DNA of 64,000 nt from a virus: IMG/VR virus record IMGVR_UViG_3300023063_000003, positions 2,749 to 66,748 of that record, one strand, 5' to 3'. Below the pieces are notes generated by a model. It saw nothing but the letters and a program-made list of their open reading frames with translations. It did no database searches and was not told where the DNA came from. Within the stretch, counting starts at the first letter, position 1. Each line of letters begins with the position of its first letter. Shown here piece by piece: positions 1 to 64,000 of this stretch. A program made the position numbers and the translations under genes.

Positions 1-1
1 G

Positions 2-2548
2 CACACCTCCGGTGTAGAGGCCGACGTACACGACTACATCAACAAGGTGCTGGGCAAGTCCGTGGACGTGGAGTTCGCGAAGATGCTCCACGCTGGCGAG
101 TTCTTCAAGGACGGCGCGCGCACCGCAGCAGGTATGGCTGAGGACGTGATCCGCGTCTCCGTGCACAGCCTCGATCCAATGTCGACGGCGTACCACGAAT
201 CCCTGCATGGCTTCATGGCCAAGCTCAATGACCAGAACCTGAAGGACGCAGCGTCGCCATTATTCAAAGCGGCCGACTCCCCTGGCATCCGCCTCAAGCT
301 CGAGCGCCTGCTGGTCGGCGAGCCTGCCGCGCTTAAACAGATCGCCTCGAGCAGCGAAGAGCGTGCAGCCTATATGTACCAGTTCTGGGCGAATGGCCAG
401 CTCGAACTCGGTGGCAAGGCCGCGACGACCATGGGCAAGATCGGCGAGTTCTTCCGCAAGATACTGGGCCTGTGGTCAAACGATGAGCGTGCGCTGCACA
501 TCATGGATCACTTCCAGAGCGGCGAGTATGCCAAGCAGATGAACGACCGCGGCGCGGTGCAGGCGAGCCTGCTCAAAGGGGCCGACGGTCCACTGAGCCG
601 CTTCAAGGAAATGATCGGCCCATTTGACACGCTGGCCTCGCGCGTCGTCAGCACCGGTGACGCGCAAGTGCGTGATCTGAAGAACGCCGCGCTGACGAGC
701 ATGCTCGACAAAGTCCTCTCGCCGCTGCAAGGCGACCATGGCGACGTCGGCTATATCCCGGCCGCACGCGCCAAGCGCACCGCCATGCTCAACGATCTGG
801 CTTCCGGCCTGCACGGCTATGAGCCAGCTGTCATCACTGACGCGCTGCAATCGATGCAGCGTGGTGAGCGCGGCGCGTCGCCGGCCGAGCGCCAGGTCGT
901 GATGCGCGTGCGCAAGACGCTCGACTCGATGTACGGCTACATGACAGACTCGGGCGTGAAGATGGGCGATCTCGGATATGGGAAAGATTATTTCCCGCGC
1001 GTGTGGGATGCGAACAAGGTGCTCAGCAACGAGCCGGCGTTTCGCGCCATGATGCAGCAGTACAAAGACAGTGGCGAGTTCAGCGGCTCTGTCGATCAGA
1101 TCATGGCTGCGCTCACGCGCGGTGATGGCTCCGAGCTGCAAGTGGAAACCGCCAAGCCCGGCAACCAGTTCACCAAGGAGCGTATCCTCGGCTTCATCAA
1201 AGGCCACGACGCTGCGCCCTTCCTGAACGACAACCTGTACCAGACACTCAACAGCTACATCACCCAGGGCACGAAGCGCGCCGAGTGGGCGTCGCGCTTC
1301 GGTGACGATGGCGCTGGCCTGAAGAAGATCTTCACCGACGCGCGCGCTGCCGGCGCCACGGACGATCACATCGAGCTGGCCCAGCGCTACCTGAAGGGCG
1401 TCGACGGCACACTGGGCGACTCGATCGATCCGAAGCTGCGCAAGGCGTTCGGCAACATGATCGTCTACCAGAATATCCGGCTGCTCCCGCTCGCGCTGTT
1501 TTCTTCGCTCATCGACCCGCTCGGCATCGCCGTGCGCGGTGGCTCAGCAGGCGACGCATTCAATGCCTTCAAGCGCGGCATCAAGGAAATCCCGAAGGGC
1601 TTCAAGGACGTGAACAATCGCAAGGATGACCAGTGGACCAAGGTCGCCGAGAACATGGGTGTGATCGACAGCGCCGTGCTGCAGCACACGATCGGCACGT
1701 CCTACTCACAAGGCATGACGAGCGACATCGGCCGCAAGATCAATGACACGTTCTTCAAATACAACCTGATGGAGCAGTTCAACACGTCGATGCGCGTGGC
1801 CGCAACCGAGAGCGCCGTGGGCTTCCTCGGCCGGCACGCCGATGGCACCGCCAGTCCACACAGCGCGCGGTGGCTGAAAGAGCTGGGCCTCGATACGAAG
1901 GACGTGGTCAAGCAGGCCGACGGCTCCCCGGCACTGAGCGTGGACGACTTCAAGGCCGCTGGCCAGAGTGACACCAAGGCCCAGGAGTCGGCCACCAAGA
2001 TGCAACTGGCCGTGAACAAGTGGGTCGACGGCGCTGTGCTGCGCCCGAACGCCGCGCACAAACCGATCTGGATGAATGACCCGCACTTCGCGCTGGTGTC
2101 GCATCTGAAGCAGTTCGTGTACTCGTTCCAGGAGACGATCTTAAAGCGCGTGGCCAACGAGAGCCGCAACGGTAACTTCGGGCCGGCCTACGCGCTGGCC
2201 AGCTATGTGCCGTTCATGATCGCCGCCGATCTGGTCAAGGGTCTGGCCGTCGGCGGCGGCTCGCAGCCGGCGTACAAAGACAGCTGGGACGCTGGCGACT
2301 ATCTGTGGAGCGGCGTACAGCGCGCGGGTGTGTTTGGCGTGGGCCAGTTTGGCCTGGACGCGCTCAAGGGCATCAAGCGGGGCACCACGGGCATCGGCGC
2401 GCTGGCCGGTCCCTCGGTCGAGCAGCTGGGTGACGCGGCGTCGACTGTGGGTGGTAGTGAGCAGTTCAAGACCTTCGCCATGGATGCGCTGCCGGCGAAT
2501 GCGTTGTTCTCCGCAGCAGAAGCGACGACCACCAACGCGGCCGATTAG
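2..2548 (+). CDS. C-terminal part of a large internal virion (ejection/polyvalent) protein, 5'-truncated by the window
   Basis: Frame is open from position 2. Zincin-like HESLH..EERAA motif near the start. Long helical C-terminus typical of podophage large internal proteins. Confidence 0.7.
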   Translation, partial: HTSGVEADVHDYINKVLGKSVDVEFAKMLHAGEFFKDGARTAAGMAEDVIRVSVHSLDPMSTAYHESLHGFMAKLNDQNLKDAASPLFKAADSPGIRLKLERLLVGEPAALKQIASSSEERAAYMYQFWANGQLELGGKAATTMGKIGEFFRKILGLWSNDERALHIMDHFQSGEYAKQMNDRGAVQASLLKGADGPLSRFKEMIGPFDTLASRVVSTGDAQVRDLKNAALTSMLDKVLSPLQGDHGDVGYIPAARAKRTAMLNDLASGLHGYEPAVITDALQSMQRGERGASPAERQVVMRVRKTLDSMYGYMTDSGVKMGDLGYGKDYFPRVWDANKVLSNEPAFRAMMQQYKDSGEFSGSVDQIMAALTRGDGSELQVETAKPGNQFTKERILGFIKGHDAAPFLNDNLYQTLNSYITQGTKRAEWASRFGDDGAGLKKIFTDARAAGATDDHIELAQRYLKGVDGTLGDSIDPKLRKAFGNMIVYQNIRLLPLALFSSLIDPLGIAVRGGSAGDAFNAFKRGIKEIPKGFKDVNNRKDDQWTKVAENMGVIDSAVLQHTIGTSYSQGMTSDIGRKINDTFFKYNLMEQFNTSMRVAATESAVGFLGRHADGTASPHSARWLKELGLDTKDVVKQADGSPALSVDDFKAAGQSDTKAQESATKMQLAVNKWVDGAVLRPNAAHKPIWMNDPHFALVSHLKQFVYSFQETILKRVANESRNGNFGPAYALASYVPFMIAADLVKGLAVGGGSQPAYKDSWDAGDYLWSGVQRAGVFGVGQFGLDALKGIKRGTTGIGALAGPSVEQLGDAASTVGGSEQFKTFAMDALPANALFSAAEATTTNAAD

Positions 2549-2603
2549 CTTTCCTTTAGGTAATACATTAAAATCGCTTCACTTTCTTCAAAAGGAAATT
2601 ACC

Positions 2604-2822
2604 ATGCCATCCAATAATCGCCCACAACTTCGCACCGATGGTTCGTTTGACTTCGGTCCCAATATTTTCGTCGCCGCCATGTCGGTCAACGCTGTCGGTG
2701 ATCCGCAGCTGGTCAATCCAATTAACCGCACGGTCATGCCGACGATTAATGTGGTCTCGAACGTCGCACCAAGTAATTCCGATGGCCGTCCGGACGGCAC
2801 CATTTATCTTCAAACGGCCTAA
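2604..2822 (+). CDS. Short tail-fibre anchor/adaptor-like protein (72 aa)
   Basis: AAGGA RBS before ATG 2604. Ends APSNSDGRPDGTIYLQ, a motif typical of tail-fibre ends. Confidence 0.55.
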   Translation: MPSNNRPQLRTDGSFDFGPNIFVAAMSVNAVGDPQLVNPINRTVMPTINVVSNVAPSNSDGRPDGTIYLQTA

Positions 2823-2825
2823 GTC

Positions 2826-4415
2826 ATGACGCTCAAAATTAAAGTAAATGGGGTGTGGACCGACCCCATCGGACTATTCACCAAACAGAATGGTGTCTAC
2901 GCGGCGGTGGTCGGCGCTTTCACGAAAGTGAATGGTGTGTACCAGTCAATTTTGAATACAGGCATAACCCTGCGCCAAATTTCTACACGATCGTGGTTCC
3001 CTGGTGTATCAGGTGGTCCTACCTCATCGCTCTTCCACAGTGAACACCCCGTGTTTGAGGACACAAACCAGATTCAACTTTTCTATGCGATGTTCTACTC
3101 TCGTTTAGAAACGCCGGCTGCCATTGGTCAGAAGATGGCCCTGCGCATCGAGTATCCGGTTGGAAGCGGAACTGTATTCCACATGACGTTCAATGGTGGC
3201 GCGACTACCTACACCACCACTGGTACTGAAGACATAAGCACTGATCTTATGACGCTGCCATTCACTCTGAAGGCAGGCACGTTCTACCGTATCAAAGGTG
3301 CGTGGGCATGCACGGGTAGCCCGACAGGCTCTGTTCTGTTCTGTCAGGGCGGTTCGGCACCGCAATTCAACGCTGCGCATGATCTATTGCAGTATGGTGG
3401 GTCGCTGACTACAACCAATGTATTTACCAGTCTGGACGAGGCAAGCACCGCATGGAATACCCGTGTAAATTCTGACCCATCATCAAACTATTGCATCCTG
3501 CCGTGTGCAATTGTTGGCCCTGGAACCATCCCAGCTATGTTCGTCGCAGGTGATAGTCGAACAGCAGGCGGCAGCGCGGATCAGGCAAATGATGCTACCA
3601 ACCTTAGCATGGGGGCGGGTGCCCGTATGATCGGTAACGTCTATCCATACATCAATGCGGCGCAATCTTCTGACAGCGCTGTGTACTGGACCACGACGAC
3701 ATCTGCTACTCGGCGACTGGCATACCTTCGTTTCTGTACCGGTACGCTCAATGCTATGGGCACCAATGACGCCCCTAACTATTCAGCTGGCAATGCGCAA
3801 AATCTTGTCGCACTCGATACGGCAATGAAAACGTTGATGGGCACGGCTATCCACCCGTACATGACCATGACCTTACCGCCGCAGGACGTCGACTCGAACA
3901 GCCGCTACGACATACTTGCCAACATGTCGGCTAACGTTGGCTACTCAGCAAAAGCTGTTCTCAATGCCTACCGCCTCGCCCAAGTAGGTAATGGTGGAAT
4001 GTACGACCACACGTTTGACCAAGCCCCACTAGCGCAAGACCCTAGCGACTCGACAAAGTACCGTGTTGATCCGCGTGCGCGCCAATTGGCCGTAAGCACC
4101 ACTGTCGGTTCAAGCACCGTCAACGTGACGAGCGGAACGCTCACGCCCGCTGATGATTTCGCACAGGCGCGTGTGATGGGTGCAGGAACTTCCGGTGCCA
4201 ACCTTGATGTCATTATTCGGTACGTAAGCGCAACGTCTTTCACGATGACTAAACTGGCGCAGTATAATTTTGGGCCGGTCGTTGTCAACGCCGCGACTGC
4301 GGTAACAGGTGGGGTTTGCTGGTTCGGTACGCGATACAGCACGTCGGACGGCATCCATGAGCAGCCACGTTTAGGTGTCTCGTACCAGACCATCGCGCTG
4401 TCGGCTCGCTTGTAA
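2826..4415 (+). CDS. Tail spike / receptor-binding protein with SGNH/GDSL esterase domain
   Basis: N-terminal KxNGxW/Y repeats. SGNH blocks GDS (VAGDSR), GxND (MGTND) and DxxH (DGIH). GC appears lower than the flanks. Confidence 0.7.
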   Translation: MTLKIKVNGVWTDPIGLFTKQNGVYAAVVGAFTKVNGVYQSILNTGITLRQISTRSWFPGVSGGPTSSLFHSEHPVFEDTNQIQLFYAMFYSRLETPAAIGQKMALRIEYPVGSGTVFHMTFNGGATTYTTTGTEDISTDLMTLPFTLKAGTFYRIKGAWACTGSPTGSVLFCQGGSAPQFNAAHDLLQYGGSLTTTNVFTSLDEASTAWNTRVNSDPSSNYCILPCAIVGPGTIPAMFVAGDSRTAGGSADQANDATNLSMGAGARMIGNVYPYINAAQSSDSAVYWTTTTSATRRLAYLRFCTGTLNAMGTNDAPNYSAGNAQNLVALDTAMKTLMGTAIHPYMTMTLPPQDVDSNSRYDILANMSANVGYSAKAVLNAYRLAQVGNGGMYDHTFDQAPLAQDPSDSTKYRVDPRARQLAVSTTVGSSTVNVTSGTLTPADDFAQARVMGAGTSGANLDVIIRYVSATSFTMTKLAQYNFGPVVVNAATAVTGGVCWFGTRYSTSDGIHEQPRLGVSYQTIALSARL

Positions 4416-4489
4416 AACATAGGTAAAAGGAGCCTGGACTGGAAGATCGGAGGGACAACGGAATGGCTCTACGCCCGGTGAACCTTCCT

Positions 4490-4598
4490 TTCTTCTATTC
4501 TTCCATATTATTATTATTATTATTATTATTTAAAAATATAGAAGAAGTGAATAAGTGCCAGAGAAATTTTCGGCGATGGAAGTGTGGAAGTATGGAAT
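4490..4598. repeat. AT-rich element A: 9-bp inverted repeat around (TAT)8, followed by three GGAA repeats; candidate replication origin element
   Basis: TTCTTCTAT 4490-4498 / ATAGAAGAA 4538-4546; (TAT)8 4506-4529; GGAA at 4578, 4586, 4594. Confidence 0.6.
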
Positions 4599-4661
4599 AG
4601 TGGTGCCATAGTTCGGGACTGTGCGTCCCATGCAAACAGAGTCATGGCCCTCATATTGAAG

Positions 4662-4699
4662 AAGCCCAGATAGGTAAAACCTGTCCGGGCTTTTGTTTT
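4662..4699. terminator. Intrinsic terminator between convergent late and early arms
   Basis: AAGCCCAGATAGG-TAAAA-CCTGTCCGGGCTT hairpin followed by TTGTTTT. Confidence 0.7.
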
Positions 4700-4713
4700 A
4701 TTGCGATGCGAGT

Positions 4714-5727
4714 TTAATCCAGCGGCACCAGGGCATGCACCACGGCGCGGAAGATGAAGTCCTTCGCCTGCTGTTCCGGTGGCAGCTGATTAAACGGCAT
4801 GATGCACGGGTGCTGCTTGTTGACCGGATCTTTATAAGCGCCGTACGTCCAGCCGTCAGCGACCTTCTGGGCCGTCCAGCTTGCGTGCGACGCTTCAGGG
4901 CCGGCGTCCGGATTCGTGGTATGCAGCGTCACGCCCATCTTGGCCGAGGAACGTTGCCATTCAGGCGCGTCTTCCCACGCTGGCTGGCTCAGATCGCCCA
5001 GGGCCTCGCAGTAGGCTTTATTGACCTCGTGGGCAACACGAGCCACGTCGTCCTGGCTAAACGCTGCCTTGGCCCCATTCTGGCCCTCCATGGCGAGGTT
5101 TTCCTTGAGTAAATAGCCTTCGAGCATCCAAACCTTGTCGATAGCCATTTTGCGGGCAATATGCCGGCCGATCTCGGCGTCGAAGTTCTCCGCGCTGGCG
5201 CAGGCCGACTCACCCGTGACCGTGAAGCCGTTCTTGAGCGTGAGGACGCAAAAGGTGAGCAGGCCAAGCGACGGGCTGAGCGCTTCGACACCAGTGTAGC
5301 TGGCCAGCGCACCCTGATCAGCGGTGAAGTAATTCTCGGCCACGACGGTGTCGTTGATATGGTCTAGCGTGACGCGCGGCGCTTGGCCCGGGGCATAGGC
5401 TTTGATCGACTGGGCAATCATGGCGTCGGCGATCTTGCCGGTGTCATTCATTTTCTTTTCGACCGCTTCGGTCTTCGCTGCTTGCCCCAACTGGTACGGC
5501 ATCCACTCGGCGAACTCGGCGCCGGGTTTGGCATCGCCTTCCTGGACGAGCAGCACCGACGTGCGCGCATAGGCTACACCGTTCGCGTCAGAGACCATCA
5601 AGTTGACGCAGCGGTCGTTCCACACCTTAGCGACGATCGCCGCCAGTGGTTGACCTGCTGCGGCCGCGCCGGGGAAGCCCCGGGCAGGATAGTAGTGGAC
5701 GATGCGGCCCACGGTAGGTTTGATCAT
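4714..5727 (-). CDS. Three-domain protein: KPTVGRIVHY domain + Phage_gp49_66 (Acb4-like) domain + RyR domain; candidate nucleotide-signal sponge
   Basis: Middle LTFCVLTLKNGFTVTGESAC..NFDAEIG..IA..W.LEGYLL (gp49/66 signature). C-terminal HxxW..K..DGWTYG..KD..K.HPC..P...LP..Q..KD (RyR repeat). Confidence 0.75.
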   Translation of the reverse strand: MIKPTVGRIVHYYPARGFPGAAAAGQPLAAIVAKVWNDRCVNLMVSDANGVAYARTSVLLVQEGDAKPGAEFAEWMPYQLGQAAKTEAVEKKMNDTGKIADAMIAQSIKAYAPGQAPRVTLDHINDTVVAENYFTADQGALASYTGVEALSPSLGLLTFCVLTLKNGFTVTGESACASAENFDAEIGRHIARKMAIDKVWMLEGYLLKENLAMEGQNGAKAAFSQDDVARVAHEVNKAYCEALGDLSQPAWEDAPEWQRSSAKMGVTLHTTNPDAGPEASHASWTAQKVADGWTYGAYKDPVNKQHPCIMPFNQLPPEQQAKDFIFRAVVHALVPLD

Positions 5728-5808
5728 GACTTGCCTTTCGATGTGCCGCGACTTCGCACGATGCCGGCGCGCGGCTGACCAGGAACAGCGGACCTTTTAC
5801 AGCGCGTG

Positions 5809-6474
5809 CTAGGCAGCGAGCACCTTTCTGTACTCAGCCAACAGCGCTTTATACAGCTCGGCCATGAACGTATCACCCGGCTCGAACGTGTCCATCAAGC
5901 GGGTCAGCACGACGTTGTCTTCTTCGCCGAACCAAATCTTGATGTACGTGCCCTGTTTATAGCCATGATCCTGACGGAAAAAGTTCAGGACATTCTTGGC
6001 CACGTACTGACGGTACATATCGTCCCAGCTCATCGCCATGTCACCCATCAGGGTTTCAAACAGCAGCAGGCTAGTGCGGCGCGCGACGGCCAGACCGATC
6101 AACAGCTCGAGACGATCCGTGAAGGTCATCGCGGCCAGGACGTAAGCTCTGCCATCGAAGTAGATAGCGTCGCCCGCATAGATGCTCTCCACGGACGACG
6201 TGAGTTCACCAGTGGCCGCGACGACATCGCCATCATGGGCAATCAGCGTGTGGGACAGCATGAAGTGCCAGATGTCGACCAGCTCCATGCGCACCTGCGG
6301 CACGTCGGTCGACTGCTGCTTCCACCATTTCCAGCCATAGTGTTCCATGGCCTCGGCGCCTTCGACAATGGCCGCGCGCAGGAATGGGTAGCCGGCTTTG
6401 AGCCAGCCAGGATTGACCTTGGCGTTCATTTCCAACTGCAGCTTCAGCATGCGCAATGCTTGAGCGGTCTTCAT
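5809..6474 (-). CDS. dut: Dimeric (all-alpha) dUTPase
   Basis: WKWWK, ELVDIWHF and KNVLNFFRQDHGYK motifs of the dUTPase_2 family. Confidence 0.88.
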   Translation of the reverse strand: MKTAQALRMLKLQLEMNAKVNPGWLKAGYPFLRAAIVEGAEAMEHYGWKWWKQQSTDVPQVRMELVDIWHFMLSHTLIAHDGDVVAATGELTSSVESIYAGDAIYFDGRAYVLAAMTFTDRLELLIGLAVARRTSLLLFETLMGDMAMSWDDMYRQYVAKNVLNFFRQDHGYKQGTYIKIWFGEEDNVVLTRLMDTFEPGDTFMAELYKALLAEYRKVLAA

Positions 6475-6677
6475 TTGACACCGACGTTTTCGTTGAGCCA
6501 GATGATCAGGCCGTTCTTGTCGGTCGGGACATCAATCGACTCGCGCTCCGGACGCTTTTCTGCGGTACCGTCAGCCTTGAGCTTCGTGGACAGCTGGCTC
6601 GCTGCTGCATCACTTGAAGCGAACTGGCGGCGCACTGTATTGGTGTTGTCGGTGTACGTGACTTGGTAAAGTTTCAT
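6471..6677 (-). CDS. Hypothetical phage protein
   Basis: AAGGAG RBS; stop overlaps the dUTPase start. Confidence 0.6.
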   Translation of the reverse strand: MKLYQVTYTDNTNTVRRQFASSDAAASQLSTKLKADGTAEKRPERESIDVPTDKNGLIIWLNENVGVK

Positions 6678-6680
6678 GCG

Positions 6681-6920
6681 TTACTCCTTGGTTGGTGCTG
6701 CGTTAAAAAGTTTTTCTTCAAGCGCCTTGTCGCGCTTGATGTTCGGTGCCCAGGCGATAAAGCCACCATCGCTGGTCCACACACCGGGTACCTGCTTGCC
6801 GCCCTCAGTGAGCAGCTGCACGTGCGTGCCGTGCGGCGCCGGCTCGCCGTTGGCAGGGTAACGCCAACGGGACTCATTGGCGACGGAGTAGCCTTCGGGA
6901 TTCGTGCGCGTCGTCATCAC
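6681..6920 (-). CDS. Small phage protein (DUF551-like)
   Basis: W..P...AP.G..V.LL...W......AWAP pattern. Confidence 0.5.
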   Translation of the reverse strand: MMTTRTNPEGYSVANESRWRYPANGEPAPHGTHVQLLTEGGKQVPGVWTSDGGFIAWAPNIKRDKALEEKLFNAAPTKE

Positions 6921-7915
6921 ATATCCCGAGCGTCACGAAAGCCAATGAACACCGGGTGCCGCGGCGCGTCGACAACACCATGTTCAAAGTGCTTGAACTT
7001 GATGATCTTGCCCAGCAGCTCTTTTGGTTTGTACCAGAACTCCTGGCGCTCCGCCGCCGTCATGCCGGTACCGATGTTGAAGGTGTAGGCACTTTCGACA
7101 CGCTTGCCATTCTCATCGATAAAGATGCGCCGGCAGACGAACGCACCAAGCGTCCCTTTGCCGTGTTTGTTTTCCTTATGCGAGCTGCGCTTGGTGCGGC
7201 CCAGCTCGTTCGTCGTGGCGACGTTGTCGTTCATCTGCTCTTCGACATAATCGACCACGATCGCCTCGCCATCCGAGAAGCGCTTGAGCTTGAGCAGCCC
7301 GCCTTCGCGCACGGTGCTGCGGCCGAATTTATACGCACCATTGGGATCGCGGACCATGACGCCCTCGTAGCCGTCGACCAGCTGCTTGGCCTCGTATTCA
7401 TCGAGTTCTTCGATGCACGTGATTAGCTTGTGCTCAACGATATCGAACGGGCAGTCGATGAGCGGCGCGCTGTATTCAAGACGATTCGCCATGGCCAGCG
7501 CCGGCCAGTTGTCCTGAAGGCGTGTCACACGCTCGCGCGCAGTCGTCAAGCGCTCGTCGAACCCGGTACCCAGGGCTGCGTCGAAACTGTCGAACACGTG
7601 GAACGTGAACACCGGCGTCTTGTTGATCGACATGACACCGCTCGTCGTGTTCTGCATGGCGTTCGGGTCCGTGGCACTGCCTACGATCAGCTCGCCGTCC
7701 AGACCGATCGCCTCGACGATGCCGAGTGTGCACTCGACATGGCGATTCGGGATCGGCTTCATGGAGCGCGACATGACGTGGACAACACCCGGCGCCGAAG
7801 AGGCATGCAGCGTCGCGCGCACGCCGTCGATCTTCGGGCTGGCCAGGACAGGGAAGCGGATGTCACTACTGGTGTCTGGTTTGCCGGCAAGCATCGGCTT
7901 GAACATTTTGCTCAT
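6917..7915 (-). CDS. lig: ATP-dependent DNA ligase
   Basis: Motif I SPKIDGVR, LDGEL, EGVMVR, LLKLK and C-terminal OB fold (IGTG, PRHPVF). Confidence 0.93.
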   Translation of the reverse strand: MSKMFKPMLAGKPDTSSDIRFPVLASPKIDGVRATLHASSAPGVVHVMSRSMKPIPNRHVECTLGIVEAIGLDGELIVGSATDPNAMQNTTSGVMSINKTPVFTFHVFDSFDAALGTGFDERLTTARERVTRLQDNWPALAMANRLEYSAPLIDCPFDIVEHKLITCIEELDEYEAKQLVDGYEGVMVRDPNGAYKFGRSTVREGGLLKLKRFSDGEAIVVDYVEEQMNDNVATTNELGRTKRSSHKENKHGKGTLGAFVCRRIFIDENGKRVESAYTFNIGTGMTAAERQEFWYKPKELLGKIIKFKHFEHGVVDAPRHPVFIGFRDARDM

Positions 7916-8175
7916 TTCTTTTTCCTCTTATGCAGCACGCCTGAATAGGCTTGCACCAATGCGAACTTCGCGTCTTCAAACTGATCGTCATCACCCAACT
8001 GGCGCACGCCCGGTGCATAGAAGTTGCGCGTGACCGGGTCGTGCTCGGCGGTACCGACCATGCGGTCACGCAGGCGATTTGCCAAGCCGTGCATGATGTC
8101 GACCGTGCCGTCCGGGATTTCCTTGTCGGCGCAGATGCCCAACTCGCCAGTTTTCCAGCAGTAGAGAACAGCCAT
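7912..8175 (-). CDS. Small protein resembling phage 'host nuclease inhibitor' proteins
   Basis: YCW.TG.L....P.G and ...PGV pattern; coupled to neighbouring genes. Confidence 0.45.
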   Translation of the reverse strand: MAVLYCWKTGELGICADKEIPDGTVDIMHGLANRLRDRMVGTAEHDPVTRNFYAPGVRQLGDDDQFEDAKFALVQAYSGVLHKRKKK

Positions 8176-8520
8176 TATTTTTTGCCCTTTGCTTTATCGG
8201 AGACCTTGCTGCGAAAGACGATGCGCAACGCTTTGAGCGCCAGCGCATCGCCGCCCTTGGCCATGCCGGCCACGTGAACACGTGCGGCCTCGTCGTGCTT
8301 GAAACGGGTACCGAACGTCTGAATCTCGAAAAACACTTTCGTGGTTTTCTCATCGACGCATTCATACACGCCCCAGCCCTGTGCTGCCGACTCACTGCCT
8401 TCATGGTCTGACCATGAGGTATCAACGGCGTTCTGCGATGCTTTGGCAGAACGTGCAGTTGAAGTAGCCGAGGTCGACGCGGCGCGGGTCGACTTCTTGA
8501 CCACAGATACACGTACCATC
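8175..8520 (-). CDS. Hypothetical phage protein (start uncertain)
   Basis: Globular AAQGWGVYE..F..DEAAR segment. The nearest in-frame ATG lies inside the TraR-like gene. Confidence 0.45.
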
Positions 8521-8622
8521 AAAATTCTCCGGTTTTTTCTGTTTAATCCGCGCCTTGAAAATCCCGGCGGTGACTTCGGCCAGAGAAATCTTCTCGGCCA
8601 TTTCGAGGTGATTCTCGTCCAA
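8422..8622 (-). CDS. TraR/DksA C4 zinc-finger protein
   Basis: C-x-CGQEVDPRR-x6-C-x2-C; TTG start with upstream GGAAG. Confidence 0.7.
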   Translation of the reverse strand: MDENHLEMAEKISLAEVTAGIFKARIKQKKPENFDGTCICGQEVDPRRVDLGYFNCTFCQSIAERR

Positions 8623-8722
8623 TTATTTTCTTCCCGAGGTGATACAAAAGCCAGGTCGTCAGCACGATACGGTACGTCGAACTGATGACCCGGGACGTGG
8701 TAAAAAGAGGCATGAAATTCAT
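8543..8722 (-). CDS. Small putative membrane protein (59 aa, below the ORF-track cutoff)
   Basis: MNFMPLFTTSRVISSTYRIVLTTWLLYHLGKK...; starts 3 nt after the upstream stop. Confidence 0.45.
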   Translation of the reverse strand: MNFMPLFTTSRVISSTYRIVLTTWLLYHLGKKIIGRESPRNGREDFSGRSHRRDFQGAD

Positions 8723-8724
8723 GC

Positions 8725-9129
8725 TTACCCCTGGGTGACGCCGATAATAAATTCCGCGATCTCACGCGGGGTGAGAATGCGCTTCATGAATTCGGCTTTG
8801 GTTAATGGGTGTTCCCACTCGCGGTGCACGAAGATCACACCGCCCATCGGGGAGCCGATGACGACGGCCAGATTGCGCCCTTCCTCATGGCGATTTAAAC
8901 CCCAGTCAAGCTGCAATGCTGACAGATCAATCGGCACGATCGTACTGTCCCGCAATGGCAGAGGCTCGAACTTGTATTCGATCCAGAGATCAGCGTGGTG
9001 CCCAGAGTACCAGCAGTCCCAAATGCCCGAGGTGTACAGGTTATTATTTTTCATATAGTAGGGATCATGGCGGCCGGCCGGCAGATGTGCGTGCACCCGG
9101 CCAGTGAAGCGGGTCTCTGGGCCAGACAT
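8725..9129 (-). CDS. PD-(D/E)XK nuclease, Holliday-junction resolvase / VRR-NUC-like
   Basis: E..F, GI.D, WIEYK and LS..Q..W motifs. Confidence 0.7.
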   Translation of the reverse strand: MSGPETRFTGRVHAHLPAGRHDPYYMKNNNLYTSGIWDCWYSGHHADLWIEYKFEPLPLRDSTIVPIDLSALQLDWGLNRHEEGRNLAVVIGSPMGGVIFVHREWEHPLTKAEFMKRILTPREIAEFIIGVTQG

Positions 9130-9677
9130 CAGCGCCCCGCTTCGTCGAGCAGGCGGCGGAAGTCTTCAGCGCTGAGCGAGACCTTGCCGGAGTCACGACC
9201 ACTGCCGAACTTCACCGATTTTAATTGCTCTGGTTCGGCGCGTGGTGCGCTCGGCGCCACGATGAACCGGTCGTCCTTGCCGGCGCTGCGCAGCTGGTAT
9301 GCTGTCAGCACCAGCGCGCCGAAGCCCGCCGCCGCCGTGTGCAGCACAGCGGACTCGGCGTCGTGGGACTCGCCTGACCAGAATGCAGACAGGTGACGAT
9401 GCGTGGCGCCGTAGACGCGGCCCCAGTCCATGCCCTTCTCCCAATTGCGGTCCGCATATTTCTGCGCACCAAACGTGAAGACGCGCGCCACTTCGTTGAT
9501 CGCATCAGGCGGCAGCAGTTCATGGCGCACTTTGCCGGCGTCAAGTTTGACGCCATTGGACGCCATGCCGGCCGGCTTGGAACCGTCGGCGGCAAGTTCA
9601 GCGGCAAGGACATCGATATCAATGACCTGACCATTACGCGTGTGCACGCGATCACGGTAAAAAGGACCAGCACCCAT
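9129..9677 (-). CDS. dATP/dGTP diphosphohydrolase-domain (DUF5664) protein
   Basis: K.D.GK...LLP..A...VA.V..FGA.KY..RNWEKG......A..RHL..D.ES...H. Confidence 0.8.
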   Translation of the reverse strand: MGAGPFYRDRVHTRNGQVIDIDVLAAELAADGSKPAGMASNGVKLDAGKVRHELLPPDAINEVARVFTFGAQKYADRNWEKGMDWGRVYGATHRHLSAFWSGESHDAESAVLHTAAAGFGALVLTAYQLRSAGKDDRFIVAPSAPRAEPEQLKSVKFGSGRDSGKVSLSAEDFRRLLDEAGR

Positions 9678-9811
9678 TATTTTGCTCTCCCGCAAAATGA
9701 TTTGAAATCAGGCCCAAAGTAAAAACGAAAGTCTTCACCAGGGATAAGCATGCCGGCGATCCATAGCACCACAACAGTGGCACCGATGGCGCCTAAAATT
9801 GCGCGGATCAC
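9677..9811 (-). CDS. Small membrane protein (44 aa)
   Basis: GTGA-coupled start; hydrophobic segment ILGAIGATVVVLWIAGMLI; fills the gap exactly. Confidence 0.5.
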   Translation of the reverse strand: MIRAILGAIGATVVVLWIAGMLIPGEDFRFYFGPDFKSFCGRAK

Positions 9812-10362
9812 GCACCCGCTTTCCACAGCGCCTGCAAATGCTCAGCCTGGGCCACGGCGTCGAACAGCGCATTGTGGGCGCCCTTGTTGACCGGCTTCGG
9901 CACGTCCTTGAAGCGCGGGTTCGACTTCATGGTGCGAAAGCACCGCGAGTTGAAGAACGACCACGGTGCTTTTTGCTGGCCGTAAGCATGCTGCAGCATC
10001 GGGATATCGAAGTCCGCACCATTGCTCCACACCTTGACAACATCAGGTTTGACATGCGTGGCATTGAACCAGTCGCGCAGAGCATCGAGCGCAGCGCTGA
10101 GTGTCCGGACATTCTTATCGCTGAACACAGCCTGCGCCGCTTTATCCTGCTGCATCCACCACGCAAGTGTGGATGGCGAGATCGTACGGTACTCGTCCAG
10201 GTTCGACTGGACCGTGACGACCTGATAAAAGCCAGCGTCGTCGATCTTGTCAGCGTTGAAGCGCACAGCGCCGATCGACAGGATCACGCCAGTGACAGCA
10301 GTGTCAAGCGTCTCCAAGTCAATCATGACGTGCTCGTAAATATCTTTCTTTTTCGTAGCCAT
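9808..10362 (-). CDS. DEDDh 3'-5' exonuclease (DUF5051 / RNase AS-like)
   Basis: MIDLETL, W.NGADFD, RCFRT and HNALFDA motifs. Confidence 0.85.
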   Translation of the reverse strand: MATKKKDIYEHVMIDLETLDTAVTGVILSIGAVRFNADKIDDAGFYQVVTVQSNLDEYRTISPSTLAWWMQQDKAAQAVFSDKNVRTLSAALDALRDWFNATHVKPDVVKVWSNGADFDIPMLQHAYGQQKAPWSFFNSRCFRTMKSNPRFKDVPKPVNKGAHNALFDAVAQAEHLQALWKAGA

Positions 10363-10391
10363 TTGGCCTCCGACTATGTGGTACGCGCGTT

Positions 10392-10421
10392 AAAAAACCC
10401 CTACGGATTTCTCCGTAGAGG
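10392..10421 (-). terminator. Intrinsic terminator
   Basis: CTACGGA/TCCGTAG stem with a T6 tract on the minus strand. Confidence 0.7.
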
Positions 10422-10442
10422 CGGTGGCTTCGCAGTTAGAAC

Positions 10443-10682
10443 TTAGGCGGTAGCCGGCGTCAGCTTGTCGACTTTCTTCTGCGCGGCGTCGATGGCCTTC
10501 TGCAGTTTTGCGCCGGCGCTGGCATGGGTCTTCAGTTCGGCGGTCGCAGCTTTCAGTTCAGCGGTCGCGTCCTTCAAAGCCAACTTGCTCGCCGCGGCTT
10601 TTTCTTTGCCTGCGGTGATGGCTGCTTTGTCAGCGACTTTTTGCTCAGCTGGGGTCAGAACTTTGGATGGGGTACGTGCCAT
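10443..10682 (-). CDS. Lys/Ala-rich coiled-coil small protein
   Basis: AAGGA RBS; AELK repeats. Confidence 0.6.
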   Translation of the reverse strand: MARTPSKVLTPAEQKVADKAAITAGKEKAAASKLALKDATAELKAATAELKTHASAGAKLQKAIDAAQKKVDKLTPATA

Positions 10683-10893
10683 GATAAATTTCCTTCAAAG
10701 ATTTAGTGTAAGCCAGCTCATTGAGTCTGGTTGCCCGAGAGATCAGGCGATTGATGATGCTTTTCCTGCGTCGCGTACCGGACTCGAGGTCCAGTGCCGC
10801 GATTACTTCCTCATGGGTCAGCTCGTCAATGATCTCCCCCAGTCGGCGCATGGAATGCACGGCTTCAGAGACATACCACTGACGAGTTGACAT
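10645..10893 (-). CDS. Hypothetical phage protein
   Basis: AGGAAGGA RBS; L..EEV..AL.LE....RR.SII.RL pattern. Confidence 0.55.
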   Translation of the reverse strand: MSTRQWYVSEAVHSMRRLGEIIDELTHEEVIAALDLESGTRRRKSIINRLISRATRLNELAYTKSLKEIYHGTYPIQSSDPS

Positions 10894-10905
10894 ACGAGTC
10901 CTTCC

Positions 10906-11733
10906 TTACCGGCGCGGGGCCGGGCGTTTCGCCGTCGTGCGCGATTTTGGTGGAGCGACAACACCGTACGACGACACGTCCGGTTCCTGGGTCAAACGGT
11001 CGAGCGCTTCAGCTTTACGCGCCCAGTGAACTTCGACCGCTTCGTTCGGACGCGGATCACCGAACACGAGCTTCGGATAATCGACGTTCGGGTCCAGCGT
11101 CACATTCGTGATCAGGCCGATCGGCGTGATACCGAACTTTGCCGCCGTGCTGCGCACGTAACCATCAAAGCCCTTCAGGCCAGTTGGCGATACGTCGAGC
11201 GTCCACAGTGGCGTGTCGTCATCTGCATCAGGCGGCAGGACGGCCAGACGGCGACCGTTCTTGCACGCCTTGCCGGCGCCGGCCGAACCGAACTGGTTCA
11301 TTGGGCACGAAGCACAGGTGTCGGACTGCTTGACTGGCGAGTTGTCACTTGGGACCAGCTGCGTCGGGTTGGTACCGAGCGCGAAGCAGGTTGGTGGGAC
11401 GATGTCATCCTTGTTATAGGCACCTTCGTAGAAAGTGTTCGCCGAGATGAAGTCGACGATGACGATGTCCAGGCTGTCGGTCTCGCTGCCATCGGGCAGC
11501 ACGAACTTGCCCGGTTTGAGTTTGATCTTGTCGCCGCCTGCGGACTGGGTCTTATCGGCCAGAGCGGCCAGATCGGCTTTCATCTGCGCTTGGATGGAGA
11601 CAAGCGCGCCGGTCGATGGTTTTTTCACTGCGAGCGCAGTGCTAGGTTTTGCTGCTGGTTTCGCAGTTGCTGGTTTTGCTGCTACTGCTGGTTTTGCGGC
11701 CGTTTTGGCTGGTGCTGCTTTGGCTGTGGCCAT
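10906..11733 (-). CDS. Putative ssDNA-binding/annealing protein with Cys cluster
   Basis: P.CF..G, C..CP.NQFGS...GKACKN.RRLAV; Lys/Ala/Pro N-terminal tail; located in the replication module. Confidence 0.6.
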   Translation of the reverse strand: MATAKAAPAKTAAKPAVAAKPATAKPAAKPSTALAVKKPSTGALVSIQAQMKADLAALADKTQSAGGDKIKLKPGKFVLPDGSETDSLDIVIVDFISANTFYEGAYNKDDIVPPTCFALGTNPTQLVPSDNSPVKQSDTCASCPMNQFGSAGAGKACKNGRRLAVLPPDADDDTPLWTLDVSPTGLKGFDGYVRSTAAKFGITPIGLITNVTLDPNVDYPKLVFGDPRPNEAVEVHWARKAEALDRLTQEPDVSSYGVVAPPKSRTTAKRPAPRR

Positions 11734-11801
11734 GATGTACTTCCTAGAGGGAGTTTGTGGAGTTTGTGTGCAACGGTCTTACACCTGCGCCGCGCGGCGG
11801 C

Positions 11802-12218
11802 TTACGCCACTTTGCGGATATTCAGTTTCTTTTTCGTGAACGGTTCGACGCCAGGAACTTTGCCCTTCGTCTCGAACAATTCACGAATCGCCGGCTCGCT
11901 GGTACGACGCTGCAAGAGATGCGTGAACTTGTTCTTGATGATGTAGGCCCAGAGCGCATCCCAGTCGACGACGTTACCGGTGAGTGAAGAACTGATGGAC
12001 ACCGTGGCCAGCTTGCCGGTCGACTTGTCGACACCCTGCGCTTCCATGGTTTCCATCAGCTCGGTCTCGGCAGCGGTGATGCGCGCCTGAATCGCTTTTT
12101 CTTCTTCCTGCTTTACACGCAGCTCTTCGCGAATCTTGTAGATTGCATCGATCTGCAGACCAAGCGACGGCGCCTTTCGTGGCGCTTTCGTAATGGCCTC
12201 CTTCTTTACTGTAGGCAT
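11802..12218 (-). CDS. Conserved replication-module protein
   Basis: Coiled coil plus V.DWDAL..YI....LLQRR...VPGV motif. Confidence 0.6.
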   Translation of the reverse strand: MPTVKKEAITKAPRKAPSLGLQIDAIYKIREELRVKQEEEKAIQARITAAETELMETMEAQGVDKSTGKLATVSISSSLTGNVVDWDALWAYIIKNKFTHLLQRRTSEPAIRELFETKGKVPGVEPFTKKKLNIRKVA

Positions 12219-12275
12219 GATTGTATTCCTTTCTTTTACGTTGTGTACAGCTTTGTTTGACAGCGATTGAAACTT

Positions 12276-12542
12276 TTAGCCGAACTCAGTTGGTGGGACG
12301 ACTTCGATTTCCTTGATGCGACTTTCCAACCGCCGCGCCGCGTGGTCGGTCAGCATGGCGATCAGCGCTTCGGTTGCAGTGTCACCGTACCCATTAGCGG
12401 CGAACTTACCGGTATGTGGATTCAGGTAACAACGCACGCGCTTCTTCCCAGTGATTACGTGGAATTCACTATCCATGAAACTGAGACTGCCAGCGGCAAC
12501 GACGATGTTATCGAGCGCCAGGAGGATTTCGTCGGAGGTCAT
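12276..12542 (-). CDS. Small protein, array member 5 (RL-tail family)
   Basis: GDTATEALIAMLTDHAARRLES; coupled start. Confidence 0.55.
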   Translation of the reverse strand: MTSDEILLALDNIVVAAGSLSFMDSEFHVITGKKRVRCYLNPHTGKFAANGYGDTATEALIAMLTDHAARRLESRIKEIEVVPPTEFG

Positions 12543-12844
12543 TTCAACCTCGCTTGAGCCATGTTGATTGCCAGTGCTCCCAACGCATCACGCACTGATC
12601 CACCACCACCGGTCATCAAACCCTTATCACTTTCAAGTTTATAACTGATCTGCCAGCTGTGAGTATTAGAAAGGAAAGTACGCTCGAGCTTAATACTGCC
12701 GCGCACCAGCAGATTTTCGAGCATGTCGAAAAGCATGGCATCCACTGCGGGATCACCAGCTGGTAAATCTGGTTGGTAGTCTTTCCACTTCGGATTGAGC
12801 AGTCGTGCATACGCAGAACTAGCTTCCGGTTTCCAGTCATCCAT
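12539..12844 (-). CDS. Small protein, array member 4 (RL-tail family)
   Basis: GSVRDALGALAINMAQARLK*. Confidence 0.55.
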   Translation of the reverse strand: MDDWKPEASSAYARLLNPKWKDYQPDLPAGDPAVDAMLFDMLENLLVRGSIKLERTFLSNTHSWQISYKLESDKGLMTGGGGSVRDALGALAINMAQARLK

Positions 12845-13067
12845 CTAACCTCCCTGCGACCTGATAAGCAATCAGCTGACCAATCACGTCTTCGCGCGTT
12901 GGGCCGTTGAACTCTGCGACTGGTCTACCAAAGTCCACATCACCGTCGATCGGATAAAGCGTTATACACGGCGGGTTCTGAGGTTGGTTCCCATCTACCA
13001 CAAGACTGCCGCTACTTATCGCCGTCCACAGTGCTTCGATCTGCTGTGCTTCAGTTGGTGTGTTCAT
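12837..13067 (-). CDS. Small protein, array member 3 (RL-tail family)
   Basis: QQIEALW...GPTREDVIGQLIAYQVAGRLDG*. Confidence 0.65.
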   Translation of the reverse strand: MNTPTEAQQIEALWTAISSGSLVVDGNQPQNPPCITLYPIDGDVDFGRPVAEFNGPTREDVIGQLIAYQVAGRLDG

Positions 13068-13306
13068 TCCAGCCTCTCTGCAACTTGGAAAGCGATCAGT
13101 TGGCCGATCGCGTCTTCGCGCGTCGGGCCACTAAAAGTCTTTATACGCTCACCATTACTACCGTTCGTAGTGTTTGTATAGAGTGCCAAAGCTTCAGCAC
13201 GGTCGCTGCCTACTTCTCCTGGAATATCGACACTAATCCAGTACTTTGAACTGCGTAGCATCGCCCATAGTGCATCGAGCTGCTGTGTTTCAGTCAGTAT
13301 GTTCAT
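13064..13306 (-). CDS. Small protein, array member 2 (RL-tail family)
   Basis: QQLDALW...GPTREDAIGQLIAFQVAERLE*. Confidence 0.65.
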   Translation of the reverse strand: MNILTETQQLDALWAMLRSSKYWISVDIPGEVGSDRAEALALYTNTTNGSNGERIKTFSGPTREDAIGQLIAFQVAERLE

Positions 13307-13569
13307 TCCAACCTCTCTGCAACTTGAAAAGCGATCAATTTTTCAAGCATATCTTCAAGGGTCATTGCCCGAAGATAAACCACAGCTCGTGTTTCAGGAT
13401 TTTCAAGCGCCATACAAAAATCATCGGCCCAGAGAATGACAGGATATTGAATGTCCCGTTGGCCCGGCGAGTGAAAGGATTTGTTGTAGCCCTTCGAGGT
13501 AAGCAGCCACCACAATGTGGCGATCTGCTGATCCTTACTTGGAATAATTGGCTGCATAGCCACCCTCAC
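13303..13569 (-). CDS. Small protein, array member 1 (RL-tail family)
   Basis: QQIATLW...EDMLEKLIAFQVAERLE*; overlaps the polymerase 3' end. Confidence 0.6.
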   Translation of the reverse strand: MRVAMQPIIPSKDQQIATLWWLLTSKGYNKSFHSPGQRDIQYPVILWADDFCMALENPETRAVVYLRAMTLEDMLEKLIAFQVAERLE

Positions 13570-15646
13570 AATTCAACGGAATATCTGCACACCACGTCGG
13601 CGGCGTCCGCATGATTTTCATCATGTCATCGAAACACTTCTTCACCTTAGCGATAGTGGAGATGCACACCACTTCATCATGAGTTGTGGTGACGACGCGC
13701 CAGCCACGGTGCGCAATATCGAGCATCTGCTCAGCGACGATGATCCTGGCCAGTGCCTGCACCAAGTTCTCACATAAAAGCCCGCCGTAAATCTTGACGC
13801 GCTCGCCCTTGCGCTCATATGACCACTCGTCCCAATCGGTTTCCTGATTGCGCTCGAGTTTGAGCTTCGGATACTTCAGGCACACACCATTCGGCAAGTA
13901 GACCTTGTCCTTGTCCCACGAGATGCACTTGTGGGAGCCGGTGATGCCGCGCGCCATCTGCGGCAAGATCACATCGGTGCAGAACTTCCAGCCCTGCGCG
14001 ATCTTGAAGTTCTCACGCCGGTACGTGTTCACGATGTTCTTGCACATCGATTCCTCGAAGAAGACCGGTGGACCCATGTTCCCCAGCGCCAGCGTGGTCT
14101 GGAACTTGTTGTGGCCCATCTGATAGCCCAGGCCCAGCACGGCGACCTTGCCGACGAAGCGTTCGAGCTTGTCCTTCTTGGTGATCTCGCGACCGTAAAT
14201 CTTGGACGCGAACCGGCAGTAGGCATCCACGCCCTTGCCGGCGTCGGCCGCCGCAAACGCATCGAGAAGATCGGTCTGATCCCACAACCAACCATTGACT
14301 CGTGCTTCGATCTGGCCCGAATCGACGACGACGACCTGATGACCCTTCGGCGCCAGGATCGACTTGCGCAGCGTGCCGGTCGTGGCCGGATTGTCCGGGT
14401 CTTCACGCTTGAGGTTCTGCATGTTCATCTTGTTGCCACCGGACCAGCGCCACGTGTGCGCGCCGGCATACTTGAGGAACACCGGTAGCGGCATCCCGTT
14501 CGCACCGGCATTGAGGAAGCGCTGCGCACGCGTCTCATTGGTCGTCGACTTGACTGACAGGCGCGTCTCGACCAGGTCGCGGACCTTGGCGTCCGGGTGC
14601 TCGAGCAGCGAACCGAACGCAAGGTCAGTCTTGGCGAATGCATACGCCCACTTCTTCGATTCGTCGCGCGTCTTGAAGTAAGCCGGCGAGATTTTCATCG
14701 GTGGCTCGACGCCCACGTCGCGCAGCATCTGTGCAAAGACCTCATTGCTGCCGATGGCCTTCTTGGCGCGGAACAGGAGCAGCGTGCGAATGTCCGGATT
14801 GTCGTGGCCCTTCTTCCTCAGTTCGCTGATCTCCGGCTTGGTGATGATCGCGGCGACCTTCATCTTCATCATCTGGCGCAACTCAGCCTTGGTGCCGAGT
14901 GACGAGAGCAGCAGTTCTTCTTTTTCTGCGATCTCGCGGACCAGTTCTTTTTCGACCAGCGGAATGTCGACCAGCAGCACCGGGTCGGTGAACATCTTCA
15001 CGGTCAAGTCGATCAGCTCGATCTCCCGGGTCGGAAATTCAGCCAGCATCTCCTTGAAGATTTCAAGCGCCAGGTTCACGTCCTGGGCGCAATACTTCGC
15101 TGCCTTGTCATACAGCGGCTTCGGCCAGTTCAGCACGCCCTTGGTCTGATCTAGTACGCCTTCGACCTTGTTGCCCTTGCCATAGTATTGGGCCACTTCA
15201 TCCAAGCCGGCGCCGATGTCATTCGACAGCAGACCACGCGCCATCGACAGCGTGTCATAGATAAAGCACGGCTTGATCTTGTAGTGGTGGGACAGGATGA
15301 AGCAGTCGAACTGCGCGTTGTGGCACAGAATCGAGTGCGTCGACCAGTCAATCGCCTGCAACTCAGCTTTGAGCTTCGCGGCCGGGATCACCTTCGTGGC
15401 CTTGGTGCCGATCTTGACGCCGACCATTTGTGCCTTGAAGCGCGCATCGCGCACATACTCACTAGTCGACAACTTGCGCAGCGTGTAGGTATCATCCCAA
15501 TACGTTTCAAAATCGAGCACGACCAACTTGGCCCAATCTACTTTGTGCCGCGCGTGCACCGCCATCATCTTGGCGATCGTCGCGGCCATAATTTTCGCTG
15601 CCGGCTTGGCCACCGGCTTGGCTTGTACTGCGCTGCCCCAACCCAT
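13535..15646 (-). CDS. polA: Family A DNA polymerase with 3'-5' exonuclease
   Basis: Exo LDFETY/HNAQFD/YCAQDV; motif A DSGQIEARV, motif B RFVGKVAVLGLGY, motif C THDEV. Confidence 0.92.
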   Translation of the reverse strand: MGWGSAVQAKPVAKPAAKIMAATIAKMMAVHARHKVDWAKLVVLDFETYWDDTYTLRKLSTSEYVRDARFKAQMVGVKIGTKATKVIPAAKLKAELQAIDWSTHSILCHNAQFDCFILSHHYKIKPCFIYDTLSMARGLLSNDIGAGLDEVAQYYGKGNKVEGVLDQTKGVLNWPKPLYDKAAKYCAQDVNLALEIFKEMLAEFPTREIELIDLTVKMFTDPVLLVDIPLVEKELVREIAEKEELLLSSLGTKAELRQMMKMKVAAIITKPEISELRKKGHDNPDIRTLLLFRAKKAIGSNEVFAQMLRDVGVEPPMKISPAYFKTRDESKKWAYAFAKTDLAFGSLLEHPDAKVRDLVETRLSVKSTTNETRAQRFLNAGANGMPLPVFLKYAGAHTWRWSGGNKMNMQNLKREDPDNPATTGTLRKSILAPKGHQVVVVDSGQIEARVNGWLWDQTDLLDAFAAADAGKGVDAYCRFASKIYGREITKKDKLERFVGKVAVLGLGYQMGHNKFQTTLALGNMGPPVFFEESMCKNIVNTYRRENFKIAQGWKFCTDVILPQMARGITGSHKCISWDKDKVYLPNGVCLKYPKLKLERNQETDWDEWSYERKGERVKIYGGLLCENLVQALARIIVAEQMLDIAHRGWRVVTTTHDEVVCISTIAKVKKCFDDMMKIMRTPPTWCADIPLNCEGGYAANYSK

Positions 15647-15668
15647 ATAAATCCTTTCGTTTGTTTTT

Positions 15669-15762
15669 GTGATCGCCCACTACGTCCTGGAACTATTTAA
15701 CGAGCACGCAGGAATCGAACCATGTTCCACCAGGAATCCAACCGGGCCGTGGAGGCGATCAC
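15669..15762 (-). ncRNA. Candidate structured RNA with two T-loop-like hairpins
   Basis: Closing stem GTGATCGCC/GGCGATCAC; internal GG-TTGGATT-CC and GG-TTCGATT-CC; TGGAAC/GTTCCA helix. Confidence 0.45.
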
Positions 15763-15763
15763 C

Positions 15764-15785
15764 AAAAAGCCGGCTTTGCGCCGGC
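15764..15785 (-). terminator. Intrinsic terminator after thyX
   Basis: GCCGGC-GCAAA-GCCGGC-TTTTT on the minus strand. Confidence 0.65.
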
Positions 15786-15791
15786 AAAGAA

Positions 15792-16592
15792 TTAAAGTGA
15801 AATAATTGCACGGAACTGATGCCAGCCTTTGAAGTTACGGGACGCGGCATCCACAAAACTAGCAGCAAGTGCCTGATGCTCGAACGGCGATGCGTGGCCC
15901 GACGACTTGAGTGTTTCGGCCAGGACCAAATCTTTTTCGACGTTCGGCGCCGAACCATCATGGTTCAGATACGAGACACGCGCGCACCGCGCCGCCGAGA
16001 TCAGGCAAAGCTCATGTTTGTCAAAACCTTTTGCAATATCATCCGCAGTGATGTACGGAAGATGCCAGTCGGTCAGCACCGGTTGCGATACGCCTTGCGC
16101 TTCGCTCATCATCACGGCGAGATGCCGGAATTCTGGTTGCGCCATTGGCGACAAGCGCAGGTTGAAGAAATTATCCCACTCGGTCGACGTGACGAGCGTG
16201 TGCATCCACTGGAACGGTTCGAGGATGCGATTGACAACCTGCTTGTGGAGGCCCATGTTCATCATATCTTCAGCGATATTTGTCGCATGGACTGCTGCAA
16301 CATTCCAATACTCTCGGGCCGCTGCCAGATCGTGTCCTTTCGATTCCTCCCCCGCCTGCATCCCGGGCTTGTTGCTGCCCCAGTGGATCGGCGCGGCCGG
16401 GTTGGTGCGCACCTGCTCGATCATCTTGGCGACCGGCACCGCGCGCGAGGACATGGCATTGCGCGAGAAGACGCGGTGCGTCATCAATTCACTATGGATG
16501 AAGCGCGGATAGGTCAGGGACATCGTGATGATGTCCTTGCCGGCAGGGCTGGTGGAATGAGCGACAATATCTGCTTTGAAATTCATGATCAT
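15792..16592 (-). CDS. thyX: Flavin-dependent thymidylate synthase
   Basis: PRFIHSELMTHRVFSRNAMSSRA, SAARCARVSY, H.SPFEH. Confidence 0.9.
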   Translation of the reverse strand: MIMNFKADIVAHSTSPAGKDIITMSLTYPRFIHSELMTHRVFSRNAMSSRAVPVAKMIEQVRTNPAAPIHWGSNKPGMQAGEESKGHDLAAAREYWNVAAVHATNIAEDMMNMGLHKQVVNRILEPFQWMHTLVTSTEWDNFFNLRLSPMAQPEFRHLAVMMSEAQGVSQPVLTDWHLPYITADDIAKGFDKHELCLISAARCARVSYLNHDGSAPNVEKDLVLAETLKSSGHASPFEHQALAASFVDAASRNFKGWHQFRAIISL

Positions 16593-16611
16593 GCTTTCAT
16601 GTTGAGGTAAA

Positions 16612-17040
16612 TTATTTAAGAGCTGCGCGACGTTGGATCGTCGCGTTCACAGCTCTTTCGATATCGATCGCGCGAATATTTTCGAGCTGTGCATCGAAGC
16701 AGTCCAGGGCATCGCCGATGATCAACGCTTCGCCGCCGCGCAGCAGCAACTTGGGCCGGTACCGCACAAGCTGCAGCACAGTGCGCGCGTCGGCTATGCG
16801 GCTGATCAGCTCAAGGCCAATGCCCTGGTCACACAGTACCAAGCCGATGTCGACAGCGTCAACAAGGGCCGTGATGTGGTCCGCATTGGCATGACCCATC
16901 GCCAGCGCGGCCAGCGCGCCGTGGTTCTTGATCTTGAGCTTTTGCAGGTCGCCGGCATACACCGCGCTGATGTTCCCGAAGATTTTCAACGGATCAACAG
17001 CGGTGTATTTCGGCCCCTGGTACTTCTTGTGGCGTTTCAT
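16612..17040 (-). CDS. Hypothetical phage protein
   Basis: ATGA-coupled; helical protein. Confidence 0.6.
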   Translation of the reverse strand: MKRHKKYQGPKYTAVDPLKIFGNISAVYAGDLQKLKIKNHGALAALAMGHANADHITALVDAVDIGLVLCDQGIGLELISRIADARTVLQLVRYRPKLLLRGGEALIIGDALDCFDAQLENIRAIDIERAVNATIQRRAALK

Positions 17041-17306
17041 TCAGGGACCGCCGCGCAAGGCCCGTCGTGGCCGGCCACACGTGTGCAGCGCCAACCAGGA
17101 GGCGGGACAGTGCAGACAGCAGGTGTTTGCGCTGCCAGTGCTTGCGAGGCGAGAGCGGCTTGCCAGCCTTCCCACGCTGCTTGAACCTGCATAAGCGGAA
17201 ATCCGCCGCTGTTGTTTATTATGAGCTGGGCTTTGGCCCAACCAACAGACATGGCCCACGACTTAAACAACACCAACTGCGCATCCAGATCAATCTTATC
17301 CATCAA
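17037..17306 (-). CDS. Hypothetical protein with AAWEGWQAA motif and C-terminal Cys/His motif
   Basis: C..PPPGW.CTR..GH.GPC. Confidence 0.55.
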   Translation of the reverse strand: MMDKIDLDAQLVLFKSWAMSVGWAKAQLIINNSGGFPLMQVQAAWEGWQAALASQALAAQTPAVCTVPPPGWRCTRVAGHDGPCAAVPE

Positions 17307-18679
17307 AACGCTCCCGAAAAAAGTTCCAACAAGTTCGTCATGCGCTTGCCCTTCTTGAGCATCTTCTCGTAGACCTGATCCTCGATCGTGTCCTTGGCGA
17401 TCACGACGATGGTCTCGGTCTTCTGTGTCTGCCCATTACGGAACGCGCGCTTGTTCCCTTGAACGAAGTGCTCAAGATTGTAGGTCGGCGATGGCCAGAT
17501 CGTCGCCGTGGCCCGGGTCAGCGTCAAGCCATGCGCGGCCGACTGCGGGTGCGCAAAGATGACCTGATAAAAACCGTTCTGATAATCACGGATCATCTCG
17601 TCACGTGCTTTGCTCGACGTGGTGCCATCGAGCACGCAGAACTTGATGCCGCGCTTGATCGACTCTTTGATCAGCAGATCGCGCTGGTGCTTCCACAGAA
17701 AGAACACGATCGAGTGCTTGCGCTCTTCGACCAAGTCCATGACCATCTCATACCGGCCGGTGTCGATGACGTGGTAGTCATCTGGCGTCTGGTACACAGC
17801 ACCGGACGCGATCTGCAGCAGCTTCGTCGTTACCGCCGCCGCATTGATCGCCGAGACGACCTTCATCTTACCCAGCGCGGCCATCTGCGTCAGCGCCATT
17901 TCGCGGTACGTGCGGCCCTGCTTGGTCGGCATCGTGTAGGGCACGGTGTACTGGAAGTTTTCCGGAATGTCGATGCAGTCCTCGAACTTGTGCCGGATCG
18001 TGATGTCGGCCAGGAGCGAGAACACTGATTCCTCAGCGCCGTCCTTATCCTCCCACTTCACCATCTCCTTGCGTGGCCCAACCTGCACCGGTTGACATAC
18101 CGCGTTGCGGAAAGCGAAGAAGCTGCTGCCCAGCCGACGTCCGTCGTCAAGGAAGAAGACCTGCGACCACACATCGGTGATCGAGTTCGGGTTCGGCGTG
18201 CCAGAGAGCGCAGACCGGTACTCGAAATACTTCTTGATCTTTTGAAGCGCCTTGGTGCGCGCGCTGGTGTGGTGCTTGAACGCAGTCGACTCGTCGACCA
18301 CGATCGTGTCGAACTTCTTGAAGAAGCCCTTCGGCTGCTTGGCCAGCCACACGGCAGCGTCGATGTTCGTGATGTAGACATCAGCGTCAAGCGCGAATGC
18401 CTTATCACGAATTTCTGCGGTCGCGATCGAGCAGGTCATGTCCGGAGCGAACTTCTTGAAGTCCTCCTGCCATGCTGCATCGAGCAGCGACTTCGGCGCC
18501 ATGACCAGCATGCAGCCACCACGCGCGCGGCGGCGCTTGACGAACGCCATGATCTCGACGAACGTCTTGCCGGTACCTGGGTCACTCATATCGAACACGA
18601 TGGGTGTCGTGCCCATGAACTTCAGGGAAAAACTTTGGTGCGCCATTGGCTTTGGTGCTTTAATTTTGGCCGTCGCCAT
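17303..18679 (-). CDS. SNF2-like superfamily 2 helicase
   Basis: DPGTGKT, VVDES, LSGTP, AHGLTL, Q...R..R.GQ. Confidence 0.9.
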   Translation of the reverse strand: MATAKIKAPKPMAHQSFSLKFMGTTPIVFDMSDPGTGKTFVEIMAFVKRRRARGGCMLVMAPKSLLDAAWQEDFKKFAPDMTCSIATAEIRDKAFALDADVYITNIDAAVWLAKQPKGFFKKFDTIVVDESTAFKHHTSARTKALQKIKKYFEYRSALSGTPNPNSITDVWSQVFFLDDGRRLGSSFFAFRNAVCQPVQVGPRKEMVKWEDKDGAEESVFSLLADITIRHKFEDCIDIPENFQYTVPYTMPTKQGRTYREMALTQMAALGKMKVVSAINAAAVTTKLLQIASGAVYQTPDDYHVIDTGRYEMVMDLVEERKHSIVFFLWKHQRDLLIKESIKRGIKFCVLDGTTSSKARDEMIRDYQNGFYQVIFAHPQSAAHGLTLTRATATIWPSPTYNLEHFVQGNKRAFRNGQTQKTETIVVIAKDTIEDQVYEKMLKKGKRMTNLLELFSGAF

Positions 18680-18929
18680 TGAACCCTCCTAACTGAAAAT
18701 TATTTTCGAGGTAGCGCTGGCATGCCAACCAGTGCGCCGCCTCAATTGGACGATCATCGAGCCGACAGATCACAACTCGGCGCGCAGCTTCGTCGCGGTG
18801 CGCACGCGCATCCGGGACATGCCGTTCGCGCTTACCTGCACGGATGACATCGTTCCACAACGATGTCGTGAACGTAAAGCCGATCTCCACATCGCTGAAC
18901 AACTGGATACGATCTCCCCGTGGGCGCAT
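18660..18929 (-). CDS. Hypothetical protein
   Basis: TAATG-coupled start; fills the gap. Confidence 0.4.
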   Translation of the reverse strand: MRPRGDRIQLFSDVEIGFTFTTSLWNDVIRAGKRERHVPDARAHRDEAARRVVICRLDDRPIEAAHWLACQRYLENNFQLGGFNGDGQN

Positions 18930-19711
18930 TACATCACTCCGCGTTCACACACGCCCGAACCTTTCGGGCCATACATGCACCATTTGCATGTCCATACATT
19001 CGGGTTCGGCGGAAAGTCCACCGCACTCGTCATTTTCTCGGCGCGCATGTCCCACTTCTGCCGGAAGCGCAGCCCCTGGTTGCGCAGGTAGGTCATCGAG
19101 GTAATTTCATCCTGGTCGAGATACCACAACTCCGTGTGGACTTTCTCGAGCTGCGGATAACGCAGAAACGTGACCAGCTGATACAGCTGCAACTGCTCGG
19201 CGTGCTTGACCTCATTGCCAAATTTGCGCCCAGTCTTGTAATCGACAGCCACCGCTTCGGTCGGCGTGATGAACACCAGCGCGTCGAGCTTGAGACGCAG
19301 CCATGCTTTCTTCCACTCGGCCGGTTCCCAGCCGGAGGACATGCCCCACTCGCCCTCGAGCGAGACACGGCCATCCTTGAACGAGTTCTGCATCGACATG
19401 AACTCCTGCTGGAAGCTGTTCATCTCATGGCCGAACTTCGCCTTGCCGCGCACGAACAACTCAGCCGTATCATGGATACGCGAGCCGCGGTCGTTGGCGT
19501 GTTCGGTTTTGCCAGGAGGGAGTGGACGTTCAGGTTCAGGAATTTTTTGTACCCGCTTCAGGAAGGAGCGGTACTTGCAGCTCTCGAACTCGGTCAAGGA
19601 TGAGAAGGACCAGGACTTCAGCGGTGGAACAAGAATGGGTTCTGGCTTGATCATTTTGATCGGTATGACGCGCGCTGGCGCGACTACACGGGAGCGTGCA
19701 GCAACTGGCAT
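18929..19711 (-). CDS. Cas4/RecB-like PD-(D/E)XK exonuclease with Fe-S cysteines
   Basis: WSFS..F..C, G..IH, KLD..VDYKTG, QLQLY, C..C...C. Confidence 0.85.
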   Translation of the reverse strand: MPVAARSRVVAPARVIPIKMIKPEPILVPPLKSWSFSSLTEFESCKYRSFLKRVQKIPEPERPLPPGKTEHANDRGSRIHDTAELFVRGKAKFGHEMNSFQQEFMSMQNSFKDGRVSLEGEWGMSSGWEPAEWKKAWLRLKLDALVFITPTEAVAVDYKTGRKFGNEVKHAEQLQLYQLVTFLRYPQLEKVHTELWYLDQDEITSMTYLRNQGLRFRQKWDMRAEKMTSAVDFPPNPNVWTCKWCMYGPKGSGVCERGVM

Positions 19712-19763
19712 GGTGTTTCCTTATTGAATTAATTGAGGCGCCAGTATAGCCGATTGGAAATGC

Positions 19764-20459
19764 TTACTGGAAAATGCTGCCATCGGCCCAGTACGTCGTG
19801 TCGTAGTTTTCCATCGCTTCGTCAATCGACTCATCGGACATGAGATGATCATGTTCGGCTTCGAGCTGTTTATAAATCCAGGACGCAAAGTCACGGACAT
19901 ATCCATCGAGTAGCGCATCAATAGCAGGTGGAGCGTTGTACTCGTCGAGATTGACACCGGTATGGAAAGAATCGCGCTGCCCATTTATGATACCGAGCCG
20001 CGCATCGAGTTCAATGAAGTGCCCATCTTCCTTGACCTGGTCATCGAGACGCATGAGCACATAAAGTTTCGACAGCTCGTCGTGTATTGCCTGCGCACGT
20101 ACTGCTAGTGCAGCCAGCACTTCGTCCTCCGGTGCAAACGCTTTGACCTTGTCCACCGCCAGCGGGAGACTGCTTATCCATAGCTGGCCGGTGAACTGCG
20201 CACCATCGCCTTGCGAACAAAACCCTGAAAAACTAATGTCAGGTGTTTCATGTTTTACTCCGCCAGTCGTGCGCTGATACCGGTCCCAGAGTTCGATACC
20301 GAGCGTATGGCCAGCAGTTACCGCGTCGCTGTAGACATGCTGCCACCAGTCGTAATCGAGATGGTTTTCGCGGAAGCGATCTCGCGCCAGTTCCTGCGCG
20401 CGAGCCGATAGTTCGGAGAACTTGAATTCTTCTTGTTCGGCTTCTTCGGCTTCTTCCAT
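19764..20459 (-). CDS. Acidic mobile-element protein (family often labelled antitoxin-like)
   Basis: F.ELS..AQ..AR, FSGF.SQGDGA.F, WIY.QLE.E.D.L.SDE. Confidence 0.6.
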   Translation of the reverse strand: MEEAEEAEQEEFKFSELSARAQELARDRFRENHLDYDWWQHVYSDAVTAGHTLGIELWDRYQRTTGGVKHETPDISFSGFCSQGDGAQFTGQLWISSLPLAVDKVKAFAPEDEVLAALAVRAQAIHDELSKLYVLMRLDDQVKEDGHFIELDARLGIINGQRDSFHTGVNLDEYNAPPAIDALLDGYVRDFASWIYKQLEAEHDHLMSDESIDEAMENYDTTYWADGSIFQ

Positions 20460-20469
20460 GATCTACACC

Positions 20470-21615
20470 TCAGATTTCAATCGGGATCGTGTGGCCGAAC
20501 GGCGCCACTTCCTTGTTGATCGTCACCCACAACACCGGGAACTCAGGCGGATGATCCGAGAACGGACCATACAGATCGGTAAGATAGATCATGCACATCG
20601 GCGGCTCGTTGAGCGCCTGGGCGGCTTCGATCGCCGGCCGGAAGTCCGTGCCGCCGCTGCAAAAGCGCGTCAACTGGAATGGATCATCTGGCCCAAATTC
20701 TTCGACCTTGCGCACGTCGGAGTCGAAGTGCATCACGGTGATCTTCTCAGGCCGCATGTCTTCCTTGATCGCTGCGATCTCGGCGCTGAACGCGGCCACG
20801 ATGTTCATGTCGACCGAACCAGATTCATCGGACGCCACCACGATCTGACCGACCGCTTCGCTGTACAGCCCCGGCAGATAGAAGCCAGCGGCCAGCATCT
20901 TGCGGTTCGCGCGCGACCACGAGTAATCGTTCTTCGCCGCTTTCGTGACGAACTCGCGCAGCTCGGCTTTCCAATCCACCTTGTTCTCGGTGAGCTGTTC
21001 GACGAACTGCTCGATGCCGGCCGAGAGTTTGCCCACAGCCTTGGCAGCATTTGCTGCCTGCACCGCAGCGATCTTCCACTCGGCCGCCGACTGCTGCGCC
21101 ATTGCTGGATCAGGTATGCCGGCCACGAGCTGGTCGAGCGGGCCTGGACCCTGGTTGCCCGAGCCAGGACCACCACTACTGCCCGGTGGGTTCGTCGGCA
21201 GCTTGGCATAAATCTGCTCAGCAGTCATGCCGCTGTAAGCTGGATCAAGCAGCCAGTCGTTCGGGACCGTAAAGCCGGACTTCTTCAAAATGTCATTGAC
21301 GACATAGTCGGCTGCATGGTTCCATTTTTCTGGATTGAGTGTCAGGCCGCGGCTCGAAGGACCGCAGTGATCGAGCACGCAGTGCATGACCTCGTGCGCC
21401 AGCGCGCTCTTGGCCACATCATTCGACAACGTGTTCAAGAACTTAGCGCTGTAGCGCACGTCCTTGCCATTGACGACCAGCGTTGGCACGCTGTTGTCTT
21501 CGATCAGCTTGAGGCGCATCGCCAGTGTGCCGAAGAACGGATTATCGATGAGCAGGTTGGTGCGCGCCTTGGTAATTTTTTCAAGCGCTTTCAAGTCAAT
21601 TGTTGGGCCGGCCAT
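20470..21615 (-). CDS. DUF2201-type zincin metallopeptidase-VWA fusion
   Basis: HEVMH, WN.A.D..VN; VWA MIDAS DESGS, GGTDF, YLTDLY. Confidence 0.88.
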   Translation of the reverse strand: MAGPTIDLKALEKITKARTNLLIDNPFFGTLAMRLKLIEDNSVPTLVVNGKDVRYSAKFLNTLSNDVAKSALAHEVMHCVLDHCGPSSRGLTLNPEKWNHAADYVVNDILKKSGFTVPNDWLLDPAYSGMTAEQIYAKLPTNPPGSSGGPGSGNQGPGPLDQLVAGIPDPAMAQQSAAEWKIAAVQAANAAKAVGKLSAGIEQFVEQLTENKVDWKAELREFVTKAAKNDYSWSRANRKMLAAGFYLPGLYSEAVGQIVVASDESGSVDMNIVAAFSAEIAAIKEDMRPEKITVMHFDSDVRKVEEFGPDDPFQLTRFCSGGTDFRPAIEAAQALNEPPMCMIYLTDLYGPFSDHPPEFPVLWVTINKEVAPFGHTIPIEI

Positions 21616-21617
21616 TT

Positions 21618-21872
21618 TTATTCTCCTATGATCTGTAAAAAGTTATGCGCCACTTCCGAGGCACCTTTGTCGAATGGATGCGGACCCTCGAATGGCTCAT
21701 CACATCGATTGCTGATTTCTTGCGCCGACATCTCGCCCGAAGCAATCACGCGTGCTGCCCAGTCGCGGCCAGCATTGTACTGAGCTTGCCGCAGCTCGAG
21801 CTTGCGCCATGCGCGATGCGCCGCGCGCTCGCGTGCGCTATCATCCAGCCACTGTTTGAATCTGGTCCACAT
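21618..21872 (-). CDS. Hypothetical phage protein
   Basis: AAGGAG RBS; Y..G..WA...FDKG pattern. Confidence 0.55.
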   Translation of the reverse strand: MWTRFKQWLDDSARERAAHRAWRKLELRQAQYNAGRDWAARVIASGEMSAQEISNRCDEPFEGPHPFDKGASEVAHNFLQIIGE

Positions 21873-21884
21873 TATGCTGCTCCT

Positions 21885-22280
21885 TTAGGCTTCGCCGGCA
21901 AGCCGCAGCTCGATGACTTTTGTGACAACAGTGGCGCCGAGGGTGTCTTTGCCATCGCGCGCCTGCTGTTCAATTTGTTCGATCCACCAGATGCGCCAAG
22001 CAGTATCCCACCGGCGAAAAGTGATGAGATTTGAGTTATACTTTTTGTCCTTTGCCGCCAATGTGCACAGCGCTACGTTATACATCTGCGCCCGGGCTTC
22101 ATCTTCACGGTCTTGTTCCTGCGCAGCCAGCATCGCGACCTCGTCATCAAATTCTGCTTCCTGGTCCGGCGCCTCGCCGACAATGTCTGGGACATCGGGC
22201 GCCACAGGTACAACCGGTGCTTCAGGAAGTTTTACATGCAGTCCGTCTTGACGTCGACCGGGCAAAGTTTTGAATGCCAT
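21885..22280 (-). CDS. Hypothetical protein (RL-tail family)
   Basis: Ends VVTKVIELRLAGEA*. Confidence 0.55.
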   Translation of the reverse strand: MAFKTLPGRRQDGLHVKLPEAPVVPVAPDVPDIVGEAPDQEAEFDDEVAMLAAQEQDREDEARAQMYNVALCTLAAKDKKYNSNLITFRRWDTAWRIWWIEQIEQQARDGKDTLGATVVTKVIELRLAGEA

Positions 22281-22282
22281 GG

Positions 22283-22528
22283 TTAATCCAATCGACTTTT
22301 GACGAACTCAGGTGAAAGTATTTTGCGTATGTCCGATGTCGGCGCATAGCCCATTGCGACGAGGATCGCGAGTGAACTTTCCCGCGACCCATACATGGAA
22401 GGCAAATTATCCATAGCGCGATAAACACGCTCTTCGGTAGCACACATTTTTATTACAGCAGCAATCCACGCTTTGCAAACCTCATGATTGTCGAGCCAGA
22501 AATCGCCCATTTCTTTTGTGGTTGGCAT
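22283..22528 (-). CDS. Hypothetical protein (RL-tail family)
   Basis: GGAG RBS; ends SPEFVKSRLD*. Confidence 0.55.
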   Translation of the reverse strand: MPTTKEMGDFWLDNHEVCKAWIAAVIKMCATEERVYRAMDNLPSMYGSRESSLAILVAMGYAPTSDIRKILSPEFVKSRLD

Positions 22529-22529
22529 A

Positions 22530-22763
22530 TTAATCTCCGTCGATTCGGTTCATCACGCAGTACGTGATGATCTGCTCTTCGATCGTACCGTCGAACTCGC
22601 AGTTGCGGATCGTATCGATGAGTGCACGAAGATCACTAGGACGAAGATCATTGGCGACATTATCGTAAATGCGCTGCACTACTTCATGCGTATGATTTAG
22701 CTCGAGGAATTTTTCGGCGAATTTACGCGCCCAGTAGTCACCTGCTGCATTGGTCTCCATCAC
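22530..22763 (-). CDS. Hypothetical protein (RL-tail family)
   Basis: Ends IITYCVMNRIDGD*. Confidence 0.55.
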   Translation of the reverse strand: MMETNAAGDYWARKFAEKFLELNHTHEVVQRIYDNVANDLRPSDLRALIDTIRNCEFDGTIEEQIITYCVMNRIDGD

Positions 22764-23050
22764 TCACCATCCAATCGATTGCGCACCACCCGAACTCGTA
22801 CCATATTACCGAGGGCGACGAGATCAGTGATCGACGGATAGCTCTTGGCGATTCGCTTGAGCATCCAGTCACCTTCCTGCATGGCGGCGTTGATGAAACC
22901 GACGAATGAAAGGTGATGTGTCCCACCAATGACCAGCATCCTGGCTGCGTCAGTGGCATCAGCATTTTCACGACTCAGTTCTTCCAGCGCTGTTTCATAC
23001 CGGATGACCTTTGCCGCTTCGTCCTCGTTTATTTCGTGGGGGAGTGCCAT
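22760..23050 (-). CDS. Hypothetical protein (RL-tail family)
   Basis: Ends VRVRVVRNRLDGE*. Confidence 0.55.
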   Translation of the reverse strand: MALPHEINEDEAAKVIRYETALEELSRENADATDAARMLVIGGTHHLSFVGFINAAMQEGDWMLKRIAKSYPSITDLVALGNMVRVRVVRNRLDGE

Positions 23051-23877
23051 GGTTTCATTTGCTCCAAAACGAATGCCGCATCATCAGCGACCTGCTTGCG
23101 CAGCTTCTTCGACTTGCGGATATCGCCCGGATCGATCAGCAACCCGAGCGTCAATTTGCGCACTATTTCCAGGTTCGGATCGTCAGTAATGTTGAGTTTT
23201 GGCAACAAATCACACAGAACCCGGCCATTCTCGATGAGGCTGTCACGGAACACCGCGTCAGGGTCGCCCAGCCGGTCCACAAGGCGCGAAATGACCTCGT
23301 GCAGCCTTTCCCAGCACTCTTTTACTGCAGAGGCTTGGCGGGCCGCTACGCCCGCCGTGATGCTCTTTTTGATCTCTTCCACGGCCTCATCGCCGATATC
23401 GACCCGGAAATCAGCTGCTGAAGGGACCGGCGCGAAGCCCAGGTTGACACCGAAGCGATGGGCAATCTGGCCCACGTCCGGATAGTCACCCGGCTCGTAC
23501 ATCGTACCGAGCATGACGCGCGCATCCTGCACCAGTTGCGGATAGAAGCGCACGAAGTCTTCGACCGCAGCCTCGAACCGGGCGCGCAGGTCACGCATGC
23601 CGTCGACATACTCCATGTAGACGCGCGCCGGCAGAATACGGTCACCGTTGTCACCCCAGGGCAGCGTCAGGCCGTAGTGGTACGAGCGGATCGCGCCTTC
23701 GAGCTTGCTCATCGGCTCGAGCGCAGTCGGGTCAATGAGACGCTTGTTGAACCAGCCGGCTTTCTTTTCCGATGCGCCGTGCTGCGCCTGAATGGCTTTG
23801 GACACGGAGTTATCTTTTTTGCTGGCGGTCCACTGACTGACACTGAGGTTGACCAGCATGGCTTTTTCTTGGAGCAT
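23029..23877 (-). CDS. DUF3150-like protein
   Basis: AMLV.L.VS.WTA.K.D, TLPW.D.G.R.LP, LN.T.DP.L; lies next to the MoxR/VWA genes. Confidence 0.7.
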   Translation of the reverse strand: MLQEKAMLVNLSVSQWTASKKDNSVSKAIQAQHGASEKKAGWFNKRLIDPTALEPMSKLEGAIRSYHYGLTLPWGDNGDRILPARVYMEYVDGMRDLRARFEAAVEDFVRFYPQLVQDARVMLGTMYEPGDYPDVGQIAHRFGVNLGFAPVPSAADFRVDIGDEAVEEIKKSITAGVAARQASAVKECWERLHEVISRLVDRLGDPDAVFRDSLIENGRVLCDLLPKLNITDDPNLEIVRKLTLGLLIDPGDIRKSKKLRKQVADDAAFVLEQMKPWHSPTK

Positions 23878-23879
23878 GA

Positions 23880-24404
23880 TTAGCTTTCGATTCGTTTTAT
23901 AAAATCCTGAATGATGAATGATTCGCGCAGGGCTTCTGCGGAACTAGTCTCGAAGGGATCGGTAAATGCAGGTACATCACATTCAGCGCGGACTGCTTTA
24001 AGGTACTCATTAAATTCTTTGGCAAGACGCAGTGCTGCGGCGTTGCTTCTATCCCGGCGCGGTTGGCGAATCCTGGGAAGTGCAGCATCAGCAAGTGCCT
24101 GCATGATTAATTCTTTGGTCGTATCTTTGTTCGACCAGAGTGAACCAGCCGGGTTACGACAGCGTACAACTTTCAAACTACGCGCAGCGCTAAGCGCCAA
24201 GCTAATATGGTTGTTCGTGCTTTGGCTATTACGCTTATTCGTGATGACGACTACTTCTTTAAACCGCCGCGCGACACAAAAATGCTCGCCATAGCTGAAA
24301 AGGAATTCGCCTTCAAAATAAAAATTTTTGGTACGGCCTTCTTGCTGTGATTGCTTGGCCCAGACTTGCGCGACTTCTTTGATGGTCGCTAAATTTTTAC
24401 GCAT
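23880..24404 (-). CDS. Hypothetical phage protein (RL-tail family)
   Basis: FSYG.H..S.ST..H domain; ends IIQDFIKRIES*. Confidence 0.6.
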   Translation of the reverse strand: MRKNLATIKEVAQVWAKQSQQEGRTKNFYFEGEFLFSYGEHFCVARRFKEVVVITNKRNSQSTNNHISLALSAARSLKVVRCRNPAGSLWSNKDTTKELIMQALADAALPRIRQPRRDRSNAAALRLAKEFNEYLKAVRAECDVPAFTDPFETSSAEALRESFIIQDFIKRIES

Positions 24405-24407
24405 GAT

Positions 24408-24614
24408 TTACCTTTCGAGTTTGTATATCGTCCACTGTTTGATCACCTCGCGGCGCAAGTCATCATTCGTATTTTTCCACCATTCGTGCGGGTTAAAATA
24501 ACGCGACAGCGTTCCCCACATTCGAGCAGTTTGGATTATTCTTCGGAGCCGAAGTATTTCATGTACCGTGATCGCTTCAGGGCAAATCAGCGGCTCAATA
24601 TTAGGTGGCGTCAT
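24408..24614 (-). CDS. Hypothetical protein (LICP paralog, RL-tail family)
   Basis: LICP motif; ends VIKQWTIYKLER*. Confidence 0.5.
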   Translation of the reverse strand: MTPPNIEPLICPEAITVHEILRLRRIIQTARMWGTLSRYFNPHEWWKNTNDDLRREVIKQWTIYKLER

Positions 24615-24880
24615 CGCGATAACCTCTGGGCTATGTACTCAGTGAGGATCTTTTTCTTCTCCATCGGCGACCAGGAGTAATCCCACATCGACTGAAGTTC
24701 GCGGTTGAGCAAAGCAGGCCCAGTAGAATAAGTCAAGGACATCATCGTGTTCGTGAACATACCTTCTGCCCACCGCCTATCCATATGCGCCACCTTAGTC
24801 AGCGCAGCGCCAATTTCCTTGGCTTCCTGCTGCGAGGTGATGATCGGGCAGATCAGGTTGTGCGAATTAGCCATGTTCAA
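24611..24880 (-). CDS. Hypothetical protein (LICP paralog, RL-tail family)
   Basis: LICP motif; ends ILTEYIAQRLSR*. Confidence 0.5.
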   Translation of the reverse strand: MNMANSHNLICPIITSQQEAKEIGAALTKVAHMDRRWAEGMFTNTMMSLTYSTGPALLNRELQSMWDYSWSPMEKKKILTEYIAQRLSR

Positions 24881-25328
24881 ACCGGTACTCGACGAACTTC
24901 ACCCACAATTCAGCGACCACGCAAGCTGGTGATACGCTGGCTGCGCCGGCCACGAGGTTGCGATGGGCTTCGGGATTATTGCGAAAAACCTTCCAGCCGA
25001 ATGTCGGATCAGCGCGAACAATCCGGTCGTCGATACCAGTATCGATCAGTGCGCGCAGCATGCACATTTCGATCGGTGACTCACGATGCGTCGGGACTGT
25101 AAATTGCGCTGGTGTTGCTAGCTTGTCGTACGCATAAAGTTTACGGTCTTTTAGTTCTTGCAGCATAGGGCCAAAAGATTTATCAGCCATTATTAGGCTT
25201 TTAACTAAGTCCAAATGATTCAAACTATTTTTCCGCATCAGCATGTTCACCGAATGGACCAGATGAATACTGTCCATCCACTTTATTTCCAGGACTCTGC
25301 CGTCCTGTGTGGTCCACGTCGTGCTCAT
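24867..25328 (-). CDS. Hypothetical phage protein (RL-tail family)
   Basis: W.TQDGR...I..M...HL..S...L N-terminus; ends LWVKFVEYRFEHG*. Confidence 0.55.
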   Translation of the reverse strand: MSTTWTTQDGRVLEIKWMDSIHLVHSVNMLMRKNSLNHLDLVKSLIMADKSFGPMLQELKDRKLYAYDKLATPAQFTVPTHRESPIEMCMLRALIDTGIDDRIVRADPTFGWKVFRNNPEAHRNLVAGAASVSPACVVAELWVKFVEYRFEHG

Positions 25329-25930
25329 GGCTTCTTCCTTTCCAACTCAGAGCTTTCGTCAACAATAACTCCTGTCGGCGAGTTCCCAGAAAGTTTGCTT
25401 GGTTTTGTGGGATCGTACAGATGCTGATATGCGAACAGCTGTTGAGCAGTAAGTCGGTCATTAACTGCCCTATGCGTTTTCCATCCGGCCGCGTGTATAG
25501 CATCACCAGTATCGAATCGACTGCGCGCGTCTCGGCCTTCCAGGGTCATGGCAATCATCTCCTTGACGACCTTTGCTGCACGCCGGCCTTTCGGTGTGTC
25601 GTGCTGCGCGAGCATGCGATAGTGCGCCTCGAGTTCGCGCTTGCGTGAGGCCGGCGCGAACTCATAATAATTATTGCCGACGCCGAGCACGCGACGAAAT
25701 GCCACGGCCCAGCGCCATTCATCCGGTTTGCTGTAGTCGATCGAATAACTGGCAGCGGCTTCGGCTGGATCACTACCTGCCTTGGCTTTGATAATAGTCT
25801 GCTGTGCGTATCTATTTTTGTACTTAGACGCCAGCGCCCGTCCTATTATTTTTGCTTGTTCGCTTGCAGACACCGGCAATATTTGATTGTTCTTATCAAA
25901 CTTGACGCTTGTCTCGAGATCGAAGTTCAT
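25325..25930 (-). CDS. Hypothetical protein (start uncertain)
   Basis: Long open frame between MoxR and the next coupled gene. Confidence 0.45.
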   Translation of the reverse strand: MNFDLETSVKFDKNNQILPVSASEQAKIIGRALASKYKNRYAQQTIIKAKAGSDPAEAAASYSIDYSKPDEWRWAVAFRRVLGVGNNYYEFAPASRKRELEAHYRMLAQHDTPKGRRAAKVVKEMIAMTLEGRDARSRFDTGDAIHAAGWKTHRAVNDRLTAQQLFAYQHLYDPTKPSKLSGNSPTGVIVDESSELERKKP

Positions 25931-25973
25931 CGCAAAATCTGGATGAACTCCATCGAACTTGATGCCCTGGTAA

Positions 25974-27044
25974 TCAGCTGAGCAAGCTGCTGTGCTTGAT
26001 GGCGAACTGCATGTACTCTTTCGTTTCCGTGATCGCACGATTCGTCCTTTTCTGCGCGTCGCGCACATATACAACCTGCCACTCAGGGTCCATCCGGCCC
26101 ACGTACTTCATGAAGCGTGGGAACACGTCCTTCGTCGACGCCGACGCTAGCGCGGCCGTGATGGCGAAGAACACCGCAGCCGTTTCTGGCAGCGGTGTGC
26201 CGTCCGGATCGAGCTTGATCTGGTCGATCGATGGCAGATCGCGGAACACCTGCAAGAACGCCTTGAACTCGCCGGCTGCGGCTTCGCCCACGGTGCCCTT
26301 CAACATCTCGAACTCGACCTCGGCCGACAGATCGCTGTTGATCAGTTCGCCGCAGAAGACCCAGCCGCGCGGGTTTGGCGATGAGCGTTGCGCTGGATCG
26401 AACGCGTGCAGCAGGTCCGGACGGAAGCGGATGAACGCCAGCAGTTCAGTCGGTACCGCATCGCCCTGACCCAGCGCCCATTCGCACCAGTCATCAGCAT
26501 TCACGTCATAGTCCAGATGGATCAGCCGCAGCGCCAGCGCCGATGGCATCTTGATCGCATTGGCACGGTCTGTCTCACGGTTGCCGGCGGCCAGGATCGC
26601 CCAGCCATCAGGCAGTTTGTAGTCGCCGACCTGGCGCGTGAGCAGCAGCTGGTACGCCGCAGCCTGCACGGTGGACGGCGCCTGATTGAGTTCGTCCAGG
26701 AACAGGATGCCACGCGACGGGTTTGGTACGGTCTGCAGCTCCGTCACCGCAGCCGTCTTGCCCTTGGCCGGCTTGATCTCGACCTCTTGCTCGACGAACA
26801 TCGGTGGGAAGAAGTTCGCTGGCAACCACTGCATATTCCCGGCCGCGACGTCAGGCACTGGGAAGCCTTTCACGTCGGTCGGGTCGAGCAGGTTCAGACG
26901 CACGTCAACGAGCTGCATGTCGCCGGCCGCGGCGACCTGGGCGATCAGATCGGACTTGCCGACGCCCGGTGGACCCCAGACGAATACAGGACGCTGCTTG
27001 GCGACAGCGACATTGAGAGCTTCACGGATTTGAATTGGACGCAT
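25974..27044 (-). CDS. MoxR-like AAA+ ATPase
   Basis: Walker A GPPGVGKS, Walker B LFLDELNQA, AAGNR, arginine finger ALALR, PRGW; AAGGA RBS before ATG 27044. Confidence 0.9.
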   Translation of the reverse strand: MRPIQIREALNVAVAKQRPVFVWGPPGVGKSDLIAQVAAAGDMQLVDVRLNLLDPTDVKGFPVPDVAAGNMQWLPANFFPPMFVEQEVEIKPAKGKTAAVTELQTVPNPSRGILFLDELNQAPSTVQAAAYQLLLTRQVGDYKLPDGWAILAAGNRETDRANAIKMPSALALRLIHLDYDVNADDWCEWALGQGDAVPTELLAFIRFRPDLLHAFDPAQRSSPNPRGWVFCGELINSDLSAEVEFEMLKGTVGEAAAGEFKAFLQVFRDLPSIDQIKLDPDGTPLPETAAVFFAITAALASASTKDVFPRFMKYVGRMDPEWQVVYVRDAQKRTNRAITETKEYMQFAIKHSSLLS

Positions 27045-27057
27045 GATGAATTCCTTA

Positions 27058-27306
27058 TTAATTGAGACGTTGAGTGAATTGATTGATGAGATATTTTTCA
27101 AGCCGGTCGATGATTTTAAGTTGCTCATCGACCTGACTGGTATAAAGGTTGGTGCTGATTGTGTTGCTACTGCGCCGCTCGATCTCGGCCATTATTTTGA
27201 ATGACCATTGACCGCTGAATCCTCGAATATGCTCAAGAAATTTTTCGTCGGTCATGTCCTTAAATTCAGAACGCCACGATGTCCATGGATTTTTAAGGAT
27301 GTCCAT
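27058..27306 (-). CDS. Hypothetical protein (MTD..F paralog, RL-tail family)
   Basis: Ends YLINQFTQRLN*. Confidence 0.55.
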   Translation of the reverse strand: MDILKNPWTSWRSEFKDMTDEKFLEHIRGFSGQWSFKIMAEIERRSSNTISTNLYTSQVDEQLKIIDRLEKYLINQFTQRLN

Positions 27307-27529
27307 CGAGCCTCCGTATCACTTTTTGAGTGAAGCGATGTTCTAAATGTTTTATAAGGTAAATCTGTTCATTGGCATACATCGGAAATTTACGACCTGC
27401 ACGGCGTTGTATTTCAATCTGAATTAACGTCGACCAGGGCGTGCCGAGCTTCCAATACAGGTACGCGATAAATTCTGCATCGGTCATGGCAGCGAGCGCT
27501 TCGAGATCGAGAAGACGCTGCTTGCCCAT
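27293..27529 (-). CDS. Hypothetical protein (MTD..F paralog, RL-tail family)
   Basis: TGATG-coupled start MGKQRLL; ends FTQKVIRRLDGHP*. Confidence 0.55.
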   Translation of the reverse strand: MGKQRLLDLEALAAMTDAEFIAYLYWKLGTPWSTLIQIEIQRRAGRKFPMYANEQIYLIKHLEHRFTQKVIRRLDGHP

Positions 27530-27849
27530 CACGAGTTCAGTACCGCTATGGCCAGCTCGTGCATGGTCGGCGCTGCATTTCCCTTGAGCTGCATGCGCGT
27601 GTACAGCGCATAGCGTTCCAGCGACAGCGAACCGGGCACGAGGCCGCGCCAGGGCATCTTCACTGTCGTCGGCAGGTTGTTCACGGTGTTGACCCAGCCG
27701 GCGCCGTCCCACTTGCGACGGAACACGTGGCCACCACCGGTGACTGCCTCGTACTCGCCGACGACGGTCGGGCAGGTATCACCATCGAACCAATCGGTAC
27801 GCTCGAGGCCGTCGTTGACCGTACCAGCTACTTCAAACTGGACCGACAT
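27529..27849 (-). CDS. Hypothetical phage protein
   Basis: T.WF.G...P..VG.YE...WDG..W...WRGL motif; AAGGAG RBS. Confidence 0.6.
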   Translation of the reverse strand: MSVQFEVAGTVNDGLERTDWFDGDTCPTVVGEYEAVTGGGHVFRRKWDGAGWVNTVNNLPTTVKMPWRGLVPGSLSLERYALYTRMQLKGNAAPTMHELAIAVLNS

Positions 27850-28018
27850 TTTTATTCTCCTTTGCCGGCAATTCGGTGATAGTGATCTTCACCTCCTTGC
27901 CGGTATCGAGGTGGATCATTTCTTCGAGCGCGTCGAACACACGCCCATACAGGTTTGCATCAGGCTTGTTGCGCACGAGTGCTGCGACAGCATCAGCCAG
28001 TTTCAGACGTGGGTTCAT
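27833..28018 (-). CDS. Hypothetical protein
   Basis: GGAG RBS. Confidence 0.5.
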   Translation of the reverse strand: MNPRLKLADAVAALVRNKPDANLYGRVFDALEEMIHLDTGKEVKITITELPAKENKNVGPV

Positions 28019-28031
28019 GGCGCTCTCCGAA

Positions 28032-28580
28032 TTACATGAAGACGGGACGAATCAGCATCTCGACATTCCCGCCCATCATCTTCACTGCTTTGCCCGGGCC
28101 GTCGTTGAACTGATCACGGGCTTCGATCAAGCAACGATGATGCGCGTCGAACGACTCATGGACGACGTGGGAGTCGATACCATCCTGCTGGATCACCAGC
28201 AGGAAGCCGACAGGATCGCGGTCGGCCGGCAGCTTAGGCTCTTCCTTCAAGCCGGCGCCGGTCTGCACTGCGGCCTTGAGCAGCGCGTCCAGAGTGCGCT
28301 TGCGATCGGACTCGTTTGAAGCAGGACCAGGGCTGACGCCGGCGTCCGAGGTAGGTGCAGCTTCGGGTGCCGGTCCTTCAGTACGCTCTTCGATCGACGC
28401 GACTTTGACCCCTGTGTAGGTCAGCGGACCAATAGTGGCTTGAGCAGCTGCATGGATGCGCGAATACTCGGCCTGGGTTGTCGGCATCAGGTTGATGTCG
28501 ACTTTCATGTGCTCGGCGAGGGCGTTGACGGAATTGACGATGGAGAGAATTTCGTCGACAAGGATGACAGTGTGCTTCAT
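28032..28580 (-). CDS. Hypothetical protein
   Basis: AGGA RBS; codon usage like the neighbours. Confidence 0.55.
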   Translation of the reverse strand: MKHTVILVDEILSIVNSVNALAEHMKVDINLMPTTQAEYSRIHAAAQATIGPLTYTGVKVASIEERTEGPAPEAAPTSDAGVSPGPASNESDRKRTLDALLKAAVQTGAGLKEEPKLPADRDPVGFLLVIQQDGIDSHVVHESFDAHHRCLIEARDQFNDGPGKAVKMMGGNVEMLIRPVFM

Positions 28581-28617
28581 GGAGGTTCCTGAGATTGTAG
28601 ATAAAAGTGATACGCAA

Positions 28618-29019
28618 TTAATCGCGCAAGGTGGGCAGCACAGTAGAACCTTTTATAGACTCGTCCCAGTCTTTGTAGCGATACCCATACTTGACAAGCA
28701 GCGCTTCAAGCTCGCGCTCGTTGGCAGTTTCTGCCTTGAAGTTGCCGGCCATGAAAATCGTACCGATGAGGTGGGCCATGTGCATCATTGCCAAGCACTT
28801 CATGTCGAACTCATGCCCTTCAGGGAAGACGATCTCATCGAAGACTTCATGGGTCAGTTCTTCAGGAATCGCCAACTTGAAGACTTCTTCATCTTCTCGC
28901 TCGTCGTGGTATGCAACGACATACGCAGCACCATCTTGTGGATGGTAGCCAACGAGGAAGCATGTGCCATAGGTTTCATGGTGATACGCATGCCCGCGTT
29001 TGAGGTCGATGTGCTTCAT
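28618..29019 (-). CDS. Hypothetical protein
   Basis: AGGA RBS before MKHIDL; GNFKAET.NERELE motif. Confidence 0.55.
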   Translation of the reverse strand: MKHIDLKRGHAYHHETYGTCFLVGYHPQDGAAYVVAYHDEREDEEVFKLAIPEELTHEVFDEIVFPEGHEFDMKCLAMMHMAHLIGTIFMAGNFKAETANERELEALLVKYGYRYKDWDESIKGSTVLPTLRD

Positions 29020-29045
29020 GAGGTTTCCTAAAAACGAAGGTGTGG

Positions 29046-29073
29046 AAAAGGGAGCCAACTTCGGCTCCCTTCT
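29046..29073 (-). terminator. Intrinsic terminator
   Basis: AAGGGAGCC/GGCTCCCTT stem with a T-run. Confidence 0.7.
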
Positions 29074-29076
29074 TTA

Positions 29077-29190
29077 TTACTGCTGCTTCACGCTGATCGC
29101 TTTGAACCCGGTGGGCATCATCACGACCCGCTGCAAGACTAGCTTGAAGCCGAACCAGCGCAGCGCCCGGTTCAGTAGCCAGAGGATCAC
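29077..29190 (-). CDS. 37-aa small protein coupled to the upstream beta-rich protein
   Basis: GTGA overlap; MILWLLNRALRWFGFKLVLQRVVMMPTGFKAISVKQQ. Confidence 0.45.
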   Translation of the reverse strand: MILWLLNRALRWFGFKLVLQRVVMMPTGFKAISVKQQ

Positions 29191-29543
29191 GCCTGCGGCG
29201 TCACCGTGTAGGTGAACGCCGTGGGCATATCGATCGAGACCGTCGTCGGAGGCACAACGACCTCCTTGATGATGACTGGGCCGGTGATCGCCGGCGCCAG
29301 TGGCACGCCGGTGGTGCTGTCCAGACGCGAGATGGCCAGGACGTAGGTGCCCACGTCGAGGTCGGCCAGGGACACGCTCAGGCCGGCTGGATCGAAGTCG
29401 GTCGACTTGACAGCAGTGGTGCTGGTGACGCCATCATCGCCGACAGGAAATAGGTCGGCGTGCAGCGTGGAGGCTGCGACGGTGTCAGCTGGGAAGTTGG
29501 TGGCGGTCAGGGCGAGCAGGGTAGCGAGGACGGTGTATTTCAT
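29187..29543 (-). CDS. Beta-rich, Ig-like protein, possibly exported or virion-associated
   Basis: GGAG RBS; hydrophobic N-terminus; L..GTY.L strand pattern. Confidence 0.55.
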   Translation of the reverse strand: MKYTVLATLLALTATNFPADTVAASTLHADLFPVGDDGVTSTTAVKSTDFDPAGLSVSLADLDVGTYVLAISRLDSTTGVPLAPAITGPVIIKEVVVPPTTVSIDMPTAFTYTVTPQA

Positions 29544-29644
29544 AAGGACTCCGAGGGTTTATGGGGTTGATGAGGTTGTCAGAAATGCCTGACAGGGCAG
29601 GGAGAAGAGCAGATATTCTACAACAGGTTTGTTACTGGTCGGAA

Positions 29645-29951
29645 TTAATGGACCTGGTTGACCGGTGCGAAGTCGCGGATCGGCCAGCTGTATTCTGCGC
29701 TCAGCTCGAGGGCGTAAGCACGTGCATCTTCAACGCGAGCAAAGTCACCGACACATGCGACACCACCTTCGACCGAGTGCAGGTACACCGAGTATGCACT
29801 CGGATCGATATTATCGACCTCATACGTGTAGCTGTCGGCGCCGGTTTTGGTAACTCGAGACACCATTGATCTCGATGCCATCGAAATTGGCCGGCTTGTC
29901 TTCGATGACAGCCGTGGCGTAGCGGTCGATTGAATAATCAGTGAGGCTCAT
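29645..29951 (-). pseudogene. Phage hypothetical gene apparently split by a 1-nt frameshift near 29858
   Basis: RBS+ATG 29951 gives MSLTDY...FDGIEINGV. The protein-like continuation RVTKTGADSYTYEVDN...CVGDF lies in the +1 frame. Confidence 0.5.
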
Positions 29952-29953
29952 GA

Positions 29954-30403
29954 TCAATCTCCCAGTGCGCCGAGCGCATTGTGCAGGCGATCGTCGAGCG
30001 TTTCGAGCGCGTGCCAGTTTGGACCAGGGACCACATCGACCAGCGGGCCGAATGTATCAGCTTGCGTGTCGATCTGCGCATAGTATTCAGGTTCAAGCCG
30101 GCGCTGCATTTGGCTGATCAGTGCCATCGCTTCGTTGATGCGGCCCACTGCGATGTCAACCTTCGCCGGGTCCAGTGCAGCGTCATCTTCTTCCTGCTGC
30201 GCAACGAGCAGCTTAAGCTGGGCTTCATCGACTTCAGCGAAGCATGCCGTGAAGGTCTGCACATTGTTGTTCGTGCTGACGCGCAGCACAACTTCCATCT
30301 TGCTCACATCGGCTTGCTCGACATATTTATCGACATAGTCGAGCAGCGCGTCGCGCACCTCGGTGTCTGTCATACGGACAGCGAGGTTTCGTTGTACTTC
30401 CAT
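29954..30403 (-). CDS. Hypothetical protein
   Basis: AGGAG RBS. Confidence 0.55.
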   Translation of the reverse strand: MEVQRNLAVRMTDTEVRDALLDYVDKYVEQADVSKMEVVLRVSTNNNVQTFTACFAEVDEAQLKLLVAQQEEDDAALDPAKVDIAVGRINEAMALISQMQRRLEPEYYAQIDTQADTFGPLVDVVPGPNWHALETLDDRLHNALGALGD

Positions 30404-30404
30404 G

Positions 30405-30893
30405 TCAATCTCCTAAAATGGATTCGGGTTTCGTTTTTATCTGACCATAGAACATGGCCAGGAGCGGGTCTGGTCTTGGAATTATTGAGTTCGTGCGGCG
30501 CACATGAAAGTGCTCATCGTCTTTCATCAGGTGCAGCATGCGCCCGGTATAAAGCGGTACAGCTTTTTCCTTCGGCCCGAACTGCGCATGGTCAGCGATC
30601 TTGGCGTGGACATTGCGCATCGCAGTCATGAACTCGGTGACACGTTCTTCATCCAACGTCAGCTGGTATTCAGGCTGCTGGTAGTACGCCTGTCTGGTCG
30701 ACGTCGTACCGACGACGCGCAGCATGTCAGCTTGCTTCAGATCGGCGATGTACTTGCGTGCGCCCGATGATGAGAACTTGAGGAAGAAGCATACTGCGTC
30801 GAGTGTCATCGGCCGCTGGCGCAGCTCATCGATCAGCCGGGTCATGTGTTCGATGCGACGTTTTACTGCGGTGGTGAGGCGCTGGTTTGGCAT
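30405..30893 (-). CDS. Winged-helix DNA-binding protein
   Basis: L....MT...C..L.FS.SGARKY..DL HTH; C-terminal DPLLAMFYG. Confidence 0.65.
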   Translation of the reverse strand: MPNQRLTTAVKRRIEHMTRLIDELRQRPMTLDAVCFFLKFSSSGARKYIADLKQADMLRVVGTTSTRQAYYQQPEYQLTLDEERVTEFMTAMRNVHAKIADHAQFGPKEKAVPLYTGRMLHLMKDDEHFHVRRTNSIIPRPDPLLAMFYGQIKTKPESILGD

Positions 30894-30901
30894 GATGGTC
30901 C

Positions 30902-31153
30902 CTAGAGAGTACTGACGGAGGATTTACAAACATCGCAATGATACCGGCGTATCGCCGCATTGTTCGTCGGGTTGCGTCCGTTAGCTTGTACCTTGATATC
31001 TGGATGATCGCAGAGCAGTTTAGAAACGCGCAGTGCGATGGACTTTTCGACGCGCCTGATCACAACTTCGTCATTGACTCTAATGAGTTTATCGCGCAAA
31101 ACGCACAGTTCCCTGCGCAGCACTTTGTTGATCTGTTCGGCGGGCGACGGCAT
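30902..31153 (-). CDS. Small zinc-ribbon protein
   Basis: CDH....CDVC. Confidence 0.5.
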   Translation of the reverse strand: MPSPAEQINKVLRRELCVLRDKLIRVNDEVVIRRVEKSIALRVSKLLCDHPDIKVQANGRNPTNNAAIRRYHCDVCKSSVSTL

Positions 31154-31154
31154 A

Positions 31155-31397
31155 TTAGTTTCCTTTAAGAGTCGAACCGAGGCCCGCAGTGACGAAGCAC
31201 TGCATGCAGGTCACTGCATCTGCATTCACTTGCGCACTCACTTGCAGGGTGCCGTCATGCAGGCACAAGACCTGCGACGTGTAACGGGCGATCCGACTTT
31301 CATCAGGATTGATGAAGCCTGTTTCTATACTGAGCAGGGACTTTGCACGAGCGGCGAGCGCGTTGACGAGGAAGGGATTGTTCATCACGCTCTCCAA
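31155..31397 (-). CDS. Small Cys/His protein
   Basis: CLH....CMQC. Confidence 0.45.
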   Translation of the reverse strand: MESVMNNPFLVNALAARAKSLLSIETGFINPDESRIARYTSQVLCLHDGTLQVSAQVNADAVTCMQCFVTAGLGSTLKGN

Positions 31398-31615
31398 TAT
31401 GTACTGGCACCGCAGTCTTCACAGATGATCTCCGGACCCTGCTGGTATAGGTCGCCATGCTGGCATATCTTCTGGCTGACCAGCAGTACGATCTCGGCGG
31501 CCGGGTACCCGCCGGCTACTGCTGCGGCCAGGAGATCGGTGGTGCGCGCGGTGATCTGTGCACGGAGAGGCAATAAGGATAATGCAGGTAGAGGCGGACT
31601 CACTTCATCCTCCAT
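31385..31615 (-). CDS. Small zinc-ribbon protein
   Basis: CQH....CEDC. Confidence 0.45.
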   Translation of the reverse strand: MEDEVSPPLPALSLLPLRAQITARTTDLLAAAVAGGYPAAEIVLLVSQKICQHGDLYQQGPEIICEDCGASTYWRA

Positions 31616-31881
31616 ATCCGCAGGTTCTCACCTTCTTTACGCTGCGTGAACTTGAACCCAGTGGCGCGCTCCATGTTGCTGGCAACTGGTTTGCGCGTGT
31701 AAGGCACGAGGACACTGTCGCCCACTTCCATAGCTCGTGCAGTTTCGGCGAGGTTTGATGTGCGCCGCAGACCAGCATATGGTGGAAGCGGCACGCCCTT
31801 GTCGATGGGCAGCGCCTTTGGTGGCGCTGCATCCTTATCAACCGGCTTGCCCATGAAGTACCGCTGCGTGTTTTCACTCAT
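31600..31881 (-). CDS. Small DNA-binding protein
   Basis: IDKGVPLP...MEVGDS...F..R......RIWR phage family pattern. Confidence 0.65.
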   Translation of the reverse strand: MSENTQRYFMGKPVDKDAAPPKALPIDKGVPLPPYAGLRRTSNLAETARAMEVGDSVLVPYTRKPVASNMERATGFKFTQRKEGENLRIWRMK

Positions 31882-31894
31882 GTCCTACTCCTAT

Positions 31895-34800
31895 CTATTT
31901 TGTCGTTTTACCTCCCACTGCCTTCAGTTTAACTGGCGTGACAGGCAGAGGCGAGATCAGTGTGCTGAACTCGGTGATGCGTTTGGGTTCGGACCACGTC
32001 GTCGTGATGCCCTGCAGCGCGCGGCTGTCGATCCAGACCTTCGTCATGTGGATGCGGTGATGCTTCAACATCGACGTGAACTTGTTGGCCGTCTCCGGCA
32101 CGTTGCCGACCGTGTAGTCGAACATGACATGCAGCTCGTCGCGCGAGATGTGACATGCGCCGGTCTGCGGGTTCGTACGAGCCAGGATCGTGAGTAGCAC
32201 CTCTTTATAGTCTTCGACCTTGTTGGCACGCAGCGCATTGCGCTTGTACGTGTCGTCGCTGGGGAGCTGGTCGATGAAGAATTCCATGTTGCCGTTGATG
32301 ACATTGTTCACAGCGACATCGACTGAGGTCTCACTGATGCTGATCATCGTCTGCCGGTCCTGTGTATCAATGACCTGTCCGGACAGTGCCTTGTCAGCTT
32401 TGTAGGCCATCAGGTAATCATGGAACGCTTGCAGCTCCGTCTCGATCTGGTCGAGATCAGCTTCCGAGAGCTGCAGCTTATTGGGCTGGAACCGGGCTAC
32501 GTTGTGGCGACGATCGTTGAGCGTCAACACCACCGGCTCGGGTTTGTTCGAGGCGAAGATCAGGTTGGTGCGATTGTCATATTCACCGGACCCGGTCCAC
32601 ATGGCACGGATCGCGATCGTCGGCTCCGTGATCCAATTGCGCAGCCGGGCACCGACGCCTTTCTCGTTGTTGAGCGCCTTCGCTTCGATCTCGTCGATGA
32701 AGGTGACGAATTTGTTGAGCAGGAAGTCGTTGTACTTTTCATTGAGGTCTTCCATCGGCCGCACGGACGTCTGGTTCAGACCGAGCAGCGGACGGATGAT
32801 CTTGTGCATCATCGCGCCCTTGCCCGTGTTATGTACAGCGAAGCCATTTGCGATGTAGTTCTGGTATGGCGCTTTCATCGTCAGGTCGTACGTCATTTCA
32901 ATTCCATCAGCAATGATGCTAGCGACGGTCTCGATCTTGGTGCTGATCATACCCAGTCCAACTGACTTGGCATGGTGCTGATCGTGATTGAGCTTATCGA
33001 TTACCTTGAGATTACTGAGGGCGTCGTTGAGCGGGTTCTCATCGGCATGATGCACGATCTCGTCGACTGATAAGTACAACAGCTGTGCAGCGCGGGCGGC
33101 ATCGTTACGGATGATGCTGATAAATTCGTCGAGCGACATATTGTTCATGTCAGCTTCGACAACGAGTCGCGCAGTGTGCATGCGCTTATAGTCCTTGCCG
33201 CCGACTATCTGCTTCCATGCGTAGGGATGGTGCGGGATTGAATACGTCGTGTGCCGAGGCAAACGGCCCCGTGGCTCAGCTATATGATCATTGTGATCGC
33301 CTTCTACAACGACCTCGTCACCAGGTTGCAGATCATGTAGGTTCGTGAACGATCCATCAGGGCGCATGAATGGGTGCAGCATAGATACCCTGATACTACG
33401 ACCTGTGTTGGTCGTGAGAGCGTAGAGTTGCTTTTCACCGGCCTCGACAATGCGATAGATTTCATGGAAGCCGATTGTCATGCCATCTTTTACCGACTTG
33501 GTGCGTGTGACGATACCGGGTTGCCATGTTTTGCCTTTGCCTGTTCCGAGCTTGTAGGTACCTTGGGTTTTGGCAAACGCATCCTTGACAGTAAGTGGCC
33601 GGCCACCTCTACGTGTACCACGATTGAAATCGAGCACCGTATCACCAGCCAAGCAGCCTTCGACGCCATGCAATATCCAGGCCGTCTTGGTGCGCACTTT
33701 GTACTGAAAGATGCAAGCCAACCAATTAATGAAATGGTCGAAGATTTCTGCATCATCGTTAAGCGCGTGAGAAATCGTACGCGTAATCATCGGTGGGATG
33801 TGCATGACTTTCTTCGCCTTGGCTTTGCCGTAGATTGTCGGCTCGTATGTGTTGATGGTCTTGGTCGTCTGGTCGACGCGGATACGTGACTGCGGGTCGA
33901 AGATCATGCTCCACTCCGGGATGAAGTCACCGAGAGGGATGCCGTACTGCTTGGCGAAGTGGCGAATCTGCGTTTCGTTCTTGGCCGGGACCAGGTCCAG
34001 CAGGTCCAGCCCTGGGTCATACGTGCCACGGTAGTAGACGCTGGTCTTGCGATCCAAGAACGTCAGGTACATCAGTCCGGACGAACTGATCTTGACCGAC
34101 TGCTGCGTGAGTTCTTCCCAATATTCTGGCAACAGTTCCTTGGTGACGTAGGTCGGCTCGCCTTTGAAATTGTAGATGAAGTCCGGATTGTTCTCGGGGT
34201 GGTAGTACGCCCACGAGTCGCCGCCGTTGAGATTGAAGTAGACATAACCGCGGTCGGTCTTCATTTCGCTGATCGTGGCGCTGTCCGGTTTGGTCAATAC
34301 CTGATTGGCGCCGACCATCTTATATACATACTTGCGGCTTGGCAGGCCGGTGGCTTTGCGCAGGTCGTCGATACGGGCATGGGTCAAAGCGCGATTGGCC
34401 TCAGTGCTTGCGATGGTGCTCGGGATGGTGAGCGTTGCATTCTTCCCGGCCACGAACGTGATGCGGGACTTGTTGTTCATCGGGTCTTTGATGCCGCCCT
34501 TTAATACCGGCGAAGCGATGTAGATCAGTTTGTCATTCTGGCAGGCGGTGATATCCAGTGGCCAGGACAACGCGTTACCTGTCTTTGTCAGGCTCATGGC
34601 ATTGCGCAGCGTGGCGACCTGGTGGTTGATACCGATCAGCCATTGCTTGAGAAGTGGTGCAGCCATTGGCTTGGACAGCTGCATGAAGACATGGGCACGC
34701 AGGTCTTTGTTCTCGATGCCGTAGGACGCCGAGTATTGGATCACGTACGAGATGTCGTCGAGGCCGAGTTCCTTGAGGAAGGCAGACACTGTGGTCAGGT

Positions 34801-35092
34801 TCGGGATGCCATCGAGATCGAGCACGATCCAGTCAGTGGCTGCGTTGCTGTCCGTGCTGCCCTTGCGTGACTCGTTCATGAGTGGCTTGGCGATTGAACC
34901 CTTGAGCATGCAGTGACCGAGCGCGGCGTGTTTGCGTATGAGTTGTTCGAGACGCTTGATATCGGTGCAGGGTTCCTCGATCGAGGTGAACTCGTATGCG
35001 TTCGGGTAGGGATACTTTTCAAGGGTGCCATCTTTCTGCTTGACGTACGTTTTTGTGAGCGAAATCGATGCCTTGAGAAAGATGAGTTTCAT
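31895..35092 (-). CDS. Primase-helicase (AEP-like N-terminus, SF3/D5-like helicase) containing an intein
   Basis: LDLD and RAHVF primase motifs; P-loop GVEG/TGK split by an intein; FIDEI, FASN, DRR. Confidence 0.85.
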   Translation of the reverse strand: MKLIFLKASISLTKTYVKQKDGTLEKYPYPNAYEFTSIEEPCTDIKRLEQLIRKHAALGHCMLKGSIAKPLMNESRKGSTDSNAATDWIVLDLDGIPNLTTVSAFLKELGLDDISYVIQYSASYGIENKDLRAHVFMQLSKPMAAPLLKQWLIGINHQVATLRNAMSLTKTGNALSWPLDITACQNDKLIYIASPVLKGGIKDPMNNKSRITFVAGKNATLTIPSTIASTEANRALTHARIDDLRKATGLPSRKYVYKMVGANQVLTKPDSATISEMKTDRGYVYFNLNGGDSWAYYHPENNPDFIYNFKGEPTYVTKELLPEYWEELTQQSVKISSSGLMYLTFLDRKTSVYYRGTYDPGLDLLDLVPAKNETQIRHFAKQYGIPLGDFIPEWSMIFDPQSRIRVDQTTKTINTYEPTIYGKAKAKKVMHIPPMITRTISHALNDDAEIFDHFINWLACIFQYKVRTKTAWILHGVEGCLAGDTVLDFNRGTRRGGRPLTVKDAFAKTQGTYKLGTGKGKTWQPGIVTRTKSVKDGMTIGFHEIYRIVEAGEKQLYALTTNTGRSIRVSMLHPFMRPDGSFTNLHDLQPGDEVVVEGDHNDHIAEPRGRLPRHTTYSIPHHPYAWKQIVGGKDYKRMHTARLVVEADMNNMSLDEFISIIRNDAARAAQLLYLSVDEIVHHADENPLNDALSNLKVIDKLNHDQHHAKSVGLGMISTKIETVASIIADGIEMTYDLTMKAPYQNYIANGFAVHNTGKGAMMHKIIRPLLGLNQTSVRPMEDLNEKYNDFLLNKFVTFIDEIEAKALNNEKGVGARLRNWITEPTIAIRAMWTGSGEYDNRTNLIFASNKPEPVVLTLNDRRHNVARFQPNKLQLSEADLDQIETELQAFHDYLMAYKADKALSGQVIDTQDRQTMISISETSVDVAVNNVINGNMEFFIDQLPSDDTYKRNALRANKVEDYKEVLLTILARTNPQTGACHISRDELHVMFDYTVGNVPETANKFTSMLKHHRIHMTKVWIDSRALQGITTTWSEPKRITEFSTLISPLPVTPVKLKAVGGKTTK
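32828..33655 (-). mobile_element. Intein (276 aa) with HNH homing-endonuclease domain, inserted in Walker A
   Basis: Begins CLAGDT after GVEG; block B S..HPF; HHADENPLNDALSNL HNH; ends TYDL..NYIANGFAVHN followed by Thr (TGK). Confidence 0.92.
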
Positions 35093-35224
35093 TTGAGTCT
35101 CTGGAAGAATTTGGTAGGAAATTGGCTATAGCGAGGCTTTCCGCTGGGCATCACTGTAGCATGTGGCTGTTGGTGTCGTAAAGCACTGCTGAGCGCAGCA
35201 CAAAGACCGGAAGAGTGGAATTTG

Positions 35225-35237
35225 TAAGTCGTTGATT
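35225..35237 (-). promoter_or_regulatory. IHF consensus site
   Basis: Minus strand AATCAACGACTTA matches WATCAANNNNTTR. Confidence 0.5.
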
Positions 35238-35255
35238 TCAAACGTACTCTTCTGC

Positions 35256-35376
<121 letters not shown>

Positions 35377-35384
35377 GTGATGTT

Positions 35385-35424
35385 AAAAAAGTAATAGCCA
35401 CGACCTTCGCAGGTCGTGGCTATT
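35385..35424 (-). terminator. Strong intrinsic (possibly bidirectional) terminator
   Basis: 14-bp perfect stem AATAGCCACGACCT/AGGTCGTGGCTATT. Confidence 0.75.
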
Positions 35425-35446
35425 TATATAGTTTATATCGTTTATA

Positions 35447-36421
35447 TTAAACGGTCGTAACAGGCTTCGGTGCACGCCGCATTTTTGGCTTAGCTGCTTC
35501 GACTGCTTTCGATTCAATCGGTGCGATCGGCGCAACCACTGCCGGCTTCACAGCTTGCACGTGGCCGTCGATCATGCTGCGATCATCAAGCTCTGGCAGA
35601 TTGCCGCCACGCTCCATGTATTCGTTCAGCTCGCGATCGTGCTGAACGTAGAACGACTTGAGCCACAACATCATGTCATCCTTGTTGGCCTTGATGAACT
35701 TGGTGTCTGCTGCTGCATCGAGCTTGCCGCGCAGCAGTGATACCAAAGCCGACTGCGTGGCCTTGTCGTATGCACGGATGACGCCAGCGTATAACTTGTA
35801 CTGCACGTGTGCTGGCAAACCGTCGAACTGTGTGTCGACTTCATCGTGCTCGAATTCGTGACCATTGAATTCTTGCAGATGCGAGATGATGCGTCCTGCC
35901 ATCTCAACGAGTTGTGCACGGTCGTCGTTGATCATCTTGACCTTAGCAGCTTTGAGCACAGCTGGATCGATGTCGACAGCTGCTGCCATTGCATCGAGCA
36001 GCGTGTCGTTGCTGTCAGGTTGACGGTCGATCTGGAACCGAATCGTTTCAGCGATGGACAGTGGCACATCGTTTTGCTGCGTGGCCAATTGCGTCAACTG
36101 GCCTGCCATGTAATTGCGCGTGATCATCAATCGTTCGATGATGTGTGCGTTGCTCATGACCGGAGCGAAGCCCAGATCTTCAGTGAACTTGTCATTGACC
36201 TTGGCCTCGTCGATCGCTGCGTGCGCATCACAGTAATCGTCGATGGTTGGAACATCAGCGAGCGTGCGGCCACTGCGATTGGCTGCAATGTTTTCGATTG
36301 CATCGAAGCGCAGATAGCCGCGCGTGTACGCGATGACCGTTGCGTTGAGTGAACCGATGACGGATTTGAGAATCGTTTTGCCGACGGATGCTGGGAGACC
36401 GTGATGGATAGAAGTGAACAT
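35447..36421 (-). CDS. Early hypothetical protein (324 aa, helical)
   Basis: AGGA RBS; long ORF followed by a terminator. Confidence 0.7.
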   Translation of the reverse strand: MFTSIHHGLPASVGKTILKSVIGSLNATVIAYTRGYLRFDAIENIAANRSGRTLADVPTIDDYCDAHAAIDEAKVNDKFTEDLGFAPVMSNAHIIERLMITRNYMAGQLTQLATQQNDVPLSIAETIRFQIDRQPDSNDTLLDAMAAAVDIDPAVLKAAKVKMINDDRAQLVEMAGRIISHLQEFNGHEFEHDEVDTQFDGLPAHVQYKLYAGVIRAYDKATQSALVSLLRGKLDAAADTKFIKANKDDMMLWLKSFYVQHDRELNEYMERGGNLPELDDRSMIDGHVQAVKPAVVAPIAPIESKAVEAAKPKMRRAPKPVTTV

Positions 36422-36497
36422 GATGTGATCCTGTAGATTGAGATTGAATGTGATTGGGTGCTACTCGTTCCGATACGTGGGTACTGCGTTCTTGCGG

Positions 36498-36695
36498 CTA
36501 CATTGGATTCTCCTTGCGTCTAAAGAACGCGTGAACTGCGAGCGGCACCTTGTCGTGCTCTTCACGTTCGGCAACGATGTCGAACGGATCGCGTGTGGCT
36601 GGGTCGATATAAATGTCGACCGTGATTGTCAGTGAGACGCTGCCCATGTAGAGCAGTTCATTGACGCTGAACTCCGAAGTCTCTTCGGTACTCAT
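36498..36695 (-). CDS. Hypothetical protein
   Basis: Short ORF MSTEETSEF... Confidence 0.35.
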   Translation of the reverse strand: MSTEETSEFSVNELLYMGSVSLTITVDIYIDPATRDPFDIVAEREEHDKVPLAVHAFFRRKENPM

Positions 36696-36812
36696 GCTAT
36701 GGATACCGCAGTGAGCACGCGATGATTGTGATGACGAACATCGCCACACATGCCAACACGATTTCGAGAAAAGCTTTGAGCTTTGAATACGGACGAACTG
36801 TTGGAATACGTT

Positions 36813-37100
36813 TCATTTTATTTTTCCGATGACGTTGAACTGACCTTGATAGTATCGCCCGCCGTCGATGTAACCGACTGACTTGCGACCCAAACTGATG
36901 AGCGCTGAACAGATCAAACTGCCCGTCGCTGCGACCATCACACCACTAAATGTGCCCCAGTGAAGGATATTTAGAAACACGAAAACTGCGAGGTCCATTG
37001 CCAATGGTTTTCCCAATAATTGCAAGCGTCTACGCCATGACAATTTGAAAAACAAGAACAACAAACCGAGTGCGACGATGACGCCCGACTCGATGATCAC
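36813..37100 (-). CDS. Small membrane protein
   Basis: Hydrophobic helices; HWGTFSG.M.A motif; GTG start coupled to an upstream ORF. Confidence 0.65.
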   Translation of the reverse strand: MIIESGVIVALGLLFLFFKLSWRRRLQLLGKPLAMDLAVFVFLNILHWGTFSGVMVAATGSLICSALISLGRKSVGYIDGGRYYQGQFNVIGKIK

Positions 37101-37411
37101 GACGTCACCCCGCACTGAACACGCATCACTGCGCGCATAGGATTATTTATTTTGAACGCAGCAATTGCGTCCGCACTTTCAACGTCACCCATCGGCCGCG
37201 TCTTGTGCAAGACACTGCCGAGCATGAACATGATCACAAAGCGTTCCATCATTTCTCCTTCAACCGAGTGCGCTGTTCTTCGATCAGCACACTCGACAAT
37301 ATTTCTTCAGCTCGAAGACGTTGCATCTCCGAGTCCTTGCATTCCGTTGAACGTGACCACTCAAGCAATCGAGCGGCCATGCACAATCGCTTGAAGTGAT
37401 CGTCGCTCATA

Positions 37412-38146
37412 TTAAGCAGCGACTGGCTTCATCGTGTTCAGCTTCTGCATCACACGATCGTTGACCGCAGTGACTTTGTCCTTGCTGCTGTTGAACCAGC
37501 CGCCGACTTTCGTCTTGGCGGCATCAACGTGTACATCAGCACGTTTCTCTGCGATGTAATAGAACACCCACGACGCAGCCTTGCCACCGAGTACAGCGCC
37601 GGCAATGATTGCCAACGCCCACACGATCCAACCAACCCACGCAGCGCCAGTGACGGCGACTGCGCCAACCATCAGCATGCCGCCGAGCGTGCCGACCAAC
37701 ACACCGACACCAGCTGCTGCTGCGACGGCGCACACGAAGCTCACAGCCACACGTTTCCACGATGGCAGCTCGAAGCCTTCCATCAACACGTCCATGGCCG
37801 CTGCCATGCGTGCTGCGCGCGATGCATCTTCGTCAGCGGCAACGAACACCTTCGGTTCCTCGGTGCGCAGTGCTGCCTGCTCCACAGCTTGCAGCGCAGC
37901 GATACGCTTCAGCTCAACTTCAGCGGCGAGCTTCACAGCCAGCGCTTCTTTTTCCTTCTTCTCTTTACGCAGACGCTTCAACTCAGCCTGCTGCGCAGCC
38001 TTGGCCTCAGCCTGTGCTGCTTCCTCACGCGCAGCCTTCAGCTCAGCGCGACGTGCTGCGCGTGCTTCAGCCTGGGCCTTGAGCACATCACCGTTGATGA
38101 CGTTGATGTGTTTGCCGTTCGATGCCACGTTGATCTGCTTAGCCAT
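37412..38146 (-). CDS. Early membrane protein (coiled coil plus two TM helices)
   Basis: AAGGA RBS; Ala/Glu/Lys coiled coil followed by Gly/Ala-rich TM segments. Confidence 0.7.
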   Translation of the reverse strand: MAKQINVASNGKHINVINGDVLKAQAEARAARRAELKAAREEAAQAEAKAAQQAELKRLRKEKKEKEALAVKLAAEVELKRIAALQAVEQAALRTEEPKVFVAADEDASRAARMAAAMDVLMEGFELPSWKRVAVSFVCAVAAAAGVGVLVGTLGGMLMVGAVAVTGAAWVGWIVWALAIIAGAVLGGKAASWVFYYIAEKRADVHVDAAKTKVGGWFNSSKDKVTAVNDRVMQKLNTMKPVAA

Positions 38147-38558
38147 GATGATGTCCTTTGAATAGATTGAATGAATGATTGAACTACACACCACGCAGTA
38201 CGAGCGGGCGAGCGGGTCTTTGCTCGATCGCAGAGCCGCTGCCGACGCGCGTGCTTGCCTCGTTCAAAGAACGAAGCGCCGCGTATGCAGTGGGGAGATG
38301 GCGTCGCTTTGCGCATAGCTTAAGCATCCTTTTACGTGGGGCGGAGAACGGAATCCGAAGCCACCACCCGCTTCGGGCGAGGCCCGAAGGGAGACTCACG
38401 AGGCAGTACGTGGATTTATTTTTGAGAAAATTTTTCGCAGCCCGTATCACGCCGTACGCAGTACCCCGATGCAAAACTCGCAGTACCCGGCACACCGCAC
38501 AAAATTTCTCGAACCCGGTACACAGAATTTCAAAAATTTTTGCGCAATATTTTTGAAT

Positions 38559-38587
38559 TTGGATATTTCCTACAAACAACCTATAAT
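38559..38587 (+). promoter_or_regulatory. Sigma70-type promoter for the packaging operon
   Basis: TTGGAT-17 nt-TATAAT, with an A/T-tract-rich upstream region. Confidence 0.65.
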
Positions 38588-38621
38588 CCCGACCGTACAA
38601 TCCACATTCATCGAGAGCGCC

Positions 38622-39296
38622 ATGACCAAGCCACTCCCCCCAGGTGCCCCACGCTTAAAAGCAAAAGCGACGCCAGGGGTGCGCAAGCCGAAGAACAAAG
38701 CCATCATCAACACGAAGCTAGCGGCCCAAGAAAAAAATTTCGCAAAACTTCGCGCCAAGGCCGCAACTGTTGGCGACCCAGCTGGTGTCAGCTACGCAGC
38801 GGTAGCGCTGCGCAAATCAGACCGTCACCTCACCGAGATGCAGATGATGTTCGTGCGTCACTGGGCGGCCGGCGAGTCGATCTTGAGCGCATCAGCGCGT
38901 GCCGGCTATGCGGACAGCGGTACGTACGCATACCGTCTGGCCAAAGACCCAGCTGTCCTCAAAATTTATGAGCGCGAAAAAGTCCTCTACGAGAAGTCGT
39001 GCCAGATGACGCGCAAGCGTGTGATGGATGGCTTTCTTGAAGCGGCCGACATGGCCAAGCTGCAGGCCGACCCGACAGCGATGACTGGCGCGTGGCGCGA
39101 GATCGGAAAAATGGCGGGCTACTATGAGCCGGTCAGAAAGCGCATCGACATCAACATAAACGGCCAGATCGTGACGCGTCGTGTGGAGAACATGGACGAT
39201 GAGATGCTGCTCAAGATCATCAAGGGCGAGGTCGGCGCCGAGGTGATCGACATGGAGCTGGCCGAGATTGCCGGAGATGACCATGGCGACGAGTAA
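38622..39296 (+). CDS. terS: Terminase small subunit
   Basis: LTE.Q..FV......SA.RAGY HTH; W.EIGKM.GYY; precedes TerL. Confidence 0.8.
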   Translation: MTKPLPPGAPRLKAKATPGVRKPKNKAIINTKLAAQEKNFAKLRAKAATVGDPAGVSYAAVALRKSDRHLTEMQMMFVRHWAAGESILSASARAGYADSGTYAYRLAKDPAVLKIYEREKVLYEKSCQMTRKRVMDGFLEAADMAKLQADPTAMTGAWREIGKMAGYYEPVRKRIDININGQIVTRRVENMDDEMLLKIIKGEVGAEVIDMELAEIAGDDHGDE

Positions 39297-41169
39297 AGCC
39301 GCCATGACCGCGCTGGCCCAGTCGCAAAAACTGGCCCGGGCGAAGAAAAAGGCCGTGGCAGCAGCCCCTGTGGTGCGCGCCCCAGGCGCTCCGCGCAAAA
39401 AAGCCGTCCAAACCCCTGTCCCACAGGCAATAACGCCGCCTGGGGCCGCTCCGCAAGCCCAGGGAGCACCCACGCCGGCCCAATCAGCCCCTTCGGGGCC
39501 AAACACCGGCGCTGCCTCCCCGCCTCCTATCGACAAGGCCGCAGCCCTGCGTGAATTGGCGTCCCGCACGCTGTCCAAGCGCCGGCTGCTACCCTTCATC
39601 CAGCGCATGAACCCGCGCTACCTCGCCGGATGGGTGCATGAGGACATCTGCCGCCGCCTCGAGCGCTTTTCCGAGGACGTGGAAAAGGGTCTCAGCCCGC
39701 GCCTCATGCTGCTCATGCCACCGCGCCACGGCAAGAGCGAGATCGCATCGAAAACGTTCCCGGCGTGGCACCTCGGCCGCAACCCGGACCACGAGATCAT
39801 CGCCTGCTCGTACAACGTCGGCTTGGCGATGGGTTTTTCACGCAAAGTCCAGCAGCTTTTTGACGACCCGGCGTTCCAGAATGTCTTCGAGGCCCGTCTG
39901 CACCCGAATCACCGCGCGGCCGAAGAGTGGACGCTGCACGGACGCCTCGGTGGCTACGTCGCGGCCGGCGTCGGCGGCGGTATCACGGGTAAGGGCGCGC
40001 ACGTGCTGATCATCGACGACCCGATCAAGAACGCCGAGGAAGCCGACAGCGCCGACACGCGCGAGAAACTGTGGGACTGGTACGGTTCGACTGCGTACAC
40101 CCGGCTCGCCCCCGGCGCCGGCGTGCTGATCATCCAGACGTGGTGGCACGATGATGATCTGGCCGGCAAACTGCAGCAGGCCATGGCCAACGACGAGGAA
40201 GCCGACCAGTTCGAGATCATCAAGTACCCAGCGATCGCCGAGCAGGCTGAATACCTCGACACCGCGACCGACCAGATCGTGCGCGTGTCGACGACCGCGT
40301 GCTTCGACACGGCCCTTGACGAGAAAGACCCGCACTTTCGCCAGCTGCTCGAGGCGCAAAGTCTGCACGAGGCGAAGATGCAGGGCATCGACACCTCGAC
40401 CCTGAAGTTCCTGCGCCCGAAAGGCGCTTGCCTGCACGAAGCCCGCTACGACGTGCGCAAACTGCGCCGCATCAAGGGCGTCATCCCGAACAGGTTCTGG
40501 TCGGCCCTGTACCAGCAGAACCCGGTGCCTGATGACGGCTCGTATTTCACCAAGGACCAGTTCCGGCGCGGCGTGATCCCGAGCCTGAAGTTTTCCAAGG
40601 TCTTCATCGCGTGGGACTTCGCCATCAGCGAGAAGAAGGTCAATGACTTCACCGTCGGCACCGTCGGCTTGCAGGATTATGACGACGTGCTGCACGTCGC
40701 CGAGGTCATGCGCATGAAGTCCAAGGACAGTTTCTTCATCGTCGAGGCGATCTTGCAGCAGGCCAAGCGCTGGCACAATCCGAGCCTGGTCCTGGGCTTT
40801 GAAGATGGCCAGATTTACCGCGCCATGGAGGCGGTCCTCAAGAAGCGCATGCGCGAGCTGAAGTTCTATCCGTCCATCGTCGTGCTGCAGCCGATCACGG
40901 ACAAGATGGCCCGCGCGCGTACCTTGCAGGGCCGCATGCAGCAGGGCATGGTCAGCTTCAGCCAGGACGGTGAGTGGTACGACGTCGTCAAGAACGAGAT
41001 GCTGCGCTTTCCGGCCGGCGTGCACGATGACTGCGTCGATAGCGCGTCATGGATGGCCCTGATGGCGTCGGGCAGCATGCCGCCGCGCCGTCCTGCGGAC
41101 CAGCAGGGGAAATCGTGGAAAGACAAACTTGGTGGCCGCAATGGCACCGTATCTCACATGGCCGCTTGA
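39283..41169 (+). CDS. terL: Terminase large subunit
   Basis: MPPRHGKS, ITGKGA, LIIDDP, LYQQ.P, WDFA, HDDCVD. Confidence 0.93.
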   Translation: MATSKAAMTALAQSQKLARAKKKAVAAAPVVRAPGAPRKKAVQTPVPQAITPPGAAPQAQGAPTPAQSAPSGPNTGAASPPPIDKAAALRELASRTLSKRRLLPFIQRMNPRYLAGWVHEDICRRLERFSEDVEKGLSPRLMLLMPPRHGKSEIASKTFPAWHLGRNPDHEIIACSYNVGLAMGFSRKVQQLFDDPAFQNVFEARLHPNHRAAEEWTLHGRLGGYVAAGVGGGITGKGAHVLIIDDPIKNAEEADSADTREKLWDWYGSTAYTRLAPGAGVLIIQTWWHDDDLAGKLQQAMANDEEADQFEIIKYPAIAEQAEYLDTATDQIVRVSTTACFDTALDEKDPHFRQLLEAQSLHEAKMQGIDTSTLKFLRPKGACLHEARYDVRKLRRIKGVIPNRFWSALYQQNPVPDDGSYFTKDQFRRGVIPSLKFSKVFIAWDFAISEKKVNDFTVGTVGLQDYDDVLHVAEVMRMKSKDSFFIVEAILQQAKRWHNPSLVLGFEDGQIYRAMEAVLKKRMRELKFYPSIVVLQPITDKMARARTLQGRMQQGMVSFSQDGEWYDVVKNEMLRFPAGVHDDCVDSASWMALMASGSMPPRRPADQQGKSWKDKLGGRNGTVSHMAA

Positions 41170-41171
41170 AA

Positions 41172-41387
41172 ATGAACGACACTACTGGTTTGTTGCCTCC
41201 TGAAAACGCTGACGACCTCATCCCTCGCAGCGTTTTACCTACCCGGATGCGGTTGCGCGCCGCCGTACGCGCCTCTGACGGCACGGTAACTGAACTTTAT
41301 CCAGACGATGGTCCGTACGAGCACGGCTTTGATGCCGGCTTTCTCATGGGCCTCGCCACTGCCAAAAAATTAATGGGGAATTTATAA
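41172..41387 (+). CDS. Hypothetical protein between TerL and portal
   Basis: TAATG-coupled to the portal. Confidence 0.45.
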   Translation: MNDTTGLLPPENADDLIPRSVLPTRMRLRAAVRASDGTVTELYPDDGPYEHGFDAGFLMGLATAKKLMGNL

Positions 41388-43543
41388 TGCCGATCAACGC
41401 CGAAATCGCCAACAAGGTCTGGTACCGCTACATCTACGCGCGGGACAACGGCCACTCGAACTATGTCCAGAAAGCTGACCTGTGCGAGAGTTTTTTCCGT
41501 GGCGACCAGTGGACCCGTGAAGACCGCGCCGCGCTGCGTGCTTCGCGCCGGCCGGCGCTGACGATCAACAAGATCATCTCGACCATCGGCAACGTCATGG
41601 GCGAGCAGATTTACAACCGCAGCGAGATTTCGTTCCGCCCGAAGTCCGGCGCCGATCCGAAGACCGCCGACGTGCTCACGAAGCTGTTCAAGCAGATCAG
41701 CGACAACAACCAGCTCGACTGGCGCCGCAGCGATATGTTCACCGACGGGATTATCACCTCGCGTGGCTTCCTCGATATTCGCATGTCGTTCAACGACAGC
41801 ATGCAGGGCGAGGTGGAGATTCAGAACATCAATCCGAAGAACGTGATCATCGATAACGACGCCGACGAGCACGATCCGGACAGCTGGAACGAGGTCATGG
41901 TCACGAAATGGATGACCGCCGACGACATTGCGATCCTCTACTCGAAGGCCGACGCGGAAATCCTGCGCAACAAGGACAACTCGTATTTCCCGTACGGCTT
42001 CGACTCGGTCGACAGCTTCCGCGATCGCTTCGGCGAAACGGCCAACACCGGCGTGTCGATGCCCATGTCGTCGAACATGATGTCGGACGATGACTGGTCG
42101 AGCGTACTGCGCAGCGTGCGCGTCGTCGAGCGTCAGCACCGCGTGCTGGACCGCCAGGACCACTTCATCAACGTCAAGACCGGCGACATGCGCCCGGTGC
42201 CAGACGGTTGGAGCAAAGAGCGCATCGCCATGGTCTCGCAGGCGTTCGGCTACGAGATCGTCAAGAAGCTCGTCAAGCGCATCCGCTGGACTGTGATCTC
42301 GGACAACGTCGTACTGCACGACGACTGGTCGCCCTACAAGCACTTCACCGTGGTGCCGTATTTCCCGTACTTCCGACGCGGCCAGACGATCGGCCTCGTC
42401 GAGAATCTGGTCGGCCCGCAGGAACTGCTCAACAAGGTGTCGAGCCAGGAGCTGCACGTCGTCAACACCACGGCGAACTCAGGCTACAAGGTCAAGACCG
42501 GCTCGCTGACGAATATGTCGGTCGAAGAGCTGGAACAGCGCGGCAGTGAGTCGGGCCTCGTCATCGAGATGAATGGCGCGCTCGATGAGATCGAGAAAAT
42601 TCAGCCGAACGCCACGCCCACCGGCCTGGACCGGATCAGCTACAAGGCCGAAGAGCACATCAAGACGATCTCCGGCGTGTCCGACAGCCAGCAGGGCATG
42701 GACCGCGAGGACGTGGCCGCGAAAGCGATCCAGACCAAGCGCCAAGCTGCGTCGACGAACATGGCCAAGCCGCTCGACAGCCTCGTCCGAACGGACTTCA
42801 TGATCGCCCGCAACGTGCTCGATCTGGTCCAGACGTTCTACTCGGAAGAGCGCGTCATGACGATCGCCCACGACAAGAACGGCGGCGGCACCGAGGACAT
42901 CACGATCAACCACGTGACCCCGGAAGGCGAGGTCGTCAACGACCTGACCCTGGGCGAGTTCGACGTGACGATCAGCTCTGTGCCGCAGCGCGAGACGCTG
43001 GAAGATTCGCAGTTCGACCAAGCCGTGTCGATGAAAAAAGATCTGGGCATGAATATCCCGGACGACTTCATCATCAACGCTTCGCGCCTGATGAACAAGA
43101 ACGCGCTCATTAAGGAAATGGCCGCGCAAGCGAACAGCCCAGAGGCGCAGCAGCAGCAGCAGTTGCAGATGCGTGGCATGCAGGCCGACGTCGGCAAGAC
43201 CGAAGCCGAAACCGCGCAGAAGAAAGCCGACGCCCAGCTCAAGGACGCCAAGGCCAGCAAGGAAGGTGTGGCCACGCAGAAGGACGCCGCCACACCGATC
43301 GAGCAGCCCGAGCAGCAGGACAATACCGCCGAGATCATGAAGGTCCAGGCCGAGATCGCGCTGGCGCGCGAGAAGTTCGAGTTCGAGAAACAGCTCAAAC
43401 TCGATGAGCAGCAGATGAAGCAGAAAGAATCTGACGCCAAGATTGCACTTGACCGTCAACAAGCAGCGCAGAAAGCAGTAGCAGACCGCGTCGCGGCATC
43501 ACAAAAAGCAGCATCCCCAACCAAACCCACCGTAGGAGCATGA
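41387..43543 (+). CDS. Portal protein (P22-like)
   Basis: F..GDQW, RPALTINKI, PQ..LNK..S; C-terminal coiled coil. Confidence 0.88.
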   Translation: MPINAEIANKVWYRYIYARDNGHSNYVQKADLCESFFRGDQWTREDRAALRASRRPALTINKIISTIGNVMGEQIYNRSEISFRPKSGADPKTADVLTKLFKQISDNNQLDWRRSDMFTDGIITSRGFLDIRMSFNDSMQGEVEIQNINPKNVIIDNDADEHDPDSWNEVMVTKWMTADDIAILYSKADAEILRNKDNSYFPYGFDSVDSFRDRFGETANTGVSMPMSSNMMSDDDWSSVLRSVRVVERQHRVLDRQDHFINVKTGDMRPVPDGWSKERIAMVSQAFGYEIVKKLVKRIRWTVISDNVVLHDDWSPYKHFTVVPYFPYFRRGQTIGLVENLVGPQELLNKVSSQELHVVNTTANSGYKVKTGSLTNMSVEELEQRGSESGLVIEMNGALDEIEKIQPNATPTGLDRISYKAEEHIKTISGVSDSQQGMDREDVAAKAIQTKRQAASTNMAKPLDSLVRTDFMIARNVLDLVQTFYSEERVMTIAHDKNGGGTEDITINHVTPEGEVVNDLTLGEFDVTISSVPQRETLEDSQFDQAVSMKKDLGMNIPDDFIINASRLMNKNALIKEMAAQANSPEAQQQQQLQMRGMQADVGKTEAETAQKKADAQLKDAKASKEGVATQKDAATPIEQPEQQDNTAEIMKVQAEIALAREKFEFEKQLKLDEQQMKQKESDAKIALDRQQAAQKAVADRVAASQKAASPTKPTVGA

Positions 43544-44619
43544 CCATGAACTTCCTGAAAAAATCCCGTTTGCTGAGCCTGTTGCTGGCCGGCCTGTTCG
43601 CCTCGATCACCTATGCCGACGGCGACGAAGGCGGTGGTGACGGTGCTGCTATTGCCGCAGCCGCTGAAGCCGCCGCGCTGGCGCGTGGTGACACACTCGG
43701 CGACGCCGCGCCCAACGAGGCCGAGGAAGCTGCCGCTGCCGCGAAAGCGGCCGGCCTCACAGACCCGCTCGCCAAAGAGAACGACGAGCTGACCGACGAG
43801 GAAAAAGCCGCGGCCGCGGCAGCGGGCAAGACCGACGAGGAAGGGGAAGTTGGCGCCGACGGCAAGCGCAAGGACACGCGCATCCCGCTGGCGCGCCATG
43901 AGCAGATTCTCAACCGCACGCGCGCCGAGCGCGACGCCCTGGCCGCGCAGGTGGCGCAGTACCAGAAAGGCACCGTGGTGGCTGACACGAACAAGGTCAT
44001 CGCCGAGACGGAGACCCAGCTGCTCGCGCTCGAGGGTGAGTACAACAAGCTGCTCGTCGACGGTGAGGTGGAGAAGGCCACCACGAAGATGCGCGAGATT
44101 CGCCAGCTCGAGCGCTCGATCAACGAGCAGAAGAACACGCTCGTCTCCGCAGCTGCCGAAGCGCGTGCCATCGAGCGCGTGCGCTACGATACCACCGTCG
44201 AGCGCATCGAAGCGGCCTATCCGATCATGAACCCGGACCACGAGGACTTCGATCAGGCCAAAGTGGCCGAAGTCATCGAGCTGAAGACGGCATTTCAGGC
44301 CCAGGGTGCGACGCCAGCCGCAGCACTGCAGAAGGCTGTGAAGTATGTGCTCGGCGCCGAGACCACGAAAGAAAAAGGTGCAGTTGAAGTGAAGGCGAAG
44401 GTTGAAACGAAGGACGTGGCCGCTGAACGCAAAGCCGCCGCACTCAAGAAAAACGTCGACGCGGCCGCGAAGACGCCGGCCAATCTGGCAGCGGCCGGCT
44501 TGAACAGCGACGAGCTGGGTGGCACGCTCACCGCCGAGCGCGCGATGAAAATGTCGCAGAAAGATTTTGCGGCGCTCGACGAGAAGTCGCTCGCAAAGCT
44601 GCGCGGTGACGAGCTGTAA
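43540..44619 (+). CDS. Scaffolding protein
   Basis: Acidic/Ala-rich, IP..R coiled coil, C-terminal MS..DF..L....LRGD; between portal and capsid. Confidence 0.78.
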   Translation: MTMNFLKKSRLLSLLLAGLFASITYADGDEGGGDGAAIAAAAEAAALARGDTLGDAAPNEAEEAAAAAKAAGLTDPLAKENDELTDEEKAAAAAAGKTDEEGEVGADGKRKDTRIPLARHEQILNRTRAERDALAAQVAQYQKGTVVADTNKVIAETETQLLALEGEYNKLLVDGEVEKATTKMREIRQLERSINEQKNTLVSAAAEARAIERVRYDTTVERIEAAYPIMNPDHEDFDQAKVAEVIELKTAFQAQGATPAAALQKAVKYVLGAETTKEKGAVEVKAKVETKDVAAERKAAALKKNVDAAAKTPANLAAAGLNSDELGGTLTAERAMKMSQKDFAALDEKSLAKLRGDEL

Positions 44620-44635
44620 ATTTTCAGGAGTGAAC

Positions 44636-44667
44636 AACAAAACGGAGCTTCGGCTCCGTTTTGTTTT
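44636..44667 (+). terminator. Intrinsic terminator
   Basis: AACAAAACGGAGC-TTCG-GCTCCGTTTTGTT. Confidence 0.8.
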
Positions 44668-44676
44668 AAAGGTTGC

Positions 44677-44705
44677 TTGCAGAAAATTTCTCTGTGACAT
44701 AGAAT
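44677..44705 (+). promoter_or_regulatory. Sigma70-type promoter for the capsid gene
   Basis: TTGCAG-17 nt-TAGAAT. Confidence 0.6.
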
Positions 44706-44825
44706 CCCACCAACGCGCGAGCACGGGCACGATACGCCTGATACCCAAAACGTCGGTCGAGACGATATTTCGATAGCCGCAGTACCTGTCAAAAAATTTT
44801 CTCAACGCATACGGAGGGTAGCCTA

Positions 44826-45938
44826 ATGGCACTCACAAACTTCGGTCTCCTGACCAACGAACAAAAAACCATCTGGTCGATGGACCTGTGGAAGAACGCA
44901 CGCAACCAGTCGTTCATCGGCAAATTCCTCGGCAATGGCCCCGGCGCCATGGTGCAGCACATCACCGAACTGAAGAAATCCGAAAAGGGCGCCCGCGCAG
45001 TCATCACGCTGCTGGCCGACCTGACCGGTGACGGTATCGCTGGCGACCGCACGCTCGAAGGTAACGAAGAGCAGATGCAGACGTTCGACCAGGTGATCCG
45101 TATCGATCAGCTGCGTCACGCCAACCGCCATGAAGGCCGTATGGCCGATCAGAAATCGATCGTCGAATTCCGCGGCAACTCGAAAAACGTGTTGTCGTAC
45201 TGGCTGTCGGATCGTATCGATCAGATGGCGTTCCTGACCCTGGCCGGTATCTCCTACGCCAAGAAGAACAACGGCGCGCTGCGCGTCGGTTCGGACTTGC
45301 CGTTCCTGGAATTTGCCGCCGATGTCACGCCACCGACCTCGAGCCGCTTCTTCCGCTGGGACAATACCAACAAGGCGCTTGTCCTGGCCGGCGCGTCGAA
45401 CGCCGTCACCGCGACCGACACCCTGGCCTGGGAACTGTTCGTCGAGCTGAAAGCAGCTGCCAAGGACCGCTATATCCGTGGCGTGATGGAAGACGGCGAA
45501 GAAACGTATCACGCCTTCCTGACCCCTACGGCCATGGCCAACCTGAAGCTTGATCCGACCTACCTGCTGAACTTGCGTTACTCGCAGACCAAGGGCATCA
45601 ACGACAAGCTGTTCTCGGGTACCTCGGTCAAGATCGACGGCGTCTACCTGCATGAGTTCCGCCACGTGCCGAACACCTTCGGTGCGCCGTCTGGCTCGAA
45701 GTACGGCGCTTCCGGTACCGTCGACGGCGTTCAGGTGCTGTTCTGCGGCGCCCAGGCGCTCGGCATGGCCGACATCGGCCCACCAGAGTGGGAAGAGAAA
45801 GGCTTCGACTACGAGAACTCGCAAGGTATCTCGTGCGGTAAGATTCTGGGCTTCCTGAAACCGAAGTTCGGCTCGATCTACGACAATGGCACCGTGCAGG
45901 ACTTCGGCGTCTTGTCAGTCTACGCCGCAACGAAATAA
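44826..45938 (+). CDS. Major capsid protein (N4-gp56 / DUF4043-like)
   Basis: GGAGG RBS; LEGNEE, IDQLRHA, FCGAQAL, DFGV motifs. Confidence 0.88.
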   Translation: MALTNFGLLTNEQKTIWSMDLWKNARNQSFIGKFLGNGPGAMVQHITELKKSEKGARAVITLLADLTGDGIAGDRTLEGNEEQMQTFDQVIRIDQLRHANRHEGRMADQKSIVEFRGNSKNVLSYWLSDRIDQMAFLTLAGISYAKKNNGALRVGSDLPFLEFAADVTPPTSSRFFRWDNTNKALVLAGASNAVTATDTLAWELFVELKAAAKDRYIRGVMEDGEETYHAFLTPTAMANLKLDPTYLLNLRYSQTKGINDKLFSGTSVKIDGVYLHEFRHVPNTFGAPSGSKYGASGTVDGVQVLFCGAQALGMADIGPPEWEEKGFDYENSQGISCGKILGFLKPKFGSIYDNGTVQDFGVLSVYAATK

Positions 45939-45949
45939 TCCAGCTCGAT

Positions 45950-45971
45950 GATCCTCGCTTCGGCGAGGATC
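45950..45971 (+). other. UUCG stem-loop after the capsid gene (mRNA-stabilising or weak terminator)
   Basis: GATCCTCGC-TTCG-GCGAGGATC with no U-tract. Confidence 0.55.
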
Positions 45972-46006
45972 GTTAAGATGGCCCAAAACCGGATAAGGAA
46001 ACCACC

Positions 46007-46501
46007 ATGAATATTCTCGCCTCGCGCGGCGCGCAATACTCGCTGCATCAGCAGTTTTTGTTTAACTTCAACAACTGGCTCAAGGACTCGGTCAGCTTGG
46101 CCAACGAGACCCTTGGCTCGACGGTCGCCGCCGCGACCGACCCGGCCACCGTCGGCCTCGTCGGCCCGACTGCGAACACCATCACGTTCGATTGCATTCC
46201 GCTGCCACTGGGCGCCACCATCATCGGTGGTGATCTGGTCGTTGAAACCGCCTATGTCGGTCCAACCACCGCGACGATCACGCTCGGTACCGCAGCTGTA
46301 CCAGCGGCATATCTGGCTGCAACGAGTGTCACCGCCGTCGGCCGCACACCGATCTTGCTCACGACGCCGCTGGCCTCGCTGGATGGCTCGAATGTGCGCA
46401 TGACGCTGACCTATACGGGTGGTAACGCCACGGCTGGTCGTGTCCGTGTCCGCGTCTCCTACATGGTCGATGGCCGTATCAACGAAGTTCAGATCACCTA
46501 A
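46007..46501 (+). CDS. Virion structural (capsid decoration-like) protein
   Basis: Beta-rich LP.GA.I..G...V.TA pattern; follows the capsid gene. Confidence 0.65.
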   Translation: MNILASRGAQYSLHQQFLFNFNNWLKDSVSLANETLGSTVAAATDPATVGLVGPTANTITFDCIPLPLGATIIGGDLVVETAYVGPTTATITLGTAAVPAAYLAATSVTAVGRTPILLTTPLASLDGSNVRMTLTYTGGNATAGRVRVRVSYMVDGRINEVQIT

Positions 46502-46518
46502 TACGTGAGCTGTTGAGT

Positions 46519-46552
46519 GCCCAGGGCTTCGGTCCTGGGTTTTCGTCTTTTT
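46519..46552 (+). terminator. Intrinsic terminator
   Basis: GCCCAGGGC-TTCG-GTCCTGGGT followed by T-rich sequence. Confidence 0.7.
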
Positions 46553-46564
46553 ACGGAGTGCATC

Positions 46565-47041
46565 ATGAACAAATTTATTTCCGATATCGAGCGCTTGGTG
46601 CAGACCCGCATCGGCCACACCATTCACTTCCTGGCCGGCGTCGCAACGCACGTTCCAGCCGAGTGCATCGCCGAAATCCAGAAACTCACTGGCATGGAAC
46701 CTGAAGGCGAGATCGTCGATCAGGCCACCTACGCCACCGTGACTGACGTGTCCATTCGCTTGGATGGCGGTGTCAACACTGGCGAGATGGTCGCGCAGCC
46801 CAAGGCTAAAGCCGGTCTCGCTGGCACCACTGCCAGTGGCACGCCGACCGACGACCCAGCGCAGGTTGCTGCGGCCGTCACCGGCGACCCAGTCATCTCG
46901 GACATGGACGCCGGTGCTACGGTCCACGCCTCGGGTGTCACCTCCACCGTGACGCCAGACACGCCTGCAGCCGAAGGTACGGGCGTCTCGTCCGAAACCG
47001 CCGCGCCGCTGGCTTCGGCCACGGACCAGCCAGCCGCGTAA
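46565..47041 (+). CDS. Hypothetical protein (paralog of the next gene, low-complexity tail)
   Basis: GGAG RBS; GHTIHFLAGVATHVP. Confidence 0.6.
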   Translation: MNKFISDIERLVQTRIGHTIHFLAGVATHVPAECIAEIQKLTGMEPEGEIVDQATYATVTDVSIRLDGGVNTGEMVAQPKAKAGLAGTTASGTPTDDPAQVAAAVTGDPVISDMDAGATVHASGVTSTVTPDTPAAEGTGVSSETAAPLASATDQPAA

Positions 47042-47051
47042 TTTCTCCCCT

Positions 47052-47080
47052 GTAAAGCGCGGTCTCCGCGCTTTACTTTT
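47052..47080 (+). terminator. Intrinsic terminator
   Basis: GTAAAGCGCGG-TCT-CCGCGCTTTAC-TTTT. Confidence 0.75.
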
Positions 47081-47107
47081 ATGTACCTCACCCAACCGGA
47101 GCACAGC

Positions 47108-47470
47108 ATGAACTTCATCCTGAATCGCGACAAGACTATCGTTTCCCTGCATGGCCATGCCATCGCTTTCAAGAAAGGCATCCCAACGCACGTGCCGCCC
47201 GCGATGTACGCCGAGGTGCAGCAGATCGGTGCCATCCCTGAAGACGAGCTTGAAGAAACAGTCACCGTCGCCCCGAAAGAACCGGACGACCCGATTAAAC
47301 GCAAAGCCCTCATTTACGAAGCCTTCGCTGCCCTGGTGCTCGGCGCCAAGCGCGAAAGCTTCACCGGTACCGGCGCGCCGCATGCCAAAGCCCTGGCCGC
47401 GCAGCTGGGCTTCATCGTCGACAGCAAAGAGCGCGACAAGCTGTGGGCCGACTTCAACGCAGAGGGATAA
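47108..47470 (+). CDS. Conserved head-associated hypothetical protein
   Basis: GGAG RBS; GHAIAFKKGIPTHVP; FT..G.P....ERD.LW. Confidence 0.65.
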   Translation: MNFILNRDKTIVSLHGHAIAFKKGIPTHVPPAMYAEVQQIGAIPEDELEETVTVAPKEPDDPIKRKALIYEAFAALVLGAKRESFTGTGAPHAKALAAQLGFIVDSKERDKLWADFNAEG

Positions 47471-47475
47471 TTCAA

Positions 47476-48177
47476 ATGAACAGCACCGATCTGCTCGCCC
47501 AGTTCCGTCTCGATATCGTCGACACCGTGGAGCCACAACTGTGGAGCGACGCGGAGCTGCTGCATTACATCGACGACGCGCAGAAGATGTTCTGCCGGCT
47601 GGTGGGTGGCATCGGTGATGGTTCTTCCGCACTCACGGTGCTGCCGTGGGACACGACCACTGACTGGCTGGCAGTCAGCCCGCTGATCCTGAAATTCCGC
47701 GACGCATGGCAGGTCTCCGATGGCCAGCCGATCGACATCATCAATTACGAGGACATGGCCGCGCGCGGTGTGCGCTTCGATGGCCGCACCGGCATTCCAC
47801 GCGTGCTGGTCATCGGCATCGAACCAGGTCGCGCCCGCTTGTACCCGTTCCCATCGAACACCGATACGATCCAGCTGATCGTCGACCGCTTGCCCCTGCG
47901 CACGATCGACGACGTTGATGAAGTGCTCGAGGTGCAGGACCAGCACTTTACCGGCCTGCTGCTGTGGGCCAAGTCGATGGCCTATGACAAGCAGGATGCC
48001 GACACGTTCGACCGCAACAAGCAGCAAGAATTTGAAGGGAAGTTTCGCGCCTACTGCGCAGCCGCCAAGGCTGAGAAGGACCGCGCCAAACACAAGACCC
48101 GCGTCGTTGTCTACGGTGGCGGCGCGATCGCCGGCACGGGCCGCGCGCGCGGCGACTATGGCTACCGTGGATATTGA
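47476..48177 (+). CDS. Head-tail adaptor protein
   Basis: R..I.D...P.LWSD.EL..YI.DAQ; AY.KQD. Confidence 0.7.
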   Translation: MNSTDLLAQFRLDIVDTVEPQLWSDAELLHYIDDAQKMFCRLVGGIGDGSSALTVLPWDTTTDWLAVSPLILKFRDAWQVSDGQPIDIINYEDMAARGVRFDGRTGIPRVLVIGIEPGRARLYPFPSNTDTIQLIVDRLPLRTIDDVDEVLEVQDQHFTGLLLWAKSMAYDKQDADTFDRNKQQEFEGKFRAYCAAAKAEKDRAKHKTRVVVYGGGAIAGTGRARGDYGYRGY

Positions 48178-48533
48178 TCATGACACCTTTCAAAGTGAAG
48201 CTGCAGATTTACCAGGGCAGCACTTTTCGCTGGCACGCCAGCGTCGTTTCCGGCACGACCGCTGCGGCTGTTGACCTGACTGGCTACACTGCCCGCATGC
48301 AGGCGCGTGTGGCCATCACCGACGCGATCCCAGTGTTTGAACTGACCACCGAGAATGGTGGCATCACGCTCGGTGGCACGGCCGGCACGATCGACTTGTA
48401 CCTCTCAGCCGTGGCGACCGCCGCGATGTCGTGGGACACCGCCGTCTACGACCTCGAACTGATCTCACCGACTGGTGATGTGATCCGCTACATCGCAGGC
48501 ACTGCCACGCTCTCGCCAGAGGTCACGCGATGA
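48174..48533 (+). CDS. Virion structural protein (BppU-like)
   Basis: I.QG.TF, DLTGYTARMQ.R, YDLEL, L.PEVTR. Confidence 0.65.
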   Translation: MIMTPFKVKLQIYQGSTFRWHASVVSGTTAAAVDLTGYTARMQARVAITDAIPVFELTTENGGITLGGTAGTIDLYLSAVATAAMSWDTAVYDLELISPTGDVIRYIAGTATLSPEVTR

Positions 48534-49084
48534 GTCCATCGGACCCAGGCGTATCACTCATCGTCGACGCGTCGGCGCAGAGTCTACTTGCCACTACGGG
48601 TCCGACGGTATCGCTCATCGTCAGCGAGGTTGACCCGCAACTCATCGTGCTCGACAACCAGCCGCAGCTGACAATCACCGGAGAACCCGGTACGGTCCTC
48701 ACCGTCGCCGACCGCGGCCTCAGTGGGATCGACGGTGGCCTCGTCAACTATACCGGCGCCATGGACCTCGGTGGTCAGCGCGTGGTGCGCTCAAACTTCG
48801 ACGGCACCGTGTCGTACGCTGATTCGGCCACGGCCCATGACGTCACTGCGATCGTGGGCTTTACATTGAGCGCGACGCTGGCCGGTCAGGTCGTGGACAT
48901 TCGTCACGCCGGCACGATCACCGAACCGACCTGGAACTTCGCCGCCGAGCTGCCGGTGTTCCTCGGCTCGAACGGCGCTGTCACGCAAGTGCCACCCGTC
49001 GCCGGCATGCAGGTCATCGTCGGCGTGGCCATCTCGCAGACACAGCTATTCGTACGCATTCATCATCCGATCGTTCTCGCATAG
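48530..49084 (+). CDS. Virion structural protein
   Basis: G.I.EP.W....VFLG.NG..TQ.PP C-terminal domain. Confidence 0.6.
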   Translation: MSPSDPGVSLIVDASAQSLLATTGPTVSLIVSEVDPQLIVLDNQPQLTITGEPGTVLTVADRGLSGIDGGLVNYTGAMDLGGQRVVRSNFDGTVSYADSATAHDVTAIVGFTLSATLAGQVVDIRHAGTITEPTWNFAAELPVFLGSNGAVTQVPPVAGMQVIVGVAISQTQLFVRIHHPIVLA

Positions 49085-49094
49085 GGGCACTACC

Positions 49095-49703
49095 ATGGGT
49101 ATCTCGTCGACGAAGAAGTTCCTCAAAAATCTGCTCGGTATCGTCACCGAGGAATATGCGCTGACCACATCGGCCGGCGCGGCCGACGCCAATGCAATTC
49201 CCGCGCTCAATGCCGCTGGCGTGCTGGACCAGTCGATCGTCAACGCGAAGGTGGTGTCTGCCGGCGCGGGCGACTCAGGCAAGCTGCCGGCACTGGACGC
49301 CACGGGCCATCTGGACCAGTCCGTCATGCCGGTTGGGATCGGCGCCGACACTGCCTCGGTGCTGGCCAGCGAAGCCCTGGCCGACGGCGATCTGGTCAAT
49401 GTGTGGAACAATGCTGGCGTCGCGGCCGCGCGCAAGGCTGATGGCTCAACGACTGGCAAGGAGGCCCACGGCTTTGTCCAGGCTGCGGTGGCCTCTGGCG
49501 CAGCTGCCGTGGTCTACTTCGAGGGTATCAATGGCCACGTCGTCGGGCTGACACCGGGCCGGCAGTGGCTGTCGGCCACGACGCCGGGTAAATCGGCTGC
49601 TGCCTCACCGACCGGCTCCGGCCAGACCTCGCAGATCGTCGGCTTCGCCACCTCGGCCACGTCCTTCACGATGCAGTCGGAACCAGCGATCTCGCTGGCC
49701 TAG
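49095..49703 (+). CDS. Virion structural protein
   Basis: Duplicated SAGA.D....PAL.A.G.LDQS motif; ASEAL..GD.VN. Confidence 0.6.
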   Translation: MGISSTKKFLKNLLGIVTEEYALTTSAGAADANAIPALNAAGVLDQSIVNAKVVSAGAGDSGKLPALDATGHLDQSVMPVGIGADTASVLASEALADGDLVNVWNNAGVAAARKADGSTTGKEAHGFVQAAVASGAAAVVYFEGINGHVVGLTPGRQWLSATTPGKSAAASPTGSGQTSQIVGFATSATSFTMQSEPAISLA

Positions 49704-49705
49704 TC

Positions 49706-50098
49706 ATGAGCAACGCCCTGATACAGCGCGCCGGATTTATCGTTGAGGCCCTTGCCACTGACACAGTGCGTGTGCCGGGGCCATTCATCAACGGCGGCAC
49801 CGAAGCCAGTGTGTCGAAGGCCGTCACGGCCACGACACTTTTGACCGCAGTAAATGTTTCCCTACGGTATAATTACTTCACCGGAGCAGCCGGGGCCTCA
49901 TTAGCCCTCACGTTCCCATCGGCCGCCCTCGCCCTTGACGGCCAGCTCATTACGGTTATGTCGGTGGGCGCCCGAGTCCTTACAACGTATGTCAGCGCTG
50001 GTGCGACGTTTGTCGGAGGCGCCGCAACACTGCTGGCTCTGACGCCCTACACATTTCAATTTGATCTAGCCACGCTCGCGTGGTACCGATGCGGATAA
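49706..50098 (+). CDS. Short fibre/structural protein
   Basis: Beta-rich; ends WYR.G. Confidence 0.5.
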   Translation: MSNALIQRAGFIVEALATDTVRVPGPFINGGTEASVSKAVTATTLLTAVNVSLRYNYFTGAAGASLALTFPSAALALDGQLITVMSVGARVLTTYVSAGATFVGGAATLLALTPYTFQFDLATLAWYRCG

Positions 50099-50102
50099 AA
50101 AC

Positions 50103-50369
50103 ATGAATGAAATCACACCCCAGCAAATACTCAACATCGCCCTGATGGTTATCAGCGCGATGGGTGGGTGGATGCTCAAATCGATCACCGACAACATCAA
50201 GGCTTTGCAGCGCTCGAGCCTCGAACAGATCGAGCGTACGCAGCGTCTGGAAATCATGGTCGCCGGCCAGTATGTGACGCACTCGGCCCTCGAAAATTTT
50301 AGCCAAGCCATCTTCAAAAAACTCGACAAGATCGAGGACAAACTGGACAAGAAAGCAGACAAGTCATGA
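50103..50369 (+). CDS. Holin/antiholin-like membrane protein
   Basis: One N-terminal TM helix plus coiled coil ending KLDKIEDKLDKKADK; begins the lysis cassette. Confidence 0.6.
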   Translation: MNEITPQQILNIALMVISAMGGWMLKSITDNIKALQRSSLEQIERTQRLEIMVAGQYVTHSALENFSQAIFKKLDKIEDKLDKKADKS

Positions 50370-50665
50370 ACGTCCAGACCATCCCAAAGAAAACCTATGT
50401 GAAGTTGTGGAGCGTTCGCCTCGGCGCGCTATCGATGACTTTGTCCGGTCTACAGCTGGCCATGCCGATCCTCGACACGACCGTCATCCCGCACAATATG
50501 TTCTGCGCCCTGTCCTTCTTCTTCACGTTCCTCGGCTTGGCCTCGCGCGCTGTGATCCAGACTGAGCTGTCTTCGGACGACGATGACTCGCGCCGTGATG
50601 ATGGCCACCACGACGACTGCCCAAACGAGATGGAGGTGCCCCGTGGCCCAAACGCCCAACCGTAA
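50366..50665 (+). CDS. Holin (two TM helices)
   Basis: WSVRL...R.V.Q..L pattern; upstream of the endolysin. Confidence 0.6.
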   Translation: MNVQTIPKKTYVKLWSVRLGALSMTLSGLQLAMPILDTTVIPHNMFCALSFFFTFLGLASRAVIQTELSSDDDDSRRDDGHHDDCPNEMEVPRGPNAQP

Positions 50666-51128
50666 AAAGGCCGCGGCCGCAACAGCGATCGCCGTGGCAC
50701 TGGCCGCGCCGGCCGAAGGGCTGCGCCGCGTTGCCTACTACGATCCACCGGGCATCCTGACGGTCTGCTACGGCAGCACGACGAACGTCGACAAGCACAA
50801 GGTCTACTCGATCCAGGAGTGCAAGGATCGGCTCAACACGGAGATGATGGGATACGCCGTCATGGTCGAGAAGTGCCAGCCCGGATTGCCACCGAACGTG
50901 TGGGCTGCATTCACGGACGCAGCGTACAACCTCGGCACGAAGATCGTCTGCAATCCGTCGCAGTCGACCGCCGCGCGCTTCCTGTACGCCAAGGACTATG
51001 TCATGGCCTGCAATGAGCTGCCGCGCTGGAACCGCGCCACGATCCTGGGTGTCTCCGTCGCGCTCCCGGGCCTGACCAAGCGCCGCGTACTCGAGCAGCA
51101 GCTCTGCCTGCAGAAAGACACACCATGA
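50643..51128 (+). CDS. SAR endolysin (T4-type lysozyme)
   Basis: GGAGG RBS + GTG; Ala-rich SAR segment, then E-x8-D-x5-T triad; GL.KRR..E. Confidence 0.88.
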   Translation: MAQTPNRKKAAAATAIAVALAAPAEGLRRVAYYDPPGILTVCYGSTTNVDKHKVYSIQECKDRLNTEMMGYAVMVEKCQPGLPPNVWAAFTDAAYNLGTKIVCNPSQSTAARFLYAKDYVMACNELPRWNRATILGVSVALPGLTKRRVLEQQLCLQKDTP

Positions 51129-51664
51129 TGTTCCTCGCCGCCCTATCCGCACAAACCCGCGCGCGCCTGCTCGAAGGTGGTGCCATTGTGTTTGTCCTGC
51201 TCCTGCTCGCTTTAGGCTGGCACGAGCTGAAGCTGCATTACATCGACGTGGGTGTGCAGCAGGAGAAAGCAGTGTGGGTTGAAAACACCGCTACTGCAAA
51301 AGCCACCGCCGACGCCGAAGAGGCCACGCGCCAAACACAATTCACACAAACCCTGGCCGCATCGGCCGCTGCACGCAAGGAAGAGAAAGACGCATATGAA
51401 ACTAAAATCGCTGATCTTGAAAAGCGTGCTCGCGCTGGTGGTGTCAGCATGCGCGTCCCAACAACCGCCCGTGTTTGTAATGCCGACGCGGGCGCAGGCG
51501 CCGGTATTGTCGCCGGACCTAGCGACGCGCAAGACACCGGACTTATGCCTGCAACTGTTGGCGATATTCTCCACGTCGCCGGAGGTATCGCAGCAAACAT
51601 GCGGGACTATAACAACCTCGCCGACGCCTATGACAAGCTCGTCGACTTCTGCAACGCCAAGTAA
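51125..51664 (+). CDS. i-spanin (Rz-like)
   Basis: N-terminal TM helix plus coiled coil, after the endolysin. Confidence 0.75.
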   Translation: MMFLAALSAQTRARLLEGGAIVFVLLLLALGWHELKLHYIDVGVQQEKAVWVENTATAKATADAEEATRQTQFTQTLAASAAARKEEKDAYETKIADLEKRARAGGVSMRVPTTARVCNADAGAGAGIVAGPSDAQDTGLMPATVGDILHVAGGIAANMRDYNNLADAYDKLVDFCNAK

Positions 51665-51668
51665 ATAG
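51396..51668 (+). CDS. o-spanin (Rz1-like lipoprotein) embedded in the i-spanin gene
   Basis: MKLKSLILKSVLALVVSA-C lipobox, Pro-rich, +1 frame. Confidence 0.75.
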   Translation: MKLKSLILKSVLALVVSACASQQPPVFVMPTRAQAPVLSPDLATRKTPDLCLQLLAIFSTSPEVSQQTCGTITTSPTPMTSSSTSATPSK

Positions 51669-51734
51669 TCACGGTAGTCCCAGCGGGGGTGGGCTGTGAG
51701 CGGGTGAACATGCCTACCGCAAAACCCCCGTACC

Positions 51735-51766
51735 GGCCCCGTTGCGAAAGCTGCGGGGCCATTTTT
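51735..51766 (+). terminator. Intrinsic terminator after the lysis cassette
   Basis: GGCCCCG...CGGGGCC stem followed by ATTTTT. Confidence 0.7.
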
Positions 51767-51785
51767 ATAACTGACGCGAGAGATT

Positions 51786-53006
51786 ATGCAAACTCAAAAA
51801 TACGCCGCATTCGGGGGCATTCGCAACACGCTGAGCAATGAGCGGATCGATCGCGCCGTACGTCAAGTCGGGTCGCGTGATCAGCGCACCGATCTTGTCG
51901 AAGCTGACAATGTCGACCTGGACAGTTCGGGCCGCGCCAGCCGGCGCGCTGGCCAGACGCTCGTGATCCCTACTGCTGCCCACTCGATCTGGGCCTCGAA
52001 CGATATGTGCCTGTTCGTCCAGGCCGGTGTACTGATGCGCCTGAACGCTGACTACACCGCGACGCAACTGGCCTCCGGCATCGGCGACTCGCCCATGTGC
52101 TATGAGGACGTAAACGACACTATCTACTGGTCGAACGGCGTGATGAATGGTGTCGTCACCGTGGAAGGTATCGCGCAGACCTGGGGCATGTATGCGCCCG
52201 AGTACCAGCCGCAGGCCGTCGGCATTGCCGGCACGCTCGCAGCCGGCACCTACCTGTTCGCGATGACCTACATGCGCAACGACGGACAGGAATCGGGCAC
52301 TGGGCTGGCTGGCCAGATTCAGCTTGCCGACAATTCCGGGCTGCGCTTTACGTGGGCGCCGCCAAGCGACCGCAGTATCACCAGCGTGGCCGTCTACCTC
52401 AGCGAGCCTAACAGCGAGGTGATGTATCAGGCATTCGTGGCACCGGTCAGTGCTGGCGCAGCGTCGTTCACCGGTGGTGCACTGTCGCTGCCGTTGAACA
52501 CACAGTGGCTCGATGCGCCACCGGCCGGCGACGTGCTGACGTGGCATCGCGGCCGCATCTTCATCGCGAAGGGTGCGTTCTTGTATGCCACCGCCGCGCT
52601 CGGCTATGGCTACGTCGACCTGCGCGATTATGTCGCGATCGACAACACGCTGATCCGCTTCGCCATCGCGGTGGACCACGGTGTCTATGTCGGCACCGAG
52701 CTGGCTGTCTACTTCCTCAAGGGCGATGCGCTCACTGAAATGACACTCGACTCCGTGACCGAAAGCTACGGCGTCGCCGGCTCGGCGATCCTGGTCGATG
52801 GATTTGTCGCCACGGGTGATGAGAAATTGGCCGGCTCAATCTGCGCCATGTTTGCGTCGGGTAGTGGTGTGCACCTCGGCACCCCTGATGGGACGGTCAC
52901 GAATTTGACTTACGATCGTTTCCAAATTACAATGCCCCGCAGCGGCGCAGCCGTCTTGCGGACTTCTCAAACCCTCACCCAGTACCTCTTGACGATGCAC
53001 GATTGA
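51786..53006 (+). CDS. Tail protein (nozzle/tubular-like)
   Basis: F.GI.N, L..A.NVD.D..G...RR.G beta-propeller-type start. Confidence 0.6.
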   Translation: MQTQKYAAFGGIRNTLSNERIDRAVRQVGSRDQRTDLVEADNVDLDSSGRASRRAGQTLVIPTAAHSIWASNDMCLFVQAGVLMRLNADYTATQLASGIGDSPMCYEDVNDTIYWSNGVMNGVVTVEGIAQTWGMYAPEYQPQAVGIAGTLAAGTYLFAMTYMRNDGQESGTGLAGQIQLADNSGLRFTWAPPSDRSITSVAVYLSEPNSEVMYQAFVAPVSAGAASFTGGALSLPLNTQWLDAPPAGDVLTWHRGRIFIAKGAFLYATAALGYGYVDLRDYVAIDNTLIRFAIAVDHGVYVGTELAVYFLKGDALTEMTLDSVTESYGVAGSAILVDGFVATGDEKLAGSICAMFASGSGVHLGTPDGTVTNLTYDRFQITMPRSGAAVLRTSQTLTQYLLTMHD

Positions 53007-53038
53007 CCGTCACCTAAACTTTAAATTGGAGAATCACC

Positions 53039-53809
53039 ATGACGTTGCGCCTCTCGGCCGGTCTACGAAATTTCATCAACCAGAACGGCAGCATTCGTGA
53101 TGCTCTTCAAGGTGGTGAAATCCAGATTTACTCCGGCACCCAGCCGGCCACCGCTGACACTGCCATCTCTGGTACGCTGCTGGCTACCATCACCGACAAC
53201 TCGGGCGCGCGCACGCAGGAAGTGCAAGCAACCGGTTCGATCACGCTGGCCGGTTCCGCAGGCTCGATCAACTCCGTGACCATCGGCGCCGTCAATATCA
53301 TCGATACCGCCGTGCCGTTCAACACGTCGCTGACCCAGACCGCAGCCGATCTGGCCACGATGATCAACAATAGCGACTCGACCCCCGAGTACAACGCCAC
53401 TTCGTCCGGTGCGGTGGTCACGATCATCGCCGTACGCGGCGCTGGCGCGCAGGCCAATACCCTGGCCGTCGCCGCCACGCTGACGACCCTGACCGCGACC
53501 TACACCGCCATGACCGGTGGTGTGTCTGCCGTGAATGGTCTGAAGTTCGGCGTGTCCGCAGCTGGTGTGCTGCCGAAGCGCACCACGCAGGTCTGGTCGG
53601 GTACCGCGATCGCGGCAGGTACCGCTGGCTGGTTCCGTTTTGTCGGCGCTGTATCGGACCCGGGTACCACCGACTCGGCTGAGGCCACGCTACGTATGGA
53701 CGGTGCGATTTCGACCTCCGGCGCGCAGCTCAATATGTCGAGCACGACGATCGCCTCCGGTGCTGTGCAGACCATCGCATCGTTCCCAATCACGCTGCCT
53801 ACTTCCTAA
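53039..53809 (+). CDS. Tail structural protein
   Basis: IYSG.QPA.AD, GTAGWFR, R.DG motifs with an inserted domain. Confidence 0.65.
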   Translation: MTLRLSAGLRNFINQNGSIRDALQGGEIQIYSGTQPATADTAISGTLLATITDNSGARTQEVQATGSITLAGSAGSINSVTIGAVNIIDTAVPFNTSLTQTAADLATMINNSDSTPEYNATSSGAVVTIIAVRGAGAQANTLAVAATLTTLTATYTAMTGGVSAVNGLKFGVSAAGVLPKRTTQVWSGTAIAAGTAGWFRFVGAVSDPGTTDSAEATLRMDGAISTSGAQLNMSSTTIASGAVQTIASFPITLPTS

Positions 53810-53821
53810 TCGGAGAAACGC

Positions 53822-56374
53822 ATGTCAAATGACGGTGCTGTTTCCCTATCACCAGGTCTGGTAACAAACACCGTCACAACCCGGGCAGTGAACCTGCTCG
53901 GTATCGGAACGCTGGCTCTTATAGAAGAAGGAAACGTAGATGATGGCACGACGTATATTGCGCTGCCATTTCCAGTATCTTTCAACGGTATCAGCTACAC
54001 AGACATTTATGTCTGCTCGAATGGCTACATCACATTCGGCTTCTCGGCTACCAATTACTTCGTAGGTCCAACAATACCTGCTGGCCCCACCTTATTTATT
54101 TATGGTGGCGATCAGCATTATCAACGCGTGTACGCTGGTTCCGAAGATGGGAACGCGACATTTCGCATACGCTGGGAAGGTAGTTACACCGGTAGTGGCG
54201 GCACGCCAGGGGCGTCGCCAAATATCTGGGAAGTCACCTTCGACTCCGCCGGCAATTACAAAATAGATGTCGGCGCCACTGGCAGCGCGAGCGGTGTATC
54301 AGCCGTGTCAGACGGTGTATCTGGTAACTACCTGCTGACCTGGGATGCGAGTGCCGGGAACCTGGGCTTCGATTTAACTTCGGCCAAATTGGCAGGTAAC
54401 TACCCGACCATAGTCGGTACCCTGTCGCAGTCCTTTGCAGCCGGATACTCAACCGACTGGCGCGTGCTTGTCACGGCCTCTACCTATTCTGGTGGAGCGC
54501 ATGGCAATCGTGTCATGGTTGGTGAATTCCAGTTCCGTGAGGTCGCTGGCACACCGGAACTTTTTGCCACACCCACGCAGGCGTCAAGCTCAGCGAATAA
54601 TGGTTCCTCCTTCATAGCGTCGTACGCAGCAACGAATGACGGCGGGCCAAATGCCGGTCCCTATTGGGACTCAGGCGACACACCAGCTGATCCACTCTGG
54701 TGGCGCTATTCTTACCCTTCACCGGTAAAGATCGCTGAGTACACAATCCAGGCCGATGACGTCGACGGCTATGGCGCGCCGACTGCATTCCAGTTGCAAT
54801 CACTCGGCATTGATGGCGTCACCTGGACCACCGTCGACACGCGTACCGGTGTAACTGGTTACGGTACCGATGGCGTCAAAACTTTTACACTCGGTCCTGC
54901 CAGCAATAGCGGCGCCATCACCCTCACGCCTTTTGACGCGAGTGGTACGTTGGGTTCGTTCGGTGGCGGCGCCGTTCTCACGCCATTCGATGCAAGCGGT
55001 GTGATGCTCGTGGTCGGTGGCGCTGTGTCGATCTTGTTCCCGACGTTGGCCGGCACGATGACCAGCACCATTACAGGTGGCGCGATCGGCGCGGCCAACA
55101 TCGGCGACCCTACCCTATCTGGTACGCCGGTCACGCCTTTCACATTGACCGCTGTCGATCATCTTGGCCCGACGGGTGTCGGTACCGTCAACCTGGGCTA
55201 TGACGTGAATGGCGACGGCACTGTCATCGGCACTCCATGGCAGTTGTACTCACTACTCAATTCCGGTGTAGCACCGAATATAGGTGACGGTGATATCAAT
55301 CTGCTGTATCGCATCGAGATTTCTGTCGACGCGCGCATCGATCCGCCAATGGCGCTGCTGCCGTACGACGTGATCGGTGCGATGGGTTTTGCCGGTAGCT
55401 CCATAGATGGCGCGATCAGTGTGAGCTTCGATGTCCAGGCCATCGGCTTGACCGGCAACTCAGGCGATGGCCTGATGAGCCTGCGCCCATACGATGCCAG
55501 CGGCGACTTCGGCGTGAATGGCGCGGCGCTCATGGCACCGTTCACGCTCAATGCTGCGATGAACGTTGGCGCAATCGGTGCAGCCGTCTCCGAACTGAAT
55601 GAGTATCAGGTCGCCGGCACCGCGTTCGCCAGCACGACCAGCACTGGCGATGCGCGTATCGGTCTCTACACGTTGTCGACAGTCGCCAGCGCGAGTGTGT
55701 CGGGCAATGTTGGTAATGGTGATGTGACGGTGATGCTGATCACCGAGACCGGCACTGGCGGGGCTGGCAATGTCCTGCGCGCCGACATCACTATACCGCT
55801 GCTGACGCTCGACGCATTTGGCTATGCAAGCGCCATCGGCACGGCCACGATCTCCGTGCCGCGCCTGCAAGTCTCAGGCTGGATGGAAGGCGCCGCGTCC
55901 GTGGCCGCGATTGACTTCACCACGATCGTTGTCAACTCGCGCACGAACGCAGTGTCGACATACAGCGGTCTGGAAGCGAACAGCTTCTGCCAGTTCAACG
56001 GTGTGGTCCTGGCCGCGACGCCGAACGGCATCGTCGCGCTGACCGGCGATACCGACAACGGCGCGCAGATCGACGCCCACGTGCTCAGTGGCGTGTCCGA
56101 TTACCAGTCGTCGTTCAACAAGCGTGCGGTGGCCGGTTACATGGGATACCGCGCCGATGGCAACATGACCGTGACGCTGTTCACCGATGAGCAGAACGAG
56201 TTCACCTACAACGTGATCCCGCGCGAGGTACAGGCCATCCATCCAACCAAAGTCACTTTCGGCCGTGGCCTGACAGGGCGTTACTGGCAGTGGAGATTAT
56301 CCAATGTCCTCGGCGCTGATTTCCAGGTCGAGGGTTTTGAAATGGACATCAACGTTCTCTCTCGGCGTATATGA
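53822..56374 (+). CDS. Tail protein with N-terminal nidogen-like and discoidin-like modules
   Basis: VCSNGYITFG; P..F.LQ...DG.TWT.VD; conserved C-terminus GRG..GRYWQ. Confidence 0.6.
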   Translation: MSNDGAVSLSPGLVTNTVTTRAVNLLGIGTLALIEEGNVDDGTTYIALPFPVSFNGISYTDIYVCSNGYITFGFSATNYFVGPTIPAGPTLFIYGGDQHYQRVYAGSEDGNATFRIRWEGSYTGSGGTPGASPNIWEVTFDSAGNYKIDVGATGSASGVSAVSDGVSGNYLLTWDASAGNLGFDLTSAKLAGNYPTIVGTLSQSFAAGYSTDWRVLVTASTYSGGAHGNRVMVGEFQFREVAGTPELFATPTQASSSANNGSSFIASYAATNDGGPNAGPYWDSGDTPADPLWWRYSYPSPVKIAEYTIQADDVDGYGAPTAFQLQSLGIDGVTWTTVDTRTGVTGYGTDGVKTFTLGPASNSGAITLTPFDASGTLGSFGGGAVLTPFDASGVMLVVGGAVSILFPTLAGTMTSTITGGAIGAANIGDPTLSGTPVTPFTLTAVDHLGPTGVGTVNLGYDVNGDGTVIGTPWQLYSLLNSGVAPNIGDGDINLLYRIEISVDARIDPPMALLPYDVIGAMGFAGSSIDGAISVSFDVQAIGLTGNSGDGLMSLRPYDASGDFGVNGAALMAPFTLNAAMNVGAIGAAVSELNEYQVAGTAFASTTSTGDARIGLYTLSTVASASVSGNVGNGDVTVMLITETGTGGAGNVLRADITIPLLTLDAFGYASAIGTATISVPRLQVSGWMEGAASVAAIDFTTIVVNSRTNAVSTYSGLEANSFCQFNGVVLAATPNGIVALTGDTDNGAQIDAHVLSGVSDYQSSFNKRAVAGYMGYRADGNMTVTLFTDEQNEFTYNVIPREVQAIHPTKVTFGRGLTGRYWQWRLSNVLGADFQVEGFEMDINVLSRRI

Positions 56375-57954
56375 GCAAAATACCAAATATGATTATCAAC
56401 GAGCCGGTCTTTACCGGCTCGTTACTTATTCAAATCTACGGTGATGCCGATCTTGGCGCCGCTTACGTCGGCAACGCGCGTGCGCTGCTTGGTGCGTGTC
56501 GCACGCAGTTCGGTATCAATGAGCGCATTGCCAGCGGCGAGCTGGGTGGCTTCTACACCCTCAGTTCTATCGAGAGTGATGGCACGCGCATCGTGGTGAT
56601 CTCGAACAATGGCTTCGATCAGGCCAATATATTCCTGCCCGATGTTCCTCCTGTCGAGTCCAAGGAAGAGCAGCTTATTTATACCGTCGACAACATCAAG
56701 CCCTGCGCGCGCGCGGGTGTGCGGTACTACGACAGCGGCACCGCTACTACGGCTGCATTCCCCGGCGTAAGCTATTCGTACACCTACCCGATCCAGAACC
56801 CGGAGCCGCCGTACGACGCACTACTTGAGCCAAATGTCGGAGCGCAGCCAACCGCGGCGAATCCGTGCTTTTACCATAATCCGTTGGCTGGGCCATACAC
56901 AGGATTCTTCTTCTCGTGTCACTTCGGATCGATCGATATAGACGTTCCCGCGATACCTCCGCAAAAAAGTGCGCCGCCCGCCACGCTGCAGTTTGTTGGC
57001 GGCGGCCGATTTGGGTACACGCATGCGCTTCAGGGTTCAACGTACCAGCTTACTGTCATAAAGACAGATGCAGACTTCACGCTTGATTCTACTTTGACGT
57101 TTCCACCAAGCTCCGTACCTGGGCTCGGCTGGTGGGACGTGTACGGTACAAACAATACCCCGGGATATATCCCTGTGCGCGTTTTTAACTATCAGACCAA
57201 TGAGCTGACTATACTGCCGCCATTATTTTTTTCGCCGTCCGATATCGAGTATGAACCGAGTCCTTCGACATATTCAGACACGCCAGTGCCGGCGCAATTT
57301 CGATTCGATCCAAACTTTGGTGATACTGAAAATCCTATAGATTACTCAGGCGACCAAGCGTTGCTATACGCTGATATTCCCGGGACGCCTGTCTGTATTT
57401 CTGGTGGGTCGCAGTGGTACATCGACGGCGACACCAATACGCTGGGCGAAGTACCTGGGCTAGATGCGCAAGGGAATCAACCTGGAAATATCACCTGGAC
57501 TTTCCCAGCTGAGACCGTCGAACCGACCGTGTGTTTAATTGCCCATGACCGCGCATGCGACTGCATAGTCGGACTGGGCCTGCTTAGTGATTCCAGTGCA
57601 TTTTTCTTTTTCGTGGTCGATCCTGCGTTATCACCGGCACTGGAAATTTTAGCCGTGCTCGATATCAATGTGGCCGATTTTGAACCGGTCAATGTCCCAA
57701 GTCTCAACGCTACGATGCCCTACACATTCATGGCCTCCGAAGGCGTCGCGGTGGTGACGTTCCAATCCGATATCGTCGAAGCCAACACGGGCGCGTTGCG
57801 CATTCCCGTGATCGATTACTGCTCGCCGACGGACGATGGCGAGACCACGCAGGACGAGGTGACAGAAACTTACCAGGATGGAAAATTGACACAAGTCAAC
57901 AGACGTTCGGTAGAATCACCGGGTCTGCCAATACGCAAGTCCTCTCCAAGTTAG
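56371..57954 (+). CDS. Tail-associated protein
   Basis: ATGA-coupled; acidic and beta-rich; central part appears lower in GC. Confidence 0.55.
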   Translation: MSKIPNMIINEPVFTGSLLIQIYGDADLGAAYVGNARALLGACRTQFGINERIASGELGGFYTLSSIESDGTRIVVISNNGFDQANIFLPDVPPVESKEEQLIYTVDNIKPCARAGVRYYDSGTATTAAFPGVSYSYTYPIQNPEPPYDALLEPNVGAQPTAANPCFYHNPLAGPYTGFFFSCHFGSIDIDVPAIPPQKSAPPATLQFVGGGRFGYTHALQGSTYQLTVIKTDADFTLDSTLTFPPSSVPGLGWWDVYGTNNTPGYIPVRVFNYQTNELTILPPLFFSPSDIEYEPSPSTYSDTPVPAQFRFDPNFGDTENPIDYSGDQALLYADIPGTPVCISGGSQWYIDGDTNTLGEVPGLDAQGNQPGNITWTFPAETVEPTVCLIAHDRACDCIVGLGLLSDSSAFFFFVVDPALSPALEILAVLDINVADFEPVNVPSLNATMPYTFMASEGVAVVTFQSDIVEANTGALRIPVIDYCSPTDDGETTQDEVTETYQDGKLTQVNRRSVESPGLPIRKSSPS

Positions 57955-57962
57955 GAATTCTC

Positions 57963-59939
57963 ATGGCTTTTATCTCTATCGCTTCGACGCTGGCCGCACC
58001 AGCGCCGCCCGCTGCGCCAAAAATCGACAATGGTTCGCGAGACGCTGTCACCTCGGTTTTTAGCTCATCGGGTACGACTGCGCAGACCGCGTCTGATGCG
58101 GCCAACACTGCGGTGAAAGCCCTGGCTACATTCAATCCGCTCCTGCCAGCGGTCACTGCGCTGCAGGTCAATATGCCGACGGTGGCGATCCCAGTGCTGG
58201 GCGTTGCGCCCATCGAGCCGACGAACATCAACCCATCGTTTCCGAATGCGCCAACTGACATCACGATCGCTGCTGTGCCATCGGTGGACCTGGGCGCCGT
58301 GCCCGACTACAGTGTGGCCTCGCCATTCCTCATTGACGTGGACCTGCCCGATCCGCTCTCCGCACTGTTGCCATCGGCGCCGACGCTGAGCGTCGTGGCA
58401 CTGCCGGTCGAGCCGACGTTCGTGTTTCCAAGCGTGCCGACGCTGAACAGTTTGAACCTGCCGAGCGTGCCAGTGCTCGATATCCCGGTCTTCACCGACA
58501 TGCTCGGTGACGGACCAACCGCGCCGACAGCGAACTTCACCTACGCCGAAGTCGCCTACAACACCACGCTGCTCGGTGACTTGAACAGCCGCCTGATCGA
58601 CATGGTCAATGGCGCATCGACCGGCCTGACGCCGGCTGTCGAGGATGCCATCTGGCAGCGCGGCCGCGACCGCGAAGCCCTGGTCTCACAGCGCGCCGTC
58701 GACGAGGCCACGCGTGTGTTTGCTGCCCGTGGCTTTTCGATCCCAGGTGGTGTGCTGCTGCGCACGGTGCAGCAGGCGCTGCAAGACAGCATCGGCCGCG
58801 ATGCTGCGCTCTCGCGCGACATCATGATCAAGCAGGGTGAACTCGAGCAGAGCAATTTTCAGTTCTCGTTCAACGCCGCGATCGGTCTCGAGACCCAGCT
58901 CATGAACCTGTTCAATACGGTGCAGGGCCGCGCGCTCGACGCTGCCAAGTTCACGTTCCAAGCCGTGATCCAAATCTTCAACGCCCAGGTCCAGCTGTAT
59001 CAGGCCGACGCGCAAGCCTTTGGCATCAAGGCCCAGGTATTCCAGACCCGGCTTCAGGCCGCGCTGTCGCAGCTCGAAATCTACCGCTCCGAGCTGGAAG
59101 GCCAGCGCCTGATCAGCGACATCAACACGCAGCAGGTCCAGCAGTACACCGCGCAGCTCGACGGTGTGCGCACGCTCGCCGAGGTGTACCGCACGCGCGT
59201 CGACGCCGTCAATGCGCAGATCAATGTGCAGCGCACGCAGGTCGAAATATATACCGCACAGCTCTCCGGTTACGACTCGCAGGTCCGCTCGAAAGCGACC
59301 GAGTATCAAGCGTATGCCACGCAGGTCCAGGCCCAGCTGACGAAGGTCGAAATGTTTGGCCAGGAGGTCGGCGCGTACAAGAGCCGTGTCGATGCGTACG
59401 GCGTGCTAGTCAACGCCAAGTTGTCGGCGCAGACTATGGACTTTCGCCAGCTGCAAGAGTTCCCGCTCGAGGTGTACAAGCAGCGCGTCAACACGTACCA
59501 GACCAGTGTCGCCGCCGAGTCGGCGCGCGTGCAGGCGCTGATCAACACGTTCGAGAGCCGCGTGCAAACCTACACCGCCATCGAGCAGGCCAAGACAGCC
59601 AACGCCGCCGTGGCCGTCGACTACTCGCGCGCCTTCGCTACCTTGTCGACCTCGGCCGCGCAGATCGCAGTCCAGGCCAGTCAGGCCAATTTGACCGCAG
59701 CGGTCAGCTCTAACGAAACCGTGCAGGCTTCTGTGCGCGCCGCCGCGCAGGTCTCCGGACAACTTGCTGCGGCCGCGTTGGCATCGCGCAGCGCGCATGC
59801 CTCGATCTCCGACAGCGCATCGAACGGCACCAACTACAGCGTCGGTAACAGCGCAAGTTTTGCGAACAGCAACAGCTCGTCGTGGAGCGACGCCGGCACT
59901 GTATCTGACATCACCACACACAAAGGGAGTGACGATTAA
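57963..59939 (+). CDS. Virion protein (Pro-rich N-terminus, long coiled coil)
   Basis: AARGFS.P.G motif; Gln-rich heptads. Confidence 0.65.
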   Translation: MAFISIASTLAAPAPPAAPKIDNGSRDAVTSVFSSSGTTAQTASDAANTAVKALATFNPLLPAVTALQVNMPTVAIPVLGVAPIEPTNINPSFPNAPTDITIAAVPSVDLGAVPDYSVASPFLIDVDLPDPLSALLPSAPTLSVVALPVEPTFVFPSVPTLNSLNLPSVPVLDIPVFTDMLGDGPTAPTANFTYAEVAYNTTLLGDLNSRLIDMVNGASTGLTPAVEDAIWQRGRDREALVSQRAVDEATRVFAARGFSIPGGVLLRTVQQALQDSIGRDAALSRDIMIKQGELEQSNFQFSFNAAIGLETQLMNLFNTVQGRALDAAKFTFQAVIQIFNAQVQLYQADAQAFGIKAQVFQTRLQAALSQLEIYRSELEGQRLISDINTQQVQQYTAQLDGVRTLAEVYRTRVDAVNAQINVQRTQVEIYTAQLSGYDSQVRSKATEYQAYATQVQAQLTKVEMFGQEVGAYKSRVDAYGVLVNAKLSAQTMDFRQLQEFPLEVYKQRVNTYQTSVAAESARVQALINTFESRVQTYTAIEQAKTANAAVAVDYSRAFATLSTSAAQIAVQASQANLTAAVSSNETVQASVRAAAQVSGQLAAAALASRSAHASISDSASNGTNYSVGNSASFANSNSSSWSDAGTVSDITTHKGSDD

Positions 59940-62290
59940 TGGACAATCTACAAAAAGCCTACGCCGACAAGGCCAAGCGCAGCAACGCGGCAGTGAGCCT
60001 GCGCATGGCCGATGGCGGTCAGGTGCAAGGTCCGGGTACCGGCACTTCAGACAGCGTACCGATCCAGGGTTCGGCCGGCGAGTACATGCTGCCAGCCGAT
60101 ACCGTGCAGGCGATCGGTGTGGACAATCTGAACGCGCTCAAGGATGCGACGCACGCCGACGTCGGCCTGCGCGCGCCGGGTATGTATGCGAACGGCGGGC
60201 TGATCGATCCGAACGATCCACTGCAGCAGGTCCAGTCGAAGACGCCATCGCTGCGCCAAGTTGGCCCGGGCCTCACGCAAGACCCGGCCACCGGCACGTT
60301 CAATCAGGAGCCGCTGCAAAACCCTGGTCGCGAGCTGGCGCGGCCCGCACCAATCCCGACCACGCCGGCTACCAATGTGCCGACCGGTGGTGTGCCATCG
60401 ACGGCGCAGGACTTGCGCTCGTTCGAGCGTCCGACCGCTGTGCCGCCGTCGACGCCTGCACCAGCAGCGGCCGCTGTCGATGCTGCACCAGCTGTAGCCG
60501 AAGCTGCTACGCCGGCCGCGTCCGGACTGGCTGAGAGCGCTGGCCGCACCGTTGGCAATCTGGCCCGTACCGCCGCGCCCCTGCTGCGTACTGCCGCGCT
60601 GACCGCGCCTGTGTACGGCTTCGGTGACTACAAAATTAATGACCCAGGTGTGGACTCGTCGGCCTCCGGCGTGATCGGCAATGCACTGCGTGGTAACTTC
60701 GCCGGCGCTGGCGCAGGTCTGCGCCAAGGTGCTGTGGAGGCGGGCCTCGACTCGATCTCTGGCATTGCCAAGACAGGCGACGCACTGGCGGGCGTGGTGG
60801 GCCTGCACCCAGGGCTGGCGCAGGCGTTCGATGGCAAAGTTCGTGGTGATATTGGCAACCAATTGGTGCCGAATGCGCCCGCAGCCTCTAAAGGGGCTGC
60901 AAGCCTTCGCACCCAAGACCCTAGCCAGGTATCATCCGACCCTACGATCGCCCAGCCAGCGCCCGCCTCGCAAGCCGGCGCGGCCTCTACGGCTGAGCCA
61001 GCGTTGTCACCAAACAATGTAAATCAGAACGTCGCCAATTTCCAGCAGCAGTATGGTGCCGCCGCACAACGCGCTGGCGACAAACTCGGTGTCGATCCGA
61101 AGCTGCTGCTGGCCCAGTGGGGCAACGAAACGGGCTGGGGCAAGTCCGTGATCCCGGGTACCAACAACCTCGGCAACATCAAGGACTTCTCCGGTGGTGG
61201 CGTCGGCGCGCGCGACAATGCGACAGGCAGCACTGACAAGTATCGCCAGTTCTCGTCGCCCGAGGACTTTGCCGATAACTATGCCAGCTTGATCAGCCGC
61301 AAGTATCCCGGCGCCGTCGGCGCAGGCAGCGATCCGACCAAGTTCACAACGGGTCTGGCCGGCTACGCGCAAGACCCGCAGTACGGCAATAAGGTAGCGG
61401 CCGCTTACGGCATGCTCAACGGCGTGCCGGCATCGAACGTTGCTGCAGCCCAAGCGCAAGCAGCCGCATCGAACCCATACCCAACGCTGCGCAACAACCT
61501 GTCGCCACAGGCATCGTTCACGAACCAGAAAAACATCGGCGAGGACGGCTTCAACCGTGATGGCACCGTGCAGATGATCTCGGGCGTGAACCGCAACGGT
61601 GAGTACGCCGGCTCGAATGCCAACTTCAACTACACGCCCGACGCGATCCAGAATCAGGAGAACGTGGCGAGCCTTCGCAATTTCTCTGCACCGGGCGACA
61701 AAGTCCAGGCCGAGATCGAGAACGCCCGCGCACTGCGCGATCAGGCCGCGACCGACCGTCAACGTCAGGCGCTGCAGTTCGGTGTCACGGCCGCGCGCGA
61801 ACAGGGTGCGCAGGATCGTGCCAATGCCGCCGACCAGCAGAAGCGCATCCAGGATGGCAGCAACCAGTTGCAGAAAGACCTCGAGGCACGCAATACCATC
61901 ACAGGGCCGAATGGTGCGCCGACGTTCGACGCCAATCAGGTTGGCCAGCAGCGTCAGTATCTGGACGCCGCGATGGGCGAGTTGTCCAAGCACGGCGCGC
62001 AGAGCTACGCCGATCTGAACCCGCATGAAAAAGAGCAGCTGCTGGCCGGCTCGAAACTGCTGAGCAAGATCGCACCGGATGCGACGAGCTGGCCGATTCC
62101 GTGGAAGCCTGATGCGCTTGGCACATCGAACCCGCTCAATCTGGTGGGCATGAAGCGCTTGCCAAATGGTGATGCGCAGACGCGTGATGGTAAGGTCATC
62201 CCGGCCCGATACATCAATAAGAAGAACGCCGACCGTATCGGTGGCGAACCGACCGACGAATTTAACTCGCTGTTCGCGAAGGGTCAATAA
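59939..62290 (+). CDS. Internal virion protein with GH73 glucosaminidase-like (FlgJ-type) domain
   Basis: GPGTGTSDSVP motif; LAQW..ETGWG...NNL.NIK...YAQDP.Y. Confidence 0.75.
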   Translation: MDNLQKAYADKAKRSNAAVSLRMADGGQVQGPGTGTSDSVPIQGSAGEYMLPADTVQAIGVDNLNALKDATHADVGLRAPGMYANGGLIDPNDPLQQVQSKTPSLRQVGPGLTQDPATGTFNQEPLQNPGRELARPAPIPTTPATNVPTGGVPSTAQDLRSFERPTAVPPSTPAPAAAAVDAAPAVAEAATPAASGLAESAGRTVGNLARTAAPLLRTAALTAPVYGFGDYKINDPGVDSSASGVIGNALRGNFAGAGAGLRQGAVEAGLDSISGIAKTGDALAGVVGLHPGLAQAFDGKVRGDIGNQLVPNAPAASKGAASLRTQDPSQVSSDPTIAQPAPASQAGAASTAEPALSPNNVNQNVANFQQQYGAAAQRAGDKLGVDPKLLLAQWGNETGWGKSVIPGTNNLGNIKDFSGGGVGARDNATGSTDKYRQFSSPEDFADNYASLISRKYPGAVGAGSDPTKFTTGLAGYAQDPQYGNKVAAAYGMLNGVPASNVAAAQAQAAASNPYPTLRNNLSPQASFTNQKNIGEDGFNRDGTVQMISGVNRNGEYAGSNANFNYTPDAIQNQENVASLRNFSAPGDKVQAEIENARALRDQAATDRQRQALQFGVTAAREQGAQDRANAADQQKRIQDGSNQLQKDLEARNTITGPNGAPTFDANQVGQQRQYLDAAMGELSKHGAQSYADLNPHEKEQLLAGSKLLSKIAPDATSWPIPWKPDALGTSNPLNLVGMKRLPNGDAQTRDGKVIPARYINKKNADRIGGEPTDEFNSLFAKGQ

Positions 62291-64000
62291 TGGGCATCAT
62301 CGACAAGTATCTGGCCGAAGCACCGGCACCTGCGCCGGCAGCTGCTGGCGACTCCGAACTGAGCAAAGGTCTGCGCAGCGGCAACATCAATGCCGGAGGC
62401 CAGCTGCAAGCCCTGGCCGGCACGGCCGGCGAGCTGGTTGGTGCCAATGACTTTGCCAAGGCGCGCTATGCAGCGTCCACCGCCGATCAGGCAGAAGCTG
62501 CGCAGCCGCAAAACGCCGCGCGCGTTGCCTCGTTCCGCGACATTCACAGCCTGAAGGACGCCTATGACTATGGCACCTATCAGCTTGGCGCATCGGCCGC
62601 GCCGCTTGCTGCGGGGCTGGCCACGATCGCTGCCACACGTGGGCGAGTGAACCCGCTCGTGGCCGGCACCGCTGCGGCCTCGCCTTTCACCGTCGGTGGT
62701 CAGGTCGAGGCCCAGCAGGCTGATCCGACCCAGGCCGCGCAGAGTGTGGGCCTGCGCGCCGGCACTGCGCTGGCGACCGGCGTGGGTCAGGCCGCGCTGA
62801 TGAATGCCGTACCGGTGGCCATGGGTGGCAAGCTGATTGGCGCTGGCGAAGGCGCCGTGGCCAGCACGCTGGGTGGGCGCATCGCCACGAATACCGCCGA
62901 GGCTGTCGGTGGCAATGCGGTTGCCGGCGCGGCGTCCGAGAAGCTTGGCCAGAACGCGGCCACGACACTGAACCCAAACCGCGATACGTCAGGTGACACC
63001 GAAGCACTGAAGGAAGCCGCCGCTGGTGGCGCCATCACTGGCATTCCTTTCGCTGGCCTCGGCGTGGCCGGCGAAAGTCTACATGGCCGCGCCGCGCCGC
63101 GCACGGACGGTGTACCCACCGATGCAGCCGCCGCGCCAACTGATGCAGCCGCTGCGCCAAACAATGCAGCGGCTGCGCCAAACAATGCAGCCGCTGCGCC
63201 GTCGCCCTTTGAACGTGCCACGCAGACCGGCGCGGCCGCTCCCGAAGGCGCAGCAGTTCCACCTGAAAGCGCTGTGCCAGTACCGCCTGCGGCGAAGACT
63301 GGTGCCTCGCTGGTCGACCGTATCAAGAATGCTTTCACGCCGAAGCCTGAAGACGCCGATCTGGCTGACGCGCAGAAAGTCGCTGCCGGCCAGGAGACCG
63401 TCGACCCGGCCACGCTGGCGTCGGCCTCGCCCGACCAGCAGGGCCAGCTGCTGCAAGACTCCGACCAGTCGCGTCTGGCCCAGGTCAGCTCGTGGGCCAA
63501 GCAGCTTGTCAACGGCGGTGGTCTGAGCGACGACCAGCAGGCCAAGCTGCAACAAGCTGGCGCTGACTTGAGCGACCGTGGCAATCAGGCGCTCGTGGCC
63601 GGCGTCAAGGTGGCCAAGGACTTGTCCGACAAAGCCTCGACGATGGCCTCGTCGTTCGTCGACCAGATCACGCAGAAGTACAACGACGTGACCAAGGACA
63701 AGACCTTGTCCGACACCGCGCCGGCCGTGCAGGCGAAGATCGCCGACACCATCGCGCCCGCGCTGGCTGACCGCTTCCCACAGATCGTGCAGAACGAGAG
63801 CACCCTGCGCATGGTCTCCGACGGCCTGCGCAAGACGATGGCCGTGATGCAGGCCACGGGCGACGTGGACCCAACCACCGCGCGCCAGCTGACGACGTGG
63901 TTCGGTGACAATGCGCCGAGCGTGATGTCGAGCCTGCACGAGAGCATCCTCGGCTCGGACGCCACGGATGCGCAGACCACGCGCTACTACAGCGCCGTCA
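62290..64000 (+). CDS. Large internal virion protein, 3'-truncated by the window
   Basis: TAATG-coupled start MGIIDKYLAE; Ala/Gly-rich; no stop seen before the window end. Confidence 0.7.
   Translation, partial: MGIIDKYLAEAPAPAPAAAGDSELSKGLRSGNINAGGQLQALAGTAGELVGANDFAKARYAASTADQAEAAQPQNAARVASFRDIHSLKDAYDYGTYQLGASAAPLAAGLATIAATRGRVNPLVAGTAAASPFTVGGQVEAQQADPTQAAQSVGLRAGTALATGVGQAALMNAVPVAMGGKLIGAGEGAVASTLGGRIATNTAEAVGGNAVAGAASEKLGQNAATTLNPNRDTSGDTEALKEAAAGGAITGIPFAGLGVAGESLHGRAAPRTDGVPTDAAAAPTDAAAAPNNAAAAPNNAAAAPSPFERATQTGAAAPEGAAVPPESAVPVPPAAKTGASLVDRIKNAFTPKPEDADLADAQKVAAGQETVDPATLASASPDQQGQLLQDSDQSRLAQVSSWAKQLVNGGGLSDDQQAKLQQAGADLSDRGNQALVAGVKVAKDLSDKASTMASSFVDQITQKYNDVTKDKTLSDTAPAVQAKIADTIAPALADRFPQIVQNESTLRMVSDGLRKTMAVMQATGDVDPTTARQLTTWFGDNAPSVMSSLHESILGSDATDAQTTRYYSAV
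63121..63204 (+). repeat. 4 x 21-bp coding tandem repeat
   Basis: (G/A)ATGCAGCSGCYGCGCC units encoding (D/N)AAAAP(T/N/S). Confidence 0.8.

Follow-up and report, generated by a model that had tools for sequence, protein, structure and literature searches.

The gene examined here lies in a window of 64,000 nucleotides (the whole stretch of viral DNA that was analysed) and encodes a protein in which two domains resemble phage proteins known to act on nucleotide immune signals, while a third, at the N-terminus, resembles no named family. The question raised by this locus is what such a combination might do for the virus, and whether the unnamed domain, here called module 1, takes part in it. Judging from sequence and predicted structure, we put at about three in four the probability that the product is a modular phage counter-defence protein directed against nucleotide immune signalling, with module 1 as an added immune-evasion part. 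Two of its modules are explained by work from 2025-2026; the third represents an abundant, unnamed, sponge-associated family and is a candidate counter-defence part.

Domain organization of the protein

The open reading frame has an ATG start, occupies positions 4714 to 5727 on the minus strand of the window in the ORF list, and specifies 337 amino acids; an identical copy is present as P0001 in the protein collection. The initial annotation had described this frame as a three-domain fusion resembling a multi-ligand anti-defence sponge. The three-domain frame is real, and the boundaries proposed for its domains proved right to within approximately 10-15 residues. Module 1 (aa 1-100; 5428-5727, minus strand) is covered by phrog_2293 over aa 1-96 and modeled by AF2 as a small beta-barrel with a C-terminal helix, and it carries the signature IKPTVGR...WMPYQxGQAAK. 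It is followed by an Acb4-family domain, recognized by PF13876 and PDB 9e4w (aa 119-211 by the Pfam envelope, 5095-5373, minus strand; aa 100-228 by phrog_322), and by an RyR/R12 domain of the RyDEP / RyR Tad type (aa 228-334; 4726-5046, minus strand), recognized by PF02026 and by its similarity to the RyR Tad of CB1 gp68. A Shine-Dalgarno-like AAAGG, read from the sequence, is found 6 nt 5' of the ATG (5734-5738, minus strand). The two profile searches that had been proposed as a check, against Phage_gp49_66 and RyR, both gave matches above their cut-offs (99.7 against 27 bits, and 38.4 against 27.4 bits, respectively).

The Acb4 and RyR/R12 domains

The match of the middle module to Phage_gp49_66 (PF13876; aa 119-211, E 1.3e-28) spans the full profile (positions 1-82 of 82). 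The initial annotation had identified the N4 gp49/Sf6 gp66 family with Acb4, and this agrees with the text of Chang et al. (bioRxiv 10.1101/2024.12.30.630793), in which PF13876 is equated with Acb4, 1,331 homologues are reported and the protein is described as a tetrameric sponge for 3'3'-cGAMP. A phmmer comparison of the module with SPO1 Acb4 (PDB 9e4w) gave an E value of 1.2e-4. Residues 98-222 were modeled by AF2 from an alignment of 97 rows (pLDDT 88.4), and when this model was compared with the PDB by Foldseek, ranks 1-10 were all occupied by SPO1 Acb4 chains of 9e4w, with a probability of 1.00, E values of 8.8e-4 to 2.3e-3, target-normalized TM scores of 0.61-0.70 and 27-29% identity; the next-best fold stood at E 0.14. 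The Acb4 fold, in which a three-stranded sheet is flanked by helices and a long helix stands at the C-terminus, was thus recovered for the middle domain in all ten top rows; the earlier reading had been made to depend on this fold.

In the phmmer alignment, three SPO1 Acb4 contacts (F48, F62 and I66, the hydrophobic nucleobase contacts) are retained as F168, F182 and I186, five are substituted (E49 to T169, V56 to C176, Y57 to A177, N63 to D183 and T70 to I190), and K36 and K81 lie beyond the alignment with the middle module. Owing to the five altered contacts, the exact ligand range may differ from that of SPO1 Acb4. In the published tests, cGAMP was bound by all eight Acb4 homologues tested and its binding was kept in homologues with divergent pockets, and 3'3'-cAA was also bound by homologues from phages of Gram-negative hosts (bioRxiv 10.1101/2024.12.30.630793). 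The middle module therefore resembles SPO1 Acb4 in its full-length profile match, its predicted fold and its three retained contacts, but differs from that 96-aa standalone protein in the remaining contacts, in an identity below one third, and in being flanked by two other modules. By homology to the characterized proteins, it would be tetrameric and act as a sponge for the cyclic dinucleotides of CBASS (3'3'-cGAMP class).

The C-terminal module was recognized by PF02026 (RyR) on aa 278-323 (E 1.5e-9), and the extent of the domain was widened to aa 219-334 by PHROGs and BLAST. Residues 228-330 are 55% identical over 103 aa (E 3e-41) to the RyR domain of the CB1 gp68 RyR Tad. All six RyR Tad binding residues tested by mutagenesis, H129/W132, K147/H154 and K170/D171, are conserved as H281/W284, K299/H306 and K322/D323; these six are invariant among 12 aligned three-domain relatives and are predicted to line the ligand pocket. 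The H75/W78/H100/D117 set of RyDEP is represented by the same H/W/H/D spacing, the RyDEP numbering having been mapped by spacing alone. The suggestion in the initial annotation that RyR repeats bind nucleotides has been published for phage proteins: RyDEP and RyR Tad are reported to counter type I Thoeris by binding or cleaving 2'/3'cADPR. RyDEP of mycobacteriophage DyoEdafos is described as a glycosidase for 2'/3'cADPR, and of eight homologues six bound 2'/3'cADPR, two bound nothing and none cleaved (PMC13232231). RyR Tad (gp68 of Pectobacterium phage CB1) is reported to be a dimeric gcADPR sponge with a KD of 43 nM, from which gcADPR is released intact (10.64898/2026.06.04.730250).

Two modes of action have to be weighed for this domain. 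One is that it is a glycosidase of the RyDEP type, which cleaves 2'/3'cADPR to ADP-ribose and is no sponge at all; the equivalents of the catalytic dyad, H281 and D323, are present together with W284 and H306, but homologues of the sponge type have kept these residues as well. In the PDB the domain matches 6uag of B. thetaiotaomicron at E 1.6e-10 and 35tm, which we take to be RyDEP, at E 3.7e-9 only, whereas its 55% identity is to RyR Tad, a binder that lets go of gcADPR unaltered. The dyad residues are reported to be common to the sponge-type and the glycosidase-type homologues (PMC13232231), and for this reason the two types are indistinguishable by sequence; DyoEdafos RyDEP itself apart, however, cleavage was reported for none of the eight homologues. 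We regard a glycosidase as quite improbable, and the domain is more probably a sponge. As a sponge it would, by homology to the characterized proteins, dimerize and bind the type I Thoeris signals 3'cADPR and 2'cADPR. Of the wider range of ligands envisaged in the initial annotation, cOA and cUMP were supported by none of the tests run. The C-terminal domain is thus like the ligand-binding domain of RyR Tad in its sequence and its six tested residues, and like RyDEP in its H/W/H/D set; it is unlike RyR Tad in its setting, as Acb4 and module 1 stand where RyR Tad has another, unrelated N-terminal beta domain.

Combinations of sponge domains in one chain

The pairing of the two domains is not confined to this virus. 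Relatives were sought in a collection of 5.8 billion proteins by scoring the 8,000 candidates that share most words with the query, and among the best 120 that were listed, both PF13876 and PF02026 are present in 114. All three modules are shared by ten other proteins (47-53% identity); in one relative (P0090) Tad2 replaces Acb4, and in another (P0116) Sequestin is added. A tblastn search of 50,697 phage records with the whole protein gave 805 records that match a part of it and none that covers 80% or more.

The initial annotation had also stated that phage sponge domains are often fused to each other, for which the text of Tal et al. (10.1101/2025.07.12.664507) provides examples, among them Acb4-Tad2 and the discovery of Sequestin via its fusions. 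The Acb4-Tad2 fusion of Pasteurella phage Pm86 is reported there to block both CBASS and Thoeris. An Acb4-Sequestin fusion forms a tetramer and binds both signals. Like Acb4-Tad2 of Pm86, Sequestin-Acb4 of phage YH6 and Acb4-Sequestin of phage Ab09 (gp59), the present protein appears to be one chain of independent signal-binding domains, by which one gene is set against CBASS and Thoeris; unlike the published multi-sponge fusions, it pairs Acb4 with RyR and carries module 1 in addition. No description of an Acb4-RyR fusion was found in the main texts of the literature searched (the RyDEP paper nowhere uses the term "Acb4", nor do the Acb4 and Tal papers use "RyR"), and supplementary tables may list such fusions among the homologues tested. 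On sequence grounds the 337-aa protein is very probably a fusion directed against both CBASS and Thoeris, of a type already known, a single polypeptide that would blunt both systems by analogy with what has been shown for the Acb4-Tad2 and Acb4-Sequestin fusions. Through multi-sponge fusions, several signalling defences are covered by a single phage gene, and the Acb4-RyR pairing, abundant in metagenomes, extends the published sponge combinations.

An unnamed N-terminal module

The first 96 residues match phrog_2293 with an E value of 2.2e-22, and the motif picked out in the initial annotation, KPTVGRIVHY..AAIV..V..VNL.V...W, turned out to be the conserved core of a genuine family. Nearly invariant in it are I2, P4, T5, G7, R8, V10, P14, A30, V35, N42, L43, G50, V58, L60, Q62 and the block W75-M-P-Y-Q-x-G-Q-A83. 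When 1.84 billion representatives were searched exhaustively with HMMER, 3,102 family members were obtained at E<=1e-3, 1,369 of them at E<=1e-10. Among the best 150, as many as 55 have a length of at most 115 aa, from which it follows that module 1 also exists alone, as standalone proteins of ~95 aa. With a median pI of 5.8, these standalone proteins are acidic to neutral, whereas most sponges typically have pockets with a positive charge.

Searches with module 1 gave no family at E<=10 in Pfam, none in NCBIfam and none in PADLOC, and no sequence match to the profiles or solved chains of Acb4, Tad2, Tad1/Acb2 or Sequestin. Its profile reached at best E 0.95 in the PDB, with unrelated proteins. 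No description of the module was found in the literature searched, and of the seven sponge families in the available text of an October 2026 review, none is a small barrel (PMC13712596).

In the AF2 model (pLDDT 92.6), module 1 forms a small barrel of five strands (at 9-75) followed by a helix (77-99). Among 48,161 representative chains compared by VIA-align, the best Z was 6.6, to generic Tudor/KOW/SH3/PWWP barrels, a value within the range of Z 5-6.6 that is common between unrelated small barrels; the best 50 rows were all generic barrels, with no sponge among them. Foldseek against the PDB gave at best E 0.11, with no sponge among the matches listed, while the closest models in BFVD (best E 2.2e-3) were unnamed viral proteins and those in the ESM Atlas (0.93) unnamed viral clusters. 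A two-copy complex prediction for the module (alignment A3), run without controls, gave a score of 0.03, the mark being 0.42, a value that speaks neither for nor against self-association.

One possible explanation for module 1 is that it inhibits by binding protein: its Tudor/SH3-like barrel would grip a defence protein of the host, such as a sensor, an effector or one that guards against sponge activity, and would not bind a nucleotide. The nearest barrels (Tudor, KOW, PWWP and SH3, at Z 5-6.6) are binders of peptides or nucleic acids, but Z values of this range are frequent for unrelated small barrels. The overall acidic to neutral character of module 1 proteins would suit such a role, and direct inhibitors of Thoeris proteins do exist, this being the mode of action of Tad3-Tad8. 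Panoptes, moreover, is triggered by Acb4-type sponges, and for that reason a companion activity would be useful to a phage that carries one. Against this scenario, no partner is known, and the fusion-partner logic that found Sequestin led to a sponge. We consider a protein-binding inhibitor unlikely.

Three described proteins or modules were compared with module 1 and set aside. TadIV-1, a helical dimer, and Lockin, an elongated hexamer of beta structure whose pockets are rich in Lys and which was not found in INPHARED by its authors, were both set apart by description, and the N-module of CB1 gp68 / N4 gp49 was rejected on hhalign probabilities of 1.4% (gp68) and 0.4% (N4 gp49). That five-stranded N-module, borne on Tad2 or RyR, is like module 1 in being a small, unnamed, beta-rich unit that occurs alone or N-terminal to sponges, but has no relationship to it detectable by hhalign; two or more different modules of this type, each without a name, are therefore in use among phages.

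Partners and neighbors of module 1

The partners of module 1 were counted in 98 module-1 proteins of at least 176 aa, the query included, by Pfam categories that sum to 98. Acb4 is the partner in 47 (5 of which also contain RyR and 1 Sequestin), Tad2 in 12, RyR only in 4 (RyR total 9), Sequestin only in 2 (Sequestin total 3), an FGE-sulfatase in 1, and 4 bear the label PF24729 (Acb2_Tad1_hairpin); the other 28 have no Pfam domain beside module 1, several of their tails being Ala/Pro-rich linkers. Acb4, Tad2, RyR or Sequestin is thus present in 65 of the 98 longer proteins and accounts for 65 of the 70 Pfam-recognized partners, with the Tad1-type labels adding four. Hmmscan of two of the four PF24729-labelled proteins did not reproduce the label; P0294, one of the four, matches solved Tad1 in a PDB search (E 7e-15) and is the sole confirmed case of the Tad1 type. 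A second Pfam scan, of 65 longer members of the HMMER set, detected only Acb4 (6), Tad2-like (4), PF21825 (4) and one weak RNaseH.

Of 255 proteins fetched, 253 have module 1 at the N-terminus; in the other two it lies C-terminal to Acb4-RyR, a placement that fits expectation for an autonomous module. The preference for the N-terminus could also indicate an accessory assembly or stability domain, which has no ligand of its own and dimerizes or scaffolds the attached sponges. A precedent is the unrelated five-stranded N-terminal beta domain of RyR Tad (CB1 gp68), which dimerizes by strand swap and is reported to be inactive alone against type I Thoeris and to serve dimerization; the generic small-barrel fold of module 1, with no obvious pocket homology, points the same way. 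However, standalone proteins of ~95 aa are very common (the 55 of 150 best representatives mentioned above, and 53 of 80 viral loci in which the module-1 ORF is no longer than 125 aa), and in these a pure helper would have nothing to help. The partner sponges, in addition, differ in oligomeric state, some being dimers and others tetramers, and module 1 is often a separate, adjoining gene rather than part of a fusion. A purely accessory domain hence appears rather unlikely to us, with about the same standing as the protein-binding inhibitor.

Gene neighborhoods were examined in 80 IMG/VR loci, the best 80 of 405 confirmed, with home-made sponge profiles that detect Sequestin and Tad1 only weakly and do not include Acb2 or Lockin. 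Module 1 is fused to a sponge domain in 7 of these loci; 10 further loci have an Acb4, Tad2 or RyR gene on the same strand within 1 kb, and 5 more have one at 1.6-4.6 kb. With these profiles, no recognized sponge was found near module 1 in 58 of the 80. The density of sponge ORFs was 0.097 per kb within 1 kb of module 1 versus 0.0084 per kb beyond, a difference of ~12-fold, and 15 of the 20 sponge ORFs fall in the 21% of the sequence that lies within 1 kb of the module (binomial p 2.6e-7). The association of module 1 with sponges is strong.

The commonest annotated neighbors of module 1 are nevertheless packaging genes, with TerS, TerL, portal or Mu gp27 not more than 4 genes away in at least 21 of the 80 loci. 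A search of the phage records with module 1 alone matched only three, namely PA8 (twice) and Sopo; it is placed between the portal and capsid genes in PA8 and between the terminase and portal genes in Sopo, and the PA8-type partner region has no relative in the PDB. Such placements raise an alternative outside defence, according to which module 1 is a head-morphogenesis or packaging accessory and its fusions reflect a mere shuffling of small late genes. The packaging neighbors, however, belong to lineages that are not related to one another (portals of the P22, Mu and T7 types), which argues that module 1 has been inserted beside them and is no conserved companion of theirs. Furthermore, 6 of the 21 packaging-adjacent loci also contain sponge domains, sponges predominate among the recognized fusion partners in the proportion given above, and within the 64-kb window module 1 lies in the replication arm and not in the packaging module. 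A packaging role is, in our view, very improbable. Module 1 behaves as a small insert, found in late modules and replication arms alike.

Taken together, the partners and neighbors tip the balance toward some counter-defence role for module 1, which we consider somewhat more probable than not. The N-terminal 100-aa barrel and helix would form a unit that is independent and portable and belongs to a large family carried by viruses, apparently deployed alone, beside sponge genes or fused to any of five sponge families, and it would most likely supply a third immune-evasion activity. What that activity might be can be proposed only tentatively. Module 1 may itself bind a small-molecule signal, though we hold this to be less probable than its opposite. 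A broader and equally tentative proposal is that it represents a new and very large family of proteins for immune evasion by phages, acting either as a new class of nucleotide-signal binder with a Tudor/SH3-like barrel or as a companion that shields sponge-bearing phages from host guards of sponge activity.

The reasoning from fusion partners applied here to module 1 has a precedent. Sequestin is reported to have been discovered by querying Pfam families fused to Tad2 or Acb4 (Tal et al., 10.1101/2025.07.12.664507); module 1 could not surface in that screen because it ran over Pfam families and module 1 has no Pfam model. Screens for positively charged pockets may likewise have bypassed these acidic-to-neutral proteins. 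On the proposal of a new family, the neutral or acidic surface and the missing Pfam model would together account for its having been overlooked by pocket-charge and Pfam-based fusion screens. The interest of module 1 lies in this combination: a family that has thousands of members and no name, is fused to Acb4, Tad2, Tad1, Sequestin and RyR, and has sponge genes clustered closely around it. Should the proposal be correct, module 1 would be the third arm of the 337-aa protein and would open up a reagent-ready family of thousands. The module is readily testable, since it is expressible alone and many natural standalone versions exist.

Genomic context of the gene

The source record is a virus sequence of 66,748 bases from IMG/VR, rated complete by CheckV; a megablast search of 50,697 phage records with the first 20 kb as query revealed no related genome. 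The 337-aa gene is the final gene of a leftward arm of ~33 kb, which also encodes a family-A DNA polymerase, an ATP-dependent ligase, a protein with a MazZ-like diphosphohydrolase domain and a dimeric dUTPase. It is convergent with a rightward ORF of 529 aa that has no Pfam match. The initial annotation had placed it last in the early arm; its position at the end of the leftward arm is correct, but a replication and nucleotide-metabolism arm is a better description than an early one. The MazZ-like gene had prompted the idea of a Z-genome, which found no support, as no PurZ (PF00709) was detected in the genome by a search that recovered 14 of 14 controls.

The leftward arm ends in a terminator-like hairpin (4663-4691, minus strand), with 13-nt arms that include one G-U and one C-A pair, a UUU loop and a following UUCUUC. 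A consensus terminator scan called no terminator 3' of the 337-aa gene, the hairpin having been missed because of its short T-run. It was spotted by eye in the sequence and folded afterwards; starting 23 nt past the stop codon, it has a folding energy of -18.9 kcal/mol and a z score of -4.37, and none of 200 shuffled sequences was equally stable.

Module-1 genes within packaging modules

Genes encoding module 1, the unnamed small barrel and helix, were found as small inserts in the terminase-portal gap or directly past the portal in at least 21 of the 80 best loci (within the range L008-L083) among the 405 confirmed IMG/VR loci carrying this module. In some of these loci, from the same range, the inserted module-1 gene carries a Tad2 fusion or adjoins an Acb4 gene. 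The neighboring portals are of the unrelated P22, Mu and T7 types, and this suggests that packaging modules hold a recurrent accessory-gene slot which is used by module-1 genes.

Portal and capsid genes also flank the module-1 gene of Pseudomonas phage PA8 (locus L002, 3995-4801). This gene typifies a subfamily found in P. aeruginosa phages and prophages (P0283, P0285, P0125, P0134, P0273, and P0306) and encoded in this position. Its members continue from module 1 into a middle region that is helical, and at the C-terminus they have a conserved tail (...AASYRLAASLLQ). Could this tail serve in capsid targeting? In one member, P0273, an Acb4 domain is inserted ahead of the tail; in PA8-like loci, a gene with a RyR domain lies approximately 3.2-3.4 kb downstream.

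Domain order and related sponge modules

A permuted order, Acb4-RyR-module 1, was observed in two of the 255 fetched module-1 proteins, the metagenomic P0005 and P0095, where the C-terminal module 1 spans aa 235-322 and aa 233-310, respectively. A fusion of module 1 to Tad2 is present in P0338 of Burkholderia cepacia. This protein exemplifies the conflicting database names of PF11195 proteins, being an "MW1434 family type I TA system toxin" in NCBI and a member of the "Thoeris anti-defense Tad2 family" in UniRef.

The N-terminal modules of CB1 gp68 (RyR Tad; L084, 12143-12694) and N4 gp49 (Tad2; L085, 10004-10486) have in common the motif GYLV.Y ... SWSP..F, and judged by this motif they look like one family. 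It is distinct from module 1 and constitutes a second unnamed beta-module attached to sponge proteins.

Other features of the window

The minus-strand gene at 9129-9695 encodes a MazZ-like protein of 188 aa with a dATP/dGTP diphosphohydrolase N-terminal domain (PF18909, E = 1.9e-29), which raised the possibility of a 2-aminoadenine genome. Such a genome is not indicated, since a search for PurZ-type adenylosuccinate synthetase (PF00709) returned no match in this genome and was positive in all 14 control genomes. At 4507-4530, inside an AT-rich stretch of the convergent intergenic region where the two arms meet, there is an (AAT)n microsatellite with some eight perfect repeat units.

Follow-up and report, generated by a model that had tools for sequence, protein, structure and literature searches.

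The replication block of a 66.7-kb phage (IMG/VR record IMGVR_UViG_3300023063_000003), analysed here in a window of 64,000 nucleotides, raises the question of why many small, otherwise unrelated accessory proteins, in this phage and in some of its relatives, share a C-terminal tail of the general form hydrophobic-x-x-[V/I]-x-x-R-L-x(1-5)-COOH. A sequence-only reading had listed 15 such proteins, noted their position around a MoxR-type AAA+ ATPase, and proposed that the tail is a common docking signal.

A recurrent C-terminal motif

Re-reading the sequence recovered all 15 listed C-termini on the minus strand, together with a further small ORF with a similar end that was absent from the list (Table 1). 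The 15 proteins are not 15 independent cases. BLASTP joins 12837, 13064 and 13303, and also 27058 and 27293, and nothing else among the tail genes; with the alignment of the five genes in 12276-13569 (family A), this leaves approximately 8-9 independent families. The tail genes of this phage lie in two ORFan islands with a GC3 of 0.45-0.58, compared to 0.7-0.8 in core genes.

Table 1. Module genes and genes with the R-L tail or a similar end; coordinates are those of the window.
Coordinates	Strand	Feature	Evidence or remark
20470..21615	-	HExxH metallopeptidase + VWA (DUF2201_N + DUF2201)	Pfam 152 + 86.4 bits; intact MIDAS motif
23029..23877	-	DUF3150 (PF11348)	31.1 bits (cut-off 24.9); 29.9 in genome search
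25974..27128	-	MoxR-type AAA+ ATPase; likely start ATG at 27044, after TAAGGA	Pfam; Walker A GPPGVGKS, Walker B ILFLDE
12276..12542	-	Divergent family A member; RRLE motif, then 15 further residues	Arg = CGG, 111 nt from next start
12539..12844	-	Tail gene, divergent family A member; ends ..AQARLK	Alignment only; not joined by BLASTP
12837..13067	-	Tail gene, family A; ends ..VAGRLDG	BLASTP, alignment
13064..13306	-	Tail gene, family A; ends ..FQVAERLE	Heads alignment A4 (AF2 model alpha-beta3-alpha)
13303..13569	-	Tail gene, family A tandem paralogue; ends ..FQVAERLE	Arg = AGG, 5 nt before next ATG
21885..22280	-	F1 family member; ends ..VIELRLAGEA; likely start 22205	Conserved small gene, DUF3150-VWA interval
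22283..22528	-	Tail gene, singleton; ends ..VKSRLD	Arg = CGA
22530..22763	-	Tail gene, singleton; ends ..VMNRIDGD	Arg = CGA, separate GGAG after
22760..23050	-	Tail gene; ends ..VRNRLDGE	Directly after DUF3150
23880..24404	-	Tail gene, 174 aa; ends ..FIKRIES	N-terminal 100 aa match phrog_7247
24408..24614	-	Tail gene, Lys variant; ends ..TIYKLER	
24611..24880	-	Tail gene; ends ..IAQRLSR	Arg = AGG, 8 nt before next ATG
24867..25328	-	Tail gene, Phe variant; ends ..VEYRFEHG	
27058..27306	-	Tail gene; ends ..FTQRLN; paralogue of 27293	Arg = CGT, separate AAGGA past stop
27293..27712	-	Tail gene; ends ..IRRLDGHP; likely start 27529 (78 aa)	
37249..37410	-	Further small ORF with similar end ..QRTRLKEK	Absent from the earlier list

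In the automatic gene list, 12 of the 48 small replication-block ORFs have the ending R-[LI]-x(1-5), compared to a background of 4.4% (binomial p = 9e-7), and none of the 27 late or other genes does; the count is conservative, since this list lacks 27058 and 27293. In a hand-curated list, with a background of 3.9% calculated from internal windows, the ending is present in 14 of 64 minus-strand and 0 of 24 plus-strand genes. When the last seven residues were scanned without bias and with paralogues collapsed, RL came first among the 400 dipeptides in the phage alone (7 clusters observed, 1.2 expected, p = 1.8e-4, 0.07 after Bonferroni correction). When two relatives were added and orthologues collapsed, RL was found 19 times against 3.35 expected (p = 1e-9). 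The gene-list counts and the dipeptide scan agree with the earlier observation of a recurrent motif, and the tail is a genuine feature, enriched beyond chance. In our literature searches, no account of a tail of this kind was found.

Arginine codons and ribosome-binding sites

The motif could have arisen through translation, if an in-frame AGG served as the Shine-Dalgarno (SD) element of the coupled downstream gene, and the Leu and the helix were due to chance or to the composition of a GC-rich genome. Part of the signal is translational, as AGG makes up 22 of 46 motif Arg codons compared to 4% of the Arg codons elsewhere in the same genes. The codons had been reported correctly: among the 15 tails we count AGG six times, CGA four times, CGG three times, CGT once, and AAA (Lys) once. 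All six AGG codons are located 4-8 nt before the next ATG, and no other SD-like element is present there. In the source phage, the D, E, and G residues after R-L are also encoded by SD-like GAx and GGx codons.

However, the other nine tails use CGN or AAA, located 7-111 nt from the next start, and six of these nine have a separate SD-like element. An SD element is indifferent to the reading frame, yet the AGG codons are in frame and precede Leu; the Leu codons themselves are varied (CTG, TTG, CTC, TTA, and CTT). In genomes G000, G002, and G003 combined, an Arg three to seven residues from the end is followed by L or I in 39 of 78 cases, compared to 134 of 916 internal Arg (14.6%); for CGN-encoded terminal Arg alone, the count is 18 of 48 (p = 1.4e-4). 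The tails of locus L013 read R-L-K-G-x-L, with Arg encoded by CGN and the SD contained in the K-G codons, and in L058 the SD is similarly located in the codons past the Leu. Position -3 is V or I in 20 of 31 families, with hydrophobic positions at -12, -8/-7, -4/-3, and +1. Furthermore, genome G005 and the Pseudomonas phage KPP25 have equally packed genes without the enrichment. A pure SD by-product was rejected, because the motif persists without SD-capable codons, and the CGN-only statistics largely refute the translational explanation as a whole, which we consider highly improbable. SD overlap accounts for some of the cases only, as had been proposed. These results support the tail as a protein-level feature and not merely a by-product of the SD, and it is very probably a selected motif. 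Where gene spacing permits, the Arg codon is AGG and also provides the downstream gene with its ribosome-binding site.

Families and folds that carry the tail

The dN/dS values fall between 0.15 and 0.50 in all ten G002-G003 pairs, so the tail ORFs are real genes. Orthologues in L119, L121, L123-126, and G003 keep the tail; for example, the L119 orthologue of 13064 ends in ..AERLTS. Orthologues of the Phe variant 24867 end in ..LRLTR and ..YRLTR, and one in ..YLMTKG. In the family A alignment only M1, R78, and L79 are invariant. F1 has just three columns that are invariant or nearly so, V97, P87, and R101. Among 138 F1 cluster representatives, 127 end in [RK][LIMFV]x0-6 and 70 have the strict ending R[LI]x1-5; 47 of these 70 have exactly two residues past R-L.

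Two AlphaFold2 models support the claim that the tail is helical. The F1 model is all-alpha (pLDDT 86.5) with a last helix at residues 89-103, and the family A model is alpha-beta3-alpha (pLDDT 67.7) with a last helix at residues 63-79. Both models build the tail helix into the domain as ordinary secondary structure, not as a floppy appendage; the motif would form the last turn of this amphipathic C-terminal helix. Cys-rich families in L058 and L013 carry the tail as well. The models thus place the tail on at least two folds, with a third probable (Cys-rich, L058). The N-terminal parts appear to belong to unrelated families, as previously suggested: the modelled folds differ, and profile comparison revealed no homology between families beyond the last helix. 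An hhalign comparison of 26 families and singletons (325 pairs, shallow profiles) gave a best probability of 50%, which covered the last 26 residues only. A single paralogous superfamily was rejected, as BLASTP, hhalign, and the AF2 folds revealed none outside the tail, although with profiles this shallow a remote homology is possible. The product of 22760 is possibly a remote F1 relative, with a weak match to the F1 HMM (E = 0.008). The predicted topology of family A is that of a dsRBD (alpha-beta-beta-beta-alpha); Foldseek matched this model to the dsRBDs of TRBP, PACT, and Staufen with TM scores of 0.41-0.49 and E-values of 0.4-0.6, none at E <= 0.001.

Such a helix could also reflect common descent and a purely structural role. 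A few founders (F1 and family A) would have spread by tandem duplication and 3'-end shuffling; R-L would stabilise each domain through capping, packing, or dimerisation, with no shared partner, and the gene junctions would be merely permissive. Clear tandem paralogues fit this account (12837/13064/13303, 27058/27293, five F1 paralogues in L039, and Cys-rich arrays in L058 and L013), as do the two ORFan islands with their distinct GC3, the position of the helix within both modelled folds, and the weak F1 match of 22760. Moreover, the tail is little more conserved than the remainder of the protein between G002 and G003 orthologues (87/120 in the last 12 residues, 418/622 in the rest). In contrast, the number of folds and the lack of any hhalign relation beyond the helix speak against it. 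R and L, rather than the hydrophobic core, are invariant in family A and rank with the most conserved residues of F1, where the spacing from the motif to the C-terminus is also constrained. In addition, unrelated families share genome-specific flavours of the tail, with RL[DE] in this phage, RLK[SQ] in G002/G003, RLT[QT] in G004, RLKGxL in L013, and RLRGxxx in L058; an intramolecular role would not predict this convergence. We consider the structural account somewhat unlikely.

The MoxR-DUF3150-VWA module and candidate partners of the tail

Pfam confirmed the identities that had been proposed for all three module genes. The MoxR gene matched AAA_5 with 23.3 bits (cut-off 22) and fell just below the cut-offs for AAA_3 (26.8, cut-off 27) and bpMoxR (22.3, cut-off 27); its tblastn matches are annotated 'MoxR-like ATPase'. 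With an AAA+ domain, a MoxR-type profile, and Walker A and B motifs, it belongs to the MoxR class. The VWA gene is located 4.4 kb downstream on the same strand. Its MIDAS residues D263, S265, G266, S267, T323, and D347 (DxSGS..T..D) are invariant in 8 of 8 aligned sequences, as are H74, E75, H78, and H83 of the HExxH..H motif, and its N-terminal half is a predicted zincin-like metallopeptidase. For DUF3150, a profile search against the PDB yielded no relative of solved structure (best E = 0.04). The gene order MoxR-DUF3150-VWA is found in 33 of the 33 non-redundant loci that hold all three genes.

Ten of the tail genes are located around these three genes, in agreement with the earlier description; the other five are 7 kb from the module, adjoining the DNA polymerase. 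In the 33 loci, the tail is present on 29 of the 92 small ORFs that lie between MoxR and VWA, compared to 48 of 590 outside (odds ratio 5.2, p = 8e-9), a contrast that is inflated because the outside ORFs come from a crude longest-ORF caller and include spurious ORFs that pull their rate toward background. Eight of the 33 loci have no small ORF inside the module. F1 is present in 17 of 93 module loci (16 times between DUF3150 and VWA) and in 0 of 35 module-less loci. Tail genes in the relatives occur across the whole replication block, spread over ~25 kb in G002/G003.

The predicted co-occurrence of tail and module was borne out only in part. The enrichment inside the module stands, but most module phages are at background, which means that the tail needs the clade and not just the module. 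Module-bearing genomes G005 (3/44) and G001 (2/21, a partial record) are at background; the counts are 3/18 in L119, the closest full relative, and 21/290 in 16 more distant module loci (L006-L021). The tail-rich genomes all belong to one clade of KPP25-related podophages, so the co-occurrence is phylogenetically confounded. The closest cultured relatives are KPP25 and phiR18 (Kochitakasuvirus), with a major capsid protein 61% identical to that of the source phage. They have replication genes in common with it; however, KPP25 is without MoxR, DUF3150, and VWA, and only 1 of its 43 small annotated proteins carries the tail. Among loci anchored on the helicase, those whose upstream sequence lacks the module for at least 9.8 kb gave 11/158.

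The tail could instead be read by the host, as a C-terminal degron for a host AAA+ protease or as a handle on a host hub protein, with the proximity to MoxR/VWA incidental. C-terminal degrons and docking tails are established in bacteria and phages. The existence of tail genes far from the module and of many module phages without tails would agree with this, and the genome-specific flavours would fit adaptation to differing hosts. Against it are the enrichment inside the module, the restriction of F1 to module loci, and the background counts in the module-less relatives examined; to our knowledge, the motif is also unlike C-terminal degrons such as ssrA (..LAA) and MuA (..RRKKAI). A host-read tag appears distinctly unlikely.

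The link between tail and module is positional only; that the tail binds anything, and what it binds, we infer. The R-L end may be a protein-level recognition element that many small, rapidly evolving accessory proteins have retained or gained. We give about even chances to its docking to one common partner. The MoxR-DUF3150-(metallopeptidase-VWA) machine ranks as the likeliest candidate for this partner, if a tentative one, and the overall reading, in which the tail docks to the phage's own module, is possible rather than probable. F1, which bears the archetypal tail, would be a conserved small subunit-like protein of the machine, and in several lineages arrays of tail-bearing genes occupy the junctions between module genes. 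The MIDAS metal of the VWA domain would take an acidic ligand from the tail, and Arg and Leu would provide specificity. The ligand may be the D or E past R-L in this phage, where it follows the dipeptide in 11 of 15 tails, and a nearby free carboxylate in other phages; an acidic residue at this place is common in this phage only, and G002/G003, with tails that are mostly RLK[SQ], RLT, and RLL, rarely have one. ATP hydrolysis by MoxR would then remodel the client or pass it to the HExxH peptidase. A broader version, which we think rather unlikely, is that the MoxR-DUF3150-F1-(peptidase-VWA) machine of this podophage clade is a general client handler, into which proteins of unrelated fold plug by mimicry of the F1 C-terminal helix. 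If so, dozens of tail proteins would be interchangeable adaptors, each delivering host targets to an AAA+/protease, or clients whose lifetime is set by the machine, and the genome-specific flavours would reflect co-evolution with the receptor site.

Effector-associated domains (EADs), reportedly described by Kaur et al. in 2020 for MoxR-vWA and other NTPase conflict systems, are whole domains of ~80-100 aa that occur on both core protein and effector and pair homotypically. The concept is similar, in that a short helical module common to unrelated proteins couples them to a core NTPase. However, the element shared here is ~15-20 aa and absent from the ends of MoxR (..KHSSLLS), DUF3150 (..PWHSPTK), and VWA (..HTIPIEI), and an EAD-type adaptor was therefore rejected. 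The clamp-binding tails of T4 and the acidic tails of T7 are also similar short C-terminal peptides on several unrelated phage proteins that share one hub; those tails are unstructured, few per genome, and have a known hub, whereas the motif here ends a helix, and the share of small genes that carry it reaches a quarter or more.

The pairs NorQ-NorD, CbbQ-CbbO, and RavA-ViaA resemble the module in that the gene for the MoxR ATPase is close to one for a VWA protein whose DxSxS..T..D MIDAS is intact. As stated in passages of one account of such pairs, the VWA protein is the MoxR adaptor, and the sixth ligand of its MIDAS is an acidic residue supplied by the target (PMC9976466). In contrast to these pairs, the VWA domain here is fused to an HExxH peptidase domain, and a DUF3150 protein and often a small F1 are encoded between the two genes. 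Each known pair has one dedicated client; here the candidate clients are dozens of small shared-tail proteins. Jumbo phages encode the same domain pair, a MoxR ATPase and a vWA cochaperone fused to an N-terminal metallopeptidase, for which participation in virion assembly and in peptidolytic processing has been proposed (Iyer et al. 2021, PMC7824862). In its passages on this pair, that account mentions neither DUF3150 nor small tail proteins nor a shared C-terminal motif; the module described here is located in the replication block and not among virion genes.

The tail as a protein motif and as a ribosome-binding site

All 15 C-termini quoted in the sequence-only reading, each a helix end with R-L or a close variant of it (the tail), were found in the window as written; the ORF at 37249 also carries a tail. 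In a hand-curated gene list, the strict pattern R[LI]x1-5$ ends 14 of the 64 minus-strand and none of the 24 plus-strand genes, against 3.9% of internal windows of the same proteins. The looser pattern [RK][LIF]x1-5$ ends 18 of the 64 minus-strand genes, against a background of 11.3%. Using an automatic caller, the tail was present in 12/48 ORFs shorter than 200 aa in the minus-strand replication block (labeled early; background 4.4%, p = 9e-7), in 0/16 larger early genes, and in 0/27 others. Tail genes 27058 and 27293 are absent from the automatic list because of the caller's overlap rules.

To guard against post-hoc motif choice, every one of the 400 dipeptides was scored over the final seven residues after BLASTP clusters had been collapsed. 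RL was the top dipeptide in this phage (7 clusters versus 1.2 expected, p = 1.8e-4, 0.07 after Bonferroni correction); among relatives, it ranked first in G002 (11 versus 2.0 expected) and second in G003. It was also first in three merged genomes with orthologues collapsed (19 versus 3.35 expected, p = 1e-9).

The sequence-only reading held that the Shine-Dalgarno sequence (SD) of the next gene explains only some of the tails. The AGG codon accounts for 22 of 46 motif Arg codons in five genomes, versus 4% of other Arg codons in the same genes. In this phage, the AGG of all six AGG tails lies 4-8 nt upstream of the next ATG and is the only SD-like word there, so that it also serves as the SD. 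The remaining nine tails use CGA, CGG, CGT, or AAA, 7-111 nt from the next start, and six of these nine have a separate SD-like element. When this phage, G002, and G003 are combined, Leu or Ile comes directly after 39/78 of the Arg residues located at 3-7 residues from the C-terminus, versus 134/916 of internal Arg; the values for this phage alone are 12/27 versus 39/274. The enrichment survives restriction to CGN-encoded Arg, with 18/48 in the three genomes (p = 1.4e-4) and 7/18 in this phage. Leu in the tails is encoded by CTG, TTG, CTC, TTA, and CTT. In the tails of locus L013 (R-L-K-G-x-L) Arg is CGN and the SD lies within the K-G codons, while in those of L058 (R-L-R-G) it lies within the L-R-G codons; thus, the amino-acid pair is constant and the SD shifts around it. 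We conclude that the tail is a real motif at the protein level. It occurs clade-wide at the C-termini of small, fast-evolving proteins with several folds, and its Arg codon frequently serves also as the SD of the following gene.

The pattern continues upstream of R-L and resembles an amphipathic helix, as the sequence-only reading had suggested: hydrophobic residues recur at -12, -8/-7, -4/-3, and +1, with V or I at -3 in 20 of 31 families. The tail lies in the last helix of both AlphaFold2 models described below. Amphipathic helices of the MinD/FtsA type target membranes; this role was rejected for the tails because they are acidic here. A PDZ-type C-terminal ligand was also set aside, as it fits L013 alone. 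Two further origins were dismissed. A +1-frame stop (C-TGA) across Leu and the next codon occurs in relatives and is absent from this phage, and a recombination junction was rejected because conservation of the pattern goes back some 12 residues and its synonymous sites vary.

Families, folds, and homologues

The 15 cases cannot be counted as independent proteins. BLASTP joins 12837, 13064, and 13303, as well as 27058 and 27293, and the five tandem genes at 12276-13569 align as a single family in which only M1, R78, and L79 are invariant. About 8-9 independent tail families remain after related genes are collapsed. Gene duplication with inheritance of the 3' end, the tail having a structural role, is the main rival to a shared binding partner, and we consider it possible but rather doubtful. 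Paralogues of this kind are present; on the other side, hhalign of 26 families and singletons gave no convincing relation past the last helix, in agreement with the original view that the tail sits on unrelated families. In the ten G002-G003 orthologue pairs the last 12 residues are barely more conserved than the rest (87/120 versus 418/622), and dN/dS is 0.15-0.50 in all ten; the tail genes are therefore real. None of the 15 tail proteins had a Pfam match above the cut-off, and a PHROG search with 10 of them returned only phrog_7247 (N-terminus of 23880) and a weak match to phrog_16964.

The small-protein family F1, which includes 21885, sits between the DUF3150 and VWA genes in this phage and in relatives G002, G003, G004, and G005, with R-L kept in all; the G005 member has a 10-residue extension. 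Among the columns of an alignment of 12 sequences, just V97, P87, and R101 are invariant or nearly so. An F1 profile search of a library of 1.84 billion representatives yielded at least 138 clusters at 50% identity, of which 127 end in [RK][LIMFV]x0-6 and 70 in the strict R[LI]x1-5; exactly two residues follow R-L in 47 of these 70. F1 was present in 17 of 93 loci with DUF3150 and VWA, in 16 of the 17 between these two genes, and in 0/35 loci without any of the three module genes. Its AlphaFold2 model consists of four helices (pLDDT 86.5), the last of which spans residues 89-103 and contains R101-L102. F1 had no Pfam or PHROG match, and its ESM Atlas look-up returned unnamed clusters only, at 0.90 or below. 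F1 proteins are about 70-80 aa long, with an end conserved as Q-A-x-x-G-x-P...V-x-x-x-R-[LM], and are also found in L039, L056, and L065; L039 has five tandem paralogues ending in ..VIAER[LMI]x.

The 12276-13569 family is modeled as alpha-beta-beta-beta-alpha (pLDDT 67.7), with R78-L79 in the last helix (63-79). Foldseek rows to dsRBDs were weak for this model (TM 0.41-0.49, E > 0.3), and against the PDB neither this model nor that of F1 had a row at E <= 0.001. The Cys-rich tail families of L058 and L013 are a third kind. They form tandem arrays (L058:174-1600 and L013:12174-13796) of 4-7 small paralogues that are probably zinc-binding. Their common C-terminus is ..A-L-x-R-L-[RKQ]-G-x-x, and its L-R/K-G codons contain the SD of the following gene.

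A scan based on MoxR identified 21 loci, and full records were taken for five of them (G001-G005). These records lack nearly all of the window's own tail proteins. Other small genes end in ARLKS, ARLKQ, LRLEWS, LRLKA, ARLTK, QRITQ, ARLQS, or ARLLK in G002 and G003, and in ELRLTQ, IRLTT, or AERLTQ in G004. Among early ORFs below 200 aa, the tail is found in 14/46 in G002, 13/54 in G003, 4/30 in G004, 3/44 in G005 (not significant), and 2/21 in the partial record G001. The expectation that homologues keep the tail held for L119 (..AERLTS), L123-126 (..IRMTK), L121 (..YRLTR), and G003 (..LRLTR), whereas it failed for L039 and L178 (..YLMTKG).

The MoxR/DUF3150/VWA module and a putative partner of the tail

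The sequence-only reading placed the tails around a module of MoxR-type AAA+ ATPase, DUF3150, and peptidase-VWA genes. We compared small ORFs inside and outside this module in 33 non-redundant loci with all three genes, whose order is always MoxR, DUF3150, VWA. The strict pattern ends 29/92 ORFs between MoxR and VWA and 48/590 flanking ORFs (odds ratio 5.2, p = 8e-9); these ORFs are from a crude longest-ORF caller, so that the outside set includes spurious ones, and paralogue arrays are non-independent. The VWA-MoxR interval of this phage holds 10 ORFs, 8 of them with a tail (6 strict, 2 with K or F); outside this interval are five tail genes by the polymerase, two upstream of MoxR, and the one at 37249.

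The clustering does not extend to most module loci, and the tail-rich genomes are all members of a single clade. A scan with a DUF3150 profile (80 loci) revealed tail-rich loci (L056, 12/22; L060, 5/10; L065, 5/14; L058, 7/20), but most of its loci have contiguous MoxR-DUF3150-VWA genes and background tail counts. The 16 more distant MoxR loci have the tail in 21/290, L013 being the sole exception. KPP25, a cultured relative without the module, has it in 1/43. In a helicase-profile scan (80 loci), the tail was present in 3/18 in L119, the closest full relative (helicase identity 67%), and in 11/158 in loci without the module within at least 9.8 kb upstream. A host factor that reads the tail is, in our judgment, unlikely. 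A search for a receptor by phyletic pattern, i.e., present in tail-rich G000 (this phage), G002, and G003 and not in tail-poor G005, returned a dUTPase, two unnamed proteins, and a late protein; it was set aside because the genomes were too few.

In module-bearing phages that are more distant (L082, L088, L089, L092, L100, L101, L108, and L114), an orthologous family of small proteins encoded just downstream of VWA has the end ..KHR[IL]GV.., and a second recurrent small protein has the end ..R[IL]xMK.

The best explanation of the tail is a putative shared partner, to which we give an even chance. This reading is favored because R and L, not core positions, are most conserved, because unrelated families within one genome have a common tail flavor, because in F1 the distance from R-L to the C-terminus is constrained, and because tail genes accumulate inside one module. 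The MIDAS motif of the VWA domain is intact and invariant; the HExxH..H of the peptidase is likewise invariant. According to the NorQ/NorD study (PMC9976466), the MIDAS metal binds an acidic target residue, and the VWA protein acts as adaptor for MoxR; a jumbo-phage survey describes a phage MoxR and metallopeptidase-vWA pair and proposes a virion-assembly role for it (PMC7824862). In a proposed mechanism, the MIDAS ligand would be the D/E of the tail (11/15 in this phage) or its nearby free carboxylate; the side-chain version is weakened by the basic residues after R-L in G002 and G003 tails. A complex prediction, run without controls, of VWA-peptidase, DUF3150, Mg, and F1 residues 34-106 (as the partner) gave scores of 0.00 and 0.00 where the mark was 0.32; we take it as evidence in neither direction on binding. 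In profile searches, neither DUF3150 nor the VWA protein had a significant match among PDB sequences.

We found no description of such a tail in the literature searched. To our knowledge, most small early and middle phage proteins are ORFans without a handle for study; a short tag shared by as many as a quarter of them, or even more, would be one experimental handle for the whole class. The tail could reveal the client range of a widespread, uncharacterized phage module, and, if it is an address or degron, a phage-encoded means to organize or time host-takeover proteins. Even if purely structural, it defines the large unnamed family F1 and an instance of dual coding, with an Arg AGG that is in frame and also acts as the ribosome-binding site of the next gene.

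Genomic setting

The window comprises 64,000 of the 66,748 bases of one IMG/VR record, estimated to be complete. Its minus strand from about 4.5 to 38.2 kb is a densely packed block of replication and nucleotide-metabolism genes; virion genes are on the plus strand. The nearest cultured relatives are Pseudomonas phages KPP25 and phiR18 (major capsid protein identity 61%), and 16 kb of the window had no megablast match in the phage collection.

Pfam-annotated features of the minus-strand block
Feature	Coordinates	Strand	Evidence
Family A DNA polymerase region	13535-15646	-	Pfam
DUF2201_N + DUF2201 protein (HExxH peptidase + VWA)	20470-21615	-	Pfam
DUF3150	23029-23877	-	Pfam
MoxR-type AAA+ ATPase	25974-27128	-	Pfam
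DUF5906 primase-helicase, 1065 aa	31895-35092	-	Pfam
SNF2 helicase	minus-strand block	-	Pfam
PD-(D/E)XK nuclease	minus-strand block	-	Pfam
ATP-dependent ligase	minus-strand block	-	Pfam
dUTPase	minus-strand block	-	Pfam

The tail genes at 12276-13569 and 21885-25328 (-) have a GC3 of 0.45-0.58, well under the 0.7-0.8 of core genes, and score poorly under a codon model trained on long genes; both fit recent gain or fast turnover. The DUF5906 protein has an Intein_splicing match at residues 537-755 (34.9 bits, under the 35.8 cut-off), and its KPP25 alignment covers only residues 1-483 and 752-1037. This fits an intein insertion in this phage.

On the plus strand, an ORF at 62290-64000 (570 aa) is still open at the window end, and a 1764-aa ORF runs from the genome's first bases to window position 2548. 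Should the record be circularly permuted, the two may belong to a single giant virion protein. The C-terminal part of this putative protein resembles a KPP25 'virion structural protein' (35% identity over 854 aa), which likewise spans the origin of its record.

At the strand-block border, a 46-aa ORF (4495-4635, -; GC3 0.38) whose last residues are eight consecutive Asn (..LNNNNNNNNMEE) is probably A/T-rich DNA without coding function. The 337-aa protein encoded at 4714-5727 (-) has an N4 gp49 / Sf6 gene 66 domain (99.7 bits) and, at its C-terminus, an RyR domain (38.4 bits).
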